From the IMG/VR virus record IMGVR_UViG_3300047189_000007, positions 1 to 51,436 of that record: a stretch of 51,436 bases of DNA, one strand, 5' to 3'. Position numbers and translations under genes: made by a program. This stretch comes from a virus (Duplodnaviria > Caudoviricetes). The notes under the pieces were generated by a model that ran no database searches, had not been told where the DNA came from, and saw nothing but the letters and a program-made list of their open reading frames with translations. Below are positions 1 through 51,436 of this stretch, piece after piece; positions within the stretch are counted from its first letter, which is position 1, and each line of letters starts with the position of its first letter.

Positions 1-559
1 GTGCACCTGCCACAATGTGTGTCTTATCTATTGGAATCTTTGGACTTACAGAGTGTTGATACGCCTTGCGTATATCATAGACGGACGGGCCGAACAGCTT
101 CCAATCATGATTGATTGCTTGTGGATGGTATGTGGGAACTACCTTTAAGCCAGGTACAAGGGTAGACTCCGTCACATATCCTCTTGTTCCTTTAATAGCT
201 TTCACACCAGTTAGTGTCCACATAGCATACGAGCCAAGAGCTACAACTACATTAGGCCTGTTCGCTTCAAGCTCTTGACGCAGTGATTCAACCCATGCTA
301 CCATTTCAGGCTTTGGTATTGTGCACTTGCTATCATGAAAGTAATGACTCATGTCATTAGCTGGAGGGCGCTGAAGTGCAACGTTTCTGATGCGTACTTC
401 TCGCCTATTGATTCCAACCTGTGATAGAACTAAGTCGAAGACCTTCCCGGCTCCCTTTATGTTATCAAAAGGTCGGCCAGTTCTGTCCTCAACCTCCCCA
501 GGAGCTTCTCCCACAAAGAACATCTTACTACCAACAGGACCTACTGTCTTAACCAGCAT
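1..559 (-). CDS. Partial duplicate: N-terminal UDG-like part of the DNA polymerase (runs off the window edge)
   Basis: Copy of 50419-50977; GEAPG and PTYHP motifs. Confidence 0.9.
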   Translation of the reverse strand, partial: MLVKTVGPVGSKMFFVGEAPGEVEDRTGRPFDNIKGAGKVFDLVLSQVGINRREVRIRNVALQRPPANDMSHYFHDSKCTIPKPEMVAWVESLRQELEANRPNVVVALGSYAMWTLTGVKAIKGTRGYVTESTLVPGLKVVPTYHPQAINHDWKLFGPSVYDIRKAYQHSVSPKIPIDKTHIVAGA

Positions 560-568
560 GTTGCCTCC

Positions 569-826
569 TTACGAGTTCGGCTTTATTTCAATAGTAGAAT
601 CTGTTTGGATTGATTTGAGCATCTCAACCATGTCGTATACTGCCTTGCACTTAGTACACATAGCACAAGGTACAGGCAATAGACTTGGATGCCCATCCGG
701 AGAGTAGATAGCTGGTAGTATACGGAACATTACCACCTGCTCAAAGACCTTGCCTTCACATGTACAGATAACAATCTTAAGATCATTCACATCAACGTTG
801 ATATTTGCTACTTGTTGCTTTCCCAT
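569..826 (-). CDS. Small putative Zn-binding protein
   Basis: CxC and CxxCxxC clusters; RBS GGAG before ATG 826; duplicated at 50987-51244. Confidence 0.75.
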   Translation of the reverse strand: MGKQQVANINVDVNDLKIVICTCEGKVFEQVVMFRILPAIYSPDGHPSLLPVPCAMCTKCKAVYDMVEMLKSIQTDSTIEIKPNS

Positions 827-827
827 C

Positions 828-2189
828 TCATTCTCCCTTCGCTTTGATATAATCAATCAGTCTCTTCTGTGCTGTTGCGTAAGACTCAATGCCCTTATCA
901 CATCCTATAGGATATAGATTGAGCTCAAGTGCTGCTTGCAGCGTAGCTCCACTACCCATGAAGCAATCATATACAACAGCTCCTGCCATTGTCACTCTGC
1001 TTAGAAGCTCCTTTAGCATAGGCACAGGCTTCTCTGCCTGATGCAAACGCAGTGATGGTATGACGTTGGGATGTTGAATCCAATCAACCTTGCCTGGTAC
1101 TACGATCTGAGAATCTATTCGTCTTGCAAACAGCATGGATTCATAACCAGCAGACATCCACTTATCTGGGGCATTGTTCTGACCGGATTCATTCTTGATC
1201 CAGATGATTGGTCTCTGTGAGCAGTCCCATCCATACTGCTCAAACATAGCCCTGACAATCCAGAAGTAACTGATAGCGCAAAACACGAAGGCAAAGCCGT
1301 CCTTTCGAACAACTCGAATAGATTCCTCTGCTATCTTGCCAATCACCATCATTGCTGCTTCGAAATCATCATCATACTTGAAGCCAGATGTTGTAACGGC
1401 ACTTCCGCTGTGCCCTCCAATGCCAATGGTGACATCATGTATATCTATACCATACGGAGGATCAATCATCAGTACATGAACACTTTCATCTGCTAAAGTC
1501 TTTATATGTTCTTCAGCTTTCATATGGTATACTTCAAACTTAACCTTGCTTGTTCGAACCCTTTCTTCATACTCACCAAGTGCGTTGACAGTCTGACTAA
1601 TACGAGCCAAACCCTTCATTGCCTTCCTTATCTCAGACTTTGTTTTACATCCAGTAAGGACAGGAAAATCTGCAAGAGCTTGAGCTAGTGCCAGGTCATC
1701 CATGATGGAGGTTCGTGTACGTCCTACTGTTTCAGCGGTATCTTCCATTGTCCAGCCACCGCCCCTATTATCACCTTGGATAGGCTCACCGTGTACGAGC
1801 TGCTTGATACGATGCAGTTCCTGGATGGCTAGTATTTCTTCCGCTGGTGTCAACGCCTTGCGCTGAATGTTCTCCTCAAGTTCCATCTCCCTCATAAGAA
1901 GTGGATCTGTTGTGTCTGTGAATACAACCTTGACATCGAGGCCAGCCTCTATACAAGCTGCTAGTCTCCTCCCTCCCGCAACAAGATCCATAGCACGAGT
2001 GCATAGCACAGGCTGCATCTGACCATACTTTGCAAATGAAGCAGCAAGATCTTTAATCTTGCCCATTTCTTTTCTGAGTCTTGGCAGTTCATCCTTCACA
2101 TGAATTTCTGATGGCTTAACAACACAGTATGGTATCAGTGTATTACCGACAGCGTATGCAGTTCCATCTTCTGATGTATCCATTCCCAT
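828..2189 (-). CDS. ParB-like N-terminal domain fused to DNA N6-adenine/N4-cytosine methyltransferase (beta class)
   Basis: ParB motifs QPVL..LVAGGRRLAA and ELEENIQR, HTH-like middle, then catalytic DPPY and SAM-binding DCFMGSG. Confidence 0.9.
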   Translation of the reverse strand: MGMDTSEDGTAYAVGNTLIPYCVVKPSEIHVKDELPRLRKEMGKIKDLAASFAKYGQMQPVLCTRAMDLVAGGRRLAACIEAGLDVKVVFTDTTDPLLMREMELEENIQRKALTPAEEILAIQELHRIKQLVHGEPIQGDNRGGGWTMEDTAETVGRTRTSIMDDLALAQALADFPVLTGCKTKSEIRKAMKGLARISQTVNALGEYEERVRTSKVKFEVYHMKAEEHIKTLADESVHVLMIDPPYGIDIHDVTIGIGGHSGSAVTTSGFKYDDDFEAAMMVIGKIAEESIRVVRKDGFAFVFCAISYFWIVRAMFEQYGWDCSQRPIIWIKNESGQNNAPDKWMSAGYESMLFARRIDSQIVVPGKVDWIQHPNVIPSLRLHQAEKPVPMLKELLSRVTMAGAVVYDCFMGSGATLQAALELNLYPIGCDKGIESYATAQKRLIDYIKAKGE

Positions 2190-2198
2190 TTAGTCCTC

Positions 2199-2438
2199 CT
2201 ATTGCCGCATTGCTTTGAGATCTTTAGCTGTAAGTCCAAGGGACTTTAGAATTGCCTTTTCTTCGGCAGACAGGACAGGCACACCGGTTTTCCTCTTCGC
2301 TGGCTTTTCCCCATCGAAGTCAAAATTTGACATTGATTGTATGTCATTCACTCGTTTTATTCGAGCTTCTTCTACACTTGCTACTAAAGCCTCGTGGGTG
2401 AGGCTGAGTACGTTGATTCTCATATTTTCAAGTCTCAT
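2199..2438 (-). CDS. Hypothetical protein
   Basis: ORF with AAGGAG RBS; contains one copy of the dispersed palindrome. Confidence 0.7.
   Translation of the reverse strand: MRLENMRINVLSLTHEALVASVEEARIKRVNDIQSMSNFDFDGEKPAKRKTGVPVLSAEEKAILKSLGLTAKDLKAMRQ
2312..2336. repeat. Dispersed 25-bp palindrome, copy 1 (intragenic)
   Basis: CATCGAAGTCA AAATT TGACATTGA. Confidence 0.85.
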
Positions 2439-2449
2439 AGATATCTCCT

Positions 2450-2614
2450 TTACGAGTGCACAGACTCATTTATTTCACTTAATGCTTTTGTGATTGCTTG
2501 TTCAAGCAAAATAATAAATGGTCTTTCTGCCTTCACATACAGTTTAAGAGTTGCTTCACACCACGTACCAGGATTATCTGCTGGCTCACTTTTTACTATC
2601 AGTTTAACATTCAT
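2450..2614 (-). CDS. Hypothetical 54-aa protein (not in ORF track)
   Basis: AAGGAG RBS, MNVKLIVKSEP...; stop abuts the RBS of the next gene. Confidence 0.6.
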   Translation of the reverse strand: MNVKLIVKSEPADNPGTWCEATLKLYVKAERPFIILLEQAITKALSEINESVHS

Positions 2615-2633
2615 AATATCTCCTTTAAATGAA

Positions 2634-2747
2634 GGCGGTTATGTATCTCTGCGTTCGACACGACCAACACTGCATCGCTCGGTTTCCAGTGAGCGAAACG
2701 CTCCACACCCGAATCCGCACCGACTTTCACGGGAGCAAATAACCGCC
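2634..2747 (-). ncRNA. Putative multi-stem structured RNA
   Basis: 9-bp closing stem GGCGGTTAT/ATAACCGCC; internal stems GCTCC/GGAGC and TCGCTC/GAGCGA; a third stem with G-U pairs on the minus strand. Confidence 0.5.
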
Positions 2748-2796
2748 AAGCTCTATAAAGCAGCCGACACTGCACTGCCAAGGGTAGTACCAAGCG

Positions 2797-2949
2797 CTAC
2801 CCTTTACGCTCCTTTACCTCCTGCCATGCCTGCGCAGCATGTGCTAGGTTCGATGCTGCTTGTGTGAATTTCAGTGCATCATCCGACTTTACATCGCTAT
2901 TGATCTTAGCACACAGCACCTTTATTGCTTTTTCAATTGCAATCTTCAT
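2797..2949 (-). CDS. Hypothetical 50-aa protein (not in ORF track)
   Basis: GGAGG RBS, MKIAIEKAIKVLCAKINSDVKSDDALKFTQAASNLAHAAQAWQEVKERKG; stop lies in an 8-bp hairpin. Confidence 0.7.
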   Translation of the reverse strand: MKIAIEKAIKVLCAKINSDVKSDDALKFTQAASNLAHAAQAWQEVKERKG

Positions 2950-3122
2950 TGGGTTCTACCTCCAATTTTAATAAGCTTTTGGGTTCGAGGGCTGACCCTA
3001 CACACCCAGCACTCAGTTCTGAGCACTCATCATCGGACCGTTAGTCCGTTTGCTTACACGGGCCACAGCCGTGTGCATATATAGTTTATGTATCGCGATG
3101 CTGCCTCCTTTCCTATAGTTAT

Positions 3123-3644
3123 TTATATCTCAATCCTTATAATCTTTGGAATGTGCTCAGCCTTGACATCCTTGACATACTGAACCAGTCTGGTGCCACA
3201 GTACCGCATCTCTGCAACGACCTTATCAAAGAATTCCTTATCAAGAAAAGCACCCACAGCTACAACAGCTTGCAGATTTGAAACCCAAACACTACCATCT
3301 CCCTTTCTGGTCATACGGTGAGTATCCATTGAGTATCTTCTCTCTACCTCGCAGCCGTGTTTCTGCCTGATATCTCCGTAGTTCATGAAGTTTTCAAGCG
3401 CAACTATACGTACTTGAGGATGGCAATCCTGGCACACTATGGTAGCCACCTTGTGTTCAGATGGTTTCTTGACCTTATTGATGGCCAGTGGAGATGGCTG
3501 CTTATAATTGAAGAAGTTCCACATCAGCTCATCAAATGGATCAAACCTGAATTTCTTACCTGGCTCAGTTGTACTGCCTTTAGTAAAAAAGGTAGTCTTT
3601 CCTATACCTGGAACACCTATTAATTTTATCTTCCTCTTGCTCAT
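3123..3644 (-). CDS. Hypothetical protein
   Basis: AAAGGAGAG RBS before ATG 3644 (MSKRKIKLIGVPGIGKT; Walker-A-like but no further NTPase motifs seen). Confidence 0.7.
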   Translation of the reverse strand: MSKRKIKLIGVPGIGKTTFFTKGSTTEPGKKFRFDPFDELMWNFFNYKQPSPLAINKVKKPSEHKVATIVCQDCHPQVRIVALENFMNYGDIRQKHGCEVERRYSMDTHRMTRKGDGSVWVSNLQAVVAVGAFLDKEFFDKVVAEMRYCGTRLVQYVKDVKAEHIPKIIRIEI

Positions 3645-3669
3645 GTATACTCTCCTTTCATTAGTAAAA

Positions 3670-3840
3670 GGGGTGGGAGCCAGAACACTGTGATGGCAGA
3701 TCATCCAGGTGACCATCAGGCAGATAGACCCTTCGATCTTTTTATCCCACCCCAAAACGGAAGCAACTTCTACTTCGAGTAGAGCCTTGATAGACTGGCC
3801 GTCATACAAGCGGCGATTTCACTCAACAGTTCTCTCCCGT
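3670..3840 (-). ncRNA. Two tandem structured RNA domains in an intergenic region
   Basis: Closing stems ACGGGAG/CTTCCGT (3757-3840) and GGGGTGGGA/TCCCACCCC (3670-3753), each with internal hairpins; followed by a T-tract. Confidence 0.45.
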
Positions 3841-4181
3841 TTATAGTTGACATCTGGCAGCAATACCGGTAAGCTCCAGTGTTAGTTCCTTAATGCGTCT
3901 TGTCTTGACGCGTAGGATGTCTGCCATATCGGATAGATCTATTGTTAAATCAGCATCCTTTGCGACCTTGTCTGTTGCCGATGGAGGTTGTGGTCCAAGT
4001 ATGGGCATAAACACTGTTAATACAGTATTAACTGTCTCGCCCAGTATATTAATAGCCTGTTCCATACGATCCAACTGGTCAGATATAGGTCCTGAGTGTG
4101 TCGGCTTTCCAGCGCAATTTACTTCCGTCTTTCCTGTCCTCTCTCTCTATCAGCGCGTACTGCCATTTCTGAGCTATGCAT
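3841..4181 (-). CDS. Hypothetical protein, apparently frameshifted in an (AG)n run
   Basis: Strong RBS AAAGGAGG before ATG 4181 gives 20 aa; removing one AG unit joins it to 3841-4074. Confidence 0.45.
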
Positions 4182-4198
4182 GATTCCTCCTTTCGATA

Positions 4199-4236
4199 TA
4201 GGAGTGGGAGTCCCCATTCAAAAACTCCCACTCCTA
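4199..4236. other. Perfect 13-bp hairpin (processing site or terminator)
   Basis: TAGGAGTGGGAGT-N12-ACTCCCACTCCTA downstream of the SSB-like gene. Confidence 0.6.
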
Positions 4237-4267
4237 TTAGCACGTATGCACATTGCTCCGTGCTACA

Positions 4268-4831
4268 TTAGTTTGCTACCATCTCAGAGATCTGATTGCT
4301 TAGACGAGTCTGGTACTCTCTGATCTCGACTGCCACGATGACAGATATTCCGATCCACTCTGCGTTCATGAGCGCTTCCTTGATAAGCTCCGGCTCAGAC
4401 ATATTGATCTTCATCTTTTTGGAGAACTCCTGGATCATGTTGATCTTTGCCTGGCGCTTTGTCATCTTGCCAGTCTTTGTACGAAGATTCTCATCCCCCT
4501 TCTTGGGAAACCAGTTCTTGTACTGCAAGACGACACCGTCGACAGGTGTTTCATTGTCTGACATCATGATGTCCTCTTCAGCGTGCAGCGTAACGTCCCA
4601 GACTATGGCATTGTCTGCTGCGCTGAAGGTAACGTTCGTGGTGAAGCCTCCGTATCTTCCACCTGGAACTAAAGGAGGAATCTTGTACTCATCATCCACG
4701 TTGAAGTCAGTCTCGAACTTGATGTCTCCTGGCTCTGCAGGAGCCGCCAGCTCATCATGTACTTCCTCCCCTGTAGGCTCATCTACCTCAGCCGGAGGCG
4801 GTAGTGTCTGCTGCGATTGCTTCTTTGCCAT
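4268..4831 (-). CDS. Putative single-stranded DNA-binding protein (DUF669-like)
   Basis: PLVPGGRY motif, beta-rich core, position directly after a Sak4-like ATPase. Confidence 0.6.
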   Translation of the reverse strand: MAKKQSQQTLPPPAEVDEPTGEEVHDELAAPAEPGDIKFETDFNVDDEYKIPPLVPGGRYGGFTTNVTFSAADNAIVWDVTLHAEEDIMMSDNETPVDGVVLQYKNWFPKKGDENLRTKTGKMTKRQAKINMIQEFSKKMKINMSEPELIKEALMNAEWIGISVIVAVEIREYQTRLSNQISEMVAN

Positions 4832-5660
4832 TTTTAGTCTCCTTCTTCTTAGTTGTGGTCGTCGGACTTGGTTGTGCCGTCGGACTTGGTTTGGCTTCTT
4901 TCTTCCTCTTCCCTGTGAGATAATCAAACAGAACATTGAAGTCATTAGGTAGAAGATCCGGTAGAGTGCGTAGCTTTCCAGACATCCTTGACCGAGCTTG
5001 ATTCCAGCCCATAGGAACTGTCTGCATCAACCACTTTGTATCCCCTCCTTCCCTCTTAGTGGTGTGATAATATACTTCATCGAAGTATCCTGGAATGATA
5101 ACAGGCAATGCTCCAGTTAGCATAGGCTCTACTCCTACTACGTTGCCTGACTCTTTATCAGTAATCACATGAAGATGCGCAATGAAGTGGATATTGCAGT
5201 TCAAATTCATAAGCTGCCTTAGGCGCCCCTCCATTAGATGCCTGACCATCGTGTAGTGGATATTCCAAACTGGTCCTCCAACATCACTGCGCTTTGGGTC
5301 CATCTGGAGTGCTCGATCCATACACACAGCTGTCATAGCACTGAGATCATCTATGATTACTGATACGTACTGCCTTGGAAATTGCTCCTTTTTCTCGTTG
5401 GGAAAACTCTTGCCTTCCTTGAAGCACTTGATGAATGTGGCAAGATCCTTCTCGAACTTCGTCCATCCGATTGAACTGTTAGCATACTGTTCATAGTCGA
5501 ATGGGAGGCCCTTGTATGAGATGATGCTCTGAGCGAAGTCAAACACAAAGCCAGGTGTTGGGAAGGTACTCCCAAATATACTCTTTCCTGTGCCTGGAGC
5601 ACCCACAGACATCACCTTGATCCACTCTGTACTGACAGTCACATCCATTGCCGATGGCAT
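4788..5660 (-). CDS. AAA_24/Sak4-like ATPase (ssDNA-annealing recombinase)
   Basis: Walker A GAPGTGKS, Walker B VIIDDLS, FIAH and FDEVYY motifs, ARSR arginine finger. Confidence 0.8.
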   Translation of the reverse strand: MPSAMDVTVSTEWIKVMSVGAPGTGKSIFGSTFPTPGFVFDFAQSIISYKGLPFDYEQYANSSIGWTKFEKDLATFIKCFKEGKSFPNEKKEQFPRQYVSVIIDDLSAMTAVCMDRALQMDPKRSDVGGPVWNIHYTMVRHLMEGRLRQLMNLNCNIHFIAHLHVITDKESGNVVGVEPMLTGALPVIIPGYFDEVYYHTTKREGGDTKWLMQTVPMGWNQARSRMSGKLRTLPDLLPNDFNVLFDYLTGKRKKEAKPSPTAQPSPTTTTKKKETKNGKEAIAADTTASG

Positions 5661-5662
5661 AG

Positions 5663-5863
5663 TCACACCTCCGGTGCTAGGACACACTCAGCACATCTGG
5701 TGCCAATCATAGCAGCATTATCAGAAACCTGAACAACCAGTCGCGTCTGAAAAAGCGAACAGAATGCAAGATCTTCATCGAAGTAATCACAGATGTCTGC
5801 GCATTTTGTTGGTTGCTCGCCATCAACCTCAATCTCTGCAGTTACAGTAATATTCTTTGTCAT
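5663..5863 (-). CDS. Small Cys-rich protein
   Basis: CxxxC, C and CxxC; AAGGAGG RBS. Confidence 0.65.
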   Translation of the reverse strand: MTKNITVTAEIEVDGEQPTKCADICDYFDEDLAFCSLFQTRLVVQVSDNAAMIGTRCAECVLAPEV

Positions 5864-5873
5864 GTCATCCTCC

Positions 5874-5957
5874 TTATTTAAGTAGTGTGTAGATAACTGT
5901 GCATACAAGCACAATAAAGATCAGCCAGCCGATGTAGTTCTTTGATTCATCAGTCAT
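5874..5957 (-). CDS. 27-aa single-TM peptide (not in ORF track)
   Basis: MTDESKNYIGWLIFIVLVCTVIYTLLK; GAGGAG RBS. Confidence 0.5.
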   Translation of the reverse strand: MTDESKNYIGWLIFIVLVCTVIYTLLK

Positions 5958-6849
5958 CGGCAACCATCTCCTCTCTGTCGTCTGGTACAATGACAAATCC
6001 TGGCATGGTCATGAATCTGTCAATGTCCCACTTTGGATAATCACAGAGAGGAAGATATTCACAAGCTCGATTGAAATTGTAGCAGCTCGCATACTCTGGT
6101 GGCCATCCAGCTTTCTCTGCTACCAGCAGCTTATGTGTACTCCAGATGACATACTGCCGCCATTGGTTAAAATCATGGCTGCCAAAGATCTGAGGACTAT
6201 TAAGGAAGTCAATCGTCAGCTCCCCATACTCTCCTGTTTTCTTGGACTTGGAGGCTTTAAGCTGATGATAGTAGCAGAATGTTCCGGTGACCTCTGGGAT
6301 TTTATCTTGTGCTACAAACTGATATCCCATGAGTTGTGAAAGGCGCCTGAGTTTACTCACGATGTAAGGAAGGTCAACTGAGGTAGTCTTGAAGTCAACC
6401 ACCCAGATCATCCCATCAATCTCCAGCATGAGATCGATTACCACTACGAAGTTTATACTGAAGGCTCCGTACACAGTCTTCTCGCTTTTTGTTAGCGTTA
6501 TCTCCATAGTGAGAGTATTCTCTGGCATACCAATAACCTTGACATTATCAGCTGCGTATCGGTCATTGTACTGACCAAGCGAAGTCAATAGGTTATCAAG
6601 CGTTCGGTAGTCTGGCAAGAACTTCTGAATGGTGGGTTTCTTCCAGTAGTTAGCGGCAGCCTCAATAGCTTTCACGATATTTCTGTCGTTGGAATAGTAG
6701 CCTTCCATCCCTCTGTGATAACCACTGCCATATCGTATAGCTGTGCTGCCGATCTCTGGGTACAGACGAAGTTTTCTTGAGAACAGCGCTTTGCGTGGAC
6801 ACTGCTCACCTTGATTGATTGCTGAATGTGACATTCTGATAGGTTCCAT
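5950..6849 (-). CDS. PD-(D/E)XK exonuclease, Cas4/RecB-like
   Basis: N-terminal CPR, IDL...VVDFKT, QLMGY, and three C-terminal Cys (Fe-S staple pattern). Confidence 0.85.
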   Translation of the reverse strand: MEPIRMSHSAINQGEQCPRKALFSRKLRLYPEIGSTAIRYGSGYHRGMEGYYSNDRNIVKAIEAAANYWKKPTIQKFLPDYRTLDNLLTSLGQYNDRYAADNVKVIGMPENTLTMEITLTKSEKTVYGAFSINFVVVIDLMLEIDGMIWVVDFKTTSVDLPYIVSKLRRLSQLMGYQFVAQDKIPEVTGTFCYYHQLKASKSKKTGEYGELTIDFLNSPQIFGSHDFNQWRQYVIWSTHKLLVAEKAGWPPEYASCYNFNRACEYLPLCDYPKWDIDRFMTMPGFVIVPDDREEMVADD

Positions 6850-6873
6850 CTATTCTCTCCTTTCGATGGGCAT

Positions 6874-6926
6874 AAAAAAGGCTCTGCTAGTGCAGGCAAG
6901 GCAGATAACCTGCACCAACAAAGCCT
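6874..6926 (-). terminator. Long-stem intrinsic terminator or RNase III-type site
   Basis: 18-bp stem with 3 G-U pairs on the minus strand, followed by a T-run. Confidence 0.7.
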
Positions 6927-6934
6927 GGCGGGGA

Positions 6935-7369
6935 TTACTTCTTGGCGCCAACAGCAGGTCCGGCGGCCGGAGTTGCTTTGGGAGCGTTGGGATCGACTGC
7001 CGGAGCCAGCTTGAGGATACCCAGCTTGAGCAACAGCGCACGGGCTGCATCCTGCTCCTTCGGGGGCAGCTTCTCGATTCCGCTTTCGACGGCGGCCAGG
7101 GAGACCTTCTCTCCTGCGGGGCCACGCACTGACCAGTTACCTTCCATCAGTCCCTTCCACACTGCCTTGATGGAAGCCACGGCATCCGGGCCGCTCTCAC
7201 CCGCTGCAGAGTCACCGAGCTTGTGGCCGGCACCGAAAGGCATCAGCTTTGCTTTGATCTCTGCCGGCAACAGGGCGCAGTCGAAGATCATGGTTTCGTT
7301 GGTGACGGCTTCCTTGATAGTGATGACATTACCTTCGATGGATTTGAACAGCTTCTTTTGCTTTGCCAT
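6935..7369 (-). CDS. Hypothetical, probably highly expressed early protein
   Basis: AAGGAG RBS, GC-rich third positions, Ala/Pro/Lys tail, followed by a terminator. Confidence 0.8.
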   Translation of the reverse strand: MAKQKKLFKSIEGNVITIKEAVTNETMIFDCALLPAEIKAKLMPFGAGHKLGDSAAGESGPDAVASIKAVWKGLMEGNWSVRGPAGEKVSLAAVESGIEKLPPKEQDAARALLLKLGILKLAPAVDPNAPKATPAAGPAVGAKK

Positions 7370-7389
7370 AATTCATTTCTCCTTTATGT

Positions 7390-7566
7390 CTAAGTTGTTT
7401 GATTAGAAGATTCCTTACTCCCCGCCTCCGCTTCTTGCTTGCTCTGTTTCAGACGGTCCACAAGAGCTACTTTCACATAGTCACTGATGGACTCATCCTT
7501 ATCTATCGCGTCCTTTCTGACTTCTTTTGCAAGCTCTGTCGGGATACTCGCCTGAATGTGAGCCAT
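7390..7566 (-). CDS. Ribbon-helix-helix (CopG/Arc-like) DNA-binding protein
   Basis: HIQASIP strand, helix, then SISDYVKVAL helix; AAAGGAGG RBS; first gene after a sigma70 promoter. Confidence 0.7.
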   Translation of the reverse strand: MAHIQASIPTELAKEVRKDAIDKDESISDYVKVALVDRLKQSKQEAEAGSKESSNQTT

Positions 7567-7619
7567 GATCGTTACCTCCTTTCCCTCAGTAAACAGTTCA
7601 TCAGTCAATTTGATGTACC

Positions 7620-7648
7620 AGTCTACCATAGTTTTTCGTAGCTGTCAA
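7620..7648 (-). promoter_or_regulatory. Sigma70-type promoter
   Basis: TTGACA-17 bp-TAGACT with extended TG. Confidence 0.75.
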
Positions 7649-7671
7649 CAAGTATTTACTAGCTGACGCGT

Positions 7672-8118
7672 TTATTTTTTAGCTCTTTCTATGAGCTTTG
7701 CCATGTCCTCCCACTTAACAGCATCCCTCTTTTTTAGTTCCTTCTCCATAGCTCCCAGGATCTCTGATGGTGTACATCCTATCACATAGGTTAGTTCTGA
7801 TTCAAATGCCATCTGAGCCATATCACCACTAGGACCTTCAGTGCCCAAGTAGAAGTTCAGCGTATCAGAACTAATAAAGCCTTTTCTGGCCATGAGATTG
7901 ATGGTATTACGTAGATGGTTATCAGTCATCTTAGTAATTGGAATCTCTCTTCCATCTTCAGTTACCCATATCCAGACATTCTTCACCTTCCTGGGAGCTT
8001 TTCTGCTGGTGTGTACGCCGTAACACTCATCCATCAACTCTTCTGGATGCCTTTCATAGTATTCTTCCTCATCAAACATCCCCATGATTGCATCATCAGC
8101 ATGCTCTCCCATAGTCAT
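7672..8118 (-). CDS. Hypothetical phage protein
   Basis: ORF coupled by ATGA overlap; WVTEDGREIPITKMTDNHL segment. Confidence 0.7.
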   Translation of the reverse strand: MTMGEHADDAIMGMFDEEEYYERHPEELMDECYGVHTSRKAPRKVKNVWIWVTEDGREIPITKMTDNHLRNTINLMARKGFISSDTLNFYLGTEGPSGDMAQMAFESELTYVIGCTPSEILGAMEKELKKRDAVKWEDMAKLIERAKK

Positions 8119-8324
8119 CCCCACCCAAGATCCTTTGAGTCTCTAACTGCCTGCTCAGGATCTTTTGATTGCAGTTCACTGCGTCGTTTAATCCAATATT
8201 TTCCAGCTTCACCTACGAAGCGAGCATCACCGGGTGGTGCGAACCTAATCGCTCTTAGAAGCTCATAATGAGTAAGAGCATCTATTTCCGCTTTTCTTTC
8301 TGGAGTCAAATCTCCTTCTGCCAT
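8115..8324 (-). CDS. Hypothetical protein
   Basis: AAAGGAGG RBS before MAEGDLT. Confidence 0.7.
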   Translation of the reverse strand: MAEGDLTPERKAEIDALTHYELLRAIRFAPPGDARFVGEAGKYWIKRRSELQSKDPEQAVRDSKDLGWG

Positions 8325-8325
8325 G

Positions 8326-8541
8326 CTATACCTCCTTTCGTTGCTTAGCTCTACGTGCAATCTCTTTTGCACCTTGGTGCGGCTCGTACTTGCTGACATT
8401 AATCACAGGACTGGCAAACATACTCATACCAGTCCTTCGATACTTACGCTTCTTTACCTTTCTCTTTGCCACAGGTGCAGTTTTCAATGGAGGAAGCCCA
8501 AACTTTGCTCGCATTGCATTGATGGTGTCAAGTGTCAGCAT
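8326..8541 (-). CDS. Small basic hypothetical protein
   Basis: Lys/Arg-rich ORF tightly packed in the operon. Confidence 0.65.
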   Translation of the reverse strand: MLTLDTINAMRAKFGLPPLKTAPVAKRKVKKRKYRRTGMSMFASPVINVSKYEPHQGAKEIARRAKQRKEV

Positions 8542-9264
8542 TTATTCTTCCTCCATGAGATCTACTTTATCAATGACAGTTAAAGGGTCAACTTGTCTGA
8601 GAAGTCCTGTTATAACCATAGCTACAACACGCTCCTCTGTCTGTTTCAGTGTCTCATGCACATTGGCTTCATGCTTTACAGCTGCATCAATAGCCCTTTG
8701 ATCAACAGCCTGCAGCAAGCGAGCACAGACACCAGCCACTGATGTAGCTTGGATATTCCATCCTTGCCTGATAAACTTGAACACCCTCATCATAGATCCA
8801 CCGACTTCTTCATCACGCTTAGGAAATGTATACACTAAGCGTCTGGCAGCTAGATCAGGATAGAAGGCATCGGAGCACTCAGAGTCATACACTCCACGCA
8901 TTCTATCATACCATACTACAGCCTGACAAGCGGTAAAGTCGAATGAGTTAATCAAGGCTATAGGATCTGTGAACAACCACCTTGTTATAAACTGTACTGG
9001 CATACGCGGAGGAGCTAGTATAGTGATGGCATTGTGACTGTTATGCCGGATGCCTGCACGTGACTGCGCCAAGCCATCCGCAATAAAGCCAAGCTGCTCT
9101 ATCGACGAGCCGAATAGATCAATATCACTGACCTTTGTTCCAGCGATTGTTGATCTGATAAACCCTCCTGCTAAGAACAAGTTTTCGTTTGCTCTAAGCA
9201 ATGCGAGAATGTCCTTGGGTAGTTTATAGGTGATAAATGTTAAGTCTGTCTTTGTGAACTTCAT
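8542..9264 (-). CDS. Pol-beta superfamily nucleotidyltransferase (poly(A) polymerase/CCA head-like)
   Basis: LAGGFIR...SDIDLF signature and FDFT motif. Confidence 0.75.
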   Translation of the reverse strand: MKFTKTDLTFITYKLPKDILALLRANENLFLAGGFIRSTIAGTKVSDIDLFGSSIEQLGFIADGLAQSRAGIRHNSHNAITILAPPRMPVQFITRWLFTDPIALINSFDFTACQAVVWYDRMRGVYDSECSDAFYPDLAARRLVYTFPKRDEEVGGSMMRVFKFIRQGWNIQATSVAGVCARLLQAVDQRAIDAAVKHEANVHETLKQTEERVVAMVITGLLRQVDPLTVIDKVDLMEEE

Positions 9265-9275
9265 TTTGATCCTCC

Positions 9276-9584
9276 TTAAAAAGGTACTAAGTCACATCTA
9301 ATAGCCACTCTCTTAATGTAAGCAAGGGCTACACCTGGAGAATGAGTCATCTTCTCAAGAAATACCTCGAACTCATGCTCACTCCCCAGAGCGTAGATGT
9401 ACTCCTTCCGACTGTTAATTCGTACTGCTACATCAAGCACCCCGAAGTGGTCCTTCACCATCCCCAGGTATTCCAACTTCAGTCTGTAATCCACCAGGTT
9501 CCTCCTTAGTGTCAATGATGATAGGATCTCCGGTTTTCTCATCGACGTCAATTTTTGACATTGCTTCCGGCATTGGAGCATCAT
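9276..9584 (-). CDS. Hypothetical protein (true start probably near 9461)
   Basis: 3' part fills the gap between neighbouring genes. Confidence 0.5.
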   Translation of the reverse strand: MMLQCRKQCQKLTSMRKPEILSSLTLRRNLVDYRLKLEYLGMVKDHFGVLDVAVRINSRKEYIYALGSEHEFEVFLEKMTHSPGVALAYIKRVAIRCDLVPF

Positions 9585-9861
9585 CTCTGATTACCTTCAT
9601 TAAGTTCCCGGCATCATCAAGCTGATACATCTTGTATCTGTCAGCCTCTATCTTCCTGACAACGCAGAACTTCCCTTGCTTCTCAATACCAAACTGCCGC
9701 GCCTGGAGCCAGAGCTTCCTGTTCCTTTTCTCCATGTCTTTAAGTGTCCGTCCTATCAACACTCTGAACACAGCGATCTCTGGATCAGTCAGCTCCACCA
9801 GTGTGGTCTTACCACTCAGTACCACACTTATAAATATTTCTTCCGCTTCAATCTTTGTCAT
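9433..9861 (-). CDS. Hypothetical protein
   Basis: GGAGG RBS; contains a palindrome copy. Confidence 0.7.
   Translation of the reverse strand: MTKIEAEEIFISVVLSGKTTLVELTDPEIAVFRVLIGRTLKDMEKRNRKLWLQARQFGIEKQGKFCVVRKIEADRYKMYQLDDAGNLMKVIRDDAPMPEAMSKIDVDEKTGDPIIIDTKEEPGGLQTEVGIPGDGEGPLRGA
9540..9564. repeat. Dispersed palindrome, copy 2 (intragenic)
   Basis: CATCGACGTCA ATTTT TGACATTGC. Confidence 0.9.
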
Positions 9862-9862
9862 G

Positions 9863-10048
9863 TTACCTCCGCGCTACAATCTTGTTGTAGAATGCTATAA
9901 GTTTCTCCATCACGGCATCTTCGAGATAGATAATGTTAGATGCTCCCATTGGATGGCCATTCTCAGTTGTTATAATGACTGTGCCATCCCCATCTTCAGA
10001 TGCATACACACTATCTCCTAGGTACTCCTTTGAGAGTTCCTCTGGCAT
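9863..10048 (-). CDS. Hypothetical protein
   Basis: YLGDSVYA..DG motif; GGAGG RBS. Confidence 0.65.
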   Translation of the reverse strand: MPEELSKEYLGDSVYASEDGDGTVIITTENGHPMGASNIIYLEDAVMEKLIAFYNKIVARR

Positions 10049-10546
10049 GCTCAGCCTCCAGTCTTCGCTTTTCCATGCGAGCTTCGTATAGCTGCTTGTT
10101 TAACATCTTTACTGTTGCATCATGACCATATCTGCAAAGCAGGTAGATGATCTTGAAGAATGCTCCGATATGCATCAGTATATTAATCATACTCCCTCCC
10201 TAGTAGTAGTAGAGATATAGCATAGCGCATATCAGTATCGCTATTATCGCTAGATTCTCCAAGAGGGCCTTTCTCCTGAAGTATTTTGGCCAGTTCTTAT
10301 TCACTCCTCCACCTCCTCGATGGTAATCTTAAGCTTCTTAGGCGCCTTCGTACCAAGGTACTCCCTACGCACGTAGATGGTTCCGATAGCTGGATTGTCT
10401 TCGGTAGTATCGTACCTTACAGAATGCTTTTTGCCTTCTGGCTTGTCGAAGATAATTATTTGAGTGTTCATGGTTTTTCCTCCTGTTATTGTATTTAAGA
10501 TAATCCCTAAGTGCCTTCAGAAAGCTATAGTAATACATAGATGACG

Positions 10547-10828
10547 CTATGCCTCCTTTGCCTTTTTGATGAGCTCTTCCAGCATCTGCTCACACATCTC
10601 CATATCAGCCGCATCTACACCAAACCGAGGCTCGTGTATACAAGGTCTAGAGGTAGTCAGTATCTCTCCACTCTTGGTAACAGCGATAGCTACCCATACT
10701 GGAGACATTAAAGTTACCTTGTATGCAATACCATCCTCTATACCGTTAGCTAGATCATAACTCTTTCTTTCTCGTTTCCTGTCCTCAATTAGCCTCAGGG
10801 CTATCTGTGTTGCTGTTGTCAGTGGCAT
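10547..10828 (-). CDS. Hypothetical protein
   Basis: TAATG coupling with the upstream gene. Confidence 0.65.
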   Translation of the reverse strand: MPLTTATQIALRLIEDRKRERKSYDLANGIEDGIAYKVTLMSPVWVAIAVTKSGEILTTSRPCIHEPRFGVDAADMEMCEQMLEELIKKAKEA

Positions 10829-11169
10829 TACTCAGCACTCCCGTCTACAGCATCTCCCTTTAGCTGCTCTACTGGAGCCTTCCATGTCCGCTCTCTCCAT
10901 AGGATGAACACAAGGCAGCAAATAGCATGTGCTATATGTGGAAGCTTGCTTCCTGGATCAAGAATCTCTCCAGCTCTCCATGCCTCAATATGCCGCTGAG
11001 CAGCATTGTAATACCGCACTCGATACGGCTCCACCCTCTGCCAGTTAAAAGGTTTATACTTCTGAGCTCCATGCATAAGCACCTTAACTACCTCAATAAC
11101 TGGCTCTGGAGGCAGCAGGTCATAAGCGAGCTTACCATCATCATACTTTATTCCCTTGGCTTTGGTCAT
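10828..11169 (-). CDS. dATP/dGTP diphosphohydrolase-domain protein (DUF5664-like)
   Basis: GIKYDDGK..YDLLP, HGAQKY..NW, AAQRH..AW..GE..DPGS.LPHIAHAIC family pattern. Confidence 0.8.
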   Translation of the reverse strand: MTKAKGIKYDDGKLAYDLLPPEPVIEVVKVLMHGAQKYKPFNWQRVEPYRVRYYNAAQRHIEAWRAGEILDPGSKLPHIAHAICCLVFILWRERTWKAPVEQLKGDAVDGSAE

Positions 11170-11634
11170 TTGAATCTCCTTATTCTAATGGACTTGGTAA
11201 TCGACAGATTTCCTTGAGAAATCTCCTTGTCTCACCAGTATTCTGCTTCATCGAAACCTTCTGCTTCAACGGATGAATCTTCTTTGGTTTCGCAGGCTTT
11301 GTCATTTGCTTCTTGATCCATTCCTTCCACCATTTCAGTATATCCACTTCCATCGTGTTGTTCCTCCTATAGAAAATAGATTAAACATCCTAGCAGCATC
11401 AACCCGGCAATTACTATTGCCACAGCTGAATATACTATAGTCACCTTACTCACCTCCCTTCATATTAAGTTATCAATCGCATACAGCACTATGCATTTGT
11501 GCTGTATGCTATGGTCACTCAATACGCATCCAGACATATCTTAGCAACTTGCACCATCAGTTGCCTGAATGTGATAGTCGCTGCTTTATATGATGTTATC
11601 AAAGCAGTAATCTCCGCGATAATCATTTCTTCCT

Positions 11635-12027
11635 TCATCTCTGGATTCCCTTTCTGAGCTCAGCCCTTAAGTTCTTGATCATCTCAGCCAGATTCACCGG
11701 GCCATAGTTGTCAAGTATATCATCTTCACATTCCGGGCAGTCATACACATCATATCTTTGTGTCATTGTAACTGGGAATGACGGAACGTCTACTGATCTC
11801 AAGCAATAGCCGTCACAGTCAGCTCTCGCAATCAGATCCTTGTACGATGTGGTAGTACGGGTGCAGCATATGCAGTGATATATCACCATGATGCTCTCGT
11901 GGTCTCTGACCACATTTACTGGCTTGGGCTTATCATTAACCCGTCGCTCTCGTTTCGCCTGTTTTAGCAGCTTATCTACATCCAGGCCCATCCGCTTTAG
12001 TAAGTCCCTATCAGATTCACTTAACAT
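11635..12027 (-). CDS. Putative Zn-ribbon protein
   Basis: CICC and CPEC pairs; AAGGAG RBS. Confidence 0.7.
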   Translation of the reverse strand: MLSESDRDLLKRMGLDVDKLLKQAKRERRVNDKPKPVNVVRDHESIMVIYHCICCTRTTTSYKDLIARADCDGYCLRSVDVPSFPVTMTQRYDVYDCPECEDDILDNYGPVNLAEMIKNLRAELRKGIQR

Positions 12028-12223
12028 TTCCCTGCTCCTTATTCAATGATTTGATGGCCTTATCTCTCATACCATCCAGGTTACAAACATACTGAAATCC
12101 ACCAAATGCCATTGCATCAACTGCACCCTTTGTAGTCCTTGGATTTACCTTCCCATGTTTACATCGTTTCAATGAGAAGCTATATCCATCACATACTCTA
12201 CATCCAAATCACTTTGTTCCCAT
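12017..12223 (-). pseudogene. Cys-containing 68-codon ORF with in-frame TGA at codon 5 (nonsense allele or recoded)
   Basis: AGGAGG RBS, MGTK*FGCRVCDGYSFSLKRCKHG...; fills the gap and overlaps the next gene start. Confidence 0.5.
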
Positions 12224-12240
12224 CTTCTTGCTCCTCCTAA

Positions 12241-12265
12241 GCAATGTCAAAAATTGTCATTGATG
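12241..12265. repeat. Dispersed palindrome, copy 3 (overlaps a stop codon)
   Basis: Reverse complement CATCAATGACA ATTTT TGACATTGC, identical to copy 10. Confidence 0.9.
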
Positions 12266-12420
12266 CGTCTTGGACGCCTGTACTCAGCCTCAGCCCTATC
12301 TTTATCAGCCCTATCCTGATTAGCTGCTATCACAGCATCCTCATGGCTAAGCCCAAATTCGCGTTTATACATCTTAATCACCTTAGTCACATTCTTTGAG
12401 TCCTTATATTCCCGCTTCAT
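12247..12420 (-). CDS. Hypothetical protein
   Basis: MKREYKDS start in ATGA overlap, GGAGG RBS. Confidence 0.6.
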   Translation of the reverse strand: MKREYKDSKNVTKVIKMYKREFGLSHEDAVIAANQDRADKDRAEAEYRRPRRINDNF

Positions 12421-12593
12421 ACCAAATGCCTCCATAATGGATAAGTTAAACTAACCAGTGATAGCAGCACTGATGCTATTGCCGCAGCCATTGCCCATTT
12501 AGATGCCCTTCTTGACTTCCTTAACAAGTAAGTAATCTGTTCATTCTCATTCAGTAGCTTATTCATAGAACCTCCTTTCTGTCCACTCGTGAA

Positions 12594-12923
12594 CTATTGA
12601 TGCCATCTATCGCATCCCTGTGTTTTAATCACATTCAATCCTAGTTTATTAAATCTCAGTGTCATGCACTCAAACTCTGCACAAGTATAGCATACCTCTG
12701 TCAGTGTCTTTTGTTTAGCATATTCTATCGCAGCCTTAGCTTGTTTCTTAGTCTCTGCGTCCTTCCTACTGAATGCCCACTCATCACATACCACATTAAT
12801 CAGCTCATCAGGGCCGTACTTCCCATCTATATCACACTGAAGCAGTATAGCATGTCTTACCTGACATCCCTCATTAGCATGGCATGTTAAGCAGTTCTCA
12901 TTCTCTGTGTCTGATGTACGCAT
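12594..12923 (-). CDS. Cys-rich hypothetical protein
   Basis: Two CxxC-x4-C clusters; AAGGAGG RBS. Confidence 0.7.
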   Translation of the reverse strand: MRTSDTENENCLTCHANEGCQVRHAILLQCDIDGKYGPDELINVVCDEWAFSRKDAETKKQAKAAIEYAKQKTLTEVCYTCAEFECMTLRFNKLGLNVIKTQGCDRWHQ

Positions 12924-13166
12924 CGTATATCACACCTCCTTTATAACACAGTATGATCTAGCTTAACTCTCTTATGGTTATCTTATTCTTCTTCAGTGCA
13001 TCAGCTAGATCGATGATCATCCTGTACAGTTGTGCGGTCTCAGCAGGATGTGCCATAGTGATGGCCATAACAATCTCCAATACCGTTGCATCCTTTAGGT
13101 GCTGCTTTATTCTTAGCTTCTTCATGTCCGGTCCTCCATTTATTTCAAAGCTCCATTGTTACGTCC

Positions 13167-13195
13167 AGTATAACATACTATTTCAAAGCTGTCAA
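13167..13195 (-). promoter_or_regulatory. Strong sigma70-type early promoter
   Basis: TTGACA-17 bp-TATACT; 12-bp direct repeat TATTTCAAAGCT at 13141 and 13179. Confidence 0.85.
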
Positions 13196-13199
13196 GAAA

Positions 13200-13620
13200 T
13201 ATATGTTAGTTGTTATAAAAGGCATCATATGAAACTTATTAACATAATAACACCATCTAATACAATATATCACTGTTCATTGTTTATTGTTATCTCACTT
13301 CCTTTCCTCAGCCTTCTCTGTATGTTATTCATCTTTCTTTTTATTATATTTTTTTTTAAAGAAAAGGCGCAAACAGCCAAAAATTACAGCTGTGAAACAA
13401 GACTGAAAACAATCAAGCACACAACAATGAAACAATAAACAGAGCCATATAGTATTAGAGCCTGTTATTTTGTTAATAAATTACATATGTTAATTGTTAT
13501 ATAACTGCTTGCATTCAGCATTATATTAATGGCTTGAATGTGATGAACGATGGGCTCTTTTTAAAGTTAGCTAACATGTGCACAGCTAATATAACAAGTA
13601 ACAACTAACAATCAACAATT
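13200..13620. other. AT-rich non-coding region, candidate replication origin
   Basis: T-rich left half and A-rich right half meeting near 13357; TGTT/AACA repeats, inverted and direct repeats. Confidence 0.5.
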
Positions 13621-13679
13621 AATGCTCTTAATCGTACTTAATCGTGAGACAGCAGAGCTGTGGGAGCTTTCATGTATGC

Positions 13680-13706
13680 CATCAATGACAATTTTTGACA
13701 TCGATG
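13680..13706. repeat. Dispersed palindrome, copy 4 (intergenic)
   Basis: CATCAATGACA ATTTT TGACATCGATG. Confidence 0.9.
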
Positions 13707-13736
13707 CCGGACCTGGCAGCTAGGTATAATGGCAAC

Positions 13737-13759
13737 AAAAAAGGCCACCAAAGTGGCCT
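13737..13759 (-). terminator. Intrinsic terminator
   Basis: AGGCCAC-N4-GTGGCCT hairpin plus T-run downstream of 13794-14198. Confidence 0.8.
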
Positions 13760-13793
13760 ATTCTGTGCCTTCCCTATCATGCCGGGTTTGTGA

Positions 13794-14198
13794 TTATTTC
13801 TTCTCTACTGCTGGAACGTTAACGGGTTCATATGCTCTATTGAAGGCCAGTTCTAATGCCTTGATGGCCGATAGTTTGTCGGCTTTTTTCGATGCGGATT
13901 TCATGATGGTATCACATGATACGACGAAGGCATCGATTTTGACGGCGTTTTTGCGCGTGATGGCTGGCATGTCGTCAACAAACCATTTAAAATCTTCGGC
14001 CAAAATTGCCGTCTTTTCTTCGATGGTGGACTTCTCCTCACCGGCAAGACATCTGGTCATGTGAACGAAAAGACCATAGTTTGCCAGGTAGGTCCGGGCA
14101 TCATCCGTGACGGCATCGATACCTTGTCCGTTGAATGTGACAACATCATCCTTTTTGACCAAACCTAACACTGAATAATCGAATCTAATCTTAGCCAT
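13794..14198 (-). CDS. First early gene, monocistronic hypothetical protein
   Basis: AAAAGGAG RBS, own promoter and terminator. Confidence 0.8.
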   Translation of the reverse strand: MAKIRFDYSVLGLVKKDDVVTFNGQGIDAVTDDARTYLANYGLFVHMTRCLAGEEKSTIEEKTAILAEDFKWFVDDMPAITRKNAVKIDAFVVSCDTIMKSASKKADKLSAIKALELAFNRAYEPVNVPAVEKK

Positions 14199-14288
14199 AA
14201 CAATCTCCTTTTCATGGTGATGGTTAAGGCATGATAGGAAAGGCGCGATATTCACTTGTCAAGGAGCGATATTCAATCTGTTGGCTAT

Positions 14289-14317
14289 ATAATAGCATGA
14301 ATCGATGGCAATGTCAA
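14289..14317 (-). promoter_or_regulatory. Sigma70-type leftward promoter
   Basis: TTGACA-17 bp-TATTAT with extended TG. Confidence 0.8.
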
Positions 14318-14583
14318 TCATTATTTGTTATTTTGTTTCAATAAATGATGAGAACCGAACCCACCCCGTCGAGCACCACTAGGTACTTAAGCAGCGAATA
14401 AAAGACCCACCACCTCGCACCACACATCACAAAATTCAGATCCTTCGGATCAGCATTTACTTTGCAGGTATAGAATTTGGCTTTCTGCTACGCAGCATTC
14501 GACTTATACTATTGGATTTTGGCTTAAGTACCTAGCCTTTTATATACAGATCCAAAATATATTTATCTCATCTGGATATATGA

Positions 14584-14612
14584 TTGACATGCTAGGAATA
14601 ATGTGATATGAT
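14584..14612 (+). promoter_or_regulatory. Sigma70-type rightward promoter for the packaging/structural arm
   Basis: TTGACA-17 bp-TATGAT. Confidence 0.75.
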
Positions 14613-14665
14613 GATGACAATGGTGGAGTACTGTATGTACTATCTAATAATGAAAGGAACTTATC

Positions 14666-14860
14666 ATGGAACTTACACAGGCACAGATTGATCGGAGGAA
14701 GGTGTTGCTTACGCAGCAAGAAGAAGGGCGGATCGCCCTGACAGCTGATGAGGCCAATGAACTGGAGCAGATCCAGATCTCAGAGGATAAGGTTCCAAGG
14801 GAGCCAGAGCCTCTGTCCACTGATGCAGAGGAGGCAAAGCCTCACAGGAGAAAGCGGTAA
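14666..14860 (+). CDS. Hypothetical protein
   Basis: AAAGGA RBS, first gene of the late arm. Confidence 0.7.
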   Translation: MELTQAQIDRRKVLLTQQEEGRIALTADEANELEQIQISEDKVPREPEPLSTDAEEAKPHRRKR

Positions 14861-14866
14861 GTATCT

Positions 14867-15322
14867 ATGGGAGCGCGCCGGAAAGAGATTGATGTGAATC
14901 TCATGCTTGATATGCTGTCGGAGGGGATCTCCAAGAAGGAGATTGGAGAGACACTGGGAGTCTCAGTTCCGACAATAGAGGCTAATATTGAGAGGTTGGG
15001 CAAGGAAGAGCAGAGCCTGATGGCTTACTCGAAGGTGCAGCATCTAGAGCTGATCGGCATACAGAGACGTATTGCCTGTGGTGTCACGGATACTAAGATT
15101 GATGCTGCAGATTTAGGTGAACTTGCATCAGCTTTTAAGATATTCAAGCAGGCGGAACAACTGGTGCAGGGTAAGCCCACTGAGATTCACGGCCTGATGG
15201 GCTTTCTCATGGCTTTGGAGAAGGAAGACATTGAGAAAGCCCAGGCGCCAGAGGCTGAGACGGTCGAGACGACAGTTGAGGATGTTACGAAAGAGATGAC
15301 AAATGCACTGCAGAAAGCTTAA
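14867..15322 (+). CDS. Putative terminase small subunit
   Basis: N-terminal HTH (SKKEIGETLGVSVPTI), helical body, directly upstream of the large subunit. Confidence 0.7.
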   Translation: MGARRKEIDVNLMLDMLSEGISKKEIGETLGVSVPTIEANIERLGKEEQSLMAYSKVQHLELIGIQRRIACGVTDTKIDAADLGELASAFKIFKQAEQLVQGKPTEIHGLMGFLMALEKEDIEKAQAPEAETVETTVEDVTKEMTNALQKA

Positions 15323-15324
15323 AT

Positions 15325-16803
15325 ATGGAGGTTAATAATTCAGTTGTACTGAAGAAACTCCGTCAATGGCGCGATGATGCAGTGCTCTTTGTGAATGAAG
15401 TCATCCTCATAAACAAGCCTCATATACACATCTCTTCGCAGCAACATCAGATGTTAGAGGCGTTGCCTAATGAGAAGAGGATTTCCATTCGCTCCGGACA
15501 TGGAACTGGTAAAGATGGTAGTGCCTCTTGGGCCATCTTATGGTTCATGTCCACTAGGATATTTGCTAAGGTGGTGTGTACCGCACCTACAGCACGGCAG
15601 TTGAATGATATCCTCTGGAGCGAGATTGCCAAGTGGCTGAGAGGCAGCGCCATTGAAGATGAATTCGTCATGCAGAATGACAAGATCTTCAAGAAGGAAG
15701 CACCGAAAGAATGGTGGGCAAGAGCGGTATCTCCTTCGGTGAGGGCAGATCCTTCGGATCAGGCAGAGACGCTGGCTGGATTCCATGGGGATCATCTTCT
15801 TATCGTCGTTGACGAAGCATCTGGGGTCGAGGACCCAGTATTTATTCCGATCGAAGGAGCTTTGACACAGGAAGATAACCGAGTCCTCCTGATCGGGAAC
15901 CCAACTAAGAATAAAGGGTACTTTCATGATACGCAGTTTCACTCGGAGATATCGAAGCAGTGGTTCAAGTTACATTGGGACTCTCGAGACTCTGAGATTG
16001 TTAAACCTGAGTATCCGACCTACATGGCTACGAAGTATGGAGTTGACTCCAATGTCTTTCGTATCAGAGTGGCAGGAGAGCCGCCCCTCGAGGATGCCAG
16101 AACTCTTATTCCTCTGTGGTGGGCAGAGCAGTGTATTGGGAAAGAGATTACAGTAGAGGATGAGGAGCCCATCTACCTGGGCGTAGATGTCGCCAGATTT
16201 GGTGAGGATAAGAGCATCATCCTCCCGAGACATGGACTCCGTGTCCTACCTTGGCTTGGCTTCCAGGGAATGAATACAATCACCTTAGGAGGTCACGTCC
16301 TCCAGACATACGAGGATGTTAATGCAGATGGATGTGCAATCGACGTTATTGGGATCGGAGCCGGTACAGCTGACTGGCTTCGTAAACAGCGAATGCCCGG
16401 CCTCTTCGACATCAACGTCAGCTGGGCGTCCAGTAACCCACTTAAATATGCACTGCTTAGGGATGAACTCTGGTGGCGGGTACGAGAGAAGTGCATGTAC
16501 GGGTACTACAGTTTCCCGATGGATAAACTTCCAGGGGAGACTCTCTCACTCGGGCAGGAACTAGCGAATGAGTTATCATCTCCATTCTATGAGTTTAACA
16601 GGAATGGTGCTGTGAAGGTGGAGGGCAAGAAGGAGATGAAGAAGAGGAGTGGTATGCTCTCACCTAACATTGCAGATGCGCTCTGTATCACGGAGTTCTT
16701 CTATAATGTAGCTTCAAAACTCTTCGTTAAGAAGAACAAGCCAAGGAAACCTCTCCCTGGATCTGCTACGGATCTAGGCGCTGATGCATGGCAGGTGATG
16801 TGA
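15325..16803 (+). CDS. terL: Terminase large subunit
   Basis: Walker A SGHGTGKD, Walker B IVVDEASG, LIGNP coupling motif, RNase H-like GVDVARFGED and SPNIADAL. Confidence 0.95.
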   Translation: MEVNNSVVLKKLRQWRDDAVLFVNEVILINKPHIHISSQQHQMLEALPNEKRISIRSGHGTGKDGSASWAILWFMSTRIFAKVVCTAPTARQLNDILWSEIAKWLRGSAIEDEFVMQNDKIFKKEAPKEWWARAVSPSVRADPSDQAETLAGFHGDHLLIVVDEASGVEDPVFIPIEGALTQEDNRVLLIGNPTKNKGYFHDTQFHSEISKQWFKLHWDSRDSEIVKPEYPTYMATKYGVDSNVFRIRVAGEPPLEDARTLIPLWWAEQCIGKEITVEDEEPIYLGVDVARFGEDKSIILPRHGLRVLPWLGFQGMNTITLGGHVLQTYEDVNADGCAIDVIGIGAGTADWLRKQRMPGLFDINVSWASSNPLKYALLRDELWWRVREKCMYGYYSFPMDKLPGETLSLGQELANELSSPFYEFNRNGAVKVEGKKEMKKRSGMLSPNIADALCITEFFYNVASKLFVKKNKPRKPLPGSATDLGADAWQVM

Positions 16804-17240
16804 TGAAAGCAATGTCAATTTTTGTCATTGGTGTGATACTACTTCTGGCTCTTGTATCTCCGATACATGCAAGAGATTTTGAGGATCGATACTCGTTCTG
16901 CTTATCAGTAAGTGGAAGCTATCGCACCTATATCATTGACAGACTTAACATCGAACTCATAGGCATCGACTGTGCGACTGATGAGTATGTCATCAAAATA
17001 GAGGATGCTAAGAAGTGGACTGATGCAATAGGTCCCGCCCTCTACACTGCCATAGTAACAGGTAAGAAGCCTGGAGTTGCTCTCATAATCACTGATAAAC
17101 GTGGTGAAGAGATGTATGTCAGACTCAAAGATCTGGCAGCTAAGTACGACATCAAGACCTGGAAGGCATACGGTGGCGCACTTGGATACTTCGACAGGAA
17201 GATAAAGGAACGGACTCAGTACAAATATCCGGTCCGCTGA
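16803..17240 (+). CDS. Signal-peptide protein with degenerate restriction-endonuclease-like fold
   Basis: Hydrophobic leader ending IHA; IDCATDEYVIKIE..KW.DAIG.AL pattern. Confidence 0.55.
   Translation: MKAMSIFVIGVILLLALVSPIHARDFEDRYSFCLSVSGSYRTYIIDRLNIELIGIDCATDEYVIKIEDAKKWTDAIGPALYTAIVTGKKPGVALIITDKRGEEMYVRLKDLAAKYDIKTWKAYGGALGYFDRKIKERTQYKYPVR
16809..16833. repeat. Dispersed palindrome, copy 5 (just after the terL stop)
   Basis: Reverse complement CACCAATGACA AAAAT TGACATTGC. Confidence 0.85.
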
Positions 17241-17320
17241 TATTACTTCGTTTTTGACGGTCTGGCGCGAAGCGCCGAGCTGTGCCAAACCAAACTAAAC
17301 TAATGAAGGAGGTAAGTGAG

Positions 17321-17659
17321 ATGATTAAACTACGAGTCACAGGCACTGTTTCTGTTTCTACTGGCACAATTCTACCATCTGGCGTTTATCTCTCAGATGC
17401 ATTTGATGCATCGCAGTTACAGGGTAACTTCTCTTTGCAGTGGACTATCACAGGAGCCGGAACATTGAAGATTGAGGTTCTGGTATCTAATGATGGCGTT
17501 AACTTCCATGAGTTAGATGCTGATATTGCAGTTGGACAATTGGTCGGAACAGGAATGGCTGCCTTTGATGTCACAGTCTGTAATCAGCTTAAACTCAAGT
17601 TCACTGAAACTGCTGGTGCAGATCCGATTGTTGTGACTGCCCGCTTACGTGCTGCGTAG
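17321..17659 (+). CDS. Small beta-sandwich virion protein
   Basis: AAGGAGG RBS; IEVLVSNDGVNF pattern. Confidence 0.6.
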   Translation: MIKLRVTGTVSVSTGTILPSGVYLSDAFDASQLQGNFSLQWTITGAGTLKIEVLVSNDGVNFHELDADIAVGQLVGTGMAAFDVTVCNQLKLKFTETAGADPIVVTARLRAA

Positions 17660-17670
17660 AGGAGGTTATC

Positions 17671-18219
17671 ATGTTTGGATTATCAACTGTTATCACGAAA
17701 CTGAATCAGATTAAAGCTGCTATTGAGTCTGCTGCATCGATGGTTATTACGCCAGCAACTCTTAGTGTTGCCAATGATACAGTGACAGCAGGATACTATG
17801 AAGCAACCACCCTTCATGCGGTTGATGCGGATCTGGCAACGGCAAACATTAAAGCAGGTGTGACTATCTTTGGCATTGCAGGGAAGGCTGAGGTTGTAGA
17901 TACGACTGAGGCAGGTGATCCTGTGATAGCTTCTCGCATGAAAACTGGTGACATTGCCTTTGTGAATGGATCGAAGATCACAGGCAATGGCACAGTATCT
18001 ATGGCAAACAACACTAAAATCATTCCTGCAGGATACCACGCGTTATCAGCATTAGACACAATAGATGCTGACTTTGATGCGCTTAACATTGCTGCTGGTA
18101 AAACAATGTTTGGCGTGGCTGGTGTTTTCTCAGATGATGCTACTGCAGTTGCTGCTGATATTGCACTTGGTAAGACTGCATATGTGGGTGGAGTAAAGAT
18201 CACTGGAACGCATGAGTAA
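17671..18219 (+). CDS. Tail-fibre-like protein with internal repeat
   Basis: Two repeats of AGY..DAD..NI.AG.T.FG.AG plus A.V.G.KITG. Confidence 0.6.
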   Translation: MFGLSTVITKLNQIKAAIESAASMVITPATLSVANDTVTAGYYEATTLHAVDADLATANIKAGVTIFGIAGKAEVVDTTEAGDPVIASRMKTGDIAFVNGSKITGNGTVSMANNTKIIPAGYHALSALDTIDADFDALNIAAGKTMFGVAGVFSDDATAVAADIALGKTAYVGGVKITGTHE

Positions 18220-18231
18220 GAGGTATATCCA

Positions 18232-18615
18232 ATGAGCTATGAGGCAGAGATATTAAAACTGTCTACCGAAGTTAAGCCATTGAATGTGCCTGTTAACACA
18301 CATCTTCGGGAGACAGATACAAATAAAAGATTTGTGTTTACTGGAAAGTATTGGAGACCATCAATCAGTACTCTATTTATACCTGGATCTGATGTTGGTG
18401 GCACTGCAGATGTTCCTCCGAATCTTCCAGATGCGGCGCTTAATGGGGATATGCTCCGCTGGAATACGACAGAAGGTAGATGGGAAGTAGTAACTGCACC
18501 GTTTACTTTTGACCTGGATGAGGTAAACCTTCGTCCGAAGGCATCATCAAGTGGTGCAGAGGGAACTATCTTCTACTGTAGTGATGACAATGGTGTGTAT
18601 GTTGGTGTCGAATAA
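18232..18615 (+). CDS. Putative fibre/virion accessory protein
   Basis: NGDMLRWN..GRW and EGTIFY motifs typical of fibres. Confidence 0.55.
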   Translation: MSYEAEILKLSTEVKPLNVPVNTHLRETDTNKRFVFTGKYWRPSISTLFIPGSDVGGTADVPPNLPDAALNGDMLRWNTTEGRWEVVTAPFTFDLDEVNLRPKASSSGAEGTIFYCSDDNGVYVGVE

Positions 18616-18791
18616 GGAGAGATATGAAAGTAAACATCTGGGAAAAGAAGAGGATTACTATCTTCATCGGTGGAGATCCGGAGAAGAACGAAGCTCCGAT
18701 TATTACTTTGGAGATGGATAATCCGCAGATAAAGTTTGATACTGACAAAAATACAATAGTAATTCATGAAACTCGTTAGGAGGAAGTAGAA

Positions 18792-19187
18792 ATGGCTATC
18801 ACCTGGAAGAAACTTGCGTATGAGAGTGATGTTATCCTGAAGTCTCTTGTCACAGCAAAAGGAGATCTGGTTGTAGGGACAGGGAATGGAGCTGTTGATA
18901 ATCTGCCTGCGTCTACAGACGGCTTTATGCTTACCCTAGAGGCAGCAAATGCTAATGGGATGGGTATGAAGTGGGCTGCTCCGGGAGCGCCAGCAGCTCA
19001 TACTCTTAACAGTCATTCTGTTCCTGATGGTGCAGTTGACTTTAATCTGCAGCAAGCAACAGACTTTGTTGTCATGACTGTTGCGAATGAAGCAGCTCTT
19101 CCTGCTGGCGCTGGCACCGTCGAGGTTGGACAACTGTGTTGGGCTACTGGAGAGTTATCTCTTCATGTATGTACAGTTGATGCTTAA
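18792..19187 (+). CDS. Putative fibre protein
   Basis: TAKGDLVVGTG..DGFMLT..GMKW fibre motif. Confidence 0.6.
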   Translation: MAITWKKLAYESDVILKSLVTAKGDLVVGTGNGAVDNLPASTDGFMLTLEAANANGMGMKWAAPGAPAAHTLNSHSVPDGAVDFNLQQATDFVVMTVANEAALPAGAGTVEVGQLCWATGELSLHVCTVDA

Positions 19188-19357
19188 GCATGGAAAATCT
19201 TTCTGACGAGCGAAGTGAATTAATGGGTAACTTCCACAATGCCGTGGTGGTTTTGGTGGACAGTAGTAAGCTGACACCATCTGAGACAATCATGGTACTT
19301 AGGTTGTTAACTCATGAAATAGAGCGTGTGTTTGAGCTTTCTGTAAAAGGTGCGTAA

Positions 19358-19558
19358 ATGGCAATCACATGGAGAAAGTTGGTGTATTCAGATAATCCGG
19401 TATTTACTGGAGTATTGGAAACACCAGCTATAAAGATTACTACAGGTGCTGGTGCTAGTAAGGTACTTACATCTGACGCGGATGGTGACGCTACATGGCA
19501 GACACCTGGAGTAAGCGCAGGCGGTGATGGTTGGCTTGTTTCACAGATATTTAACTAG
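19358..19558 (+). CDS. Short fibre-like protein
   Basis: GASKVLTSDADGDATWQ; N-terminus matches that of 18792. Confidence 0.55.
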   Translation: MAITWRKLVYSDNPVFTGVLETPAIKITTGAGASKVLTSDADGDATWQTPGVSAGGDGWLVSQIFN

Positions 19559-19567
19559 GGGGATGTG

Positions 19568-19933
19568 ATGGCCTCGTCTTCAGCACTTAAAAGAAAGTTA
19601 TCTGGCAGCACTGATGGAAAGCCTATTAAGATAACACAGATTGCCACAGCAGGTGATACCATTCATACTGCAGTAGCAGGAACTACGGCTGGAACTTTTG
19701 ATGAGATCTGGCTCTGGGCGTATAATGGGCATACTGCAGATGTGTCATTGACTATTGAGTTTGGTGGTGCCTCTGTTCCTGACCAGAATATTAAACAAAC
19801 ACTGCCATTTTTTGGTGGTCTAATTCTAGTAATTCCTGGTCTACTTCTTCAGAACGGAATGGTTGTGAAAGCCTTTGCTGGGATCGCAAATATGGTTACT
19901 ATAGTTGGTTATGTAAACGCTATTACGGATTAG
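19568..19933 (+). CDS. Putative virion accessory protein
   Basis: Beta-rich ORF in the fibre cluster. Confidence 0.55.
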   Translation: MASSSALKRKLSGSTDGKPIKITQIATAGDTIHTAVAGTTAGTFDEIWLWAYNGHTADVSLTIEFGGASVPDQNIKQTLPFFGGLILVIPGLLLQNGMVVKAFAGIANMVTIVGYVNAITD

Positions 19934-19940
19934 GTGTCCT

Positions 19941-20888
19941 ATGGATAACTTGATTGCATATGTAGGTGTAGGTAATACAATACAAGGTATTGCACCTTAC
20001 ACTGATGAAAACTGGACATATGCAGCTTTAAATCTACCAGGTGCTCCTAATGGAAATTCTGCATATGTTGCAGGTGCGGCATTTGATACTGGAAAATACT
20101 CAACAATTTTATATGGGTACAGTTATACTTTTGCTTTTCCAGCAGCACTGCATGAGGTTCAGATAGCTGGTATTGAGGTTGAGATTAAGAAATATCATGC
20201 TAATGGTGACATGGTTGATGGATTATTACAGTTTTCTCTTAATGGTATAGACAGATCTGGCGATGATAAAGCTGATGGTTCAACACACTGGCCAGATGCG
20301 AATACTGTTGTAGTATATGGCGGTCCTACAGATCTGTGGGGGATAAACTGGACTCAGACAATACTTCGTAATCCATCTTTTGGAGTGCATTTTGTATGCA
20401 AAGCACATGCTGATGATGCAGATGGCTACGTAGATAGCATTGGTATTAGAGTGTATTATGAATTGCTTGGGGAAAGCAGAGTTCATCATGGAAGAAGAAC
20501 TAGATTTTCTCCAAATATATTCGGAGATATAGTTGCTGTAAAGAACGAGTGGAGACTAGCTCCACAGGCACTTCCATTAGTAGCGCAGATAAGTAATACT
20601 ATTGCGGCTCCGTCTACAAGTGTAGCGGCGTACACGGATGCAGGAGCTATTACTATATCTATTGCGAGTCCTGGCATTGTAAGTAAGGTAGGTCATGGAC
20701 TAGCTGATACAAGAGAGATATGGATAAAAACATCAGGAGCATTGCCTACGGGACTTACGCAGTATACGCATTATTATGTCAAGTATAAAGATGCGGATAG
20801 CTTCTGGCTTGCTGCAACCTCTGGTGGGGCGAGTATTAATACATCTGGATCACAGTCAGGTACGCATAATCTGTGGACAAAAGACTAG
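19941..20888 (+). CDS. Putative receptor-binding/fibre protein
   Basis: YGGPTDLWG beta-domain and C-terminal GALPTGL..YYV..LA.T.GG.INTSG domain. Confidence 0.6.
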   Translation: MDNLIAYVGVGNTIQGIAPYTDENWTYAALNLPGAPNGNSAYVAGAAFDTGKYSTILYGYSYTFAFPAALHEVQIAGIEVEIKKYHANGDMVDGLLQFSLNGIDRSGDDKADGSTHWPDANTVVVYGGPTDLWGINWTQTILRNPSFGVHFVCKAHADDADGYVDSIGIRVYYELLGESRVHHGRRTRFSPNIFGDIVAVKNEWRLAPQALPLVAQISNTIAAPSTSVAAYTDAGAITISIASPGIVSKVGHGLADTREIWIKTSGALPTGLTQYTHYYVKYKDADSFWLAATSGGASINTSGSQSGTHNLWTKD

Positions 20889-20897
20889 GAGATTGAA

Positions 20898-21605
20898 ATG
20901 CTTGACCCAATTGAAGAAGCTAGATTTGTTCAATTAAAAGACTTGAGTCGAGAACTTAAAGTTCCAACTGCTCCAGACATCTTTATTCTTACAAAAGTTG
21001 TAGATAATGATGGAAAGATGTTGTCTGAGGATATCCAACGTGGGCATAGTTGGACTCGTAATTACTGGAATATGGCATTTTCTGAAGGAGCTGAAGCACC
21101 TGCGTTTGGAGATACAACATTTGTTGTTGGTAAACTAACATCTAAGAGTACATCTGGGACAGTGTATGGTACAGCAGGCGTATGTTACAGAGGGCATTAT
21201 ACCACACTCGCATATGGAGTATACGAGAGTACAGGTGCTGGTAACTATGGTATATTAATAGGTTCTGGAGATACTGCATTTAGTGTTGCTGATTATACCT
21301 TGGCCTCAAAGATTGCACATGGTAATAGTGCAGGGCAGATGTGGTATAGTAATCACATCACTCCAGTTGTAGCATATAATGCTGGTAGTAAGACTTGGAC
21401 TAATACCATTTATAGAATCTTTAATAATAATTCTGGTAGTACTATTACTGTAAAGGAAACTGGTCTTGCCTTTACTGGAACGTACTTTGGTGGATCATAT
21501 ACCCTGATGGAAAGAAGTGTCCTGGCATCACCTGTCAGTGTTCCATACGGTGGGCAATTAACAGTAACATACACAATATCAATGGACTTCTCAGCTATTG
21601 ATTAA
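20898..21605 (+). CDS. Putative tail structural protein
   Basis: Gly/Thr-rich; GSGDTAFS..DY.L and FNNNSG..ITVKETGL patterns. Confidence 0.55.
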   Translation: MLDPIEEARFVQLKDLSRELKVPTAPDIFILTKVVDNDGKMLSEDIQRGHSWTRNYWNMAFSEGAEAPAFGDTTFVVGKLTSKSTSGTVYGTAGVCYRGHYTTLAYGVYESTGAGNYGILIGSGDTAFSVADYTLASKIAHGNSAGQMWYSNHITPVVAYNAGSKTWTNTIYRIFNNNSGSTITVKETGLAFTGTYFGGSYTLMERSVLASPVSVPYGGQLTVTYTISMDFSAID

Positions 21606-21628
21606 CTAAGTATATAAAGGAAATCATA

Positions 21629-22126
21629 ATGGTAGAAGGTAACTCATCTGAAAGTAAAGACAGACGTGTAATGATAGAGCGTCGGGCCACTCATACGCTG
21701 TACCCATGTCCTCTGCATGATCTATTTGTAGCTGGACTCGAAAAGGATTTAGCGACTGGAGAGAAACGGATGGAACGATTCGAACAAAAAATCGATAGCA
21801 TACTAGCCTGGCAAGTTAAGCAGAATCTCGAGCAGCAGGCTATGAAGATGTTTATAGATAATGCACTCAGTAATGGGTTAAGTAAAGATATTAGAGAAGT
21901 AAGAGACTGCATGGAATCTATTGAGGGAAGATTTATAGTTGCGCAAGATGGATACGCTAAAAAATTTGCTGAGTTCGATGACTTTCGTTGGTTCAGAGAC
22001 TGGGCTAATGGACTAAAAAATAAGGGTATCTCATGGATACTTAGTCTTATTGTTCTCGGTGGATTAGCAATGTCAGCTTTTCTTGGAATTATATACCTTG
22101 TTTTGCACATGGCAAGGAAAATATAA
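21629..22126 (+). CDS. Coiled-coil protein with C-terminal TM segment (lysis-associated?)
   Basis: Hydrophobic C-terminal stretch; upstream of the endolysin. Confidence 0.55.
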   Translation: MVEGNSSESKDRRVMIERRATHTLYPCPLHDLFVAGLEKDLATGEKRMERFEQKIDSILAWQVKQNLEQQAMKMFIDNALSNGLSKDIREVRDCMESIEGRFIVAQDGYAKKFAEFDDFRWFRDWANGLKNKGISWILSLIVLGGLAMSAFLGIIYLVLHMARKI

Positions 22127-22347
22127 TGAGTTTGATTGATGCCATTGCGCGTGCAGCAGTACATAAAGCAATTATCAATTTGCTGACTCCACAAAAGCTT
22201 ATTGACATGGAAGAAGTAATTGTCAGTAAGATTGCTGAATCAGGACTGGTAGGAAATACAGTACATTCAATGCTTCAGACTATGAAGGCTGGCTTAATGG
22301 AGATGACAGCTAAGGAAGATAAAGACGATATGGAGGTGCCATCATGA
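22126..22347 (+). CDS. Hypothetical protein
   Basis: Translationally coupled ORF. Confidence 0.6.
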   Translation: MSLIDAIARAAVHKAIINLLTPQKLIDMEEVIVSKIAESGLVGNTVHSMLQTMKAGLMEMTAKEDKDDMEVPS

Positions 22348-22664
22348 TTAAGGTGGAGGTTCATCACTATTTTCACCCGCCTCAGGATGAGGCTATTACA
22401 CAGAAACTGGACAAAATCATATCTATGATTGAGGCAGTTCAGAGAAAGGAGGAAGTTATGTCGAAGGAACTTGATGCCCTTACCGTACAGGTACAGGAAA
22501 ACACCGAAGTAGAAGCATCTGCTGTTGTTCTTCTTCAGGGTCTTGCAGCCCAGATTGCTGACCTGAAAGATGACCCGGTTGCGTTGCAGGCTCTGTCGGA
22601 CACGCTGAATGCATCAGCGGATAATCTGGCTGCAGCTGTCACGGCCAATACTCCGGCCGAGTAG
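22344..22664 (+). CDS. Coiled-coil hypothetical protein
   Basis: GGAGG RBS; second in-frame RBS and ATG at 22458. Confidence 0.65.
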   Translation: MIKVEVHHYFHPPQDEAITQKLDKIISMIEAVQRKEEVMSKELDALTVQVQENTEVEASAVVLLQGLAAQIADLKDDPVALQALSDTLNASADNLAAAVTANTPAE

Positions 22665-22687
22665 TTGGGGACTGGCACTTACCTTAA

Positions 22688-22715
22688 TAGATCCCCGGAG
22701 CAATCCGGGGGTCTA
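22688..22715 (+). terminator. GC-rich hairpin (terminator or processing site)
   Basis: TAGATCCCCGGA-GCAA-TCCGGGGGTCTA with GNRA loop; no T-tract. Confidence 0.55.
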
Positions 22716-22726
22716 CTGGAGAAAAG

Positions 22727-23188
22727 ATGAACGCTATATTTTATGAGCTAGATACTAAGCAGGTTCTTGGTTTGACTGTTTACAGTGAAGCAGGTGGCGA
22801 GATCACAGAAGGAAAGATAGCAGTTGCTACTGTGGTTATGGAAAGAGTTGACCATAGAAACTGGGATGGTAAAACTATCATTGAGGTGTGCTTTAAGAAA
22901 AGGCAGTTCTCTTGCTATAATGAGTTTGATAAGAGTTATGGCAAAACTCTTCATATAGCAGAAGCATGGGATAGTTCGCTGGCAACTGACTTCGCTCTTA
23001 TGGATTGCTACAGTATTGCAATCGGAATGATTGAAGGCTATATCCCACGCCATCCGATTATTGCTGCTGCGCATTGTTGCCAGTATCTAACTACGGCAGG
23101 AAAGAAAGATGCTGACTGGTGGAAAGCAATGGACTTTCTTGTTAAGATTGGGGGACATGAGTTCTACAAAGAAAGGAAGGCAACATGA
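22727..23188 (+). CDS. Endolysin, SleB/Hydrolase_2 cell-wall hydrolase family
   Basis: TVYSEAGGE..GKIAVA.VV..R, QFSCYN and IGGHEFY motifs. Confidence 0.85.
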   Translation: MNAIFYELDTKQVLGLTVYSEAGGEITEGKIAVATVVMERVDHRNWDGKTIIEVCFKKRQFSCYNEFDKSYGKTLHIAEAWDSSLATDFALMDCYSIAIGMIEGYIPRHPIIAAAHCCQYLTTAGKKDADWWKAMDFLVKIGGHEFYKERKAT

Positions 23189-23382
23189 ACTTTATTACAA
23201 AGCTTTATAATAACCCGATTGCGCAGAGAGTATTCAGAGGCGCAGTCTCTATTGGAGTTGCTTATGGTCTGCAAATTGTTGCAGCAAGTACGAATCCGGC
23301 AATTCTACTTGTAGCTCCAGTGCTTAACGGAATTGGCAAATGGATTCGAGATAAGTATGCGGTCTCGAATGTACCTGTGTAG
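23185..23382 (+). CDS. Putative holin
   Basis: 65 aa, two hydrophobic segments, overlaps the endolysin stop. Confidence 0.5.
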   Translation: MNFITKLYNNPIAQRVFRGAVSIGVAYGLQIVAASTNPAILLVAPVLNGIGKWIRDKYAVSNVPV

Positions 23383-23390
23383 GAGAGAGT

Positions 23391-23957
23391 ATGCCCTGGA
23401 TAACTGTAAATGGAAAAAGGTTTGAGACGGAGCAGTGCTTTTATCTTCCGTCCATTCGTAACTTGCCGCAGGAATATTATCCACTTCCTATTGTATGTTA
23501 TGATATAGGAGCATTCTTCACGTTTGCTGTTGCAAAGAGAACAGATGGAGATTACTCACATTTCATGTGGCTTATTGGCCCAGATGAGTTTGCAACACAG
23601 GGTTGGTGGTTCCAGTCAAAACCAGTTGACGCATATTCGAGTTACATTATAAAGGCCTGGTATAATCCATGGTGGACTCCTGCACAGCGTGCAGCAGTTA
23701 TCAAGAGTCTACGAGATGACTTAGCTAAGTCACCGTGGGAAACCAGATATGACGTGTTAGCATTGGTAGGACATCTTCTCGGAATAAAGTGGATTCAAAG
23801 CGGAAGATTTGAGATATGTTCTGACTCTATAGATCATATAAAACACGCTGGAGATCAGTATGATCTTAAAGATCAGAATCCTTCTCAGATAAATGCATAC
23901 TTCAAATTGTTTCCTGAGAGATGGTTTGTACTGTTTCGTTATCAAGGAGGAGATTGA
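23391..23957 (+). CDS. Permuted papain-like NlpC/P60 (YiiX/YaeF-like) protein
   Basis: YSH upstream of YD...ICS, the permuted His-before-Cys order. Confidence 0.6.
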   Translation: MPWITVNGKRFETEQCFYLPSIRNLPQEYYPLPIVCYDIGAFFTFAVAKRTDGDYSHFMWLIGPDEFATQGWWFQSKPVDAYSSYIIKAWYNPWWTPAQRAAVIKSLRDDLAKSPWETRYDVLALVGHLLGIKWIQSGRFEICSDSIDHIKHAGDQYDLKDQNPSQINAYFKLFPERWFVLFRYQGGD

Positions 23958-23958
23958 T

Positions 23959-24405
23959 ATGAAGAAGCTTTTCAGTGCAGTGTTTACATTCTTGTGTCTG
24001 TTGGTACTGACTGTATCCCTGTTCTTAACTCTGTGCATACCTGCTTATGCTGCAGAAGAGACAGTTACTTTTGAATGGGAGCAGCCGAGTGTGGATCTTC
24101 CAAGTCTACAGGGATGGAATTTCTACATGAGCGATGTTAATGGTCCTCCGTGGGTGAAGTTTACTACAGTTCCTTATGTTGATGGCGCTGGACCTTGGAC
24201 TGCACCGGTGTCTATTACTGTAACAGGAGCCCCTGGAAGTACTATTAAGAAATACTTTTCGGCGACTGCTGTTAATAAGGACAACCAAGAGTCTACTTTT
24301 GCAACTGGTCAGCCAGCAGCTACGGAGGTGACTAAGGAGTTCAAGATTCCGTGGAGTGCGGTCTCTGGTCCGTATAACTTTATGATCAAGGTAATCATCA
24401 AATAG
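23959..24405 (+). CDS. Secreted Fn3/Ig-like protein
   Basis: Long signal peptide ending AYA; VTFEWE..GWNFY..YFSATAVN..ES pattern. Confidence 0.6.
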   Translation: MKKLFSAVFTFLCLLVLTVSLFLTLCIPAYAAEETVTFEWEQPSVDLPSLQGWNFYMSDVNGPPWVKFTTVPYVDGAGPWTAPVSITVTGAPGSTIKKYFSATAVNKDNQESTFATGQPAATEVTKEFKIPWSAVSGPYNFMIKVIIK

Positions 24406-24601
24406 ATGCCTTCCCTTCCTGGAAGGTCCCCAGGCTGTGGTGGTAGTTCGCTCTCCTTTCTGCCACCACAGTCTTTATAAAGGAAAGATTATGAAAACAA
24501 TTGATAAGATTATGGCTTCGTTGGATAAGGAAAAGGATGACAGTCCTGTCAAAGTTAAGGTTCTACACAAGGGTAAGAAGATTGCCTTACCTAAATCCTA
24601 A

Positions 24602-24626
24602 GCAATGTCAAAAAATGACATTGATT
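24602..24626. repeat. Dispersed palindrome, copy 6 (upstream of the portal gene)
   Basis: GCAATGTCA AAAAA TGACATTGATT. Confidence 0.9.
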
Positions 24627-24642
24627 GTATAAAGGAACAGCC

Positions 24643-26607
24643 ATGAATTATACTGAGTCTCCGTCCTTTGGACAGGTAGCTGGTACAACAGATCGTGATA
24701 TTGCTTTACTGGATAAGATAATGAAGTGGCTTCAGCATGCTGAAGGTTCTACCAGTGAATCAAAGTGGTTAACTGTATCAGAGGAAGACTATGACTTCTA
24801 TGCTGGCGATCAGGATACTGCTGCTGTTAAAGCCAAGTTAACAGATGAAAAAAGACCTATTCTTGTGTATGATGAGATCAAGCCTAAGGTTGATGTTGTT
24901 ACTGGCCTAGCTGGTCAGAACCGTCAGTTGCCTTCGGCATTTCCTACTGAGAAAGGAGATGCTGCAATTGCAGAAGTTGTTAATAACTCTATAAAGTTTT
25001 TCAGGCGAGAAACTAAGTTTGGAGATAATGAGCTTGTATGCTTTGAACATACTGTCAAGGGTGGTAGGAGTCTTCTGTATTTTTATATAGATGATGAAAA
25101 CCCTTTTGAACCAAGAATCAAATCAAGATTCGTACATGGCAGAAATTTCAAGCTCGATCCTCGAAGTGTTGAGTATGATATGTCTGATTCCAGATTTTTG
25201 TTTATAGATTTCTGGTATGATAAAGATGAGATCAAGGTTAAGTATCCGGACTTTGATCCTGAGTTAGTGACACAGTTACAGTCCTCAGACGGATCATCTC
25301 CTACATTCTATAATTCTGTAGAAGGAACGTATCGTGTAACGGAGTGCTGGTACAAACAGACAGAACCTGTGATGTGGGTTACTAATCCTGTGACAAAGCA
25401 GCATGAAAAGGTAAGTGTAGCACAGTACAACCAAATGAAGCAAGCACTCTCTGTTGGCTTTACAATGCCTGATGGATCAGTGTTGATTGATCCTGAGTTC
25501 AGTGGTATTAAGCGTTTCGCTACAGTATATAAATATGTCATCTTCTCAAACTACTTTATCTTTGAGAAAGGGACTAGTAAATTTCACTGGGAAGGATTTC
25601 CAGCTATTCTGTTCGGAGCGTTTAAGAATGATAAGGAGAACAGATGGTTTAGTTTGATTACTCTTATGAAAGATCCGCAGAAGGGTATCAATACTATGAG
25701 GAGACAGATGCAGCATCTGTTACAAACATCTCCTAAGGGAATCTTAATGCATGAAGTTGGTGCTATTCTTAATATTGATGACTACGAGAAGAAGTCAGCT
25801 GAGCCTAACTTTCATCTTGAGATAGCTCAGGGATATATGGAAAAGGTGAAGTTTACAGATCAACCTACGATATCTCCTGTGTATGGACAGTTAATGCAGG
25901 AGGACAAACAGTTTCTGAAGGATATATCAGGTATTCAGAATGATACCTTGGGTATTCAGACTTTCTCAAGGGAGCCTGGTATTACCACACAGTTGCGACA
26001 AGGACAGAATATTGCCATTCTATTCATTTTACTTGATAACTTCAAGAAGAGTAGACTGCGTGGAACAATGCTGATGTTCTCTTTGATGCAGCAGTTTGTT
26101 ACAAGTGAGAGATTAATCAGAATTGAGGGTCCTGATACTGAACAGTTGATGTCAATTAACTCTCAGACAAATCCTAACGTCGCAGGGTTTAATGATATTA
26201 CTCTTGGGAAGTATGACTTCTATGTTGAAGAGGGAATAGAGACAGTCAACACAAGGAACTCAATTGCACAGATGCTGATTGATTTGTCTCAGAATAATCC
26301 AGGATCTATTCCTCCTGACATTATTATTGAGTATAGTGGAGCACCCTTCAGTGTCATACAGAAGATAAAGCAATACTCCGAAGGAATACGGAATCAACAG
26401 ATTCAGATGGAACAAGCAAAGGCGCAAGCTGAGAAAGAGCTTGAGGAAGCAAGGCTTGAGAATCAGCGTTATATTGCGGTGGTTAATAACCTGACTAAGC
26501 TTATTGTATCTGACAAGACTATTGATGGAGACTTATTGAAGACATTGATGTCTAGTCTGCAACAGAAGCAAGTCGCACAGATGAAAGGAGACAAAGGAAA
26601 TGCCTGA
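24643..26607 (+). CDS. Portal protein, P22-like
   Basis: EEDYDFYAGDQ, KDPQK.IN, GKYDF.V motifs and C-terminal coiled coil; precedes scaffold and capsid. Confidence 0.85.
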   Translation: MNYTESPSFGQVAGTTDRDIALLDKIMKWLQHAEGSTSESKWLTVSEEDYDFYAGDQDTAAVKAKLTDEKRPILVYDEIKPKVDVVTGLAGQNRQLPSAFPTEKGDAAIAEVVNNSIKFFRRETKFGDNELVCFEHTVKGGRSLLYFYIDDENPFEPRIKSRFVHGRNFKLDPRSVEYDMSDSRFLFIDFWYDKDEIKVKYPDFDPELVTQLQSSDGSSPTFYNSVEGTYRVTECWYKQTEPVMWVTNPVTKQHEKVSVAQYNQMKQALSVGFTMPDGSVLIDPEFSGIKRFATVYKYVIFSNYFIFEKGTSKFHWEGFPAILFGAFKNDKENRWFSLITLMKDPQKGINTMRRQMQHLLQTSPKGILMHEVGAILNIDDYEKKSAEPNFHLEIAQGYMEKVKFTDQPTISPVYGQLMQEDKQFLKDISGIQNDTLGIQTFSREPGITTQLRQGQNIAILFILLDNFKKSRLRGTMLMFSLMQQFVTSERLIRIEGPDTEQLMSINSQTNPNVAGFNDITLGKYDFYVEEGIETVNTRNSIAQMLIDLSQNNPGSIPPDIIIEYSGAPFSVIQKIKQYSEGIRNQQIQMEQAKAQAEKELEEARLENQRYIAVVNNLTKLIVSDKTIDGDLLKTLMSSLQQKQVAQMKGDKGNA

Positions 26608-27478
26608 GAAAGCAAGTTTTGGATTGACTATTGAAGATGTTAACGCCATGCAGGAAGAGATGAATCCGATTGGCGGAGACAAACCTATCGAAGAAGAGGT
26701 TAAGGATAAGTCTGCCAAGGATGAAAAGCCTAAGGCAGATGAGGCCAAGCCTGTCGACGATAAGGAGAAAGAGAAAGCGGATCTTGCAAAAGAAGGTGAG
26801 AAGAAGGATGATGAGAAGGAGTCTGATGACAATGCAGACTTGCGTGAGCAACTCAGACAAACCAATTCCGCCTTACAGAAGCTAACTGCTGACTATGCAA
26901 AACTTCAAAAGTCGATGGTCGATAAAGGCGTCATTACGGATGAGGAAGTTAAGGCTTCTAAAGCAGAAGAAGAAGCAGCAACCGCCGCGTATAACTTGAG
27001 AGTTGAGAAGCTCAATGACATGGTTGCAATGATGGAGTTGAATCCAGCATACAGCGATGTTCGTGATGTCTGCGCTCAGGGGAATCTTGATGATGTAGTT
27101 GATGCCTTTGCTCGGCATTATGTCACCAAGAATGGTGGTGATGTGAAAGTAATTGCTGCTCAGCTTGAGTCTGATATCTGGGGCAGACCGAATCCGTATA
27201 AGGAGATGTACGAAGTGATCAAAAAGTATCATCCTAAGTACGCTGAGAAGAAGGAGGAGGTTAAGAAAGACGTGGAGAAGAAAGAAGAAAAACCTCCTGA
27301 CAAAAAGAAAGAACCTGTTGAAGCGAATCCTTCAGCAGCCGGTCTAGGTACTGGTGGTAGCGGTACAGGTGCTGGTGGATGGACAGCAGCACGTATCGAT
27401 GCCTTACCAGAGGATGAAATACAAACAACTGTCCCGAAGGATGTGTATGATCAGTATCTTAAGGGAACACTCAAATAG
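26600..27478 (+). CDS. Putative capsid scaffolding protein
   Basis: Charged E/K/D-rich protein between portal and capsid genes. Confidence 0.7.
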   Translation: MPEKASFGLTIEDVNAMQEEMNPIGGDKPIEEEVKDKSAKDEKPKADEAKPVDDKEKEKADLAKEGEKKDDEKESDDNADLREQLRQTNSALQKLTADYAKLQKSMVDKGVITDEEVKASKAEEEAATAAYNLRVEKLNDMVAMMELNPAYSDVRDVCAQGNLDDVVDAFARHYVTKNGGDVKVIAAQLESDIWGRPNPYKEMYEVIKKYHPKYAEKKEEVKKDVEKKEEKPPDKKKEPVEANPSAAGLGTGGSGTGAGGWTAARIDALPEDEIQTTVPKDVYDQYLKGTLK

Positions 27479-27493
27479 GTGGAGGATGTAGCT

Positions 27494-28543
27494 ATGCCCG
27501 AGAATCCTAAAACTCAGATGCTCACAAACGACAACCTTACTCGTAAGAAGTGGGCACGAGATTTATTCAGTGTTATTCTGCCGTCAGTGGAGATCAACTC
27601 ACTGGTCGGTAAAGACTCAAACTCCATTGTTCAGTTGAAGACTGAGCTTGGAAAAGGCGAGGGTGATCAGATTACCTTCGGTATCAGACTTCCCTTGGTC
27701 GGAGAAGGTGTTGTCGGTAACGACACTGTCGAAGGCAATGAAGAGAAACTGCGCTTCAAAGACTTCAAGATGACCATCGAAGAACTCAATCATGCGGTTG
27801 ATACAGGTGGCCGTATGGAAGAGCAGAGGATTCCTTACGACCTGATGGCTGAAGGAAAGAACGGTTTGCAGGACTGGTGGGTTGCAAAGCTCAATGCCTA
27901 TCTGATGGCCGTTCTCTGCGGCGATACATCATATGCCATCGTCGCAGGAAAGACCTTCGGCACCACAATCACGGCGCCTGATACAGACCATCATATCCTA
28001 GCCAACGATGTAGCAGAAGCCTCAATGACCTCGGCTGACACGATGGATCTTACCATGCTGGACAAGATGAAGCAGCAGGCAGAGATTCCGGCAGAAGGAA
28101 GTTTTAAACTTCGTCCGCTTGCTTTGGGCGGGAAGAACTACTGGAGAGTCATCCTCCATAACTTTGTGTTCGATCAGCTTCGTCAGAACACCAACGTCGG
28201 CCAGTGGGGAGATCTGCAGAGAGCTGCCGGAAAGCTCCAGGTTCCCAACACGGAGATTGAGTACAACGGTATGCTCATCTCCAAGAGCGAAAACATTCGG
28301 AAGTCACCTTCCAATGCCAACGTTTACCGGAATCTCTTCCTCGGATGCCAGGCTGCTGTGTGGGCTTGGGGTGGGGCAGGAGAAAGCAAGAGCACCACGA
28401 TGGCCTTCGTTCCGTACACCAAGGACGCGGAGCGCTTCGTGATGATCAGGGGAGGCGGGATCTTCGGAGCAGCGAAGCCCATCTTCGCAGGCAAGGACTA
28501 CGGTGTGATCGTGGGTAGTGCTTGGGGTGCCAGAATCGCATAA
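27494..28543 (+). CDS. Major capsid protein (N4 gp56/DUF4043-like)
   Basis: ELGKGEGDQITFG..L.GEGV.G...EGNEE.L; RNLFLGCQA..AWG; DYGVI. Confidence 0.9.
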   Translation: MPENPKTQMLTNDNLTRKKWARDLFSVILPSVEINSLVGKDSNSIVQLKTELGKGEGDQITFGIRLPLVGEGVVGNDTVEGNEEKLRFKDFKMTIEELNHAVDTGGRMEEQRIPYDLMAEGKNGLQDWWVAKLNAYLMAVLCGDTSYAIVAGKTFGTTITAPDTDHHILANDVAEASMTSADTMDLTMLDKMKQQAEIPAEGSFKLRPLALGGKNYWRVILHNFVFDQLRQNTNVGQWGDLQRAAGKLQVPNTEIEYNGMLISKSENIRKSPSNANVYRNLFLGCQAAVWAWGGAGESKSTTMAFVPYTKDAERFVMIRGGGIFGAAKPIFAGKDYGVIVGSAWGARIA

Positions 28544-28557
28544 TGGAGGAGTAGGTC

Positions 28558-28941
28558 ATGGATAAGTACGGTTCAAAGGCTGCTGACAACAGCAGAATGG
28601 AAACCAGCAAGCTCCTGATCACTCCTACTAACGCTACTTATAACCTGATTAAGTTCCCGAAGTTCGCCTTCGTGACTGACATCTGGGTTCAGAAGGTAGT
28701 GATTTCCGTGGGTGATTCAGAAGTCGAAGTTGGCTGGTTCGGCAACGGCGAGACGGCTGACACAGATGGATTCTTGTCCAACGCAACATTTGCACCTACA
28801 GTGTTGGGTCTGGTCAAGGGCACTCTTGTCGGGAAGTGGTTCCTTAATGCGGCTGGTGGTTTAACTGCCAAGACGACAGTGGGAACCGGAACGATGGGCA
28901 ATTTCAGGGTGATAGTGCGCTTCACTATCATTCATCCGTAA
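28558..28941 (+). CDS. Putative capsid decoration/cement protein
   Basis: Small beta-rich protein right after the capsid gene, similar codon usage. Confidence 0.55.
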   Translation: MDKYGSKAADNSRMETSKLLITPTNATYNLIKFPKFAFVTDIWVQKVVISVGDSEVEVGWFGNGETADTDGFLSNATFAPTVLGLVKGTLVGKWFLNAAGGLTAKTTVGTGTMGNFRVIVRFTIIHP

Positions 28942-28955
28942 GGGAGGAGTAGATC

Positions 28956-29747
28956 ATGTATCTGATTGATTACAGACGTATGGATCAGCGAACCAATGTG
29001 TTGGAGAATCCCTTCTGGCTTACTTCAGCACTCATCAAAGGTGTCGATGTGCAGGCGGCTGGCCCGAGCCATACCATCACTGCCACCGACATCTCAACAA
29101 CCAGTGGAGCTCCTGACAGTATTGATGGAGTAGCTGCTGGTTTCGTTGCGGCAGGATTCTCTGTTGTTGGAGATCCTATTGCAGTGTCAGGTTTCACCGG
29201 CGCAGGTGCGGCTATCACTGCAAACAACAGGTTACACACTTCCAGTTCAATCGCGGCAGGAAAGGTTGAAGTTGTCGAAAGCGACATCATCTCCGATGCT
29301 GCAACGGAAGCTGTCACCGTGAGCATTCCTCGTGGACTTGTGCTGTTCTCCTTCCCTGTGTTGGGGAGACGGTACATGATTCAGGAATGCCAGTTGCAGT
29401 TGATCGAGGCCTTCACAACCAATACCCAGATCTACATTGGGCTTGGCACAATTGCGACTGACCTCATTACCACAGGTGGGTTGATGGTCAACTCTGACTT
29501 CAACGCTTATTTCAACAACACAGACATCACCATTGCTACGCCTGCATACTACGGCCCGACAAGTTCCACGTGGTACACCGCTGCAGGTCTGTGTGGATCT
29601 ACGTCACCTCGCGTTATCACAGGAGCAGTTGCAACAGTTCCCGTGATCTATGCCATCGTGATCAACTCCACTAACGCGGCTCCGGCGGCAATTGCTGCAG
29701 GTCAGTTCAGACTGCATCTCCAGATTGCCATTGTCCCTGGTAAGTAA
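28956..29747 (+). CDS. Putative virion decoration protein
   Basis: Ala/Thr/Gly-rich, capsid operon. Confidence 0.55.
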   Translation: MYLIDYRRMDQRTNVLENPFWLTSALIKGVDVQAAGPSHTITATDISTTSGAPDSIDGVAAGFVAAGFSVVGDPIAVSGFTGAGAAITANNRLHTSSSIAAGKVEVVESDIISDAATEAVTVSIPRGLVLFSFPVLGRRYMIQECQLQLIEAFTTNTQIYIGLGTIATDLITTGGLMVNSDFNAYFNNTDITIATPAYYGPTSSTWYTAAGLCGSTSPRVITGAVATVPVIYAIVINSTNAAPAAIAAGQFRLHLQIAIVPGK

Positions 29748-29748
29748 C

Positions 29749-29773
29749 AATCGACGTCAAAATTTGACATTGC
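29749..29773. repeat. Dispersed palindrome, copy 7 (intergenic)
   Basis: AATCGACGTCA AAATT TGACATTGC. Confidence 0.9.
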
Positions 29774-29787
29774 TGTGGGGTGTCATC

Positions 29788-30420
29788 GTGAATTTAAGTG
29801 AGATAAGAACATCCATTACCGATACAGTGCAGGAGAAATCTGAAACGTTGATTGACTCTGTTGATATCAGAATCAATGCAGCGTTATTGGAAGTAGCAGA
29901 AGAGCATGACTTATCATCGTTGAAGCGAACTTTTGTTGCGACGACTGTGATAGGTCAGGCCTTCTGTAATTTTCCTGCTGGCTTCTCTGGACGCCTATCG
30001 TATGCTGGTACAGCAGATGGACAGTTAAAGCAGTTTAATGGTGGTATAGATGAGATGATTCTTACCTACCCAACACTAGCTGAGACTGGAGATCTAGAGT
30101 CTATTGCTTCTGAGTATCCAGTTCTTTGGTACCAGAAGATTCCAGCTGTAGCAACATTGATAACCTGTATCGGTTATGCTCTGCCATCACCTCTCTTATT
30201 GGAGGATGACATCCCCACAGATATTCCGGCACACTTACATGAGGGTCTGCTTGTGAATAAGGTTCTCATTAACTACTATAATAAGATTGAAGATGGAGTT
30301 GAAGGCGTGAAGGTAAACACTAACAACTACATCATGCTGTATTCAATAGCTCATAACCTATTGCTGAACTGGATATCCAGACGGCGATCCAACGTAGGTC
30401 GGAGTGTGTGGGATGCCTAA
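29788..30420 (+). CDS. Putative head-tail adaptor
   Basis: GTG start NLSEIR; RINAAL and DIP..IPAHLH patterns; position. Confidence 0.6.
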   Translation: MNLSEIRTSITDTVQEKSETLIDSVDIRINAALLEVAEEHDLSSLKRTFVATTVIGQAFCNFPAGFSGRLSYAGTADGQLKQFNGGIDEMILTYPTLAETGDLESIASEYPVLWYQKIPAVATLITCIGYALPSPLLLEDDIPTDIPAHLHEGLLVNKVLINYYNKIEDGVEGVKVNTNNYIMLYSIAHNLLLNWISRRRSNVGRSVWDA

Positions 30421-31795
30421 GCCAATCGAAATACCCAACTTTGTTGGAATGAATGATGTTAAGACAGCAGAAGGATTCTTCACTGAGAAGGATGCAGCTG
30501 AGCCTAGTGCGATTCTTAATGCTGATGTTGATATCAGAGGTAGGCTGGTAAGAAGACCAGGAAAGACTCGGCTTGTGTTACTACCACATGCACATAGTCT
30601 TTGGGCTGGCAACTCATGCATGCTGTGCTGTGCTGATGGTGTTCTGTATGATATACAGGGTGTCATTGCTACAAGTGTTGGAACAACTGGGATTGATGCT
30701 CCTTTGTCATATGAAGAAATTGATGATTTGATTTACATTTCCAGTAAGTACTGGAATGGCATCTACAGTCATGTGACTAAGGCAATAGCATCATGGGGTG
30801 TTGCACTGCCTCCTAGTCCAGTACTTCTTCCGGCAGTCGGCAGTCTACCTGCAGGCTACTACCGTGTCTGTATGACCAATGTAGTTGGTTCTGAGTTATC
30901 TGGTAATGGATTAATCTCTACGATAGAGCTAACATCCGTTGGTGGAATTCAAATACTTAACCGTCCTGCTGGAGCGATTGTCTGGTGTACTGACCAGAAT
31001 GAGGGTATATTCTATAGAGTTGGAGCAGTTGATGTAATTGCTGATATTCCATCTGTGGAACCTCTACCTTCGTTTATGTGCAGTCCTCCTCCGTATATGG
31101 ATAATCTCTGCTATGCTTTTGGTTTGCTGTGGGGATCGGTAGATAATATCGTCTTCTACTGTCAACCATATAAGTACTCATGGTACAAACCTACAACTAA
31201 CAGATTTAAATTTGACTCAGAGGTTTCTATCATAGCTCGAGTACCTACAGGATTATTCATTGGATGCCTTGAGAAGACATCTTTTCTAGCTGGTACAGAA
31301 CCTGCTAAGATGCAGCAGTCATATGCAGGTACAGGATCTATACCAGGAACCTTGGTATACTGTCATAATCTTCCTGAGCTTGGAGATATACTTGGTACAA
31401 GCGAGAAAGGATATGTCAGTGTTCCAGTATGGAGGACACTTGATGGAATCGTTGCAGGAAACGCAGGAGGAAGGTTATTCAACTTGTCGAAAGATAAGTT
31501 ACGACTTGATACAGTTGAACGCGGCGCATCACTGTACACTAATGTCGATGGGACATTTAAGTTTCTTACCAGTGCCAAGCGAGGACACGGAGGAAGTGCA
31601 GTTGGTGTACTTAATGCGGTTACGGCTGCCTTGTTTGCGAGTGGAAAGATTTCTCAGTCTGAGTTTGCTCATCGCGGTATGGGAAGTACACAATCAATCA
31701 GAGATACCGCAATATGTGATCTCAATAAGTATTTTGCCAGAACTGAGGAAAGTTCGATGTCATTCGAAGACGAGGTCACATGTGAGTTATTATGA
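30413..31795 (+). CDS. Putative tail nozzle/stabilisation protein
   Basis: F.GMN..NADVD..G.L.RRPG start, beta-propeller-like; follows the adaptor. Confidence 0.55.
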   Translation: MPKPIEIPNFVGMNDVKTAEGFFTEKDAAEPSAILNADVDIRGRLVRRPGKTRLVLLPHAHSLWAGNSCMLCCADGVLYDIQGVIATSVGTTGIDAPLSYEEIDDLIYISSKYWNGIYSHVTKAIASWGVALPPSPVLLPAVGSLPAGYYRVCMTNVVGSELSGNGLISTIELTSVGGIQILNRPAGAIVWCTDQNEGIFYRVGAVDVIADIPSVEPLPSFMCSPPPYMDNLCYAFGLLWGSVDNIVFYCQPYKYSWYKPTTNRFKFDSEVSIIARVPTGLFIGCLEKTSFLAGTEPAKMQQSYAGTGSIPGTLVYCHNLPELGDILGTSEKGYVSVPVWRTLDGIVAGNAGGRLFNLSKDKLRLDTVERGASLYTNVDGTFKFLTSAKRGHGGSAVGVLNAVTAALFASGKISQSEFAHRGMGSTQSIRDTAICDLNKYFARTEESSMSFEDEVTCELL

Positions 31796-32424
31796 GTATA
31801 ACTTTTTCGATGGAGGACTTGAAGATGTTTAAGAAATTTGGAGTTAAGCTGGACGTGTTTCGAGATTCACCGCTTATCAGATATGCGGTGAAGCATATTC
31901 ACGAATCACAGTTCCGGTTCCACGGTCTGGTGTGTTGTGAGCACTTCCGGAATGGAATCCTTCTGTCTGGTGGATGGGAGCCCAAAGTAAACACCTTTAC
32001 CACAGAAGGCATGGCAAGACTGCTGAACATCGTGTTCAGGGCTCAGGCAACTGAGGCTGCTATATACGTTGGTATCTTCAAGAACAACGTAACACCTGCT
32101 GTTGGTGACACTGCAGCAGTGAAGCTCGGTGCGGCAGGTACGTATGGAGAGTGTCAGGATGCTGACTATGACTCTCCCGCTACTGACAAGCCTGCATACA
32201 CAATGGCTTCAACGTCAACAGCAGTTGCAACAAATGCGGCATCCAAGGCAACGTTTGTGATGAATGCGTCGATTACTGTATACGGTGCATTCCTTTCAAC
32301 AGCGGCTGCAAAGACTGCTGTGTCAGGAACACTGTTCTGTGGTAAGAAGTTCACTGCATCTCGTTTAGTTATTGCTGATGATGAGTTAGCAATCACGTAT
32401 CAGATCATGTGTACAACTGCGTAG
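31792..32424 (+). CDS. Putative tail protein
   Basis: NTFTTEG..LL and ITVYGAFL patterns; start uncertain (31792 or 31825). Confidence 0.55.
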   Translation: MSITFSMEDLKMFKKFGVKLDVFRDSPLIRYAVKHIHESQFRFHGLVCCEHFRNGILLSGGWEPKVNTFTTEGMARLLNIVFRAQATEAAIYVGIFKNNVTPAVGDTAAVKLGAAGTYGECQDADYDSPATDKPAYTMASTSTAVATNAASKATFVMNASITVYGAFLSTAAAKTAVSGTLFCGKKFTASRLVIADDELAITYQIMCTTA

Positions 32425-32433
32425 GAGTTTACA

Positions 32434-33300
32434 GTGCCGAAGTTAAACTTCACTAACATAGGTGATCTTCAAGATTACAGGTACTCAGTGGCAACTATCG
32501 CGTCAGTAGATACTGCCACTGATACCTGTATCTTAAGTAATGGAAAAACAGCATTATTATTTTATCACTGACTTGCTGACGCTCCATTGCGTGACAATGG
32601 TGCAGTGTTAGGCGCAGCCTTAGGATTTACAGATAATGATCAGGTTGTTGTTTTAACAAAGTATGACAACTCTAAGTGTTATGTTGTCGCGCATGTTGAT
32701 GGGATTAGAAGTTGTGGAGAGGATCTTATACTTTGTTCAAATGCTCCGTCAATTGGCGGAGTAACATTGGTATATAGCGGCGGTCTTGACTTATTGTCGA
32801 ACCAGACCTCAGTTGCTCATATTGATGGAGAAGTCGTCACTGGACTTATTACTCCCGCAACTCATGTATATGCTGGACCAGATTGCATACCTGGATGGCA
32901 TAAGCTAATTGGTACTTGGAGTGGTCATGTTAGTGTAAGTTATTCCGGGAACTCAGGGAGTCCACTACCTAATTACCATGCTGGCGGAGGTGCCTCTATT
33001 ACAGTATTTGGTGGACAGATGTACGCAAAATCTGCTAGTATAGATGTTGGATTTGACGGAGTACCACGTGAAACAGATGTGATAACTGGATTCCACTTAT
33101 CTGGTACGTATACTGCTTGTATACAGATTGGTCCTGGAGATGAGGTATTCTCGTGTGGTGCTCATGGCGGTGCTAGTTCCTCCTTTTCAAGTCCTGGTGG
33201 TGCAGCAAGTGCATCTGCTAGTGCTCATGTAGCATTCAGTGTTTCGTTGTTTAGAGTTCCACAAACCTTAGTTAATGATGGACCTTGGTATTCTTTCTAA
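32434..33300 (+). CDS. Putative tail/spike protein with in-frame TGA at codon 46 (candidate selenocysteine or readthrough)
   Basis: AGGAG RBS, GTG 32434, open to FYH-TGA(32569-32571), then the same frame continues to 33300; hairpin directly after the TGA. Confidence 0.65.
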
Positions 33301-33312
33301 GAAGGTGTTAAT

Positions 33313-35340
33313 ATGCCAGTCGATGATGTAAACAGTATTGTGCTTTTACACTTTAATGGAAGTGATACGTCCACTTCGTTTATAGATGAGAGTGGAAAAG
33401 TATGGACAGCTTACGTTAATGCCCAGTTAGATACTGCTAAGAAGAAATGGGGAACTGCTGCCGGGTTGTTCGATTGGGGCGGACCGGACTATATAGATAC
33501 TCCATATCACGCAGATTTTAATATTGGCAGTATGGACTGGACGATTGACTTACAAGTACGCTCCGGAGTTAATCTTGGTTATGCTTATCCAGTATTTGTT
33601 AAAATTGGAGATGGCTTTGCTGGTGGAGAAGATGTAATTTCTGTTGAGTATTTCTTTGGTGATGGTGGAGATAATAGAATAGTTGTTTCGATTGATGCAG
33701 TTTATTATTACTTTGTTGTTGATCAACTTTTTATGACAGAGGATGCATGGCATCATGTTGAAGTAGTAAAAGTTAATAGTACTAACTCTTTGTATCTTTT
33801 TATAGATGGTACACAGATTGGTGCTGCACAAACATCAGTTGAGCATCCAACAATATCTGGTGGAGTACAAGTTGGAAGTGGTGTTGATGGTTCACTTGAC
33901 GAACTTCGTATCTCCAACATTGCAAGGCATACATCAAATTTTACTGCTCCAATAGCCGAGTACCCTGCTGGTGCATTACCAGATCCTGAGTTTTATGAAG
34001 AAACTATTGAAGATACTATTGATATTGCTGACTATCCTACATTCTACATGGAAGAAAGTATAGATGATAGTGTAGAATTTGGAGAGATTATATCTGAGTA
34101 TTATCCAGAGAGTATTGATGATCCGCTTACCACAATGGATCGTGTACTTGGGCAACCTGCTGCACCTGGAACTGCGAGTCTCGTTGATGGAGAGAATGAA
34201 GATACCATCGATTTTGCAAGTGCATATAGCTTAAGGTTATCATTAACAGAGAATGAGATACTCAATATTATAGATACAATGCATGCAGTATGGGACAGAA
34301 TATTACTTGACTCATTCTTTATGTACGATACCATTCTGCAAGGATGGCATTTTACTATTACAGACTCTCTTATTGCTACTGATGCAGCGGCAAAGAGTCT
34401 TGGTATAGCAGTTAGTGATATTCTGCGATCTATTGATACTGCTGATAATAAATGGGATGGTACCGAAAGTGTTATTGATATACTGATAACAATCGATGAG
34501 TCTGATGGAGTTAAGTTTATCCTAAGAGCCATTGACGAAAGTCTGGTGTTAACAGATGTAGTTAGAGTAAGTCTTGTTATGTTAATGCTTGATATACTAG
34601 ACTTCACTGATGTTTTAGTATCGAAGGATACAGTGAATCTAGTAGACACACTTACTTTTACATCTGATGCATATGCAGTATTGCACTTTCTGCTAAACAG
34701 TCTACTTGATCTTGATGACGGAGTTACTGAGACTCCACTGTTTAATGATCTCATTGCTGATAGTTTAACAGTGACTCCAGTGGTGCTTAGTACGCCAACA
34801 CTAAATCAGGTAGTGATAGAGATCGCATCATTTGAGGATGTATCTGCAGCAAGCGGCCATCTGTTTTCTTCAGTTGCAGATGGAATTAAGTTATCTGTTC
34901 TGGTAGATCTTGATGATGAAGTGTACGAGTGTTGGGTACTTAATACACCAAGGTTTCATTCATCCATCTACTCAGGATTTGACTTTAACTCATACTGTGT
35001 TTTTGAAGGTCGCGCGTATGGTGCTAACAAGGATGGCATCTATGAGTTATCAGGTGACACTGATGATGGTGCCTCGATTCATGATGGGGTGATCCTAAGC
35101 AAAACTACATTCGGGCTTGCTCAGTCGAAGCGACTGCGTAAAGCATACCTTGGTGTTACTGGCGGAACGCCAATAATGGTACTTGAAGTAGAGGATGGAA
35201 CACGGAAGGTATTTACCATTACTGACTCTGATACCATCCAAGGTGACAGGGATGTTAAAGGTAGACACTGGAAACTATCCTTAGCAGAATTTGATTCACT
35301 TGATTCAATTAAACTTATTCCTATGGTGCTTGCGAGATGA
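33313..35340 (+). CDS. LamG/concanavalin-like tail fibre with acidic repeat stalk
   Basis: LLHFNGSD, DWTID, WHHVEVV, LFIDG, LDELRISN.ARHT.NFT; Asp-periodic middle. Confidence 0.75.
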   Translation: MPVDDVNSIVLLHFNGSDTSTSFIDESGKVWTAYVNAQLDTAKKKWGTAAGLFDWGGPDYIDTPYHADFNIGSMDWTIDLQVRSGVNLGYAYPVFVKIGDGFAGGEDVISVEYFFGDGGDNRIVVSIDAVYYYFVVDQLFMTEDAWHHVEVVKVNSTNSLYLFIDGTQIGAAQTSVEHPTISGGVQVGSGVDGSLDELRISNIARHTSNFTAPIAEYPAGALPDPEFYEETIEDTIDIADYPTFYMEESIDDSVEFGEIISEYYPESIDDPLTTMDRVLGQPAAPGTASLVDGENEDTIDFASAYSLRLSLTENEILNIIDTMHAVWDRILLDSFFMYDTILQGWHFTITDSLIATDAAAKSLGIAVSDILRSIDTADNKWDGTESVIDILITIDESDGVKFILRAIDESLVLTDVVRVSLVMLMLDILDFTDVLVSKDTVNLVDTLTFTSDAYAVLHFLLNSLLDLDDGVTETPLFNDLIADSLTVTPVVLSTPTLNQVVIEIASFEDVSAASGHLFSSVADGIKLSVLVDLDDEVYECWVLNTPRFHSSIYSGFDFNSYCVFEGRAYGANKDGIYELSGDTDDGASIHDGVILSKTTFGLAQSKRLRKAYLGVTGGTPIMVLEVEDGTRKVFTITDSDTIQGDRDVKGRHWKLSLAEFDSLDSIKLIPMVLAR

Positions 35341-36545
35341 CTGATATAATAAGAGAACAAAGTAAGTGGGCAAAGGAACGCACCAAGGTAATCACTGAAT
35401 ACATGGTGCAGAATAGAACTTTGTTCAATACAGTAGCTGGCAGAGGATTTACTGGAATCCCTGGCTTCTTGTATGATATGCAGAATGAGATAGAACTTGG
35501 AATCAAGTTCAAACTGTCTGATGCAAACACTGCAATTCTCACAGAAACGATTGAGAGAGAGTTAAAGGCCGCAGGTATCTTCTATGACCTTGCATTTAAG
35601 GCTGCTCAATTGGAGTGGGAACTTTCTAAGCAGGATCTTCTTGGAGATTGGGAGTTAGAATACTCTGGTATAAAACAGGGCCTGTCAAATACAGAGGAGT
35701 CTCTTATCAGAGCAGAGATTGCTGTGCAAGCAAGACAGGCTATCCTTATTACCATGAAGACAGCTATTGAGGTAGAGGCTGAAGGATATCGTAAGCAAAT
35801 AGCTGATCTCGCTGATGACTCTGCTGATTATGAAGTAACTCTTGCACAAAAGAAGATGCTTACTGCGAATAAGAAGTTAGAGATGCTTCCTGTTCTCAAT
35901 CAGATTATCTCAGCAGAGACTTCTCTTATAGCAGCAGAGCAAGGAAAGATTGCAAAGGAGACTGCTCTTGTTGCGAAGTTACAAGAAGTTGCAGCAAAGA
36001 AACAGGAACTAATTCCTTTGTTTGCTGCCCTTGTAGCACAAATGACTTTACTGGCAACTGCCCTTACTGCGCAGACAGGATTCTTGATTCAAGTAATGGG
36101 GCAAAAACTTTTGATTGCTGAAGCAGATTATAATAAGGCTGTTGAAGCATTGACTCGTGCAGCTACACTGCTTGAAATAGAAGATGTAAAGACAACGATT
36201 GAAGGACTTAAGATTAACATCGATAGGATCAAACAGGAGGCAGAAAATGAACTCCTTGTAAAGGAAGCGCAATCTGTTAGATCCGTATCTAGTTCTGAAG
36301 AAAGTAATGCTTACCAAACAAATCAGGATAATAGAGCAACTGGACAGGCAGTTGTGGCTACTAAGCTTGATAGTATTAGCGCTGATAGGTCTAGCAGAGT
36401 AGCTAAAATTAATCACGTTGGTGATTCAGATGTGGCGCGTATTACGCTGGAGTCTGCAAATAGAGATGCTACTGTACGCGAAACTGCTGACATATCTGCG
36501 ATTACTAATGTGACAGCGCAACTAGCACACTTACTATCTATGTAA
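35337..36545 (+). CDS. Coiled-coil virion protein
   Basis: Long heptad-rich helix; structural arm. Confidence 0.55.
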   Translation: MTDIIREQSKWAKERTKVITEYMVQNRTLFNTVAGRGFTGIPGFLYDMQNEIELGIKFKLSDANTAILTETIERELKAAGIFYDLAFKAAQLEWELSKQDLLGDWELEYSGIKQGLSNTEESLIRAEIAVQARQAILITMKTAIEVEAEGYRKQIADLADDSADYEVTLAQKKMLTANKKLEMLPVLNQIISAETSLIAAEQGKIAKETALVAKLQEVAAKKQELIPLFAALVAQMTLLATALTAQTGFLIQVMGQKLLIAEADYNKAVEALTRAATLLEIEDVKTTIEGLKINIDRIKQEAENELLVKEAQSVRSVSSSEESNAYQTNQDNRATGQAVVATKLDSISADRSSRVAKINHVGDSDVARITLESANRDATVRETADISAITNVTAQLAHLLSM

Positions 36546-36570
36546 TCAATGTCAATTTTTGACATCGATG
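36544..36570. repeat. Dispersed palindrome, copy 8 (at a stop codon)
   Basis: AATCAATGTCA ATTTT TGACATCGATG. Confidence 0.9.
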
Positions 36571-36583
36571 AGAGGATACGAGA

Positions 36584-37741
36584 ATGTCAATTGAAGCAAT
36601 TAATAGAAGTCAAATAAGAGAGGCCAGAATATGGAGTCAGTTCTACGAGGCTGCGTTTGTACAAGCTCAGGTAGATGAGAGAACTATAATATTCGGGCTG
36701 TATGCATCCTCGTATAAGAATACTGCCAACTATCTCAGTGATATTGAAGCCTTTGAGTTAGACAATCTTCTTAATGACTATAATATAAAGATTGATGGTC
36801 TAACTACTGATGAGCAAGTTCTTATTAATCAGATTGTTGTAAAGAGATATCTTGCAGATGTAGAAGCAGCTATTCATGCAGATAAGATGATCTCTTTCCA
36901 GAATAAGATTGATAGCGAATCAGCAGAGATGGACGCAAAGATTGCTGCTCTTGCTGCAGACAGAGCCGCATTACTGACACTACAGTCTCGACTTGCAGCA
37001 GAAATAAAAACAATAGCTGCGCGTATACAAGTACTACAGGCAGAGATTGCACTTGAGGCAGTTAATCTAGCTCTTGCTGATATGGCCGTACACGAGAAGG
37101 AGATTCAGCTTGCTGAGACGAATCTTAGAATCCTTCGTGTAGCGAATGAAGTTCTTCGTATTCAGTTACAGATTGTTGAGGCTGGTATTGATCTACTTGA
37201 AGTGGATATGCGGAAAGAGGAGACAAAGATTCGTACTGAGCAGACGAAGATAGATACTATCCGTGCTGGCTTTACAGAGAAGGAACTTGAGATTGCACAG
37301 AAGCATGTGTTAATTGCTGGGCAAGAAGTTATCTTAGCAACGAAAGAGACTGAGATAACTGGTAAGAAGTTAGTTCAAGCGAATGCAGAATCATCTTATC
37401 TGATGGGCAAGCAGACTGCTGAAGCAATTAACAAAGCAAATAAGCTTGACCTACTTGCTGCTCGTCGTGATGCGTCTATTGATGCGGCTGATAATCACCT
37501 TGAGGCAACAAAGGTTAGTAATGAGAACAGGATAAGTATGGCAGATGCGGAAAGAACTGGTGTTGATGCTGACATTGAAGTTCGTGATATAACAGCAGTA
37601 ACACAAGAACTTGTAAATGATACTCATGGAGAAGCATCTACACTGGCATACCAAGCTGCTATATACTCAGCTACTAAGTTAGCAAAGGTGAATGTCATCT
37701 CTACACTAACGCATACTGTTGGAGCAGTTTCAAGTCCATAA
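36584..37741 (+). CDS. Coiled-coil virion protein, possible paralog of 35337-36545
   Basis: Similar size and composition; similar C-termini (NVTAQLAH vs NVISTLTH). Confidence 0.55.
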   Translation: MSIEAINRSQIREARIWSQFYEAAFVQAQVDERTIIFGLYASSYKNTANYLSDIEAFELDNLLNDYNIKIDGLTTDEQVLINQIVVKRYLADVEAAIHADKMISFQNKIDSESAEMDAKIAALAADRAALLTLQSRLAAEIKTIAARIQVLQAEIALEAVNLALADMAVHEKEIQLAETNLRILRVANEVLRIQLQIVEAGIDLLEVDMRKEETKIRTEQTKIDTIRAGFTEKELEIAQKHVLIAGQEVILATKETEITGKKLVQANAESSYLMGKQTAEAINKANKLDLLAARRDASIDAADNHLEATKVSNENRISMADAERTGVDADIEVRDITAVTQELVNDTHGEASTLAYQAAIYSATKLAKVNVISTLTHTVGAVSSP

Positions 37742-37742
37742 G

Positions 37743-39050
37743 ATGAAAGTCGAAGACTTACTAGCTTCGCTGAAGGGTATAACAGGTAGTGGCCTTGCAC
37801 TCGAACAGTATGTTGCAAGGTTAAAGACAAAGCTTAATCTTACAATGGATCCAGGAGATTTTATATCTCCTCGTATTTCAATGGCTGCTCCAATAGCAGT
37901 TGATTTATGGTATCTCTTTAACCATGTTAATATGCTGACATATGTGGAAGCAATAGATCCTGATGCAGCATTTGAAGATAGACTCTCGTTCTTTGCAAGT
38001 AAACTTGGTGGGATGAGAGCAATGAAAGGAATTCAATCTCCTGGTGAAGTGACACAGGAGTGGATTGAAAACGAAGTAGGATCATTTCCTGTATGGATAA
38101 ACGCTGCAAGATCATGGATTCAATTGATGGCGTTTGAGATACTGTTTCATGGTCAGGTGTTTCAGTATGATGCTGTTGGAGCAGTTCCTGAAAATACAGT
38201 AGGCTATGTTATGATTCCAATAGGGCAGGTTGGAGTCATGGAAGTCATGACATTAGTACAGGAGACATTAACTGAGGTTGATGAATTTGCGTTAGCAGAT
38301 GACGAACAGCCTAACATAGATATACCAGATCTGTTTCCTCCGAGGGAAGGATGGCAGAAAGGTAAATGCTATGGTAGGCATCTGCTAGAAGATCTTGGGT
38401 ATGTGATACCTGACATAGAAAAGGTTAAAGTTGTAAGAGAAGAAAGAAACGCTATTACCTTTACAATGGATGGGGATCTTAAAGTAGCTAGAACAACAAC
38501 TGCAGTAATTCCAATAGAGACTGCATACGGGAGAGGAAAGAACTCAGATGGATCAGATAACCCAGCACAACCTGGAAAATATGTACGGCCAAAGGGATGG
38601 CTTCGTATCTGGATTACAAGAGACGAGAAGTGGCCTGTTCCTGGAGAGTTTATTGGAATACTGTGCAAGCCAAGTCCTGTCCCACCGCATTGCTGGTGGT
38701 TTCAAGATAGTAGTCCATTCGTGTACGCAGGAAATTGGATGGATACTTTTGACTTAACATCTGGAGTTATTGTACAAAAGACAGCAGATGTTGGGCATCC
38801 TCAGAGTGGTGCGATCTGTACAATGTATAGAGTATTAGTTCACGGAGTCAGAGTTGATATCTATAGTTCTGACTACTGTGATTACACAGTTGGACAGAGG
38901 GTTGGAATATATAAGATGGGATCAAGATCAAGTGATCCATTACTGGTCTTTGATTTTACTGAACAACAAATGCAGGGTGATCCTACAGTAGGACCGATAG
39001 TCTCTACTGACTACATCATTATACCAATAGAGTTCTATAAGGAGGCTTAA
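37743..39050 (+). CDS. Hypothetical structural-arm protein
   Basis: Long ORF coupled to its neighbours. Confidence 0.65.
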   Translation: MKVEDLLASLKGITGSGLALEQYVARLKTKLNLTMDPGDFISPRISMAAPIAVDLWYLFNHVNMLTYVEAIDPDAAFEDRLSFFASKLGGMRAMKGIQSPGEVTQEWIENEVGSFPVWINAARSWIQLMAFEILFHGQVFQYDAVGAVPENTVGYVMIPIGQVGVMEVMTLVQETLTEVDEFALADDEQPNIDIPDLFPPREGWQKGKCYGRHLLEDLGYVIPDIEKVKVVREERNAITFTMDGDLKVARTTTAVIPIETAYGRGKNSDGSDNPAQPGKYVRPKGWLRIWITRDEKWPVPGEFIGILCKPSPVPPHCWWFQDSSPFVYAGNWMDTFDLTSGVIVQKTADVGHPQSGAICTMYRVLVHGVRVDIYSSDYCDYTVGQRVGIYKMGSRSSDPLLVFDFTEQQMQGDPTVGPIVSTDYIIIPIEFYKEA

Positions 39051-39051
39051 C

Positions 39052-39573
39052 ATGGCAGCATCACAGTATTCTCTAGATGACCTTATCGGTAGGGTATTAT
39101 CGGCAGCATCATCTGCCGGTGAGTTCAATCGGAGTTTTAAACTTGCCGATCTTGAACACAGAAAGAAGCTTGCAGAAATGCAGTATGGTTCTGGTAACTA
39201 TACTGATCGTGCTGCTGCAATGGAGCATGGTCCTCAAGGTTCATGGGACAGGAGGATCTCTGCTGATGCCCCAGGAAAGGCTTCAGTTGCAGCGCATTAT
39301 AATGCGTTGACCACAGGGGCTACTCAGTTGAACGAGTATGATAAGGGAATGATCCCTGATCGTAGGAGAGGTGAGATTGCAGCTCTCAATACTGGCATCC
39401 AGAAGGGAATAGACAGCTCAAGGATTGCCGGGCTTGCTCTTCCTAAGCCTGCGGAAGCTCCGTTTGATCCTTACTACCAACCATCATCTCCGGGATACAA
39501 CAGAGTTGAATTTCCGAAGCGTAAACCTAGTTTCTTGTTCAGTCCACTAGCTGAGTATCTTGGCGGTAGGTAA
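39052..39573 (+). CDS. Putative internal virion/ejection protein
   Basis: Position before the giant helical ORF; AAGGAGG RBS. Confidence 0.45.
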   Translation: MAASQYSLDDLIGRVLSAASSAGEFNRSFKLADLEHRKKLAEMQYGSGNYTDRAAAMEHGPQGSWDRRISADAPGKASVAAHYNALTTGATQLNEYDKGMIPDRRRGEIAALNTGIQKGIDSSRIAGLALPKPAEAPFDPYYQPSSPGYNRVEFPKRKPSFLFSPLAEYLGGR

Positions 39574-39587
39574 TAGGGAGGAATCAA

Positions 39588-42500
39588 ATGCCGTACTTCA
39601 GACCTAAAGACACTGGTCCTGACTTTGTAGATATGTTGCTGCAGAAGAAATACTCTTCAATGATGCAGCATGAAGATCTTAAGGATAAACTTCTTAATGA
39701 TCCCACCTATAGCGATCATGTACTTGCACGACTAAGTCGTTCGGCAATGACTGATAAAGCTGCGGCTAAAATGCCAGAGGGTGCGAGCTTTGAAAAGGCT
39801 ATGTCTGCTATTGATCAAGGTGATCCTCGTAAGTCAATGCTTATGCAACTACAGGCTGATATGCCTTCAATTATTAAGTCCAGTCCATACGGAGTCAATC
39901 CTTCTGAGACAATCATGAAGAGTGTCCAAGAGCGTTCTGGTGCATCAAAGGAAGAGATATACAAGTACATCCAGAAAAACTCTGGAATGTTTGGCAAGGA
40001 TGTTGCACCTGAAGCTGGGTATGAAGAGTGGGCAGGAAAGAATCCTGGCATGACAGGACCTGGAACAGCCTTTGCTATGGGCGCAGGTGGTCAGCTTGCA
40101 TCTGAAGGCATACAGAAATTTGCTGGATCTCGTATGATGACTGCACTACCCGCAGCAGCCAGAGTACTTGGAATGGTTGGAAGAGGTCTATCATTTGCTC
40201 CTCCTATTCCAGGAATTGGTATGGCAGCTAAACTTGTAGGTGCTGGCCTTATGACTATACCTGCAATGCTTGCAACTGATGTGGTGAAGAAAGCTGCTGC
40301 TGGTGCAGGTTATGAGTTTGGAGGTAGTGCTCCTAAGCAGCTACTTGAAGAGCTTATAACTGGTGCTCCTGGTTTTATCGGAGTCAACAAGCTTGCTGGA
40401 ATGGGAGTTGCCAAAGGTGCTGCGAAGCTTGCTTCATTGAAAGAGGGACTTAATATCTTTGGTGATAAGGCTGTGTCATCTGCTGCAACTAAGGGAGTGA
40501 GTCGGGAAGATATCACTGCTTTGAGTACAGCTATGCGAACAAAGGCAGAAGCAGAGGCCTTTAGTGTTGCTGAGCATGCAGCTAAGATAGAGAAGTTCAG
40601 TCAACCTACAATGGAAGATATGATTGCAATACAGGCGAATCCTGAGAAGCGAGTTGAGATTATCAAGGCTCGATTGCAAGCAAATCTTACTGAAGAGGTT
40701 GCTACTACGCAAGCAAATAAGGAGATGCTTGATAAGAGAATCATTGAGAGGGCTGACCAGCTCAGAGCAAATGATTCTACTGTATCTCCTGAAGATGCTG
40801 TGATCAGATCAAAGCGTTTGCTTTCTCCGTCTCAGATAGAGACCAATGCAGACACTGCTGTTATGCGTCAGCATGGAATGTCAGATGAGAGGATTGCTCA
40901 GTTTATGCCGGCAGAGCGCGCACAGTGGGCAGATGAGCTTAACAGGACAAGGGGTGGACAACTTGTTGCCAGAGAGAATCTGGATCATATGCTGCCTAAG
41001 CCTGTCCCTCCTGAGTCTATGCCTATCAGGAATACTCTTAAGCTACAGAGGGAAGCATCTGTCATTCGTGCTGAAGCACCTGAGCGACTTGGGTTACCTG
41101 CAACAGGTGAAGCTCCTCTTACAAGGACTATCGAGCAGAAACTTGGAGAAGCCTCCGGCAGGCTTCAGACAGCAGCAGAAGGTACTGGTGTAGTGGGGAA
41201 GATGACCACAAGCGGATCTGCAAATGAGAGTGTACTTGCAAGACTACAAGCACGAGCTCGCGGAGAAAAGGTTCCTACAACTGAGGCTCCTAAGACTTTT
41301 GCACAGCAAGCTAAGGAGCTCAATATTATATACAATGGCCCCCAGGAATGGCCACATAAACCTGGTACACCAAAGCGTCCTCCGATACAGTACTTTACTG
41401 ATAAGATTACAGGATCTACTTTTGGTGTAGAAGAGGGTGATGATATAGTTGCGAACTTAACAGACATGCGTAAGAAGTTTGGTGTTGTTGCAGATGTAAT
41501 CAAGACCAGCTCAGTAGCTCCGGCAGCAAAGGTTGAGCCAGTAGTAGCAAGCTTTGCTGATAGAGCTGCTCGCATTGTGCAAACTGTTGATGAAGAGCTT
41601 AAAGCAAGTGTAGCATCTATCAGCAAGCCAAGAGCACACATCGACAAGATTAATCTTGTTGTTGTTAAGGCTAAAGATGAGCTTACAATGCTTGCCAACA
41701 GGATGGATATTACTAAGAGCAAGCGAGAGTTCTATGACAAAGCAATAACGGAGCTTGATCGGAAGTTTAAAGATCCTACGGCTGGCTTGGAAGATGCAGC
41801 AAAGGTAATGCGAGATGAGGAGACTGGTGTTCTTGCTTCTACTAATACTCCTAAAGGTAGAGATGTTGCTAGAGATATGGCTGCCAACATGGACATGCTT
41901 GATGATGAAGCAAGAGCTACATTAGCTGCTGGAAAGAAAGCAGAATGGCAACAAATCTTTGGAAAGAAAGGTAAGGTAACAGCAGAGGATGTTAATGCTA
42001 ACAAAGAGAAGCTTCAGAAGTGGTATGATAAGTGGCAACCAATGAAGCAATTTGGTATTCCTGCCATAGCAGGTGCTGCTCTCATTCCAGTTGCCTCAAT
42101 GCTATCACCTGAGCAAGCAGAAGCTGCTCCGTTCAAAGGTACGTTTGTTACCTCTGGTGTGAAGAGTCTTATCGAAAGCTCTGGCAAAGCAGTTGAGGAA
42201 ATGACGCAGAAGTTTATTGATGCTGGTTTTGGTTCGATGAAGTTATCTGAGAACGGCCATACCATCGAGAGACTTATGGTTGGGAAGTCTTTTGCTCCTG
42301 CATCACCAGATGTGTTCGAGAAGACAAGACCCATGCGCTTCATTGATACACTGGCATCATATCACACTCGACAAGAACTGCATATGCGAGCACAATATGC
42401 AGATGGAACGAAGGCTCCTTATGGTATAGGCACTGAGCTTGGTGATAGGAGTCAGGTTATCCAGAACAATATCAGTGGTACATTGAAGGCTGTTACAAGT

Positions 42501-44477
42501 ATCCTGAAGGATAATGGTATCACTGGTGATCTTCAAGCCGTATCCGATGAGATGCTTCCTCTTGTACAGAAGTACCACAAGCAAGTTAACCTTGAGAATC
42601 CTTACTATCAAGGCAGATTGGCAATGCTAGAGCAGGTCTTGGAAGGTAAATATAGCAGCATTGCTGATACAAAGATGAGAGATCTCAGTAAGATGTTGAA
42701 GATAGCAGGAAAGGATGTGAGTAAACTTGCTCCGGAAGATAAGGCTTACTATGATCTTATCATGGGTGAGAAGCAGTCTATGATGGACAAGATAGCAGGA
42801 CTGAAGCCTGATATGGATGCTTTCAATACAGAGATTGATACTGTATATAAATCGCTTGCAGCTAAACATTCATCTTCCAGAGTAGCTCTTGCTGCAGATG
42901 GTGTTGGTATGACTGATGCTGATCCTTGGCTTCGGAATATGCTAGCTCCTAATGAGCGAATCGCCGTTGATGAGATCACTGCAATAAATCGCACCTATGG
43001 AGTGCGGATGCAAGAGACAGGACATGATGTCATAGCTGGTCCATACATGCATCATCCTGCACATCCATCTGTTGACTACAGTGCAGATCTAAAAGATCTT
43101 GAGAAGATTGCATCTGATGGTGCGGATGCCATGCGTCTAGTAAACTTCTTTCACAGACAGTCAGGAAGTAAGCTTATGATTCCTGATGTCGGATACGTGA
43201 TGGGTAAGTATGTACCTGATGCCGCAAAGCGTATTGAGATATCTGACATGTGGAAGATGGGCAAGGAAGGTGGATGGGATTTCATTCGTAAGCAGATGCA
43301 AGCAAGAGGTGGGTATGAAGGAGCTCTTAAGCTTATTGATGATGTGCGTACTGCTTTTGATCCCATCGATGTTGGCGGCAGCGCTAAGTGGATCAATCGT
43401 TATGCTGCTTTTGAAGTAGCAAGATTACTTACACTGAGTCCTTCAGTATCATTCAAACATGCACTGAAGTTGATGGGTAACTGGACAATCTTTCCTACAG
43501 AAGTAAGTGCCAAAGCAACAGGAGAGAATATGTCACTCTTTAACCGGCGCCTAGCGCAAGACTTAGCTGGTGAATCATTCAAGGGAAAGGATAATGTAGT
43601 AGATCTTGCGAGGGCTTACACCGATCAATCTCATATCTATGCAGCTGTGTCTGATATGGCTCCTTATGAGTTGCCTACAAACATATATGATAAGTTCATC
43701 ACCAAGTGGAACGAGGGCGGATCTGTACTGGTCAACGGTGTTGAGAGATGGGATAGAGGACAGACCTTCATCTCCGCTATGATGATGTCCCAGAAGAAAG
43801 GGATGACTCCTGATCAGGCACGCTTTGCCCTTATGGATTCAGTTCTGAAAGTAAACTTCCTCACAGGACCAAACAATCCCAAGTGGTTGAAAGATCCTAT
43901 GGTAAGAACGATGCTTCTGTTCCAGGGAACACCATTCAAGATCCTTGAACAGCGAGCCATGTTAGCTTATCAAGGTGGCAAGGATATTAAAGCAGCCGGA
44001 GTAGAATTACTCAGACAGCTTCGCGCGGATGTTAAGATAGGCGAGGAGAGATTCAAGTTCAACTTGTTGAAGGATGAGCTCACAAAGAGTAAGGATGTGT
44101 ATGGTACTGCCTACTCATCTCAACTTCTGAAGCAGATGATGGTACTTGGCACCGTGGTCTACACAGGTAAGACTGTATTTGACTCAGATCTATGGGGTCA
44201 TGCCTTCCATGTACCAGGTATAAAGATGGGTGAGAAGGGAGCACAGTTAGGATTCAATCCAATCGTTGCTTCTACTTGGCAGACATTGTCTGGTGGGAAT
44301 AAGAAAGATGATGACGAGTTTTGGATGTCAAGATTCCTTGGTAGTTGGTTAACAGGAGGAGGGACTCCAGCCATTGTGAACAAGATGCTCAGACTTAACA
44401 ATGATGATGTTCCTGAGATATACAAAGAGAACAAACTTAACTACCTATTTGGAGTGCCAAAGACCAAGGATAAGTAA
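39588..44477 (+). CDS. Large internal virion/DNA ejection protein (1629 aa)
   Basis: Last gene of the structural arm, Ala/Gly-rich hydrophobic segments, helical; typical podovirus position. Confidence 0.6.
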   Translation: MPYFRPKDTGPDFVDMLLQKKYSSMMQHEDLKDKLLNDPTYSDHVLARLSRSAMTDKAAAKMPEGASFEKAMSAIDQGDPRKSMLMQLQADMPSIIKSSPYGVNPSETIMKSVQERSGASKEEIYKYIQKNSGMFGKDVAPEAGYEEWAGKNPGMTGPGTAFAMGAGGQLASEGIQKFAGSRMMTALPAAARVLGMVGRGLSFAPPIPGIGMAAKLVGAGLMTIPAMLATDVVKKAAAGAGYEFGGSAPKQLLEELITGAPGFIGVNKLAGMGVAKGAAKLASLKEGLNIFGDKAVSSAATKGVSREDITALSTAMRTKAEAEAFSVAEHAAKIEKFSQPTMEDMIAIQANPEKRVEIIKARLQANLTEEVATTQANKEMLDKRIIERADQLRANDSTVSPEDAVIRSKRLLSPSQIETNADTAVMRQHGMSDERIAQFMPAERAQWADELNRTRGGQLVARENLDHMLPKPVPPESMPIRNTLKLQREASVIRAEAPERLGLPATGEAPLTRTIEQKLGEASGRLQTAAEGTGVVGKMTTSGSANESVLARLQARARGEKVPTTEAPKTFAQQAKELNIIYNGPQEWPHKPGTPKRPPIQYFTDKITGSTFGVEEGDDIVANLTDMRKKFGVVADVIKTSSVAPAAKVEPVVASFADRAARIVQTVDEELKASVASISKPRAHIDKINLVVVKAKDELTMLANRMDITKSKREFYDKAITELDRKFKDPTAGLEDAAKVMRDEETGVLASTNTPKGRDVARDMAANMDMLDDEARATLAAGKKAEWQQIFGKKGKVTAEDVNANKEKLQKWYDKWQPMKQFGIPAIAGAALIPVASMLSPEQAEAAPFKGTFVTSGVKSLIESSGKAVEEMTQKFIDAGFGSMKLSENGHTIERLMVGKSFAPASPDVFEKTRPMRFIDTLASYHTRQELHMRAQYADGTKAPYGIGTELGDRSQVIQNNISGTLKAVTSILKDNGITGDLQAVSDEMLPLVQKYHKQVNLENPYYQGRLAMLEQVLEGKYSSIADTKMRDLSKMLKIAGKDVSKLAPEDKAYYDLIMGEKQSMMDKIAGLKPDMDAFNTEIDTVYKSLAAKHSSSRVALAADGVGMTDADPWLRNMLAPNERIAVDEITAINRTYGVRMQETGHDVIAGPYMHHPAHPSVDYSADLKDLEKIASDGADAMRLVNFFHRQSGSKLMIPDVGYVMGKYVPDAAKRIEISDMWKMGKEGGWDFIRKQMQARGGYEGALKLIDDVRTAFDPIDVGGSAKWINRYAAFEVARLLTLSPSVSFKHALKLMGNWTIFPTEVSAKATGENMSLFNRRLAQDLAGESFKGKDNVVDLARAYTDQSHIYAAVSDMAPYELPTNIYDKFITKWNEGGSVLVNGVERWDRGQTFISAMMMSQKKGMTPDQARFALMDSVLKVNFLTGPNNPKWLKDPMVRTMLLFQGTPFKILEQRAMLAYQGGKDIKAAGVELLRQLRADVKIGEERFKFNLLKDELTKSKDVYGTAYSSQLLKQMMVLGTVVYTGKTVFDSDLWGHAFHVPGIKMGEKGAQLGFNPIVASTWQTLSGGNKKDDDEFWMSRFLGSWLTGGGTPAIVNKMLRLNNDDVPEIYKENKLNYLFGVPKTKDK

Positions 44478-44479
44478 TG

Positions 44480-44504
44480 CATCAATGTCATTTTTTGACA
44501 TTGC
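44480..44504. repeat. Dispersed palindrome, copy 9 (convergence point of the two arms)
   Basis: CATCAATGTCA TTTTT TGACATTGC. Confidence 0.9.
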
Positions 44505-44739
44505 TGTATAGCGCAAGTACATGAGGTTCAAGTATCTTCCAGTAGCCTACCATATCAGCACGGTGTTTCGAGATGCAACTCACTCTACTCGTCCAAGTGA
44601 GTTGCATCTCGATAACATATTCTGCGAATGCCTCAGGAGATAGATCCTTCCCTGTTAGCTCTGCAAAGAGCATGGGATTTTTACTGAAGAAGCAATAGGC
44701 TTGTACAGCATTTCCTCTGTTACAATCAGCGCATTTCAT
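44488..44739 (-). CDS. Hypothetical Cys-containing protein
   Basis: MKCADC start in ATGA overlap. Confidence 0.6.
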   Translation of the reverse strand: MKCADCNRGNAVQAYCFFSKNPMLFAELTGKDLSPEAFAEYVIEMQLTWTSRVSCISKHRADMVGYWKILEPHVLALYSNVKK

Positions 44740-45188
44740 CAGAGTGCCTTTATGGCCTCTTGCCATGTAGGATAGAATTCAATCTGTGGTAACCAGTGAA
44801 AGATGTTCTCTTTATAGCCTACTACTATAGGACGCTTGTTAAGCACAAGTGCCATTCCAAACTCTACATGCCTTCCTCCTCTTGTAGAAGTAGAGTCAGG
44901 TGGCTCCGTAAAGTTCATCATTATGTCACACATGATGACATCATTCCAGTCATCAAGTGCAAACTTCTCTCGCAGTGCAGCATTTTCTTCACTTGCAATG
45001 CCTATGTCCTTGCACTCGACAAGTGCTACTCCGTCATCTCCAAGACACAGGCCATTAGGTGCCACTTGATGGGCGCCGGACAGCCACTTTGCAGCAACAA
45101 CATAGTTATCAATCTGGTTGATTATACGAGCATATTCCACCATCTCTTCTCGCCTGTCATATCTCGCTGCTAAATATACTCTCTTCAT
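44739..45188 (-). CDS. Nucleoside 2-deoxyribosyltransferase-like protein
   Basis: VYLAA, D..DV..CD and GG.HVEFGMA motifs. Confidence 0.75.
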   Translation of the reverse strand: MKRVYLAARYDRREEMVEYARIINQIDNYVVAAKWLSGAHQVAPNGLCLGDDGVALVECKDIGIASEENAALREKFALDDWNDVIMCDIMMNFTEPPDSTSTRGGRHVEFGMALVLNKRPIVVGYKENIFHWLPQIEFYPTWQEAIKAL

Positions 45189-46093
45189 TTCACATTCTCC
45201 CTTGCTGGAAATCCCTTAAAGATTGGTTGTCGAGGTCCGTCTATGGAGCCGTATCGTTGGTACTTGAATGATACAGTACTTCCCAAAAACGATGGGCGAT
45301 TATCCCAGATGACCTGCCGTAGTTTCTCTGTCAGCCCGATGCCTGTTCCCAGGCGAAACTCATCAGACCATAGGTCAGACTTTATTACGAAGGCTCCGAG
45401 AGTATCCTTGCCGACCTTACCATCTTGATGTGATGATCGCTTCATGAGACCCATCGCATCTTCGATAGCCTCGTTGTCATTACGCTGGGCTTCAATGAAG
45501 TCAGTGATTACTCCTTCTGCATCAGCAATAGGTTTTCTCTTGTAGATGTATCCCTCGTTGAATGTAGATCTGCCTTCTTTGTAAGTAGCTTCAAGAGAGC
45601 GAATCATTATTCCCTCGTAGCCATTCTTTACTGCAGATTCCTCGAAGCCTATGACTTCGTCAGCATTGCTTAGCATCGGCTGGCCAAGAACTATTACTCT
45701 GTTAAGAGGAGTATAAAGATGTGACTTCAACATCCATCTCCTCATATACGATGCTTCTTTGTCAGCGAAGTTATCGAAGACATAGAATCGGAAGTCTGGT
45801 GTTGCGTTGTATCTACGCAGTGGACCTGATGTTCTGTGGAATACATCATCTCCATATGGAGTACCAACTATCAACTCTCCATCCAGTCCATCGTAGGCAG
45901 AGTTATAAAGAATACTCTGGACATACTCATTCACTATGGGTTTCATAGATGAGGTAAGTGCACCTCCTTTTACGAGGCTTACACAGCATCTGAATCCATC
46001 CAGTTTAAATGAGCCGACCAGAGGATACTTAAGCTTTCGCAGTTGCTCATCCGTGATACTTTCAGATGGTGCTTTCATTGGTCGCTTAATCAT
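45185..46093 (-). CDS. ATP-dependent DNA ligase
   Basis: Motif I KLDGFR, LDGEL, FYVFD, EGIMIR; C-terminal OB fold. Confidence 0.92.
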   Translation of the reverse strand: MIKRPMKAPSESITDEQLRKLKYPLVGSFKLDGFRCCVSLVKGGALTSSMKPIVNEYVQSILYNSAYDGLDGELIVGTPYGDDVFHRTSGPLRRYNATPDFRFYVFDNFADKEASYMRRWMLKSHLYTPLNRVIVLGQPMLSNADEVIGFEESAVKNGYEGIMIRSLEATYKEGRSTFNEGYIYKRKPIADAEGVITDFIEAQRNDNEAIEDAMGLMKRSSHQDGKVGKDTLGAFVIKSDLWSDEFRLGTGIGLTEKLRQVIWDNRPSFLGSTVSFKYQRYGSIDGPRQPIFKGFPARENVK

Positions 46094-46646
46094 GTTGCAC
46101 CGCTGGAGGAAGAAACTCTGGATGCTCCAGATAATCTCTTAAGTAAGGAACAAGTGCTTTGCTCCATCCCGGTTGTCTGTGATTATATCGTTGCTGTACT
46201 ATATTTCTGAGTGTCTTGTAGCTACATACCCAGATCCGTCTCTGCATGAAGCCTTCAGGTAAGGCATTCTTCAATATCATAAGATCCTCATTACTCTTGG
46301 TTTCTTGATACTGATGCACATAGAGATTTAACAGACCAAGATACTCATCACTGATTGGCATTTCGAAGTCACCTTGTTCCAGATTCCCTTTATGGATCGT
46401 ATGCATTGTTGACTCCGATTGCTTTGTAGCAATACGATATGTATCTGCTTCTTGCCACCAATGCCGAGGAGCATTTACATTAAGCCATACAATCATAGCT
46501 TCCAAAAACTTATTGTGTCCTCCATCCTTCTGGGAAAGAGCAGGTGCAATTACTTTTGCCCTGTCTGTTGTGACTCCGTGGGATAAAGACAATCCTGTCA
46601 TTGCTTCGTTATAGCCAGCCTCTTTCATGATGTAAACTTCTAGCAT
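46086..46646 (-). CDS. ThyX (flavin-dependent thymidylate synthase)-like protein
   Basis: H.KFLE, APRHWWQEADTYR, SESTMH, LPEG, R.NHR..W; canonical RHR motif absent. Confidence 0.6.
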   Translation of the reverse strand: MLEVYIMKEAGYNEAMTGLSLSHGVTTDRAKVIAPALSQKDGGHNKFLEAMIVWLNVNAPRHWWQEADTYRIATKQSESTMHTIHKGNLEQGDFEMPISDEYLGLLNLYVHQYQETKSNEDLMILKNALPEGFMQRRIWVCSYKTLRNIVQQRYNHRQPGWSKALVPYLRDYLEHPEFLPPAVQHD

Positions 46647-46659
46647 ACTCACTCTCCTT

Positions 46660-47874
46660 TCATTTAACATCTTCTTTTAAGTTAGACTTATACCATATCC
46701 CTGTCTCCCCCTTAGGTCCCCGAAACATCTTCTGTACCCTTCCTGTTTTTGTTGCAGTGTTAATGACATTTATAAACTTGTTGTCATCGATGTCTCTCCA
46801 CACCATAGACATGAGGCGAGTCTCAGATATCCACTTGTAATCAAAGATAATCTGCATTACAGTATCAACCTCACTGGTAACATCAGACTTACCAATGGCT
46901 CTGAATACTAAGCCCATATCGCGCTCAACAGATTCGACATCCTCAATAGCTTTCTGTATATACCTCCACTCCATCTTCAACTCATTGGATACAGACGCTG
47001 CCCTGCCTATAGCTACCTTCAACACATACATAGGCTTTCTGCTGTACCACCCGTCAAATGATTTGTCCTGGCATATCCGCTTCTTACTCTTCTCATCATA
47101 TGCCATATACCATCTATCCCATTCTCTGTCACACTCAGGAGTCATTATATAATCTCCTGCTATTCGTGAGATTTGGTATAGATCTCTAACGAGTTTCTCT
47201 TGTAGAACAATCTCTGCCTTTGTTAGTTTTGGCTTAGGAGCTTTACACTTCTTGTCATCTGCCCAGATAAAGAGTATCCTGGATGTAAGTCCTCCACCAA
47301 CTGCCGTAGCAGGTAGGGTTGATGCAAGTGACTGCGGTGTAGTGGCCGCGAGGAGATTAATAAAGACTGATGGGATTACATTCGATCCGCTATTCTTAGT
47401 ACGATATTTTCTAGGTAGTTCCTGGCAGTCAAACACATCCGTCAGGAACACAACCATTCTGGTATTGTCCTTCTTCTGCCCAATGAAAGACTCGAATTCT
47501 TTAGAGATAATACTGAGAGAGCTGTGCCTGAACACTTCTCCATTGGGCATAGGTTGATCCATAGCAGAACTTTCTAGATCCTGCAATAGAGCTTCCTTAG
47601 TTGTTTCATCAGCACTCATTACTATCTCTGGGATCTTAGCCAAGAACTCTACTCCAAATGAGATAGCCTGAGTTTTACGAGCAATGCCTGGTTCTGCAAC
47701 AAATACTAAATAGATGTTAGGATATATATTTATCCTGCCTATTGGGAGCTTAACCTTCTTTCTCAAGGCTGAAGCTATCAGTGAATGACTTACCCACTTA
47801 TCATATACTGCGGCAGGCTCCGTGTTGGTCATAAACTCTTTGTAACTTTCGATCCAATCTGGTAGCTGACGCAT
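46660..47874 (-). CDS. DUF3987-type P-loop ATPase (putative replicative helicase)
   Basis: PNIYLVFVAEPGIARKT Walker A variant, LLAATTP, GGLTSR. Confidence 0.7.
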   Translation of the reverse strand: MRQLPDWIESYKEFMTNTEPAAVYDKWVSHSLIASALRKKVKLPIGRINIYPNIYLVFVAEPGIARKTQAISFGVEFLAKIPEIVMSADETTKEALLQDLESSAMDQPMPNGEVFRHSSLSIISKEFESFIGQKKDNTRMVVFLTDVFDCQELPRKYRTKNSGSNVIPSVFINLLAATTPQSLASTLPATAVGGGLTSRILFIWADDKKCKAPKPKLTKAEIVLQEKLVRDLYQISRIAGDYIMTPECDREWDRWYMAYDEKSKKRICQDKSFDGWYSRKPMYVLKVAIGRAASVSNELKMEWRYIQKAIEDVESVERDMGLVFRAIGKSDVTSEVDTVMQIIFDYKWISETRLMSMVWRDIDDNKFINVINTATKTGRVQKMFRGPKGETGIWYKSNLKEDVK

Positions 47875-47876
47875 GA

Positions 47877-48269
47877 CTATCCTTTCTGAAACAGTAACTT
47901 CAGCGCATCATTGAAGTGAGCCTCGTTTGATTTTGGAGCTATGCTCCGACGTTGTCTTCGTACAAAGTTTGTTACAGTTGCTTTCATTTCATCCAGTTTA
48001 TCTATAACGCTATTGATATAGAAGTTCGTATCACCGGAGAATCCACTCAATGCCTCTAATGACATAGAGATTGGTATTATCACTATACGGTAAGTAGATG
48101 CAACATTCTTCCTACCCTTTACTTCATGAAATACAGTGATATTATGTATCCCTGACTGTACTATACTGATATCAAGATCAGTATGATAGGCTGCTATCAG
48201 TTGAGTTCTTAGTGCAGCCACTGCTCTTTCTGCCTCTAATACAGAGGTGACTACAATTACTGAATTCAT
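47877..48269 (-). CDS. Hypothetical protein
   Basis: AAGGAGG RBS. Confidence 0.7.
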   Translation of the reverse strand: MNSVIVVTSVLEAERAVAALRTQLIAAYHTDLDISIVQSGIHNITVFHEVKGRKNVASTYRIVIIPISMSLEALSGFSGDTNFYINSVIDKLDEMKATVTNFVRRQRRSIAPKSNEAHFNDALKLLFQKG

Positions 48270-48286
48270 TATACCTCCTTATATAT

Positions 48287-48311
48287 CATCAATGACAATT
48301 TTTGACATTGC
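48287..48311. repeat. Dispersed palindrome, copy 10 (intergenic)
   Basis: CATCAATGACA ATTTT TGACATTGC. Confidence 0.9.
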
Positions 48312-48312
48312 T

Positions 48313-48627
48313 CTAGAATGGAAGAGTAATATACTTAACTGTCACTTCGACGCGCTGTCCTTTTTGCACTACGACATCAGGACTTATAGTAACACAGTCT
48401 CCAATATCCATTTTAATAAAGTTACCGATACGTGTATTGCTGGCAATTGTCAGTCTGTCTATAACACAGCTCATTGTGATTAATACTGACACTGGTACAT
48501 CGAACTGAGTGATGCGAGCCATGCCAACAAACTTGTTTTCAGCCATAAGATGGATTGTACCAGGAAGCATTTCATTCTTGAAAAAGTCGTTATACTGCTC
48601 CCTCATCGCCGGACTCAAGTATATCAT
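48313..48627 (-). CDS. Hypothetical protein
   Basis: AGGAGG RBS inside the polymerase 3' end. Confidence 0.6.
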   Translation of the reverse strand: MIYLSPAMREQYNDFFKNEMLPGTIHLMAENKFVGMARITQFDVPVSVLITMSCVIDRLTIASNTRIGNFIKMDIGDCVTISPDVVVQKGQRVEVTVKYITLPF

Positions 48628-50977
48628 ACTCTTCCTCCTTTTCTAACTCTCCCCAACAATAGCCGGTTTCGAAGTCAACTTGGATGGCAAACTCTTCGTA
48701 TGAATACTTCAGCGGACGTATCATACACTCCTTCATCCGCTCGATGGTTAGTTCAATCGCCTCAGGATTATCTGGACACTGTACATAGATAGCATCATGA
48801 AGCTGGAGAATGATATCTATCTCGTCTCCATACTTATCATACAGTATTCTCATAGACTCGTTAAGAAGATCTCCGACAGTACTCTGCGGGATATAGGAGT
48901 ATGCACTCCGGAACATCTCATCTCCCCATCTGTCAAGGAATCTATGCTTCCTACCCAACAGATTGGTAAGACTTCTTGTCTGTTTGAGTTCAGTCTGAAT
49001 CACCAGGTACCACGCACGAAGCAGGGAATTAGCTCGATGGTACAGATCCAGAAGAAGCTTAGCATCCTTCAGTTCAATACCAAGTTGATCAGCAATAACC
49101 TGAGGACCAGCACTGTATGAGCAAGCATGTCTAAGAGTCTTACCAATCCTTCTCATATCAGGAGTGACATCCTCATAAGCAACGCCAAACATCAGACTAG
49201 CAGTGAGCTTATGTACGTCATACTTGTCAGCTTCTTCCTTTGTTGTAGCCAGTGCTGACTGCTGGAAGAAATGTTGGAGTCTAACATCACCACTGACATA
49301 AGCCACAACAACAGCTTCAGCCTGTTTATAATCTGCTCGTACAAAGATCTTTCCTGGATCGCATACATAGATCTTACGTGCTATAGGTGGGATATTCTGT
49401 AGATTCCCACTTCCGTAGGTAAGAATGATAGATGCGCTACTACTCCATCTACCAAAGGACTTGCGCCCCTCATCCTCTGTAACAGATCCAGTTATGTTAT
49501 AAGAGGTATGATACCTACCTGTAGGTGATGGTGTCTCATTCAAGAACTGACATAGCTTCACAAGCTTTTTATACTCAAGTATCCTTGTAAGCCAGGAGTG
49601 AGCAGGAAACTTAATAGCAAGACGCTTTACTGCTTTAGCATCTGCTGTTAGTATTCTTGTTTGCTCGATAGACTTTCGTCGTTTAAACTGCGGTGGCAGC
49701 CCAAGATCGTAGTACAATAGTTGCTGCATTTGCTTTGGGCTGTTGAAGTTGATTGGCCTTCCAAAGTGAGTCTTTAACTCTGTGTTAACAGCCTCAGCCT
49801 CAGCTGTCTTCTCAGCCAGCATCACCTTTCTCTTTTCATTATCGCAAGCAATACCCTGCAACTGCAACATGGAAGCCACATCAATGAGGCTCATCTCGAA
49901 GTCGAAGGTATGCCTTTGACTCTGCCTATCTAGTTCCTTTGAGAGAGGATCTGCTATGGCATAAGTACGGATTGCATCCAGTGCGTTATAAGTCGCACTG
50001 TCAGCCTTTGATGTATTCTTCCATGCTGGGACGTCGAGTAGTATACTCCCGAGAAATCCTAGATCTCGAGGATACTCAGGAAACAACACATGCGCTGCTA
50101 TGAGAGTGTCCATTGTGACTTTCTCAAACAGCACACCATGATGATGCCATAGGACAGACTTATCAAAGCAAGCATTATGCATAATACACTCACATGCTTT
50201 GCCTATCTCTGCCAGCATCCTCCACAGCATTGCCTCTTCCTGCGTAGATACAGTAGGAACATTATCCTTGGTAATCCAGAATGACATACCGAAGGATGCG
50301 TGGTCTGCTACTCCGATAAGGTAAGGATATGCAGTGCCTATGTGTGTCTCAAGATCTACTGATAGTCGCTTCTTTTTAGCGAGTATGCTGCTAAGATAAT
50401 CCATGAACATCGTGTACTGTGCACCTGCCACAATGTGTGTCTTATCTATTGGAATCTTTGGACTTACAGAGTGTTGATACGCCTTGCGTATATCATAGAC
50501 GGACGGGCCGAACAGCTTCCAATCATGATTGATTGCTTGTGGATGATATGTAGGAACTACCTTTAACCCAGGTACAAGAGTAGATTCTGTCACATATCCT
50601 CTTGTTCCTTTAATAGCTTTCACACCAGTTAGTGCCCATATAGCATACGAGCCAAGAGCTACAACCACATTAGGCCTGTTCGCTTTGAGCTCTTGACGCA
50701 GTGATTCAACCCACGCTACCATCTCAGGCTTTGGTATTGTACACTTACTATCATGAAAGTAATGACTCATGTCATTAGCTGGAGGACGCTGAAGTGCAAC
50801 ATTTCTGATGCGTACTTCTCGCCTATTGATTCCAACCTGTGATAGAACTAAGTCGAAGACTTTCCCGGCTCCCTTTATGTTATCAAAAGGACGGCCAGTT
50901 CTATCCTCAACCTCCCCAGGAGCTTCTCCCACGAAGAACATCTTACTACCAACAGGACCTACTGTCTTAACCAGCAT
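48590..50977 (-). CDS. polA: Family A DNA polymerase with N-terminal uracil-DNA-glycosylase-like and 3'-5' exonuclease domains
   Basis: UDG GEAPG/HP; Exo DLET, HNACFD, YNALD; motif A DYKQAE, motif B RRIGKTLRHACSY, motif C LHD. Confidence 0.93.
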   Translation of the reverse strand: MLVKTVGPVGSKMFFVGEAPGEVEDRTGRPFDNIKGAGKVFDLVLSQVGINRREVRIRNVALQRPPANDMSHYFHDSKCTIPKPEMVAWVESLRQELKANRPNVVVALGSYAIWALTGVKAIKGTRGYVTESTLVPGLKVVPTYHPQAINHDWKLFGPSVYDIRKAYQHSVSPKIPIDKTHIVAGAQYTMFMDYLSSILAKKKRLSVDLETHIGTAYPYLIGVADHASFGMSFWITKDNVPTVSTQEEAMLWRMLAEIGKACECIMHNACFDKSVLWHHHGVLFEKVTMDTLIAAHVLFPEYPRDLGFLGSILLDVPAWKNTSKADSATYNALDAIRTYAIADPLSKELDRQSQRHTFDFEMSLIDVASMLQLQGIACDNEKRKVMLAEKTAEAEAVNTELKTHFGRPINFNSPKQMQQLLYYDLGLPPQFKRRKSIEQTRILTADAKAVKRLAIKFPAHSWLTRILEYKKLVKLCQFLNETPSPTGRYHTSYNITGSVTEDEGRKSFGRWSSSASIILTYGSGNLQNIPPIARKIYVCDPGKIFVRADYKQAEAVVVAYVSGDVRLQHFFQQSALATTKEEADKYDVHKLTASLMFGVAYEDVTPDMRRIGKTLRHACSYSAGPQVIADQLGIELKDAKLLLDLYHRANSLLRAWYLVIQTELKQTRSLTNLLGRKHRFLDRWGDEMFRSAYSYIPQSTVGDLLNESMRILYDKYGDEIDIILQLHDAIYVQCPDNPEAIELTIERMKECMIRPLKYSYEEFAIQVDFETGYCWGELEKEEEYDILESGDEGAV

Positions 50978-51436
50978 GTTGCCTCCTTACGAGTTCGGCT
51001 TTATTTCAATAGTAGAATCTGTTTGGATTGACTTGAGCATCTCACCCATGTCATATACTGCCTTACACTTAGTGCACATAGCGCATGGTACAGGCAGCAG
51101 ACTTGGATGCCCATCCGGAGAGTAGATAGCTGGTAGTATACGGAACATTACCACCTGCTCAAATACCTTGCCCTCGCAAGAACAGATAACGATCTTAAGA
51201 TCATTCATATCAACGTTGATATTTGCTACTTGTTGCTTTCCCATCTCATTCTCCCTTCGCTTTGATATAATCAATCAGTCTCTTCTGTGCTGTTGCGTAA
51301 GACTCAATGCCCTTATCACATCCTATAGGATATAGATTGAGCTCAAGTGCTGCTTGCAACGTAGCTCCACTACCCATGAAGCAATCATACACAACAGCTC
51401 CTGCCATTGTTACTCTGCTTAGAAGCTCCTTTAGCA
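50419..51436. repeat. Terminal overlap, copy 2
   Basis: Matches 1-1018. Confidence 0.97.
50987..51244 (-). CDS. Small putative Zn-binding protein (second allele of 569-826)
   Basis: 3 amino-acid differences from the first copy. Confidence 0.75.
   Translation of the reverse strand: MGKQQVANINVDMNDLKIVICSCEGKVFEQVVMFRILPAIYSPDGHPSLLPVPCAMCTKCKAVYDMGEMLKSIQTDSTIEIKPNS

What the first reader, a model, noticed from the sequence alone, without database searches (positions are those of the whole stretch)
2312..48311. Ten copies of a 25-bp quasi-palindrome spread around the whole genome
Seen: consensus MATCRAYGWCA-W5-TGACATYGM at 2312, 9540, 12241, 13680, 16809, 24602, 29749, 36544, 44480 and 48287. 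Copies 3 and 10 are exact reverse complements. Gaps on the circle are 1.4-7.9 kb. Most copies sit at or just after stop codons, including the point where the two arms converge, but some are kept inside coding sequence (read as SMSNFDFD, AMSKIDVD, AMSIFVIG), implying selection on the DNA. None has a correctly spaced -10 box in the copies I checked. Knowledge: dyads with an A/T spacer are typical of dimeric DNA-binding proteins; dispersed arrays are known as mycobacteriophage L5 stoperators and as parS sites. Inference: a genome-wide binding-site system for silencing, partition/condensation, or protection during entry. Encoded candidate binders are the RHH protein (7390-7566), the ParB domain of the ParB-MTase, and the unknown early proteins at 6935 and 13794.
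Basis: partly seen in the sequence, partly recalled or inferred. Interest (0 to 1): 0.9.

Follow-up and report, generated by a model that had tools for sequence, protein, structure and literature searches.

The report
Phage-wide docking sites for ParB–methyltransferase
Ten evenly spread copies of one mirror-symmetric DNA word in this uncultured phage are most likely docking sites for the phage's own ParB-type DNA-binding protein fused to a DNA methylase, a pairing that recurs with changed DNA words in many related phages.

Summary
The ten 25-bp quasi-palindromes are real (10 sites; 0.04 matches expected). Their 13-bp core GTCAA-W3-TTGAC recurs 4-13 times per genome in all 11 relatives read at or near full length (PolA 46-63% identical). 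It is spread more evenly than chance and mostly wedged between a stop codon and the next ribosome-binding site. The sites are not sigma-70 promoters, intrinsic terminators or stable RNA hairpins: half-site mismatches are uncompensated and orientation ignores transcription. More distant relatives keep the architecture with other half-sites (CGTA, GTGA, GGGA, GTTA, TCCC around an A-W3-T centre). The only sequence-specific DNA-binding protein I found shared by all array-bearing genomes is the ParB-methyltransferase fusion (828-2189). It keeps the ParB CTP box and a ParB-type helix-turn-helix. Its recognition-helix start changes with half-site type, a site lies within 600 nt of its gene in 21 of 35 loci, and it models as a dimer. 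Best reading (about 0.5): parS-like docking or loading sites for this protein. Binding and function are untested, and one cultured relative (Mel-JY34) has the gene but no array. The RHH and 13794 proteins are rejected as readers. This scan noted similar phage-wide palindromes earlier on other DNA; Cluster O mycobacteriophages have them too.

The parts
2312..2336 (.). site 1, CATCGAAGTCAAAATTTGACATTGA. It lies 123 nt upstream of the ParB-MTase start, inside the 79-aa ORF 2199-2438. The syntenic copy in relative G006 is at 22425.
9540..9564 (.). site 2, inside ORF 9433-9861 as called. The motif's own ATG could be a start codon.
12241..12265 (.). site 3, intergenic, about 17 nt upstream of a GGAGGAG RBS and the ATG of a minus-strand gene. 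It is the exact reverse complement of site 10.
13680..13704 (.). site 4, intergenic, just downstream of the intrinsic terminator (13742-13759, minus strand) of the first early gene.
16809..16833 (.). site 5, 6 nt after the TerL stop and overlapping the start of a small membrane-protein ORF. It is the left border of a 7.8-kb gene block that is absent between TerL and portal in G013 and L198.
24602..24626 (.). site 6, between a stop codon and the RBS of the portal gene. It is the right border of the same block. The syntenic copy in G006 is at 40525.
29749..29773 (.). site 7, between the stop of 28956-29747 and the next start.
36544..36568 (.). site 8, overlapping the stop of 35337-36545, with RBS and ATG 20 nt downstream.
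44480..44504 (.). site 9, at the point where the two gene arms converge, after the 1629-aa virion protein. The syntenic copy in G006 is at 13655.
48287..48311 (.). site 10, between minus-strand genes 48313-48627 and 47877-48269, followed by AAGGAGG and ATG.
828..2189 (-). ParB-methyltransferase fusion (453 aa), the proposed reader of the sites.
   Evidence: Pfam ParB_N and N6_N4_Mtase; PHROG ParB-like and MTase families; PDB sequence matches to Spo0J, ParB, Noc and to DpnA, CcrM; AF2 model with pLDDT 84.5; Foldseek
1791..2114 (-). ParB N-terminal (CTPase-fold) domain, aa 26-133. The GGRR box (G72 G73 R74 R75) and the EENxQR box are invariant or nearly so in 61 relatives.
1668..1754 (-). ParB-type helix-turn-helix, aa 146-174 (WTMEDTAETVGRTRTSIMDDLALAQAL). 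Model helices are 148-155 and 159-174.
831..1535 (-). beta-class N6A/N4C DNA methyltransferase domain, aa 219-453 (DPPY, then FxGSG). It holds the predicted dimer interface, residues 306-398.

Best explanation
The ten palindromes are double-stranded-DNA binding sites, analogous to parS or KorB operators, for the phage's own ParB-methyltransferase fusion. This protein carries a ParB CTP-binding N-domain, a ParB-type helix-turn-helix and a beta-class DNA methyltransferase that probably supplies dimerisation. A dimer would read the core GTCAA-W3-TTGAC with its two helix-turn-helix motifs. The sites are spaced every few kb so that the protein is docked, or loaded as a sliding clamp, along the whole phage chromosome. 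Shown here: the array, its conservation, its DNA-level character, and the domain make-up of the protein. Speculative: what docking achieves. I rank cis-targeted methylation of phage DNA for protection first and KorB-like long-range transcription control second.
For: (1) The array is real and conserved. There are 10 sites against 0.04 expected. The exact core occurs in 13 of 19 related records searched, with 0 hits for the reversed control pattern in all 19. With one mismatch or a relaxed centre there are 4-13 sites in each of 11 relatives read at or near full length.
(2) The selection acts on DNA, not RNA. Half-site mismatches such as GACAA, GTCAT and TTGTC are not compensated on the other arm. 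Only 14 of 69 sites fold better than the 5th percentile of random windows of their own genome, 1 of 10 in the window. Flank asymmetry is not tied to transcription direction: the AG-at-minus-6 side lies upstream in 45 and downstream in 31 of 88 scorable sites.
(3) Placement fits a genome-covering function. 61 of 99 site centres are non-coding against 7.6 expected. Copies occur inside very long genes. Spacing is more even than random: window CV 0.43, P=0.006; Fisher over 8 genomes P=4e-4.
(4) Outer relatives keep the architecture XXXX-A-W3-T-X'X'X'X' with other half-sites: CGTA (7 copies in L239), GTGA, GGGA and GTTA (L271; 8 copies in G021), and TCCC (9 copies in GenBank OP947158.1).
(5) At my tblastn thresholds, only ParB-MTase, primase and PolA are shared with the window by all of G021, the GGGA-type loci and OP947158.1. 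Ligase and weak Sak4 matches occur in some. ParB-MTase is the only one of these with a sequence-specific DNA-binding domain.
(6) The protein has the GGRR and ENxQR ParB boxes and a ParB-pattern HTH. In the AF2 model, 184-195 alignment columns match ParB, Noc and Spo0J chains that comprise the N-domain and the DNA-binding domain.
(7) The start of the recognition helix tracks half-site type: G[KRV][TS][KR] with GTCA, TEGN[VI]R with CGTA, DRSSVSK with GTGA, DHK[TG]V with GGGA. The CGTA and GTTA types are nested in a GTCA-majority clade of the protein tree.
(8) A site lies within 600 nt of the ParB-MTase gene in 21 of 35 loci. For five other conserved genes of the same loci the figures are 6 of 31 to 12 of 29 (Fisher P=0.0014, not corrected for relatedness).
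(9) The homodimer model scored 0.69 with best of 3 controls 0.00. That mark was reached by 20 of 30 proteins solved as pairs of one chain and by 1 of 23 solved as single chains. The runs agree in at least 59% of contacts and the partner pLDDT is at least 74. The interface lies in the MTase domain.
Against: No binding was measured, and no tool here models protein-DNA contacts.
The whole replication-recombination module (ParB-MTase, SSB-like p225, Sak4, exonuclease, primase, PolA) travels together. Co-occurrence and the link between HTH and half-site are therefore confounded by shared ancestry, and loci of one half-site type are close kin.
Microcystis phage Mel-JY34 has a ParB-MTase homologue (30% identity) but I found no array by three methods. 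Its HTH region is divergent, which could excuse this but does not prove it.
By my strict perfect-palindrome count, 31 of the 61 loci in the tree had fewer than 2 copies of any of five tested half-site types, although many of these loci are short.
The nearest site to the gene is 1.8-3.5 kb away in G015 and G013.
Most sites outside the window's own type have an asymmetric flank: AG 4 nt from the core on one side and 7 nt on the other. A simple symmetric dimer does not explain this.
The dimer pass may reflect memory of solved beta-class methyltransferase dimers; that these enzymes dimerise is my recollection, not a result of any call.
A host protein as reader cannot be excluded because the host is unknown.
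Confidence: 0.5

Rival explanations
1. The sites bind a different protein. This could be another phage product, such as the conserved 144-aa protein 6935-7369, or a host regulator or nucleoid protein. They would act as transcription roadblocks or insulators between gene modules, and ParB-MTase would merely be a fellow traveller.
For: Sites sit at module borders: after TerL, before portal, after the head genes, at the convergence point, and beside the replication genes. Site density is higher near the divergent early/late control region in several genomes. ORF144 is conserved in all GTCA-, CGTA- and GTGA-type genomes examined. The host is unknown, so host factors cannot be tested.
Against: ORF144 has no Pfam or PHROG hit and only viral hypothetical look-alikes. 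It is not detected in G021, the GGGA-type loci or OP947158.1, all of which have arrays. It has a weak match in Mel-JY34, which has none. The RHH and 13794 proteins occur only in G006. A host factor would have to change specificity in step with the phage lineages through six half-site types. The sites do not overlap the strong sigma-70-like promoters at 14317, 14584, 13195 and 7648.
Confidence: 0.2
2. The element works in RNA, as an intercistronic hairpin that marks processing sites or protects the 3' ends of upstream messages.
For: The position is typical for such elements: 5-12 nt after the stop and 18-36 nt before the next start. A palindrome folds in either orientation. 14 of 69 sites are below the 5th percentile of folding energy.
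Against: Most hairpins are weak, with window sites at -3.0 to -8.8 kcal/mol apart from one at -14.4, and ordinary for their genome. Mismatches in the stem are not compensated. In relatives only 5-6 A/T-rich pairs are conserved, and the base flanking the core does not covary. Copies lie inside coding regions and at even spacing. No RNA data could be obtained.
Confidence: 0.08
3. The sites are promoters or terminators for a phage-specific transcription machinery, either a phage RNA polymerase or sigma factor, or N4-like hairpin promoters.
For: About ten near-identical 20-30-bp words in short intergenic gaps, each followed by RBS and ATG, is the pattern of T7-type promoters. The 6-bp stem with a 3-nt loop resembles N4 virion-polymerase promoters in geometry (comparison from knowledge, not tested). 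The core contains TTGACA on both strands.
Against: No RNA polymerase or sigma factor was found among the roughly 50 proteins scanned. The 1629-aa protein has no family or PDB match and is not conserved across the clade that shares the core. Orientation of the asymmetric flanks is not tied to gene direction. Copies lie at the convergence point and inside genes. There is no room for a -10 box and a start site before the RBS. The flanks in the window have no T-tract and the stems are not GC-rich.
Confidence: 0.07
4. The sites are recombination linkers or small mobile palindromes (REP/MITE- or PeSL-like) that mediate exchange of gene blocks and have no binding protein of their own.
For: Sites 16809 and 24602 flank a 7.8-kb block that is absent between TerL and portal in G013 and L198. 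W-to-G006 homology begins 18 nt before site 24602. The structural and replication modules are reshuffled among relatives.
Against: A 13-bp shared core is too short for homologous exchange between lineages. At least three sites are syntenic between the window and G006 although the flanking DNA is only 64-71% identical or unalignable. Even spacing and copies inside genes are not expected of insertions. No transposase or integrase was seen among the proteins scanned. Repeats in both orientations would be hazardous unless selected for a function.
Confidence: 0.05

Closest known systems
KorB and its 12 OB operators on IncP plasmid RK2 (McLean et al. 2025, PMC11790492; I read the abstract and outline. 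The count of 12 and the 13-bp OB sequence are recalled, not seen in a call.)
   Same: A ParB-family protein with a CTP-binding N-domain and an HTH. A short palindrome dispersed over a roughly 50-60-kb mobile genome, mostly intergenic. Action at a distance by sliding from the site.
   Different: KorB has a C-terminal dimerisation domain, a partner KorA and a ParA (IncC). Here the C-terminal part is a DNA methyltransferase, no KorA or ParA was seen, and the genome looks like a lytic phage. Binding, CTPase activity and sliding are untested here.
17-bp dyad repeat TGTTCGG-N3-CCGAACA of Cluster O mycobacteriophages (Cresawn et al. 2015, PMC4351075; passages read)
   Same: Inverted half-sites separated by a 3-bp A/T-rich spacer, spread through the genome, many intergenic and some in genes. 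Orientation is not tied to transcription. The phages are not evidently temperate and encode an orphan ParB-like protein (Corndog gp90). The function was left unknown and a dimeric binder was predicted.
   Different: There are more than 30 copies per genome against about 10 here. The half-site is G/C-rich and the hosts are unrelated. The authors did not link the repeats to the ParB-like protein, and I did not test whether gp90 resembles the protein here.
Chromosomal ParB-parS and Noc-NBS
   Same: The N-domain boxes (GxRR, ENxQR) and an HTH that aligns by sequence and fold. A palindromic site of 13-16 bp with half-site centres about 8 bp apart.
   Different: No ParA was seen and there is no ParB C-terminal domain. 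The fusion to a methyltransferase is new. About ten sites are spread around the genome rather than clustered near an origin.
Stoperators of mycobacteriophage L5 and the dispersed C1 operators of phage P1 (recalled from knowledge)
   Same: Many copies of one operator spread over a phage genome, many of them away from promoters.
   Different: Those sites are asymmetric. For L5 they are oriented with transcription, and they are read by the immunity repressor of a temperate phage. Here the sites are palindromic and orientation-free, and no repressor or integrase was seen.
ParB-fold fusions surveyed by Hocher et al. 2025 (PMC12704722; passages read) and HerB/YfjB of F plasmid (PMC13370423; passages read)
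   Same: The survey reports ParB-CTPase fold fusions to N6_N4 methyltransferases as frequent in phages, with function unknown. HerB shows a ParB N-domain and HTH on a new dimerisation module that forms a clamp-like dimer.
   Different: In the passages I read, neither paper reports cognate DNA sites for the methyltransferase fusions.

Membership tests
ParB/parS-type systems (ParB, Noc, KorB) | N-terminal ParB CTPase fold with the GxxRxxA (box II) and ENxQR (box III) motifs | tested here: met
   Pfam ParB_N scored 26.9 bits against a cutoff of 26.3. phmmer hits to Spo0J and ParB had E=2e-8. G72, R74, R75, E103 and N107 are invariant and G73 and R110 nearly invariant in 61 relatives.
ParB/parS-type systems (ParB, Noc, KorB) | ParB-type helix-turn-helix DNA-binding domain following the N-domain | tested here: met
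   The sequence pattern TxxDTAxxxGKTxGxVxxDLxLA is present. Model helices are 148-155 and 159-174. Foldseek aligns 184-195 columns to ParB, Noc and Spo0J chains.
ParB/parS-type systems (ParB, Noc, KorB) | Cognate palindromic site of about 13-16 bp that the protein binds | not testable with these tools
   A palindrome of the right size exists and changes along with the HTH, but no binding assay or protein-DNA model was available.
ParB/parS-type systems (ParB, Noc, KorB) | Dimerisation that closes a clamp around DNA | tested here: inconclusive
   The homodimer model scored 0.69 with best control 0.00, through the MTase domain. It may reflect likeness to solved methyltransferase dimers, and N-domain engagement was not assessed.
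ParB/parS-type systems (ParB, Noc, KorB) | ParA partner for partition | tested here: inconclusive
   No ParA-like family appeared among the roughly 50 window proteins scanned, but not every small ORF was scanned.
L5-type stoperators | Asymmetric site whose orientation follows the direction of transcription | tested here: not met
   The core is palindromic. The flank asymmetry points either way: 45 against 31 of 88 scorable sites.
Sigma-70 promoter | A -35 hexamer, a 16-18 bp spacer and a -10 hexamer, with room for a transcript start before the RBS | tested here: not met
   8 of 10 sites have no -10 box, and the other 2 have weak antisense hits. The start codon lies only 19-24 nt after the core.
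Intrinsic terminator or stable intercistronic RNA hairpin | G+C-rich stable stem (with a U-tract for terminators), and pairing kept by compensatory change | tested here: not met
   None of the ten sites is listed by the terminator scan. Folding energies are ordinary for 55 of 69 sites. Mismatches are uncompensated.
REP/MITE-type mobile palindromes | Insertion polymorphism, target duplications and a cognate transposase | tested here: not met
   Three or more sites are syntenic with G006. No transposase or integrase was seen among the scanned proteins. Target duplications were not examined in detail.
Cluster O-type dyad repeats | Inverted half-sites with a 3-bp A/T spacer, dispersed, orientation-free, in a non-temperate phage with an orphan ParB-like gene | tested here: met
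   All descriptive features are met. Homology of the proteins or of the sites was not tested, so this is a likeness in kind, not shown kinship.

The most novel reading that the evidence does not exclude
The palindromes are loading sites for a CTP-gated ParB-methyltransferase clamp. The HTH pair recognises the site, the N-domains close, and the dimer, held together by its methyltransferase domains, slides a few kb and methylates the phage DNA it encircles. This would give fast, self-restricted (in cis) protection of phage DNA against host restriction without methylating the host chromosome. The even spacing of about 5 kb would then reflect the sliding range. Each phage lineage would have its own private word, because six half-site types change along with the recognition helix.
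Probability: 0.2. Interest if true: 0.85.

Novelty: new variant of a known kind. Interest (0 to 1): 0.68.

Why it matters
ParB-fold fusions to N6/N4 DNA methyltransferases are reported as frequent in phages but have no known function or DNA target (PMC12704722, passages read). If these arrays are their targets, a whole class of orphan phage ParB proteins gains a testable role. The unexplained dyad repeats of Cluster O mycobacteriophages gain a candidate reader. The natural set of six helix/half-site pairs offers a ready-made specificity series for ParB-type DNA recognition. If the sliding-methylase reading holds, it would be a new way for a virus to mark its own DNA as self.

Tried and rejected
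Exact-word scans of viral contigs for the window's long palindrome found only 5 single-copy, unrelated loci. Of the 80 loci I counted, 68 held one core copy, so this was not useful for defining the family. Relatives were instead found through TerL, PolA and ParB-MTase.

RNA evidence: no RNA holder was listed for window 24000-33999.

Host: there is no close cultured relative (TerL at most 37% identical, PolA at most 28%). TerL relatives in genome bins sit in bins labelled Erysipelotrichaceae, Bacillota, Micrarchaeota, Desulfobacterales, Acholeplasmataceae and Woesebacteria. These labels are mutually inconsistent and are probably mis-binned phage contigs.

The 1629-aa protein as a virion RNA polymerase: no PHROG, Pfam or PDB sequence match, and it is not conserved across the clade. 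I dropped it as a reader. Its fold was not predicted.

Half-site depletion: GTCAA and TTGACA are not under-represented elsewhere in these genomes, so only the paired arrangement is special.

A comparison of array frequency in loci with and without ParB-MTase is confounded. Most loci without the gene that hold 3 or more copies (at least 14 of 18) are other pieces of genomes or contigs that carry the gene elsewhere. I draw nothing from it.

Mel-JY34: no array by gapped-palindrome counts, k-mer counts or the repeat finder. I report this as evidence against universality.

The careful tree did not finish in 300 s. The quick IQ-TREE tree with SH-aLRT support was used.

ESM Atlas look-up of ORF144 gave only viral hypothetical clusters.

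Literature: four full-text searches found no paper assigning DNA sites to ParB-methyltransferase fusions. Supplementary files were not opened, so datasets of PMC12704722 that list tested fusion proteins could bear on this.

Full report
OBSERVATION. It gave 18 matches counting both strands, against a mean of 0.04 in 100 dinucleotide-preserving shuffles. Copy 3 and copy 10 are exact reverse complements. The window is a complete IMG/VR virus record (CheckV 100%). It carries an imperfect terminal direct repeat: 1-300 equals 50419-50718 at 96%. ORF 2-559 is a second copy of the PolA N-terminus, and the 95-aa ORFs 569-856 and 50987-51274 are near-identical. The unit genome is therefore 50,418 bp. 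Gaps between sites on that circle are 1.4-7.9 kb.

GENOME CONTEXT. The genes form two arms. Minus-strand replication, recombination and early genes occupy 44488-51436 and 1-14255. They include UDG-PolA, a DUF3987 primase, a ligase, ParB-MTase, a PD-(D/E)XK exonuclease and Sak4. Plus-strand packaging, lysis and virion genes occupy 14666-44477. They include an HTH small terminase, TerL, portal, major head protein, a head-closure protein and a 1629-aa protein of no known family. Strong sigma-70-like promoters with a TG-extended -10 box sit in the divergent region (14317 minus, 14584 plus) and at 13195 and 7648. None overlaps a palindrome.

ANATOMY OF THE SITES. Seven of ten copies read AGCAATGTCAA-W3-TTGWCRTYGAT when oriented. 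Sites 24602, 29749, 36544 and 48287 lie 5-9 nt after a stop codon and 19-24 nt before the next start, with the RBS in between. Site 12241 lies about 17 nt before an RBS and ATG. Site 13680 follows an intrinsic terminator. Site 44480 is at the convergence of the arms. Sites 2312, 9540 and 16809 lie in ORFs as called, and in each the motif's ATG could be the start codon. This leaves no room for a -10 box and a transcript start before the RBS. Only two sites overlap weak, antisense promoter-like hits. None is listed as terminator-like.

CONSERVATION. Relatives were fetched through TerL (19 loci) and PolA (23 loci). The 13-bp core GTCAA-W3-TTGAC occurs exactly in 13 of 19 related records searched. 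The reversed control pattern gave zero in all 19. Allowing one mismatch or a relaxed centre, each of 11 relatives read at or near full length (PolA 46-63% identical to the window's) has 4-13 sites. The window's long outer arms (TCAATG...CATTGA) are its own. In other lineages the flanks differ and are usually asymmetric, with AG 4 nt from the core on one side and 7 nt on the other: 45 of 88 scorable sites show exactly that pair. At least three window sites are syntenic with G006: in the small ORF upstream of ParB-MTase, directly before portal, and after the large virion protein. The surrounding DNA there is 64-71% identical or unalignable.

DNA OR RNA. Half-site variants (GACAA, GTCAT, TTGTC, CGAC flanks) are never compensated on the other arm. 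Predicted RNA hairpins are ordinary for their genomes. Only 14 of 69 sites, and 1 of 10 in the window, fall below the 5th percentile of random 37-nt windows. The asymmetric flank points either way relative to transcription: the AG-at-minus-6 side is upstream in 45 and downstream in 31 of 88. Across 11 genomes, 61 of 99 site centres are non-coding against 7.6 expected under my crude gene calls. Yet copies also occur inside very long genes, for example in the 2241-aa gene of G011 and the 1827-aa gene of G016. Spacing is more even than random: window CV 0.43, P=0.006, largest gap P=0.003; Fisher combination over 8 genomes P=4e-4; three of the eight are individually below 0.05. Half-sites alone are not depleted elsewhere. 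Together this points to a double-stranded DNA site for a symmetric protein, selected to cover the genome and pushed into the tiny intergenic gaps because a rigid 25-bp word is hard to encode.

WHO READS IT. By BLAST, the proteins shared by all genomes with the GTCAA core are ParB-MTase, an SSB-like 225-aa protein, Sak4, the exonuclease, the 144-aa protein 6935-7369, TerS/TerL, primase and PolA. The RHH protein and the 13794 protein occur only in G006 and are rejected.

The outgroup G021 (PolA 29%) lacks the GTCAA core. It has eight copies of AGTCYGTTWAA-W3-5-TTWAACRGACT, the same design with GTTAA half-sites. At tblastn E<=1e-5 it shares only ParB-MTase (24%), primase, PolA and ligase with the window.

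I then fetched 80 loci around ParB-MTase relatives; at least 513 such relatives exist in IMG/VR. Besides many GTCA arrays, I found CGTAA-W3-TTACG (7 copies in L239, 3 in L245), GTGAA-W3-TTCAC (L275, L277, L288), GGGGA-W5-TCCCC followed by AAAGGAG (L290, L293, L294) and CGTTAA-W3-TTAACA (4 copies in L271). The GenBank record OP947158.1 (Desulfofustis phage LS06-2018-MD01, ParB-MTase 27.5% identical) carries nine copies of GCTATGTCCCAA-W-TTGGGACATAGC spaced 1.7-7.8 kb apart. The general form is XXXX-A-W3-T-X'X'X'X'.

ORF144 is not detected in G021, the GGGA-type loci or OP947158.1. It has a weak match in Mel-JY34, which has no array. ParB-MTase, primase and PolA are the only proteins detected in all array-bearing lineages, and only ParB-MTase has a sequence-specific DNA-binding domain.

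THE PROTEIN. Pfam finds ParB_N and N6_N4_Mtase. phmmer aligns residues 31-133 to Spo0J, ParB and Noc, and 219-447 to DpnA and CcrM-type enzymes. The GGRR and EENxQR boxes are invariant or nearly so in 61 relatives. Residues 146-174 have the ParB helix-turn-helix pattern. An AlphaFold2 model built on 61 sequences (mean pLDDT 84.5) shows helices 148-155 and 159-174, a long helix 184-214 and the methyltransferase fold. Foldseek aligns 184-195 columns to ParB, Noc and Spo0J chains, and the C-terminal half to CcrM, N4-cytosine and other beta-class methyltransferases.

The first residues of the recognition helix differ by half-site type. They are G[KRV][TS][KR] with GTCA, TEGN[VI]R with CGTA, DRSSVSK with GTGA, and DHK[TG]V with GGGA. 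The array-less Mel-JY34 has a divergent sequence here. In a quick maximum-likelihood tree the CGTA and GTTA types are nested within a GTCA-majority clade of 28 rows (SH-aLRT 95), so they look like specificity switches.

A site lies within 600 nt of the ParB-MTase gene in 21 of 35 non-redundant loci. The figures for the other conserved genes of the same loci are 11 of 31 (p225), 9 of 31 (Sak4), 12 of 29 (exonuclease), 6 of 31 (primase) and 7 of 31 (PolA) (Fisher P=0.0014, not corrected for relatedness).

A homodimer model scored 0.69, with the best of 3 controls at 0.00. That mark was reached by 20 of 30 proteins solved as pairs of one chain and by 1 of 23 solved as single chains. The runs agree in at least 59% of contacts and the partner pLDDT is at least 74. 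The interface lies in residues 306-398 of the methyltransferase domain. Because beta-class methyltransferases have, as I recall, been solved as dimers, this pass may show likeness only.

AGAINST. Nothing here measures binding. The replication module is inherited as a block, so co-occurrence and the link between helix and half-site are confounded by ancestry. Mel-JY34 has the gene but no array that I could find. Many short or divergent loci showed fewer than two perfect copies of any tested type (31 of 61 rows). The 3-nt flank asymmetry is unexplained by a simple dimer. The host, and therefore any host reader, is unknown.

COMPARISON. The closest working analogue is KorB with its dispersed OB operators on RK2, a CTP-dependent sliding clamp (PMC11790492; abstract and outline read). 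The closest descriptive analogue is the 17-bp dyad repeat with an A/T-rich 3-bp spacer of Cluster O mycobacteriophages. Its function is unknown, and those phages also encode an orphan ParB-like protein that the authors did not connect to the repeat (PMC4351075; passages read). A 2025 survey reports ParB-fold fusions to N6_N4 methyltransferases as frequent in phages, with unknown role (PMC12704722; passages read). My four literature searches found no paper giving such fusions a DNA site. Earlier notes of this scan describe comparable arrays on other phage genomes, one of them attributed to a ParB/KorB-like protein. These were leads, not evidence.

VERDICT. The best-supported mechanism is an array of parS-like sites read by the phage's ParB-methyltransferase (confidence about 0.5). 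That the sites are protein-binding DNA sites of some kind I put at about 0.8. The purpose of docking is open. It is a new variant of a known kind.

Noticed in passing
window 1-1018 and 50419-51436: There is an imperfect direct terminal repeat, 96% identical over the first 300 nt. It duplicates the PolA N-terminus, a 95-aa ORF and the ParB-MTase C-terminus. The unit genome is 50,418 bp. The mismatches suggest an assembly across population variants, which may be why the record is classed as linear.
   Followed up: partly
window 16809-24602: A 7.8-kb block of small genes, including the endolysin 22727-23188, lies between TerL and portal and is bordered by two palindrome copies. In G013 and in locus L198, TerL and portal are adjacent. 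G006 has a similar block between its sites at 35426 and 40525.
   Followed up: partly
GenBank OP947158.1 (locus L298) 245-43004: Nine copies of GCTATGTCCCAA-W-TTGGGACATAGC are spaced 1.7-7.8 kb apart in a named, metagenome-derived phage record that encodes a ParB-MTase homologue at 10342-11634, annotated as a ParB-like partition protein.
   Followed up: partly
G021 (loci L204-L206), e.g. 1682, 10793, 19908, 32628, 34230, 36383, 44902, 47495: Eight copies of AGTCYGTTWAA-W3-5-TTWAACRGACT occur in an outgroup phage (PolA 29% identical). The design matches the window's motif with one changed half-site letter.
   Followed up: partly
locus L239 317-17236; L275; L290, L293, L294: Further private words occur around ParB-MTase relatives: CGTAA-W3-TTACG (7 copies), GTGAA-W3-TTCAC, and TATGGGGA-W5-TCCCCAAAGGAG directly upstream of an RBS.
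   Followed up: partly
window 48590-50977: The PolA carries an N-terminal uracil-DNA-glycosylase-superfamily domain (Pfam UDG, residues 7-157). This fusion is conserved in all relatives examined.
   Followed up: no
window 13742-14317 and 14584-14612: The first early gene (13794-14255) has its own near-consensus promoter (TTGACA-17-TATTAT with TG) and an intrinsic terminator. A facing near-consensus promoter starts the late arm. Extended -10 TG motifs are frequent, which is a hint about the host's promoter type.
   Followed up: no
window 46086-46670: This 194-aa protein has a weak ThyX-like (Thy1) match (E=0.003, below the Pfam cutoff) and a strong match to an unnamed PHROG. It sits between the primase and the ligase.
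   Followed up: no
related genomes G009-G019, all sites: The flank asymmetry is unexplained. A conserved AG (often within AGAAA) lies 4 nt from the core on one side, and another AG (within AGWCA) lies 7 nt from it on the other. Either orientation occurs relative to genes.
   Followed up: partly
GenBank PP438425.1 (locus L296): Microcystis phage Mel-JY34, an isolated cyanophage, shares the two-arm layout, ParB-MTase, PolA, a DUF3987 primase and a giant virion protein. It has 59.5% G+C and no detectable palindrome array, and its HTH segment is divergent.
   Followed up: partly

What the first reader, a model, noticed from the sequence alone, without database searches (positions are those of the whole stretch)
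32434..33300. Virion-region gene with in-frame UGA and a bacterial SECIS-like hairpin: candidate phage selenoprotein
Seen: RBS and GTG at 32434 open 45 codons (MPKLNFTNIGDLQDY...ALLFYH), then TGA at 32569-32571, then the same frame runs to 33300; the downstream part has no convincing RBS of its own. Just 3' of the TGA is a hairpin: CTGACGCT(32576-83)/AGTGTTAG(32604-11), CCATTG/CAATGG, and a CGTGA apical loop starting 18 nt after the UGA with G at position 2. Knowledge: bacterial SECIS elements lie directly 3' of the UGA with a G near the start of the apical loop, as in E. coli fdhF. TGA is an ordinary stop elsewhere here, so this is not genome-wide recoding. Inference: Sec insertion using host SelB/tRNA-Sec, or programmed readthrough setting stoichiometry. 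A nonsense allele or base error cannot be excluded from one sequence.
Basis: partly seen in the sequence, partly recalled or inferred. Interest (0 to 1): 0.8.

Follow-up and report, generated by a model that had tools for sequence, protein, structure and literature searches.

The report
Phage tail gene encoding selenocysteine
A tail-region gene of this uncultured sediment phage runs through an internal UGA "stop" that many related phages keep exactly where their other relatives have an almost invariant cysteine, followed by an RNA hairpin built like the selenocysteine signals of likely host bacteria, so it most probably makes a selenium-containing virus-particle protein.

Summary
GTG 32434 opens 45 codons, TGA follows at 32569-32571, and the frame stays open to TAA 33300.

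On its own the hairpin is unremarkable (z -1.2). The comparison with relatives makes the case:
- The TGA column is Cys in 145 of 151 representative homologues.
- TGA recurs at this column in 12 distinct sequence variants, from viral contigs, metagenomes and three Desulfobacterota MAGs. They are scattered on the tree, with at least 4 switches.
- The frame stays open 181-627 codons after each TGA.
- All 12 carry a stem at nt 16-21/27-32 and a 5-nt loop at nt 22-26. The stem has 6 bp in 11 variants and 5 bp in one. Only 4 of 25 Cys variants have the 6-bp stem.
- The invariant Arg in the loop uses CGU in 11 of 12 TGA variants against 5 of 25 Cys variants, which puts G23-U24 in the loop.
- Four formate-dehydrogenase Sec sites in the prophage-bearing genomes have the same geometry, with loop GGUCU.
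- All three TGA-bearing genomes encode SelB, and the two I checked encode tRNA-Sec.
- TGA ends 17 of 53 ORFs in the window, so the genome is not recoded.

Verdict: a phage-encoded selenoprotein read by host SelB, with confidence of about 0.85. The N-domain is a confidently modelled OB barrel of unannotated family, possibly spike-like. What the Sec does is unknown. This scan earlier flagged candidate phage selenoproteins in other families on other DNA. I found no published case.

The parts
32423..32427 (+). Shine-Dalgarno-like AGGAG, 6 nt before the GTG start
   Evidence: Sequence read. The upstream gene's TAG stop (32422-32424) overlaps it.
32434..33300 (+). Complete selenoprotein gene: 288 codons plus TAA, with residue 46 encoded by UGA
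   Evidence: Translation with TGA read through. The MetMV homologue aligns across the TGA, and 151 representative homologues align across it.
32434..32745 (+). Conserved N-terminal domain (residues 1-104), an OB-like beta-barrel. Conserved residues are D30, C32, H45, U46, R53, N55, G56, H87 and C94.
   Evidence: Alignments A2-A4. AlphaFold2 gives pLDDT 91.2 and pTM 0.80. Fold matches are to OB folds, including phage central spikes at Z 5-7.
32569..32571 (+). In-frame UGA, the proposed selenocysteine codon (residue 46)
   Evidence: The column is Cys in 145 of 151 homologues and TGA in 12 distinct variants.
32576..32611 (+). bSECIS-type hairpin. Lower stem 32576-32583/32604-32611 with a UGC bulge at 32601-32603. 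Upper stem 32584-32589/32595-32600. Apical loop CGUGA 32590-32594, which places G23 and U24 counted from the U of UGA.
   Evidence: MFE fold -15.2 kcal/mol. RNAalifold consensus and pair counts on 11 TGA variants. Same geometry as host FDH SECIS elements.
32746..33297 (+). Lineage-specific C-terminal part (residues 105-288), Gly/Ser/Ala-rich and predicted all-beta at low confidence
   Evidence: No homologue beyond the window's own gene call. The single-sequence AlphaFold2 model reached only pLDDT 42. C-terminal parts differ among family members.

Best explanation
Gene 32434-33300 is one continuous gene for a virion (tail-module) protein. Codon 46, UGA, is read as selenocysteine by the host's SelB / Sec-tRNA(Sec) system. 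The signal is a bacterial-type SECIS hairpin inside the coding sequence: a 12-nt spacer, a 6-bp upper stem at nt 16-21/27-32, and a 5-nt loop CGUGA that places G23 and U24 where E. coli fdhF and the likely hosts' own formate-dehydrogenase SECIS elements have them. The phage carries no tRNA-Sec, so it depends on a Sec-competent host. That host is probably an anaerobic Desulfobacterota-type bacterium of freshwater sediment. Sec replaces a nearly invariant Cys that follows an invariant His in a compact OB-like N-terminal domain, and lineages have switched between Sec and Cys several times. Shown here: the UGA, its recurrence at the Cys column, the open frame beyond it, the hairpin and its link with UGA, and the Sec machinery in prophage hosts. 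Inferred: that Sec is actually inserted, that the window's own host is Sec-competent, and what the Sec does. My guess is a metal-binding or redox (selenylsulfide) centre formed with C32, H45, H87 and C94 of a spike or fibre anchor.
For: 1. Continuity. The MetMV homologue (367 aa) aligns over residues 1-76 across the TGA. The AlphaFold2 model of residues 1-104 (pLDDT 91.2) builds one barrel from strands on both sides of residue 46.

2. Cys/Sec signature. The column is Cys in 145 of 151 representative homologues, with S 2, G 2, W 1 and I 1. Among loci whose DNA I could read, TGA occupies it in 20 of 72 loci, which collapse to 11 distinct variants, against 24 distinct Cys variants. L090 (TGA) and L089 (Cys) add one each.

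3. Not pseudogenes. In all 12 TGA variants the frame stays open 181-627 codons after the TGA. Nine reach a stop and three reach a contig end.

4. Several origins. On a tree that leaves out the column and the hairpin codons, the TGA label needs 8 changes, and at least 4 are forced by well-supported branches. The window is sister to a Cys form at 100/97 support.

5. Hairpin tied to UGA. The upper stem has 6 of 6 pairs in 11 of 11 TGA variants against 4 of 24 Cys variants (Fisher 3e-6). With an NGU loop the figures are 10 of 11 against 1 of 24. L090 has 5 of 6 pairs and loop CGUGC.

6. Synonymous-site signal. The invariant Arg uses CGU in 11 of 12 TGA variants against 5 of 25 Cys variants (Fisher 5e-5). 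Codon +6 is UUG in 12 of 12 against 6 of 25.

7. Pairing. In the consensus structure 96.9% of cells are paired, against 30-60% when partners are slid. Three pairs change on both sides.

8. bSECIS model. The element meets the published constraints quoted in PMC13188914 (passages): loop of 5 nt, G at position 2 followed by U, 6-bp stem, 18-nt spacing, and MFE -15.2.

9. Hosts. Relatives with TGA sit in an uncultured delta-proteobacterium MAG and an uncultured Smithella MAG. In the first they lie inside an integrated prophage flanked by UvrB, a phosphoglycerate dehydrogenase and a Na/H exchanger. A third TGA relative is in genome G133 of the same order. All three genomes have SelB over the Pfam cut-off. 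G001 and G002 have tRNA-Sec by Rfam and by ARAGORN. All three have molybdopterin enzymes with one in-frame TGA.

10. Host SECIS geometry. Four of those host FDH genes have a 12-nt spacer, a 6-bp stem at nt 16-21/27-32 and loop GGUCU at nt 22-26. This is the same geometry as the phage element and shares G23 and U24. The fdhF numbering U17/G23/U24 comes from the PMC8659212 passage.

11. No genome-wide recoding. TGA ends 17 of 53 ORFs in the window.
Against: No experimental or read-level proof of Sec insertion exists.

- The hairpin alone is not exceptional in the single sequence (z -1.2).
- Covariation is thin. 7 of 10 pairs in the main helix never vary. The double changes come mostly from the window itself, and shuffles reached the observed values in 11-25 of 500 trials.
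- The Fisher tests ignore phylogeny. With phylogenetically independent pairs only 4 contrasts exist. The hairpin went the same way in 3.8 of 4 on average, giving p = 0.125.
- The hairpin codons encode PLRDNG. Five loci in four Cys variants (L003, L015, L016, L062/L064) keep that peptide and the stem, so part of the conservation is protein-level.
- L053 (loop CGGGC) lacks U24. L090 has a 5-bp stem.
- The window's own host is unknown. Its only relative in the phage database is a Methanosarcina virus. Methanosarcina is, as far as I recall, not a Sec user, and archaea place SECIS in UTRs.
- The window's portal does not match the TGA-bearing prophage genomes, so the host inference rests on a shared tail gene only.
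- A Cys-form prophage (G061) also sits in a SelB-positive genome, so Sec or Cys does not simply track host capacity.
- A UUG that could serve as a restart codon follows the UGA at +6 in all 12 variants.
- The TGA in the window is covered only by a contig of the probable source sample.
Confidence: 0.85

Rival explanations
1. Programmed, Sec-independent readthrough. UGA is occasionally read by a near-cognate tRNA (Trp, Cys or Arg), helped by the downstream hairpin. This yields a little full-length protein and sets a low copy number.
For: A stop codon followed by a hairpin is also the layout of readthrough signals. Low-copy tail proteins could profit from it. One representative homologue (P0029) has Trp at the column, followed by the peptide DSPLRDNGA.
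Against: It does not explain why UGA arose at least 4 times only on the near-invariant Cys codon. It does not explain why loop nucleotides G23-U24 are kept at a synonymous site. It does not explain why the geometry copies the host FDH SECIS elements. All three prophage hosts have the Sec machinery.
Confidence: 0.06
2. Split gene. Translation stops at UGA, releasing a 45-residue peptide, and restarts at the conserved UUG six codons later. The two pieces then assemble.
For: The first in-frame start codon after the UGA is UUG at +6 in 12 of 12 variants. Gene callers annotate the downstream piece from there (P0002).
Against: The UUG is buried in the 6-bp stem, and no Shine-Dalgarno-like sequence precedes it. 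The codons between UGA and UUG keep the family motif (P/A)D(S/A)P, which Cys forms lacking the hairpin also conserve, so they appear to be translated. The break would cut a single compact barrel, at the same codon, at least 4 independent times. UUG is also there in 6 of 25 Cys variants.
Confidence: 0.05
3. Nonsense allele, decaying gene or sequencing or assembly error in this one record.
For: TGY to TGA is a single base change. The window's TGA is confirmed only by a contig from the probable source sample.
Against: The same codon is TGA in 12 distinct variants from independent viral contigs, metagenomes and three MAGs. The downstream frames stay intact for 181-627 codons. The probable-source contig has depth of about 99 and no differing letters.
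Confidence: 0.02
4. Stop-codon reassignment of the phage. UGA is read as a standard amino acid throughout the late genes, as in recoded phages.
For: Some phages recode stop codons in late genes (established knowledge, recalled).
Against: TGA terminates 17 of 53 ORFs in the window, including structural genes such as the portal and terminase genes. No other structural gene needs TGA read through. There is no suppressor tRNA, and no tRNA at all, in the window.
Confidence: 0.01

Closest known systems
Bacterial selenoprotein genes with an in-ORF SECIS read by SelB (prototype E. coli fdhF; consensus bSECIS model)
   Same: In-frame UGA at a Cys-aligned column. The hairpin lies directly 3' of it inside the ORF. 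The upper stem-loop begins 12 nt after the UGA (11 nt in fdhF). The loop is small, with G23 and U24. All four constraints of the consensus model quoted in PMC13188914 are met.
   Different: It is encoded by a virus, in its virion-structure module, and not by a cellular oxidoreductase gene. There is no bulged U17, because C17 is paired. The loop is CGUGA and not GGUC. No biochemical proof exists.
Sec-dependent formate dehydrogenase genes of the prophage-bearing Desulfobacterota genomes (G001, G002, G133)
   Same: Identical geometry: a 12-nt spacer, a 6-bp stem at nt 16-21/27-32, and a 5-nt loop at nt 22-26 with G23 and U24. Where the phage gene is a prophage, the same cell holds both.
   Different: Loop GGUCU against CGUGA. 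The stems and the proteins are unrelated in sequence.
Poxvirus glutathione peroxidase selenoproteins (molluscum contagiosum virus, fowlpox virus)
   Same: Virus-encoded selenoproteins that use the host's Sec machinery. The fowlpox SECIS also lies in the coding region (PMC8310308, passages).
   Different: Those are eukaryotic viruses with captured cellular antioxidant enzymes and eukaryotic-type SECIS elements. Here a bacterial virus has a structural-module protein and a bacterial SECIS.
Phage and pyocin central spike proteins with an N-terminal OB-fold (P2 gpV 3qr8, R2 pyocin spike 4s37, phiKZ central spike 6orj, T4 gp5, VgrG)
   Same: An N-terminal OB-like barrel followed by a variable C-terminal part, in the tail module. 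VIA-align Z 6.8, 6.0 and 6.7, Foldseek E about 0.02, and Atlas leads Phage_base_V at 0.84 and DUF2577 at 0.85.
   Different: The scores are middling and tied with IF1 and other OB folds. There is no Pfam or PHROG family hit. The conserved Cys/His/Sec set lies in the N-domain, not in an apex domain. Membership is not established.
Candidate phage selenoproteins noted earlier by this scan in other families (PAAR spike tips and others)
   Same: The same signature: UGA at a conserved Cys, a SECIS-like hairpin, and a virion gene.
   Different: Different protein families and different genomes. No look-alike of this protein is in the scan's index. Those notes are unchecked AI notes, and I did not test them.

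Membership tests
Bacterial Sec-UGA / bSECIS recoding (SelB-dependent) | In-frame UGA aligned with Cys (or Sec) in homologues, with the ORF conserved on both sides | tested here: met
   Cys in 145 of 151 homologues. TGA in 12 distinct variants. Frames open 181-627 codons downstream.
Bacterial Sec-UGA / bSECIS recoding (SelB-dependent) | Stem-loop directly 3' of the UGA: apical loop 3-9 nt, upper stem 4-16 bp, 16-37 nt from UGA to loop, MFE <= -7.5 kcal/mol (model as quoted in PMC13188914) | tested here: met
   Loop 5 nt, stem 6 bp, spacing 18 nt, MFE -15.2 kcal/mol for nt 7-44. The upper hairpin alone gives only -4.9.
Bacterial Sec-UGA / bSECIS recoding (SelB-dependent) | G in the first two loop positions, usually followed by G or U (G23 and U24 in fdhF) | tested here: met
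   Loop CGUGA in the window. NGU in 11 of 12 TGA variants, with L053 (CGGGC) the exception. The numbering is from the PMC8659212 passage.
Bacterial Sec-UGA / bSECIS recoding (SelB-dependent) | Structure supported by covariation or by conservation beyond what the protein requires | tested here: inconclusive
   In favour: synonymous-site bias (CGU 11 of 12 against 5 of 25), link of the hairpin with TGA, and 3 pairs with double changes. Against: 7 of 10 main-helix pairs never vary, and the phylogenetically independent test has only 4 pairs (p 0.125).
Bacterial Sec-UGA / bSECIS recoding (SelB-dependent) | Host encodes selB, selC (tRNA-Sec), selA and selD | tested here: inconclusive
   Hosts of related TGA-bearing prophages: SelB in G001, G002 and G133; tRNA-Sec in G001 and G002; Sec-FDH genes in all three. 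selA and selD were not searched. The window's own host is unknown. The window has no tRNA.
Bacterial Sec-UGA / bSECIS recoding (SelB-dependent) | Selenium-dependent insertion of Sec shown biochemically | not testable with these tools
   Needs 75Se labelling, mass spectrometry or a reporter assay.
gp5 / gpV / VgrG-type central spike (N-terminal OB-fold) | N-terminal OB-fold domain structurally matching spike proteins | tested here: inconclusive
   P2 gpV Z 6.8, phiKZ spike Z 6.7 and R2 pyocin spike Z 6.0, but IF1 scores Z 7.0. Foldseek E is 0.018 or weaker.
gp5 / gpV / VgrG-type central spike (N-terminal OB-fold) | Sequence membership in Phage_base_V (PF04717) or related families | tested here: not met
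   No Pfam hit at E <= 1 on the N-domain in any of the 66 members scanned. No PHROG. The only lead is an Atlas score of 0.84.
gp5 / gpV / VgrG-type central spike (N-terminal OB-fold) | Trimeric assembly on the tail axis | not tested

The most novel reading that the evidence does not exclude
A widespread, unannotated family of phage tail proteins (410 representative clusters) uses selenocysteine as a working residue of the virion. It sits in a His-Sec/Cys centre of the N-terminal OB domain, and lineages flip repeatedly between Sec and Cys. Phages that choose Sec copy the SECIS geometry of their host's formate dehydrogenases. This makes particle assembly conditional on the host's SelB system and on selenium supply. 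The UGA would then act both as a chemical upgrade of the tail and as a host-range or physiological checkpoint in anaerobic syntrophic communities.
Probability: 0.25. Interest if true: 0.9.

Novelty: new variant of a known kind. Interest (0 to 1): 0.8.

Why it matters
Selenoproteins are known from cells and from a few poxviruses. I found none reported for viruses of bacteria. Searches gave nothing, and a 2026 review of prokaryotic selenoproteomes contains none of the words phage, virus or viral.

A structural, non-oxidoreductase selenoprotein in a phage particle would widen what Sec is used for. It would show phages copying host recoding signals. It would also mean that standard gene callers split or truncate such genes; here the database holds only the 237-aa downstream piece.

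Because Sec and Cys forms alternate among close relatives, the family offers natural pairs for testing what Sec adds. Practically, it gives a compact 17-nt SECIS core (6-bp stem, loop CGUGA) with clear predictions for SelB binding.

Tried and rejected
- Rfam: no family matched the element, either window-wide at E <= 1 or in a focused search of 32540-32660 at E <= 10.
- Phage database: the only relative by DNA or protein is Methanosarcina virus MetMV, which has Ser at the column. I considered an archaeal host and a 3'-UTR SECIS and set them aside. The element is of the bacterial in-ORF type, and TGA relatives lie in bacterial genomes.
- First related-loci search with the single protein: nothing.
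- Full-length AlphaFold2 without an alignment: pLDDT 42, unusable. The C-terminal part remains uncharacterised.
- Foldseek against the PDB: no match at E <= 0.001.
- Pfam and PHROGs on the protein: nothing.
- RNA evidence: no RNA holder was listed among the sequencing runs. Independent contigs do not cover the TGA.
- tRNA-Sec was not found in the window or in four TGA-bearing viral records, three of which are incomplete.
- The window's portal protein was not found in G001, G002 or G133 with this query.
- In one search I dropped two rows (L097 '+' and L105 '+'). They are frames on the strand opposite to the Pfam match. A fifth host gene (L105 '-') does not show the 16-21/27-32 stem.
- In one search five loci (L058, L079, L086, L087, L088) could not be read at the column by my pattern and were left out.
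- Supplementary files of papers were closed, so lists of predicted selenoproteins in them could hold a phage case that I could not see.
Full report
**Observation.** The window is a complete IMG/VR virus record of 51,436 bp; CheckV rates it 100% complete. AGGAG at 32423-32427 precedes GTG 32434. Forty-five codons follow (MPKLNFTNIGDLQDY...ALLFYH), then TGA at 32569-32571, and the same frame runs to TAA 33298-33300. It has a lower stem 32576-83/32604-11, an upper stem 32584-89/32595-600 and loop CGUGA 32590-94. As a single sequence it is not remarkable: z = -1.2, and 26 of 200 shuffles fold as well. TGA ends 17 of 53 non-nested ORFs of 100 aa or more, and the window has no tRNA gene. This rules out genome-wide recoding.

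**Context.** The gene lies in the virion module:
- terminase large subunit, 15325-16803
- P22-like portal, 24625-26607
- major head protein, 27479-28543
- SU10-adaptor-like protein, 29692-30420
- head closure Hc3-like protein, 30404-31795
- an unknown gene, 31792-32424
- the UGA gene
- a Laminin_G_3 / baseplate-wedge-like 675-aa protein, 33313-35340

The other arm encodes PolA-UDG, a ligase, a DUF3987 protein, a PD-(D/E)XK nuclease and a ParB-methylase.

**The gene is continuous across the UGA.** The only relative in the phage database, Methanosarcina virus MetMV, has a 367-aa protein that aligns with residues 1-76. Its LLFWH-S-L matches LLFYH-UGA-L. A profile of the N-terminal 104 residues found 410 representative proteins at E <= 0.001 among 1.84 billion. 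In the 151 listed homologues, which exclude the window's own two entries, the column is Cys in 145, Ser in 2, Gly in 2, Trp in 1 and Ile in 1. Other near-invariant positions are D30, C32, H45, R53, N55, G56, H87 and C94. AlphaFold2 with a 66-row alignment gives a confident model (pLDDT 91.2, pTM 0.80). In it, strands from both sides of residue 46 form one OB-like barrel.

- Viral contigs, first scan: 19 loci, of which 5 have TGA at the column and 14 have TGY.
- Viral contigs, second scan, with patterns that do not include the column: 6 TGA among 25 readable of 26 loci.
- Metagenome contigs: 6 TGA among 26 readable of 30 loci.
- GTDB genomes: 2 of 2 loci have TGA, in an uncultured delta-proteobacterium MAG and an uncultured Smithella MAG. 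One search pattern there favoured the peptide that goes with TGA.
- 201 genomes of the Smithella genome's order: 3 genomes matched. Two have TGA (G002 and G133) and one has TGT (G061).

Many loci are the same contigs fetched twice or near-copies. Collapsed to distinct 63-nt sequences, there are 12 TGA variants and 25 Cys variants.

In all 12 TGA variants the frame stays open for 181-627 further codons. Nine reach a stop and three reach a contig end. I built a maximum-likelihood tree of 40 distinct N-domains, leaving out the column and the eleven hairpin codons. It scatters the TGA forms: 8 changes on the best tree, and at least 4 forced by well-supported branches. The window pairs with the Cys form L059 at 100/97 support. 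The domain is short and many forks are weak, so I treat 4 as the safe number. A base error, a private nonsense allele or a decaying gene cannot produce this pattern.

**The hairpin goes with the UGA.** Every TGA variant reads UGA-N12-CCR UUG CGU GAC AAY GG or a near variant.
- The 6-bp stem at nt 16-21/27-32 is complete in 11 of 11 TGA variants. The twelfth, L090, has 5 of 6 pairs. Among Cys variants it is complete in 4 of 24 (Fisher 3e-6). L089 adds a 25th Cys variant with 1 of 6 pairs, by my reading.
- A complete stem plus an NGU loop occurs in 10 of 11 TGA variants against 1 of 24 Cys variants.
- The cleanest signal sits at a synonymous site. The Arg in the loop is invariant in both classes, but its codon is CGU in 11 of 12 TGA variants against 5 of 25 Cys variants (Fisher 5e-5). 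The preceding codon is UUG in 12 of 12 against 6 of 25.
- The one variable upper-stem pair reads G-C in 8 variants, G-U in 2 and A-U in the window. The window changed both wobble bases, CCA...AAU.
- RNAalifold adds a lower helix at 11-14/34,36-38 and another at 7-9/42-44. In the consensus 96.9% of cells are paired, against 30-60% with slid partners. Three pairs change on both sides.
- The window has replaced the lower helix with an 8-bp one in a different register.

Caveats:
- Most pairs never vary.
- Shuffles reach the observed covariation in 11-25 of 500 trials.
- The Fisher tests ignore relatedness.
- Only 4 phylogenetically independent TGA/Cys contrasts exist. The hairpin went the same way in 3.8 of them on average and never the opposite way, giving p = 0.125.
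- Four Cys variants with the peptide PLRDNG keep the stem. One of them (L062/L064) keeps the full CGUGA loop. This looks like a recent Sec-to-Cys switch, or like the ground state from which Sec forms arise.

**Fit to the bacterial SECIS.** A 2026 review quotes the consensus model (PMC13188914, passages only). It requires a 3-9-nt apical loop, a 4-16-bp upper stem, a G in the first two loop positions usually followed by G or U, 16-37 nt between UGA and loop, and MFE <= -7.5. The window has 5 nt, 6 bp, C-G-U, 18 nt and -15.2. A 2021 review describes the fdhF element (PMC8659212, one passage). Its upper stem-loop spans nt 15-31 and lies 11 nt from UGA, and U17, G23 and U24 are the conserved bases. 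In the phage element G23 and U24 fall at exactly these numbers. There is no bulged U17.

**Hosts.**
- G001 (delta-proteobacterial MAG) has SelB at 60.5 bits.
- G002 (Smithella MAG) has SelB at 68.5 bits.
- G133 has SelB at 63.8 bits.
- The family cut-off is 23.2 bits, and the control rings only in E. coli among 14 genomes.
- G001 and G002 have tRNA-Sec by Rfam, at 77.4 and 52.6 bits. That model is not very specific: it passes its cut-off in 5 of 14 controls. ARAGORN also calls tRNA-SeC(tca) in both.
- All three genomes have molybdopterin oxidoreductases with one in-frame TGA.
- In four of these (L094, L097, L095, L099) the sequence after the UGA folds into a 6-bp stem at nt 16-21/27-32 with loop GGUCU at nt 22-26. 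This is the same spacing, stem length, loop length and G23-U24 as the phage element.
- In G001 the UGA gene lies at C57:120483-120797 of a 188.8-kb contig. That contig also carries UvrB, a phosphoglycerate dehydrogenase and a Na/H exchanger around a block with an SPP1-type portal and Terminase_3. It is therefore an integrated prophage and not a binning artefact.
- None of five viral records, the window included, has a tRNA-Sec. The phages must rely on the host.

The window's own host is not identified. The holders of its sequence are labelled freshwater sediment metagenomes. Its portal does not match the TGA-bearing genomes. A bacterial, Sec-competent host is therefore inferred from the type of SECIS and from the relatives. 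The Cys-form prophage genome G061 also has SelB, so Cys forms are not confined to Sec-less hosts.

**What the protein is.** The N-domain has no Pfam or PHROG family. None of the 66 scanned members matched a Pfam family on this domain at E <= 1. Structure searches return OB folds:
- IF1, Z 7.0
- P2 gpV, Z 6.8
- phiKZ central spike, Z 6.7
- R2 pyocin spike, Z 6.0
- VgrG, Z 5.5

Foldseek E-values are 0.018 or weaker against the PDB. In BFVD, gp5-OB and baseplate-hub models score near E 0.02, behind a 367-aa protein that is probably the MetMV homologue. The Atlas gives only leads: Phage_base_V at 0.84 and DUF2577 at 0.85.

C-terminal parts differ between members; 2 of 66 carry a transglutaminase-like cysteine protease domain. 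Together with the position behind the adaptor and nozzle-like genes, this suggests a conserved anchor or spike N-domain that carries exchangeable distal modules. Membership in the gpV/gp5 family is not established.

The role of Sec is inferred only. It follows an invariant His, and C32, H87 and C94 are also conserved, which suggests a metal-binding or redox (selenylsulfide) centre.

**Rivals.**
- Sec-independent readthrough explains neither the exclusive placement on the Cys codon nor the G23-U24 constraint.
- A split gene with restart at the conserved UUG (+6 in 12 of 12) is unlikely. The UUG lies inside the stem without a ribosome-binding site. The codons between UGA and UUG keep the family's PDS(P) motif. 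The break would cut one barrel at the same codon several independent times.
- Error or pseudogene, and genome-wide recoding, are contradicted.

**Novelty.** I found no paper describing a natural selenoprotein of a bacteriophage. Full-text searches were seen as listings only. The Atkins 2021 review names only poxvirus glutathione peroxidases (passages). The 2026 prokaryotic selenoproteome review has no occurrence of phage, virus or viral. This scan has earlier, unchecked notes of candidate phage selenoproteins in other families and genomes, but none resembles this protein. The mechanism is the known bacterial one. The new elements are the bearer (a virus of bacteria), the kind of protein (a virion module, not an oxidoreductase), the match to host SECIS geometry, and the repeated Sec/Cys switching.

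**Verdict.** Confidence that this is SelB-dependent Sec recoding is about 0.85, and interest is 0.8.

Noticed in passing
window 32066-32384; L001 (MetMV MK170447) 20897-21215: The gene just upstream of the Sec gene (31792-32424, phrog_8123) is 68.5% identical at DNA level over 319 nt to a gene of Methanosarcina virus MetMV. MetMV also has the next gene, with Ser at the Sec column. A tail-gene pair is therefore shared between an archaeal virus and phages whose relatives sit in Desulfobacterota genomes.
   Followed up: partly
L062 3133 and L064 2371 (metagenome contigs): These Cys (TGC) forms keep the complete hairpin, including loop CGUGA. They look like a very recent Sec-to-Cys switch, or like the pre-adapted state from which UGA forms arise.
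   Followed up: partly
protein P0029 (100 aa, representative library): It has Trp at the Sec/Cys column, followed by GPDSPLRDNGA, the peptide typical of UGA forms. It could be a true TGG, or a UGA translated as Trp by a gene caller using another code.
   Followed up: no
family members in alignment A3: Two of 66 members carry a Peptidase_C93 (bacterial transglutaminase-like cysteine proteinase) domain behind the conserved N-domain, best E 1.6e-21. The N-domain thus carries varied C-terminal modules.
   Followed up: no
G001:C57, locus L111 8627-18391: Next to the prophage's terminase lie a 996-aa reverse-transcriptase-like ORF and 1071-aa and 1038-aa ORFs. The 1071-aa ORF is a PLD / SNF2-helicase / Cas3-like protein. 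This may be a defence island at the prophage edge.
   Followed up: no
L026 and L028 (G001): ARAGORN calls two tRNA-SeC(tca) genes in the delta-proteobacterial MAG. Rfam scores them 77.4 and 51.8 bits. A second copy or a look-alike tRNA was not resolved.
   Followed up: no
window 41311-41473 (+), inside the 1629-aa ORF 39588-44477: A weak group I intron match (RF00028, 21.2 bits against a gathering score of 50, E 0.35). It is probably chance.
   Followed up: no
window 39588-44477: A 1629-aa ORF at the end of the structural arm has no Pfam family at E <= 0.001.
   Followed up: no
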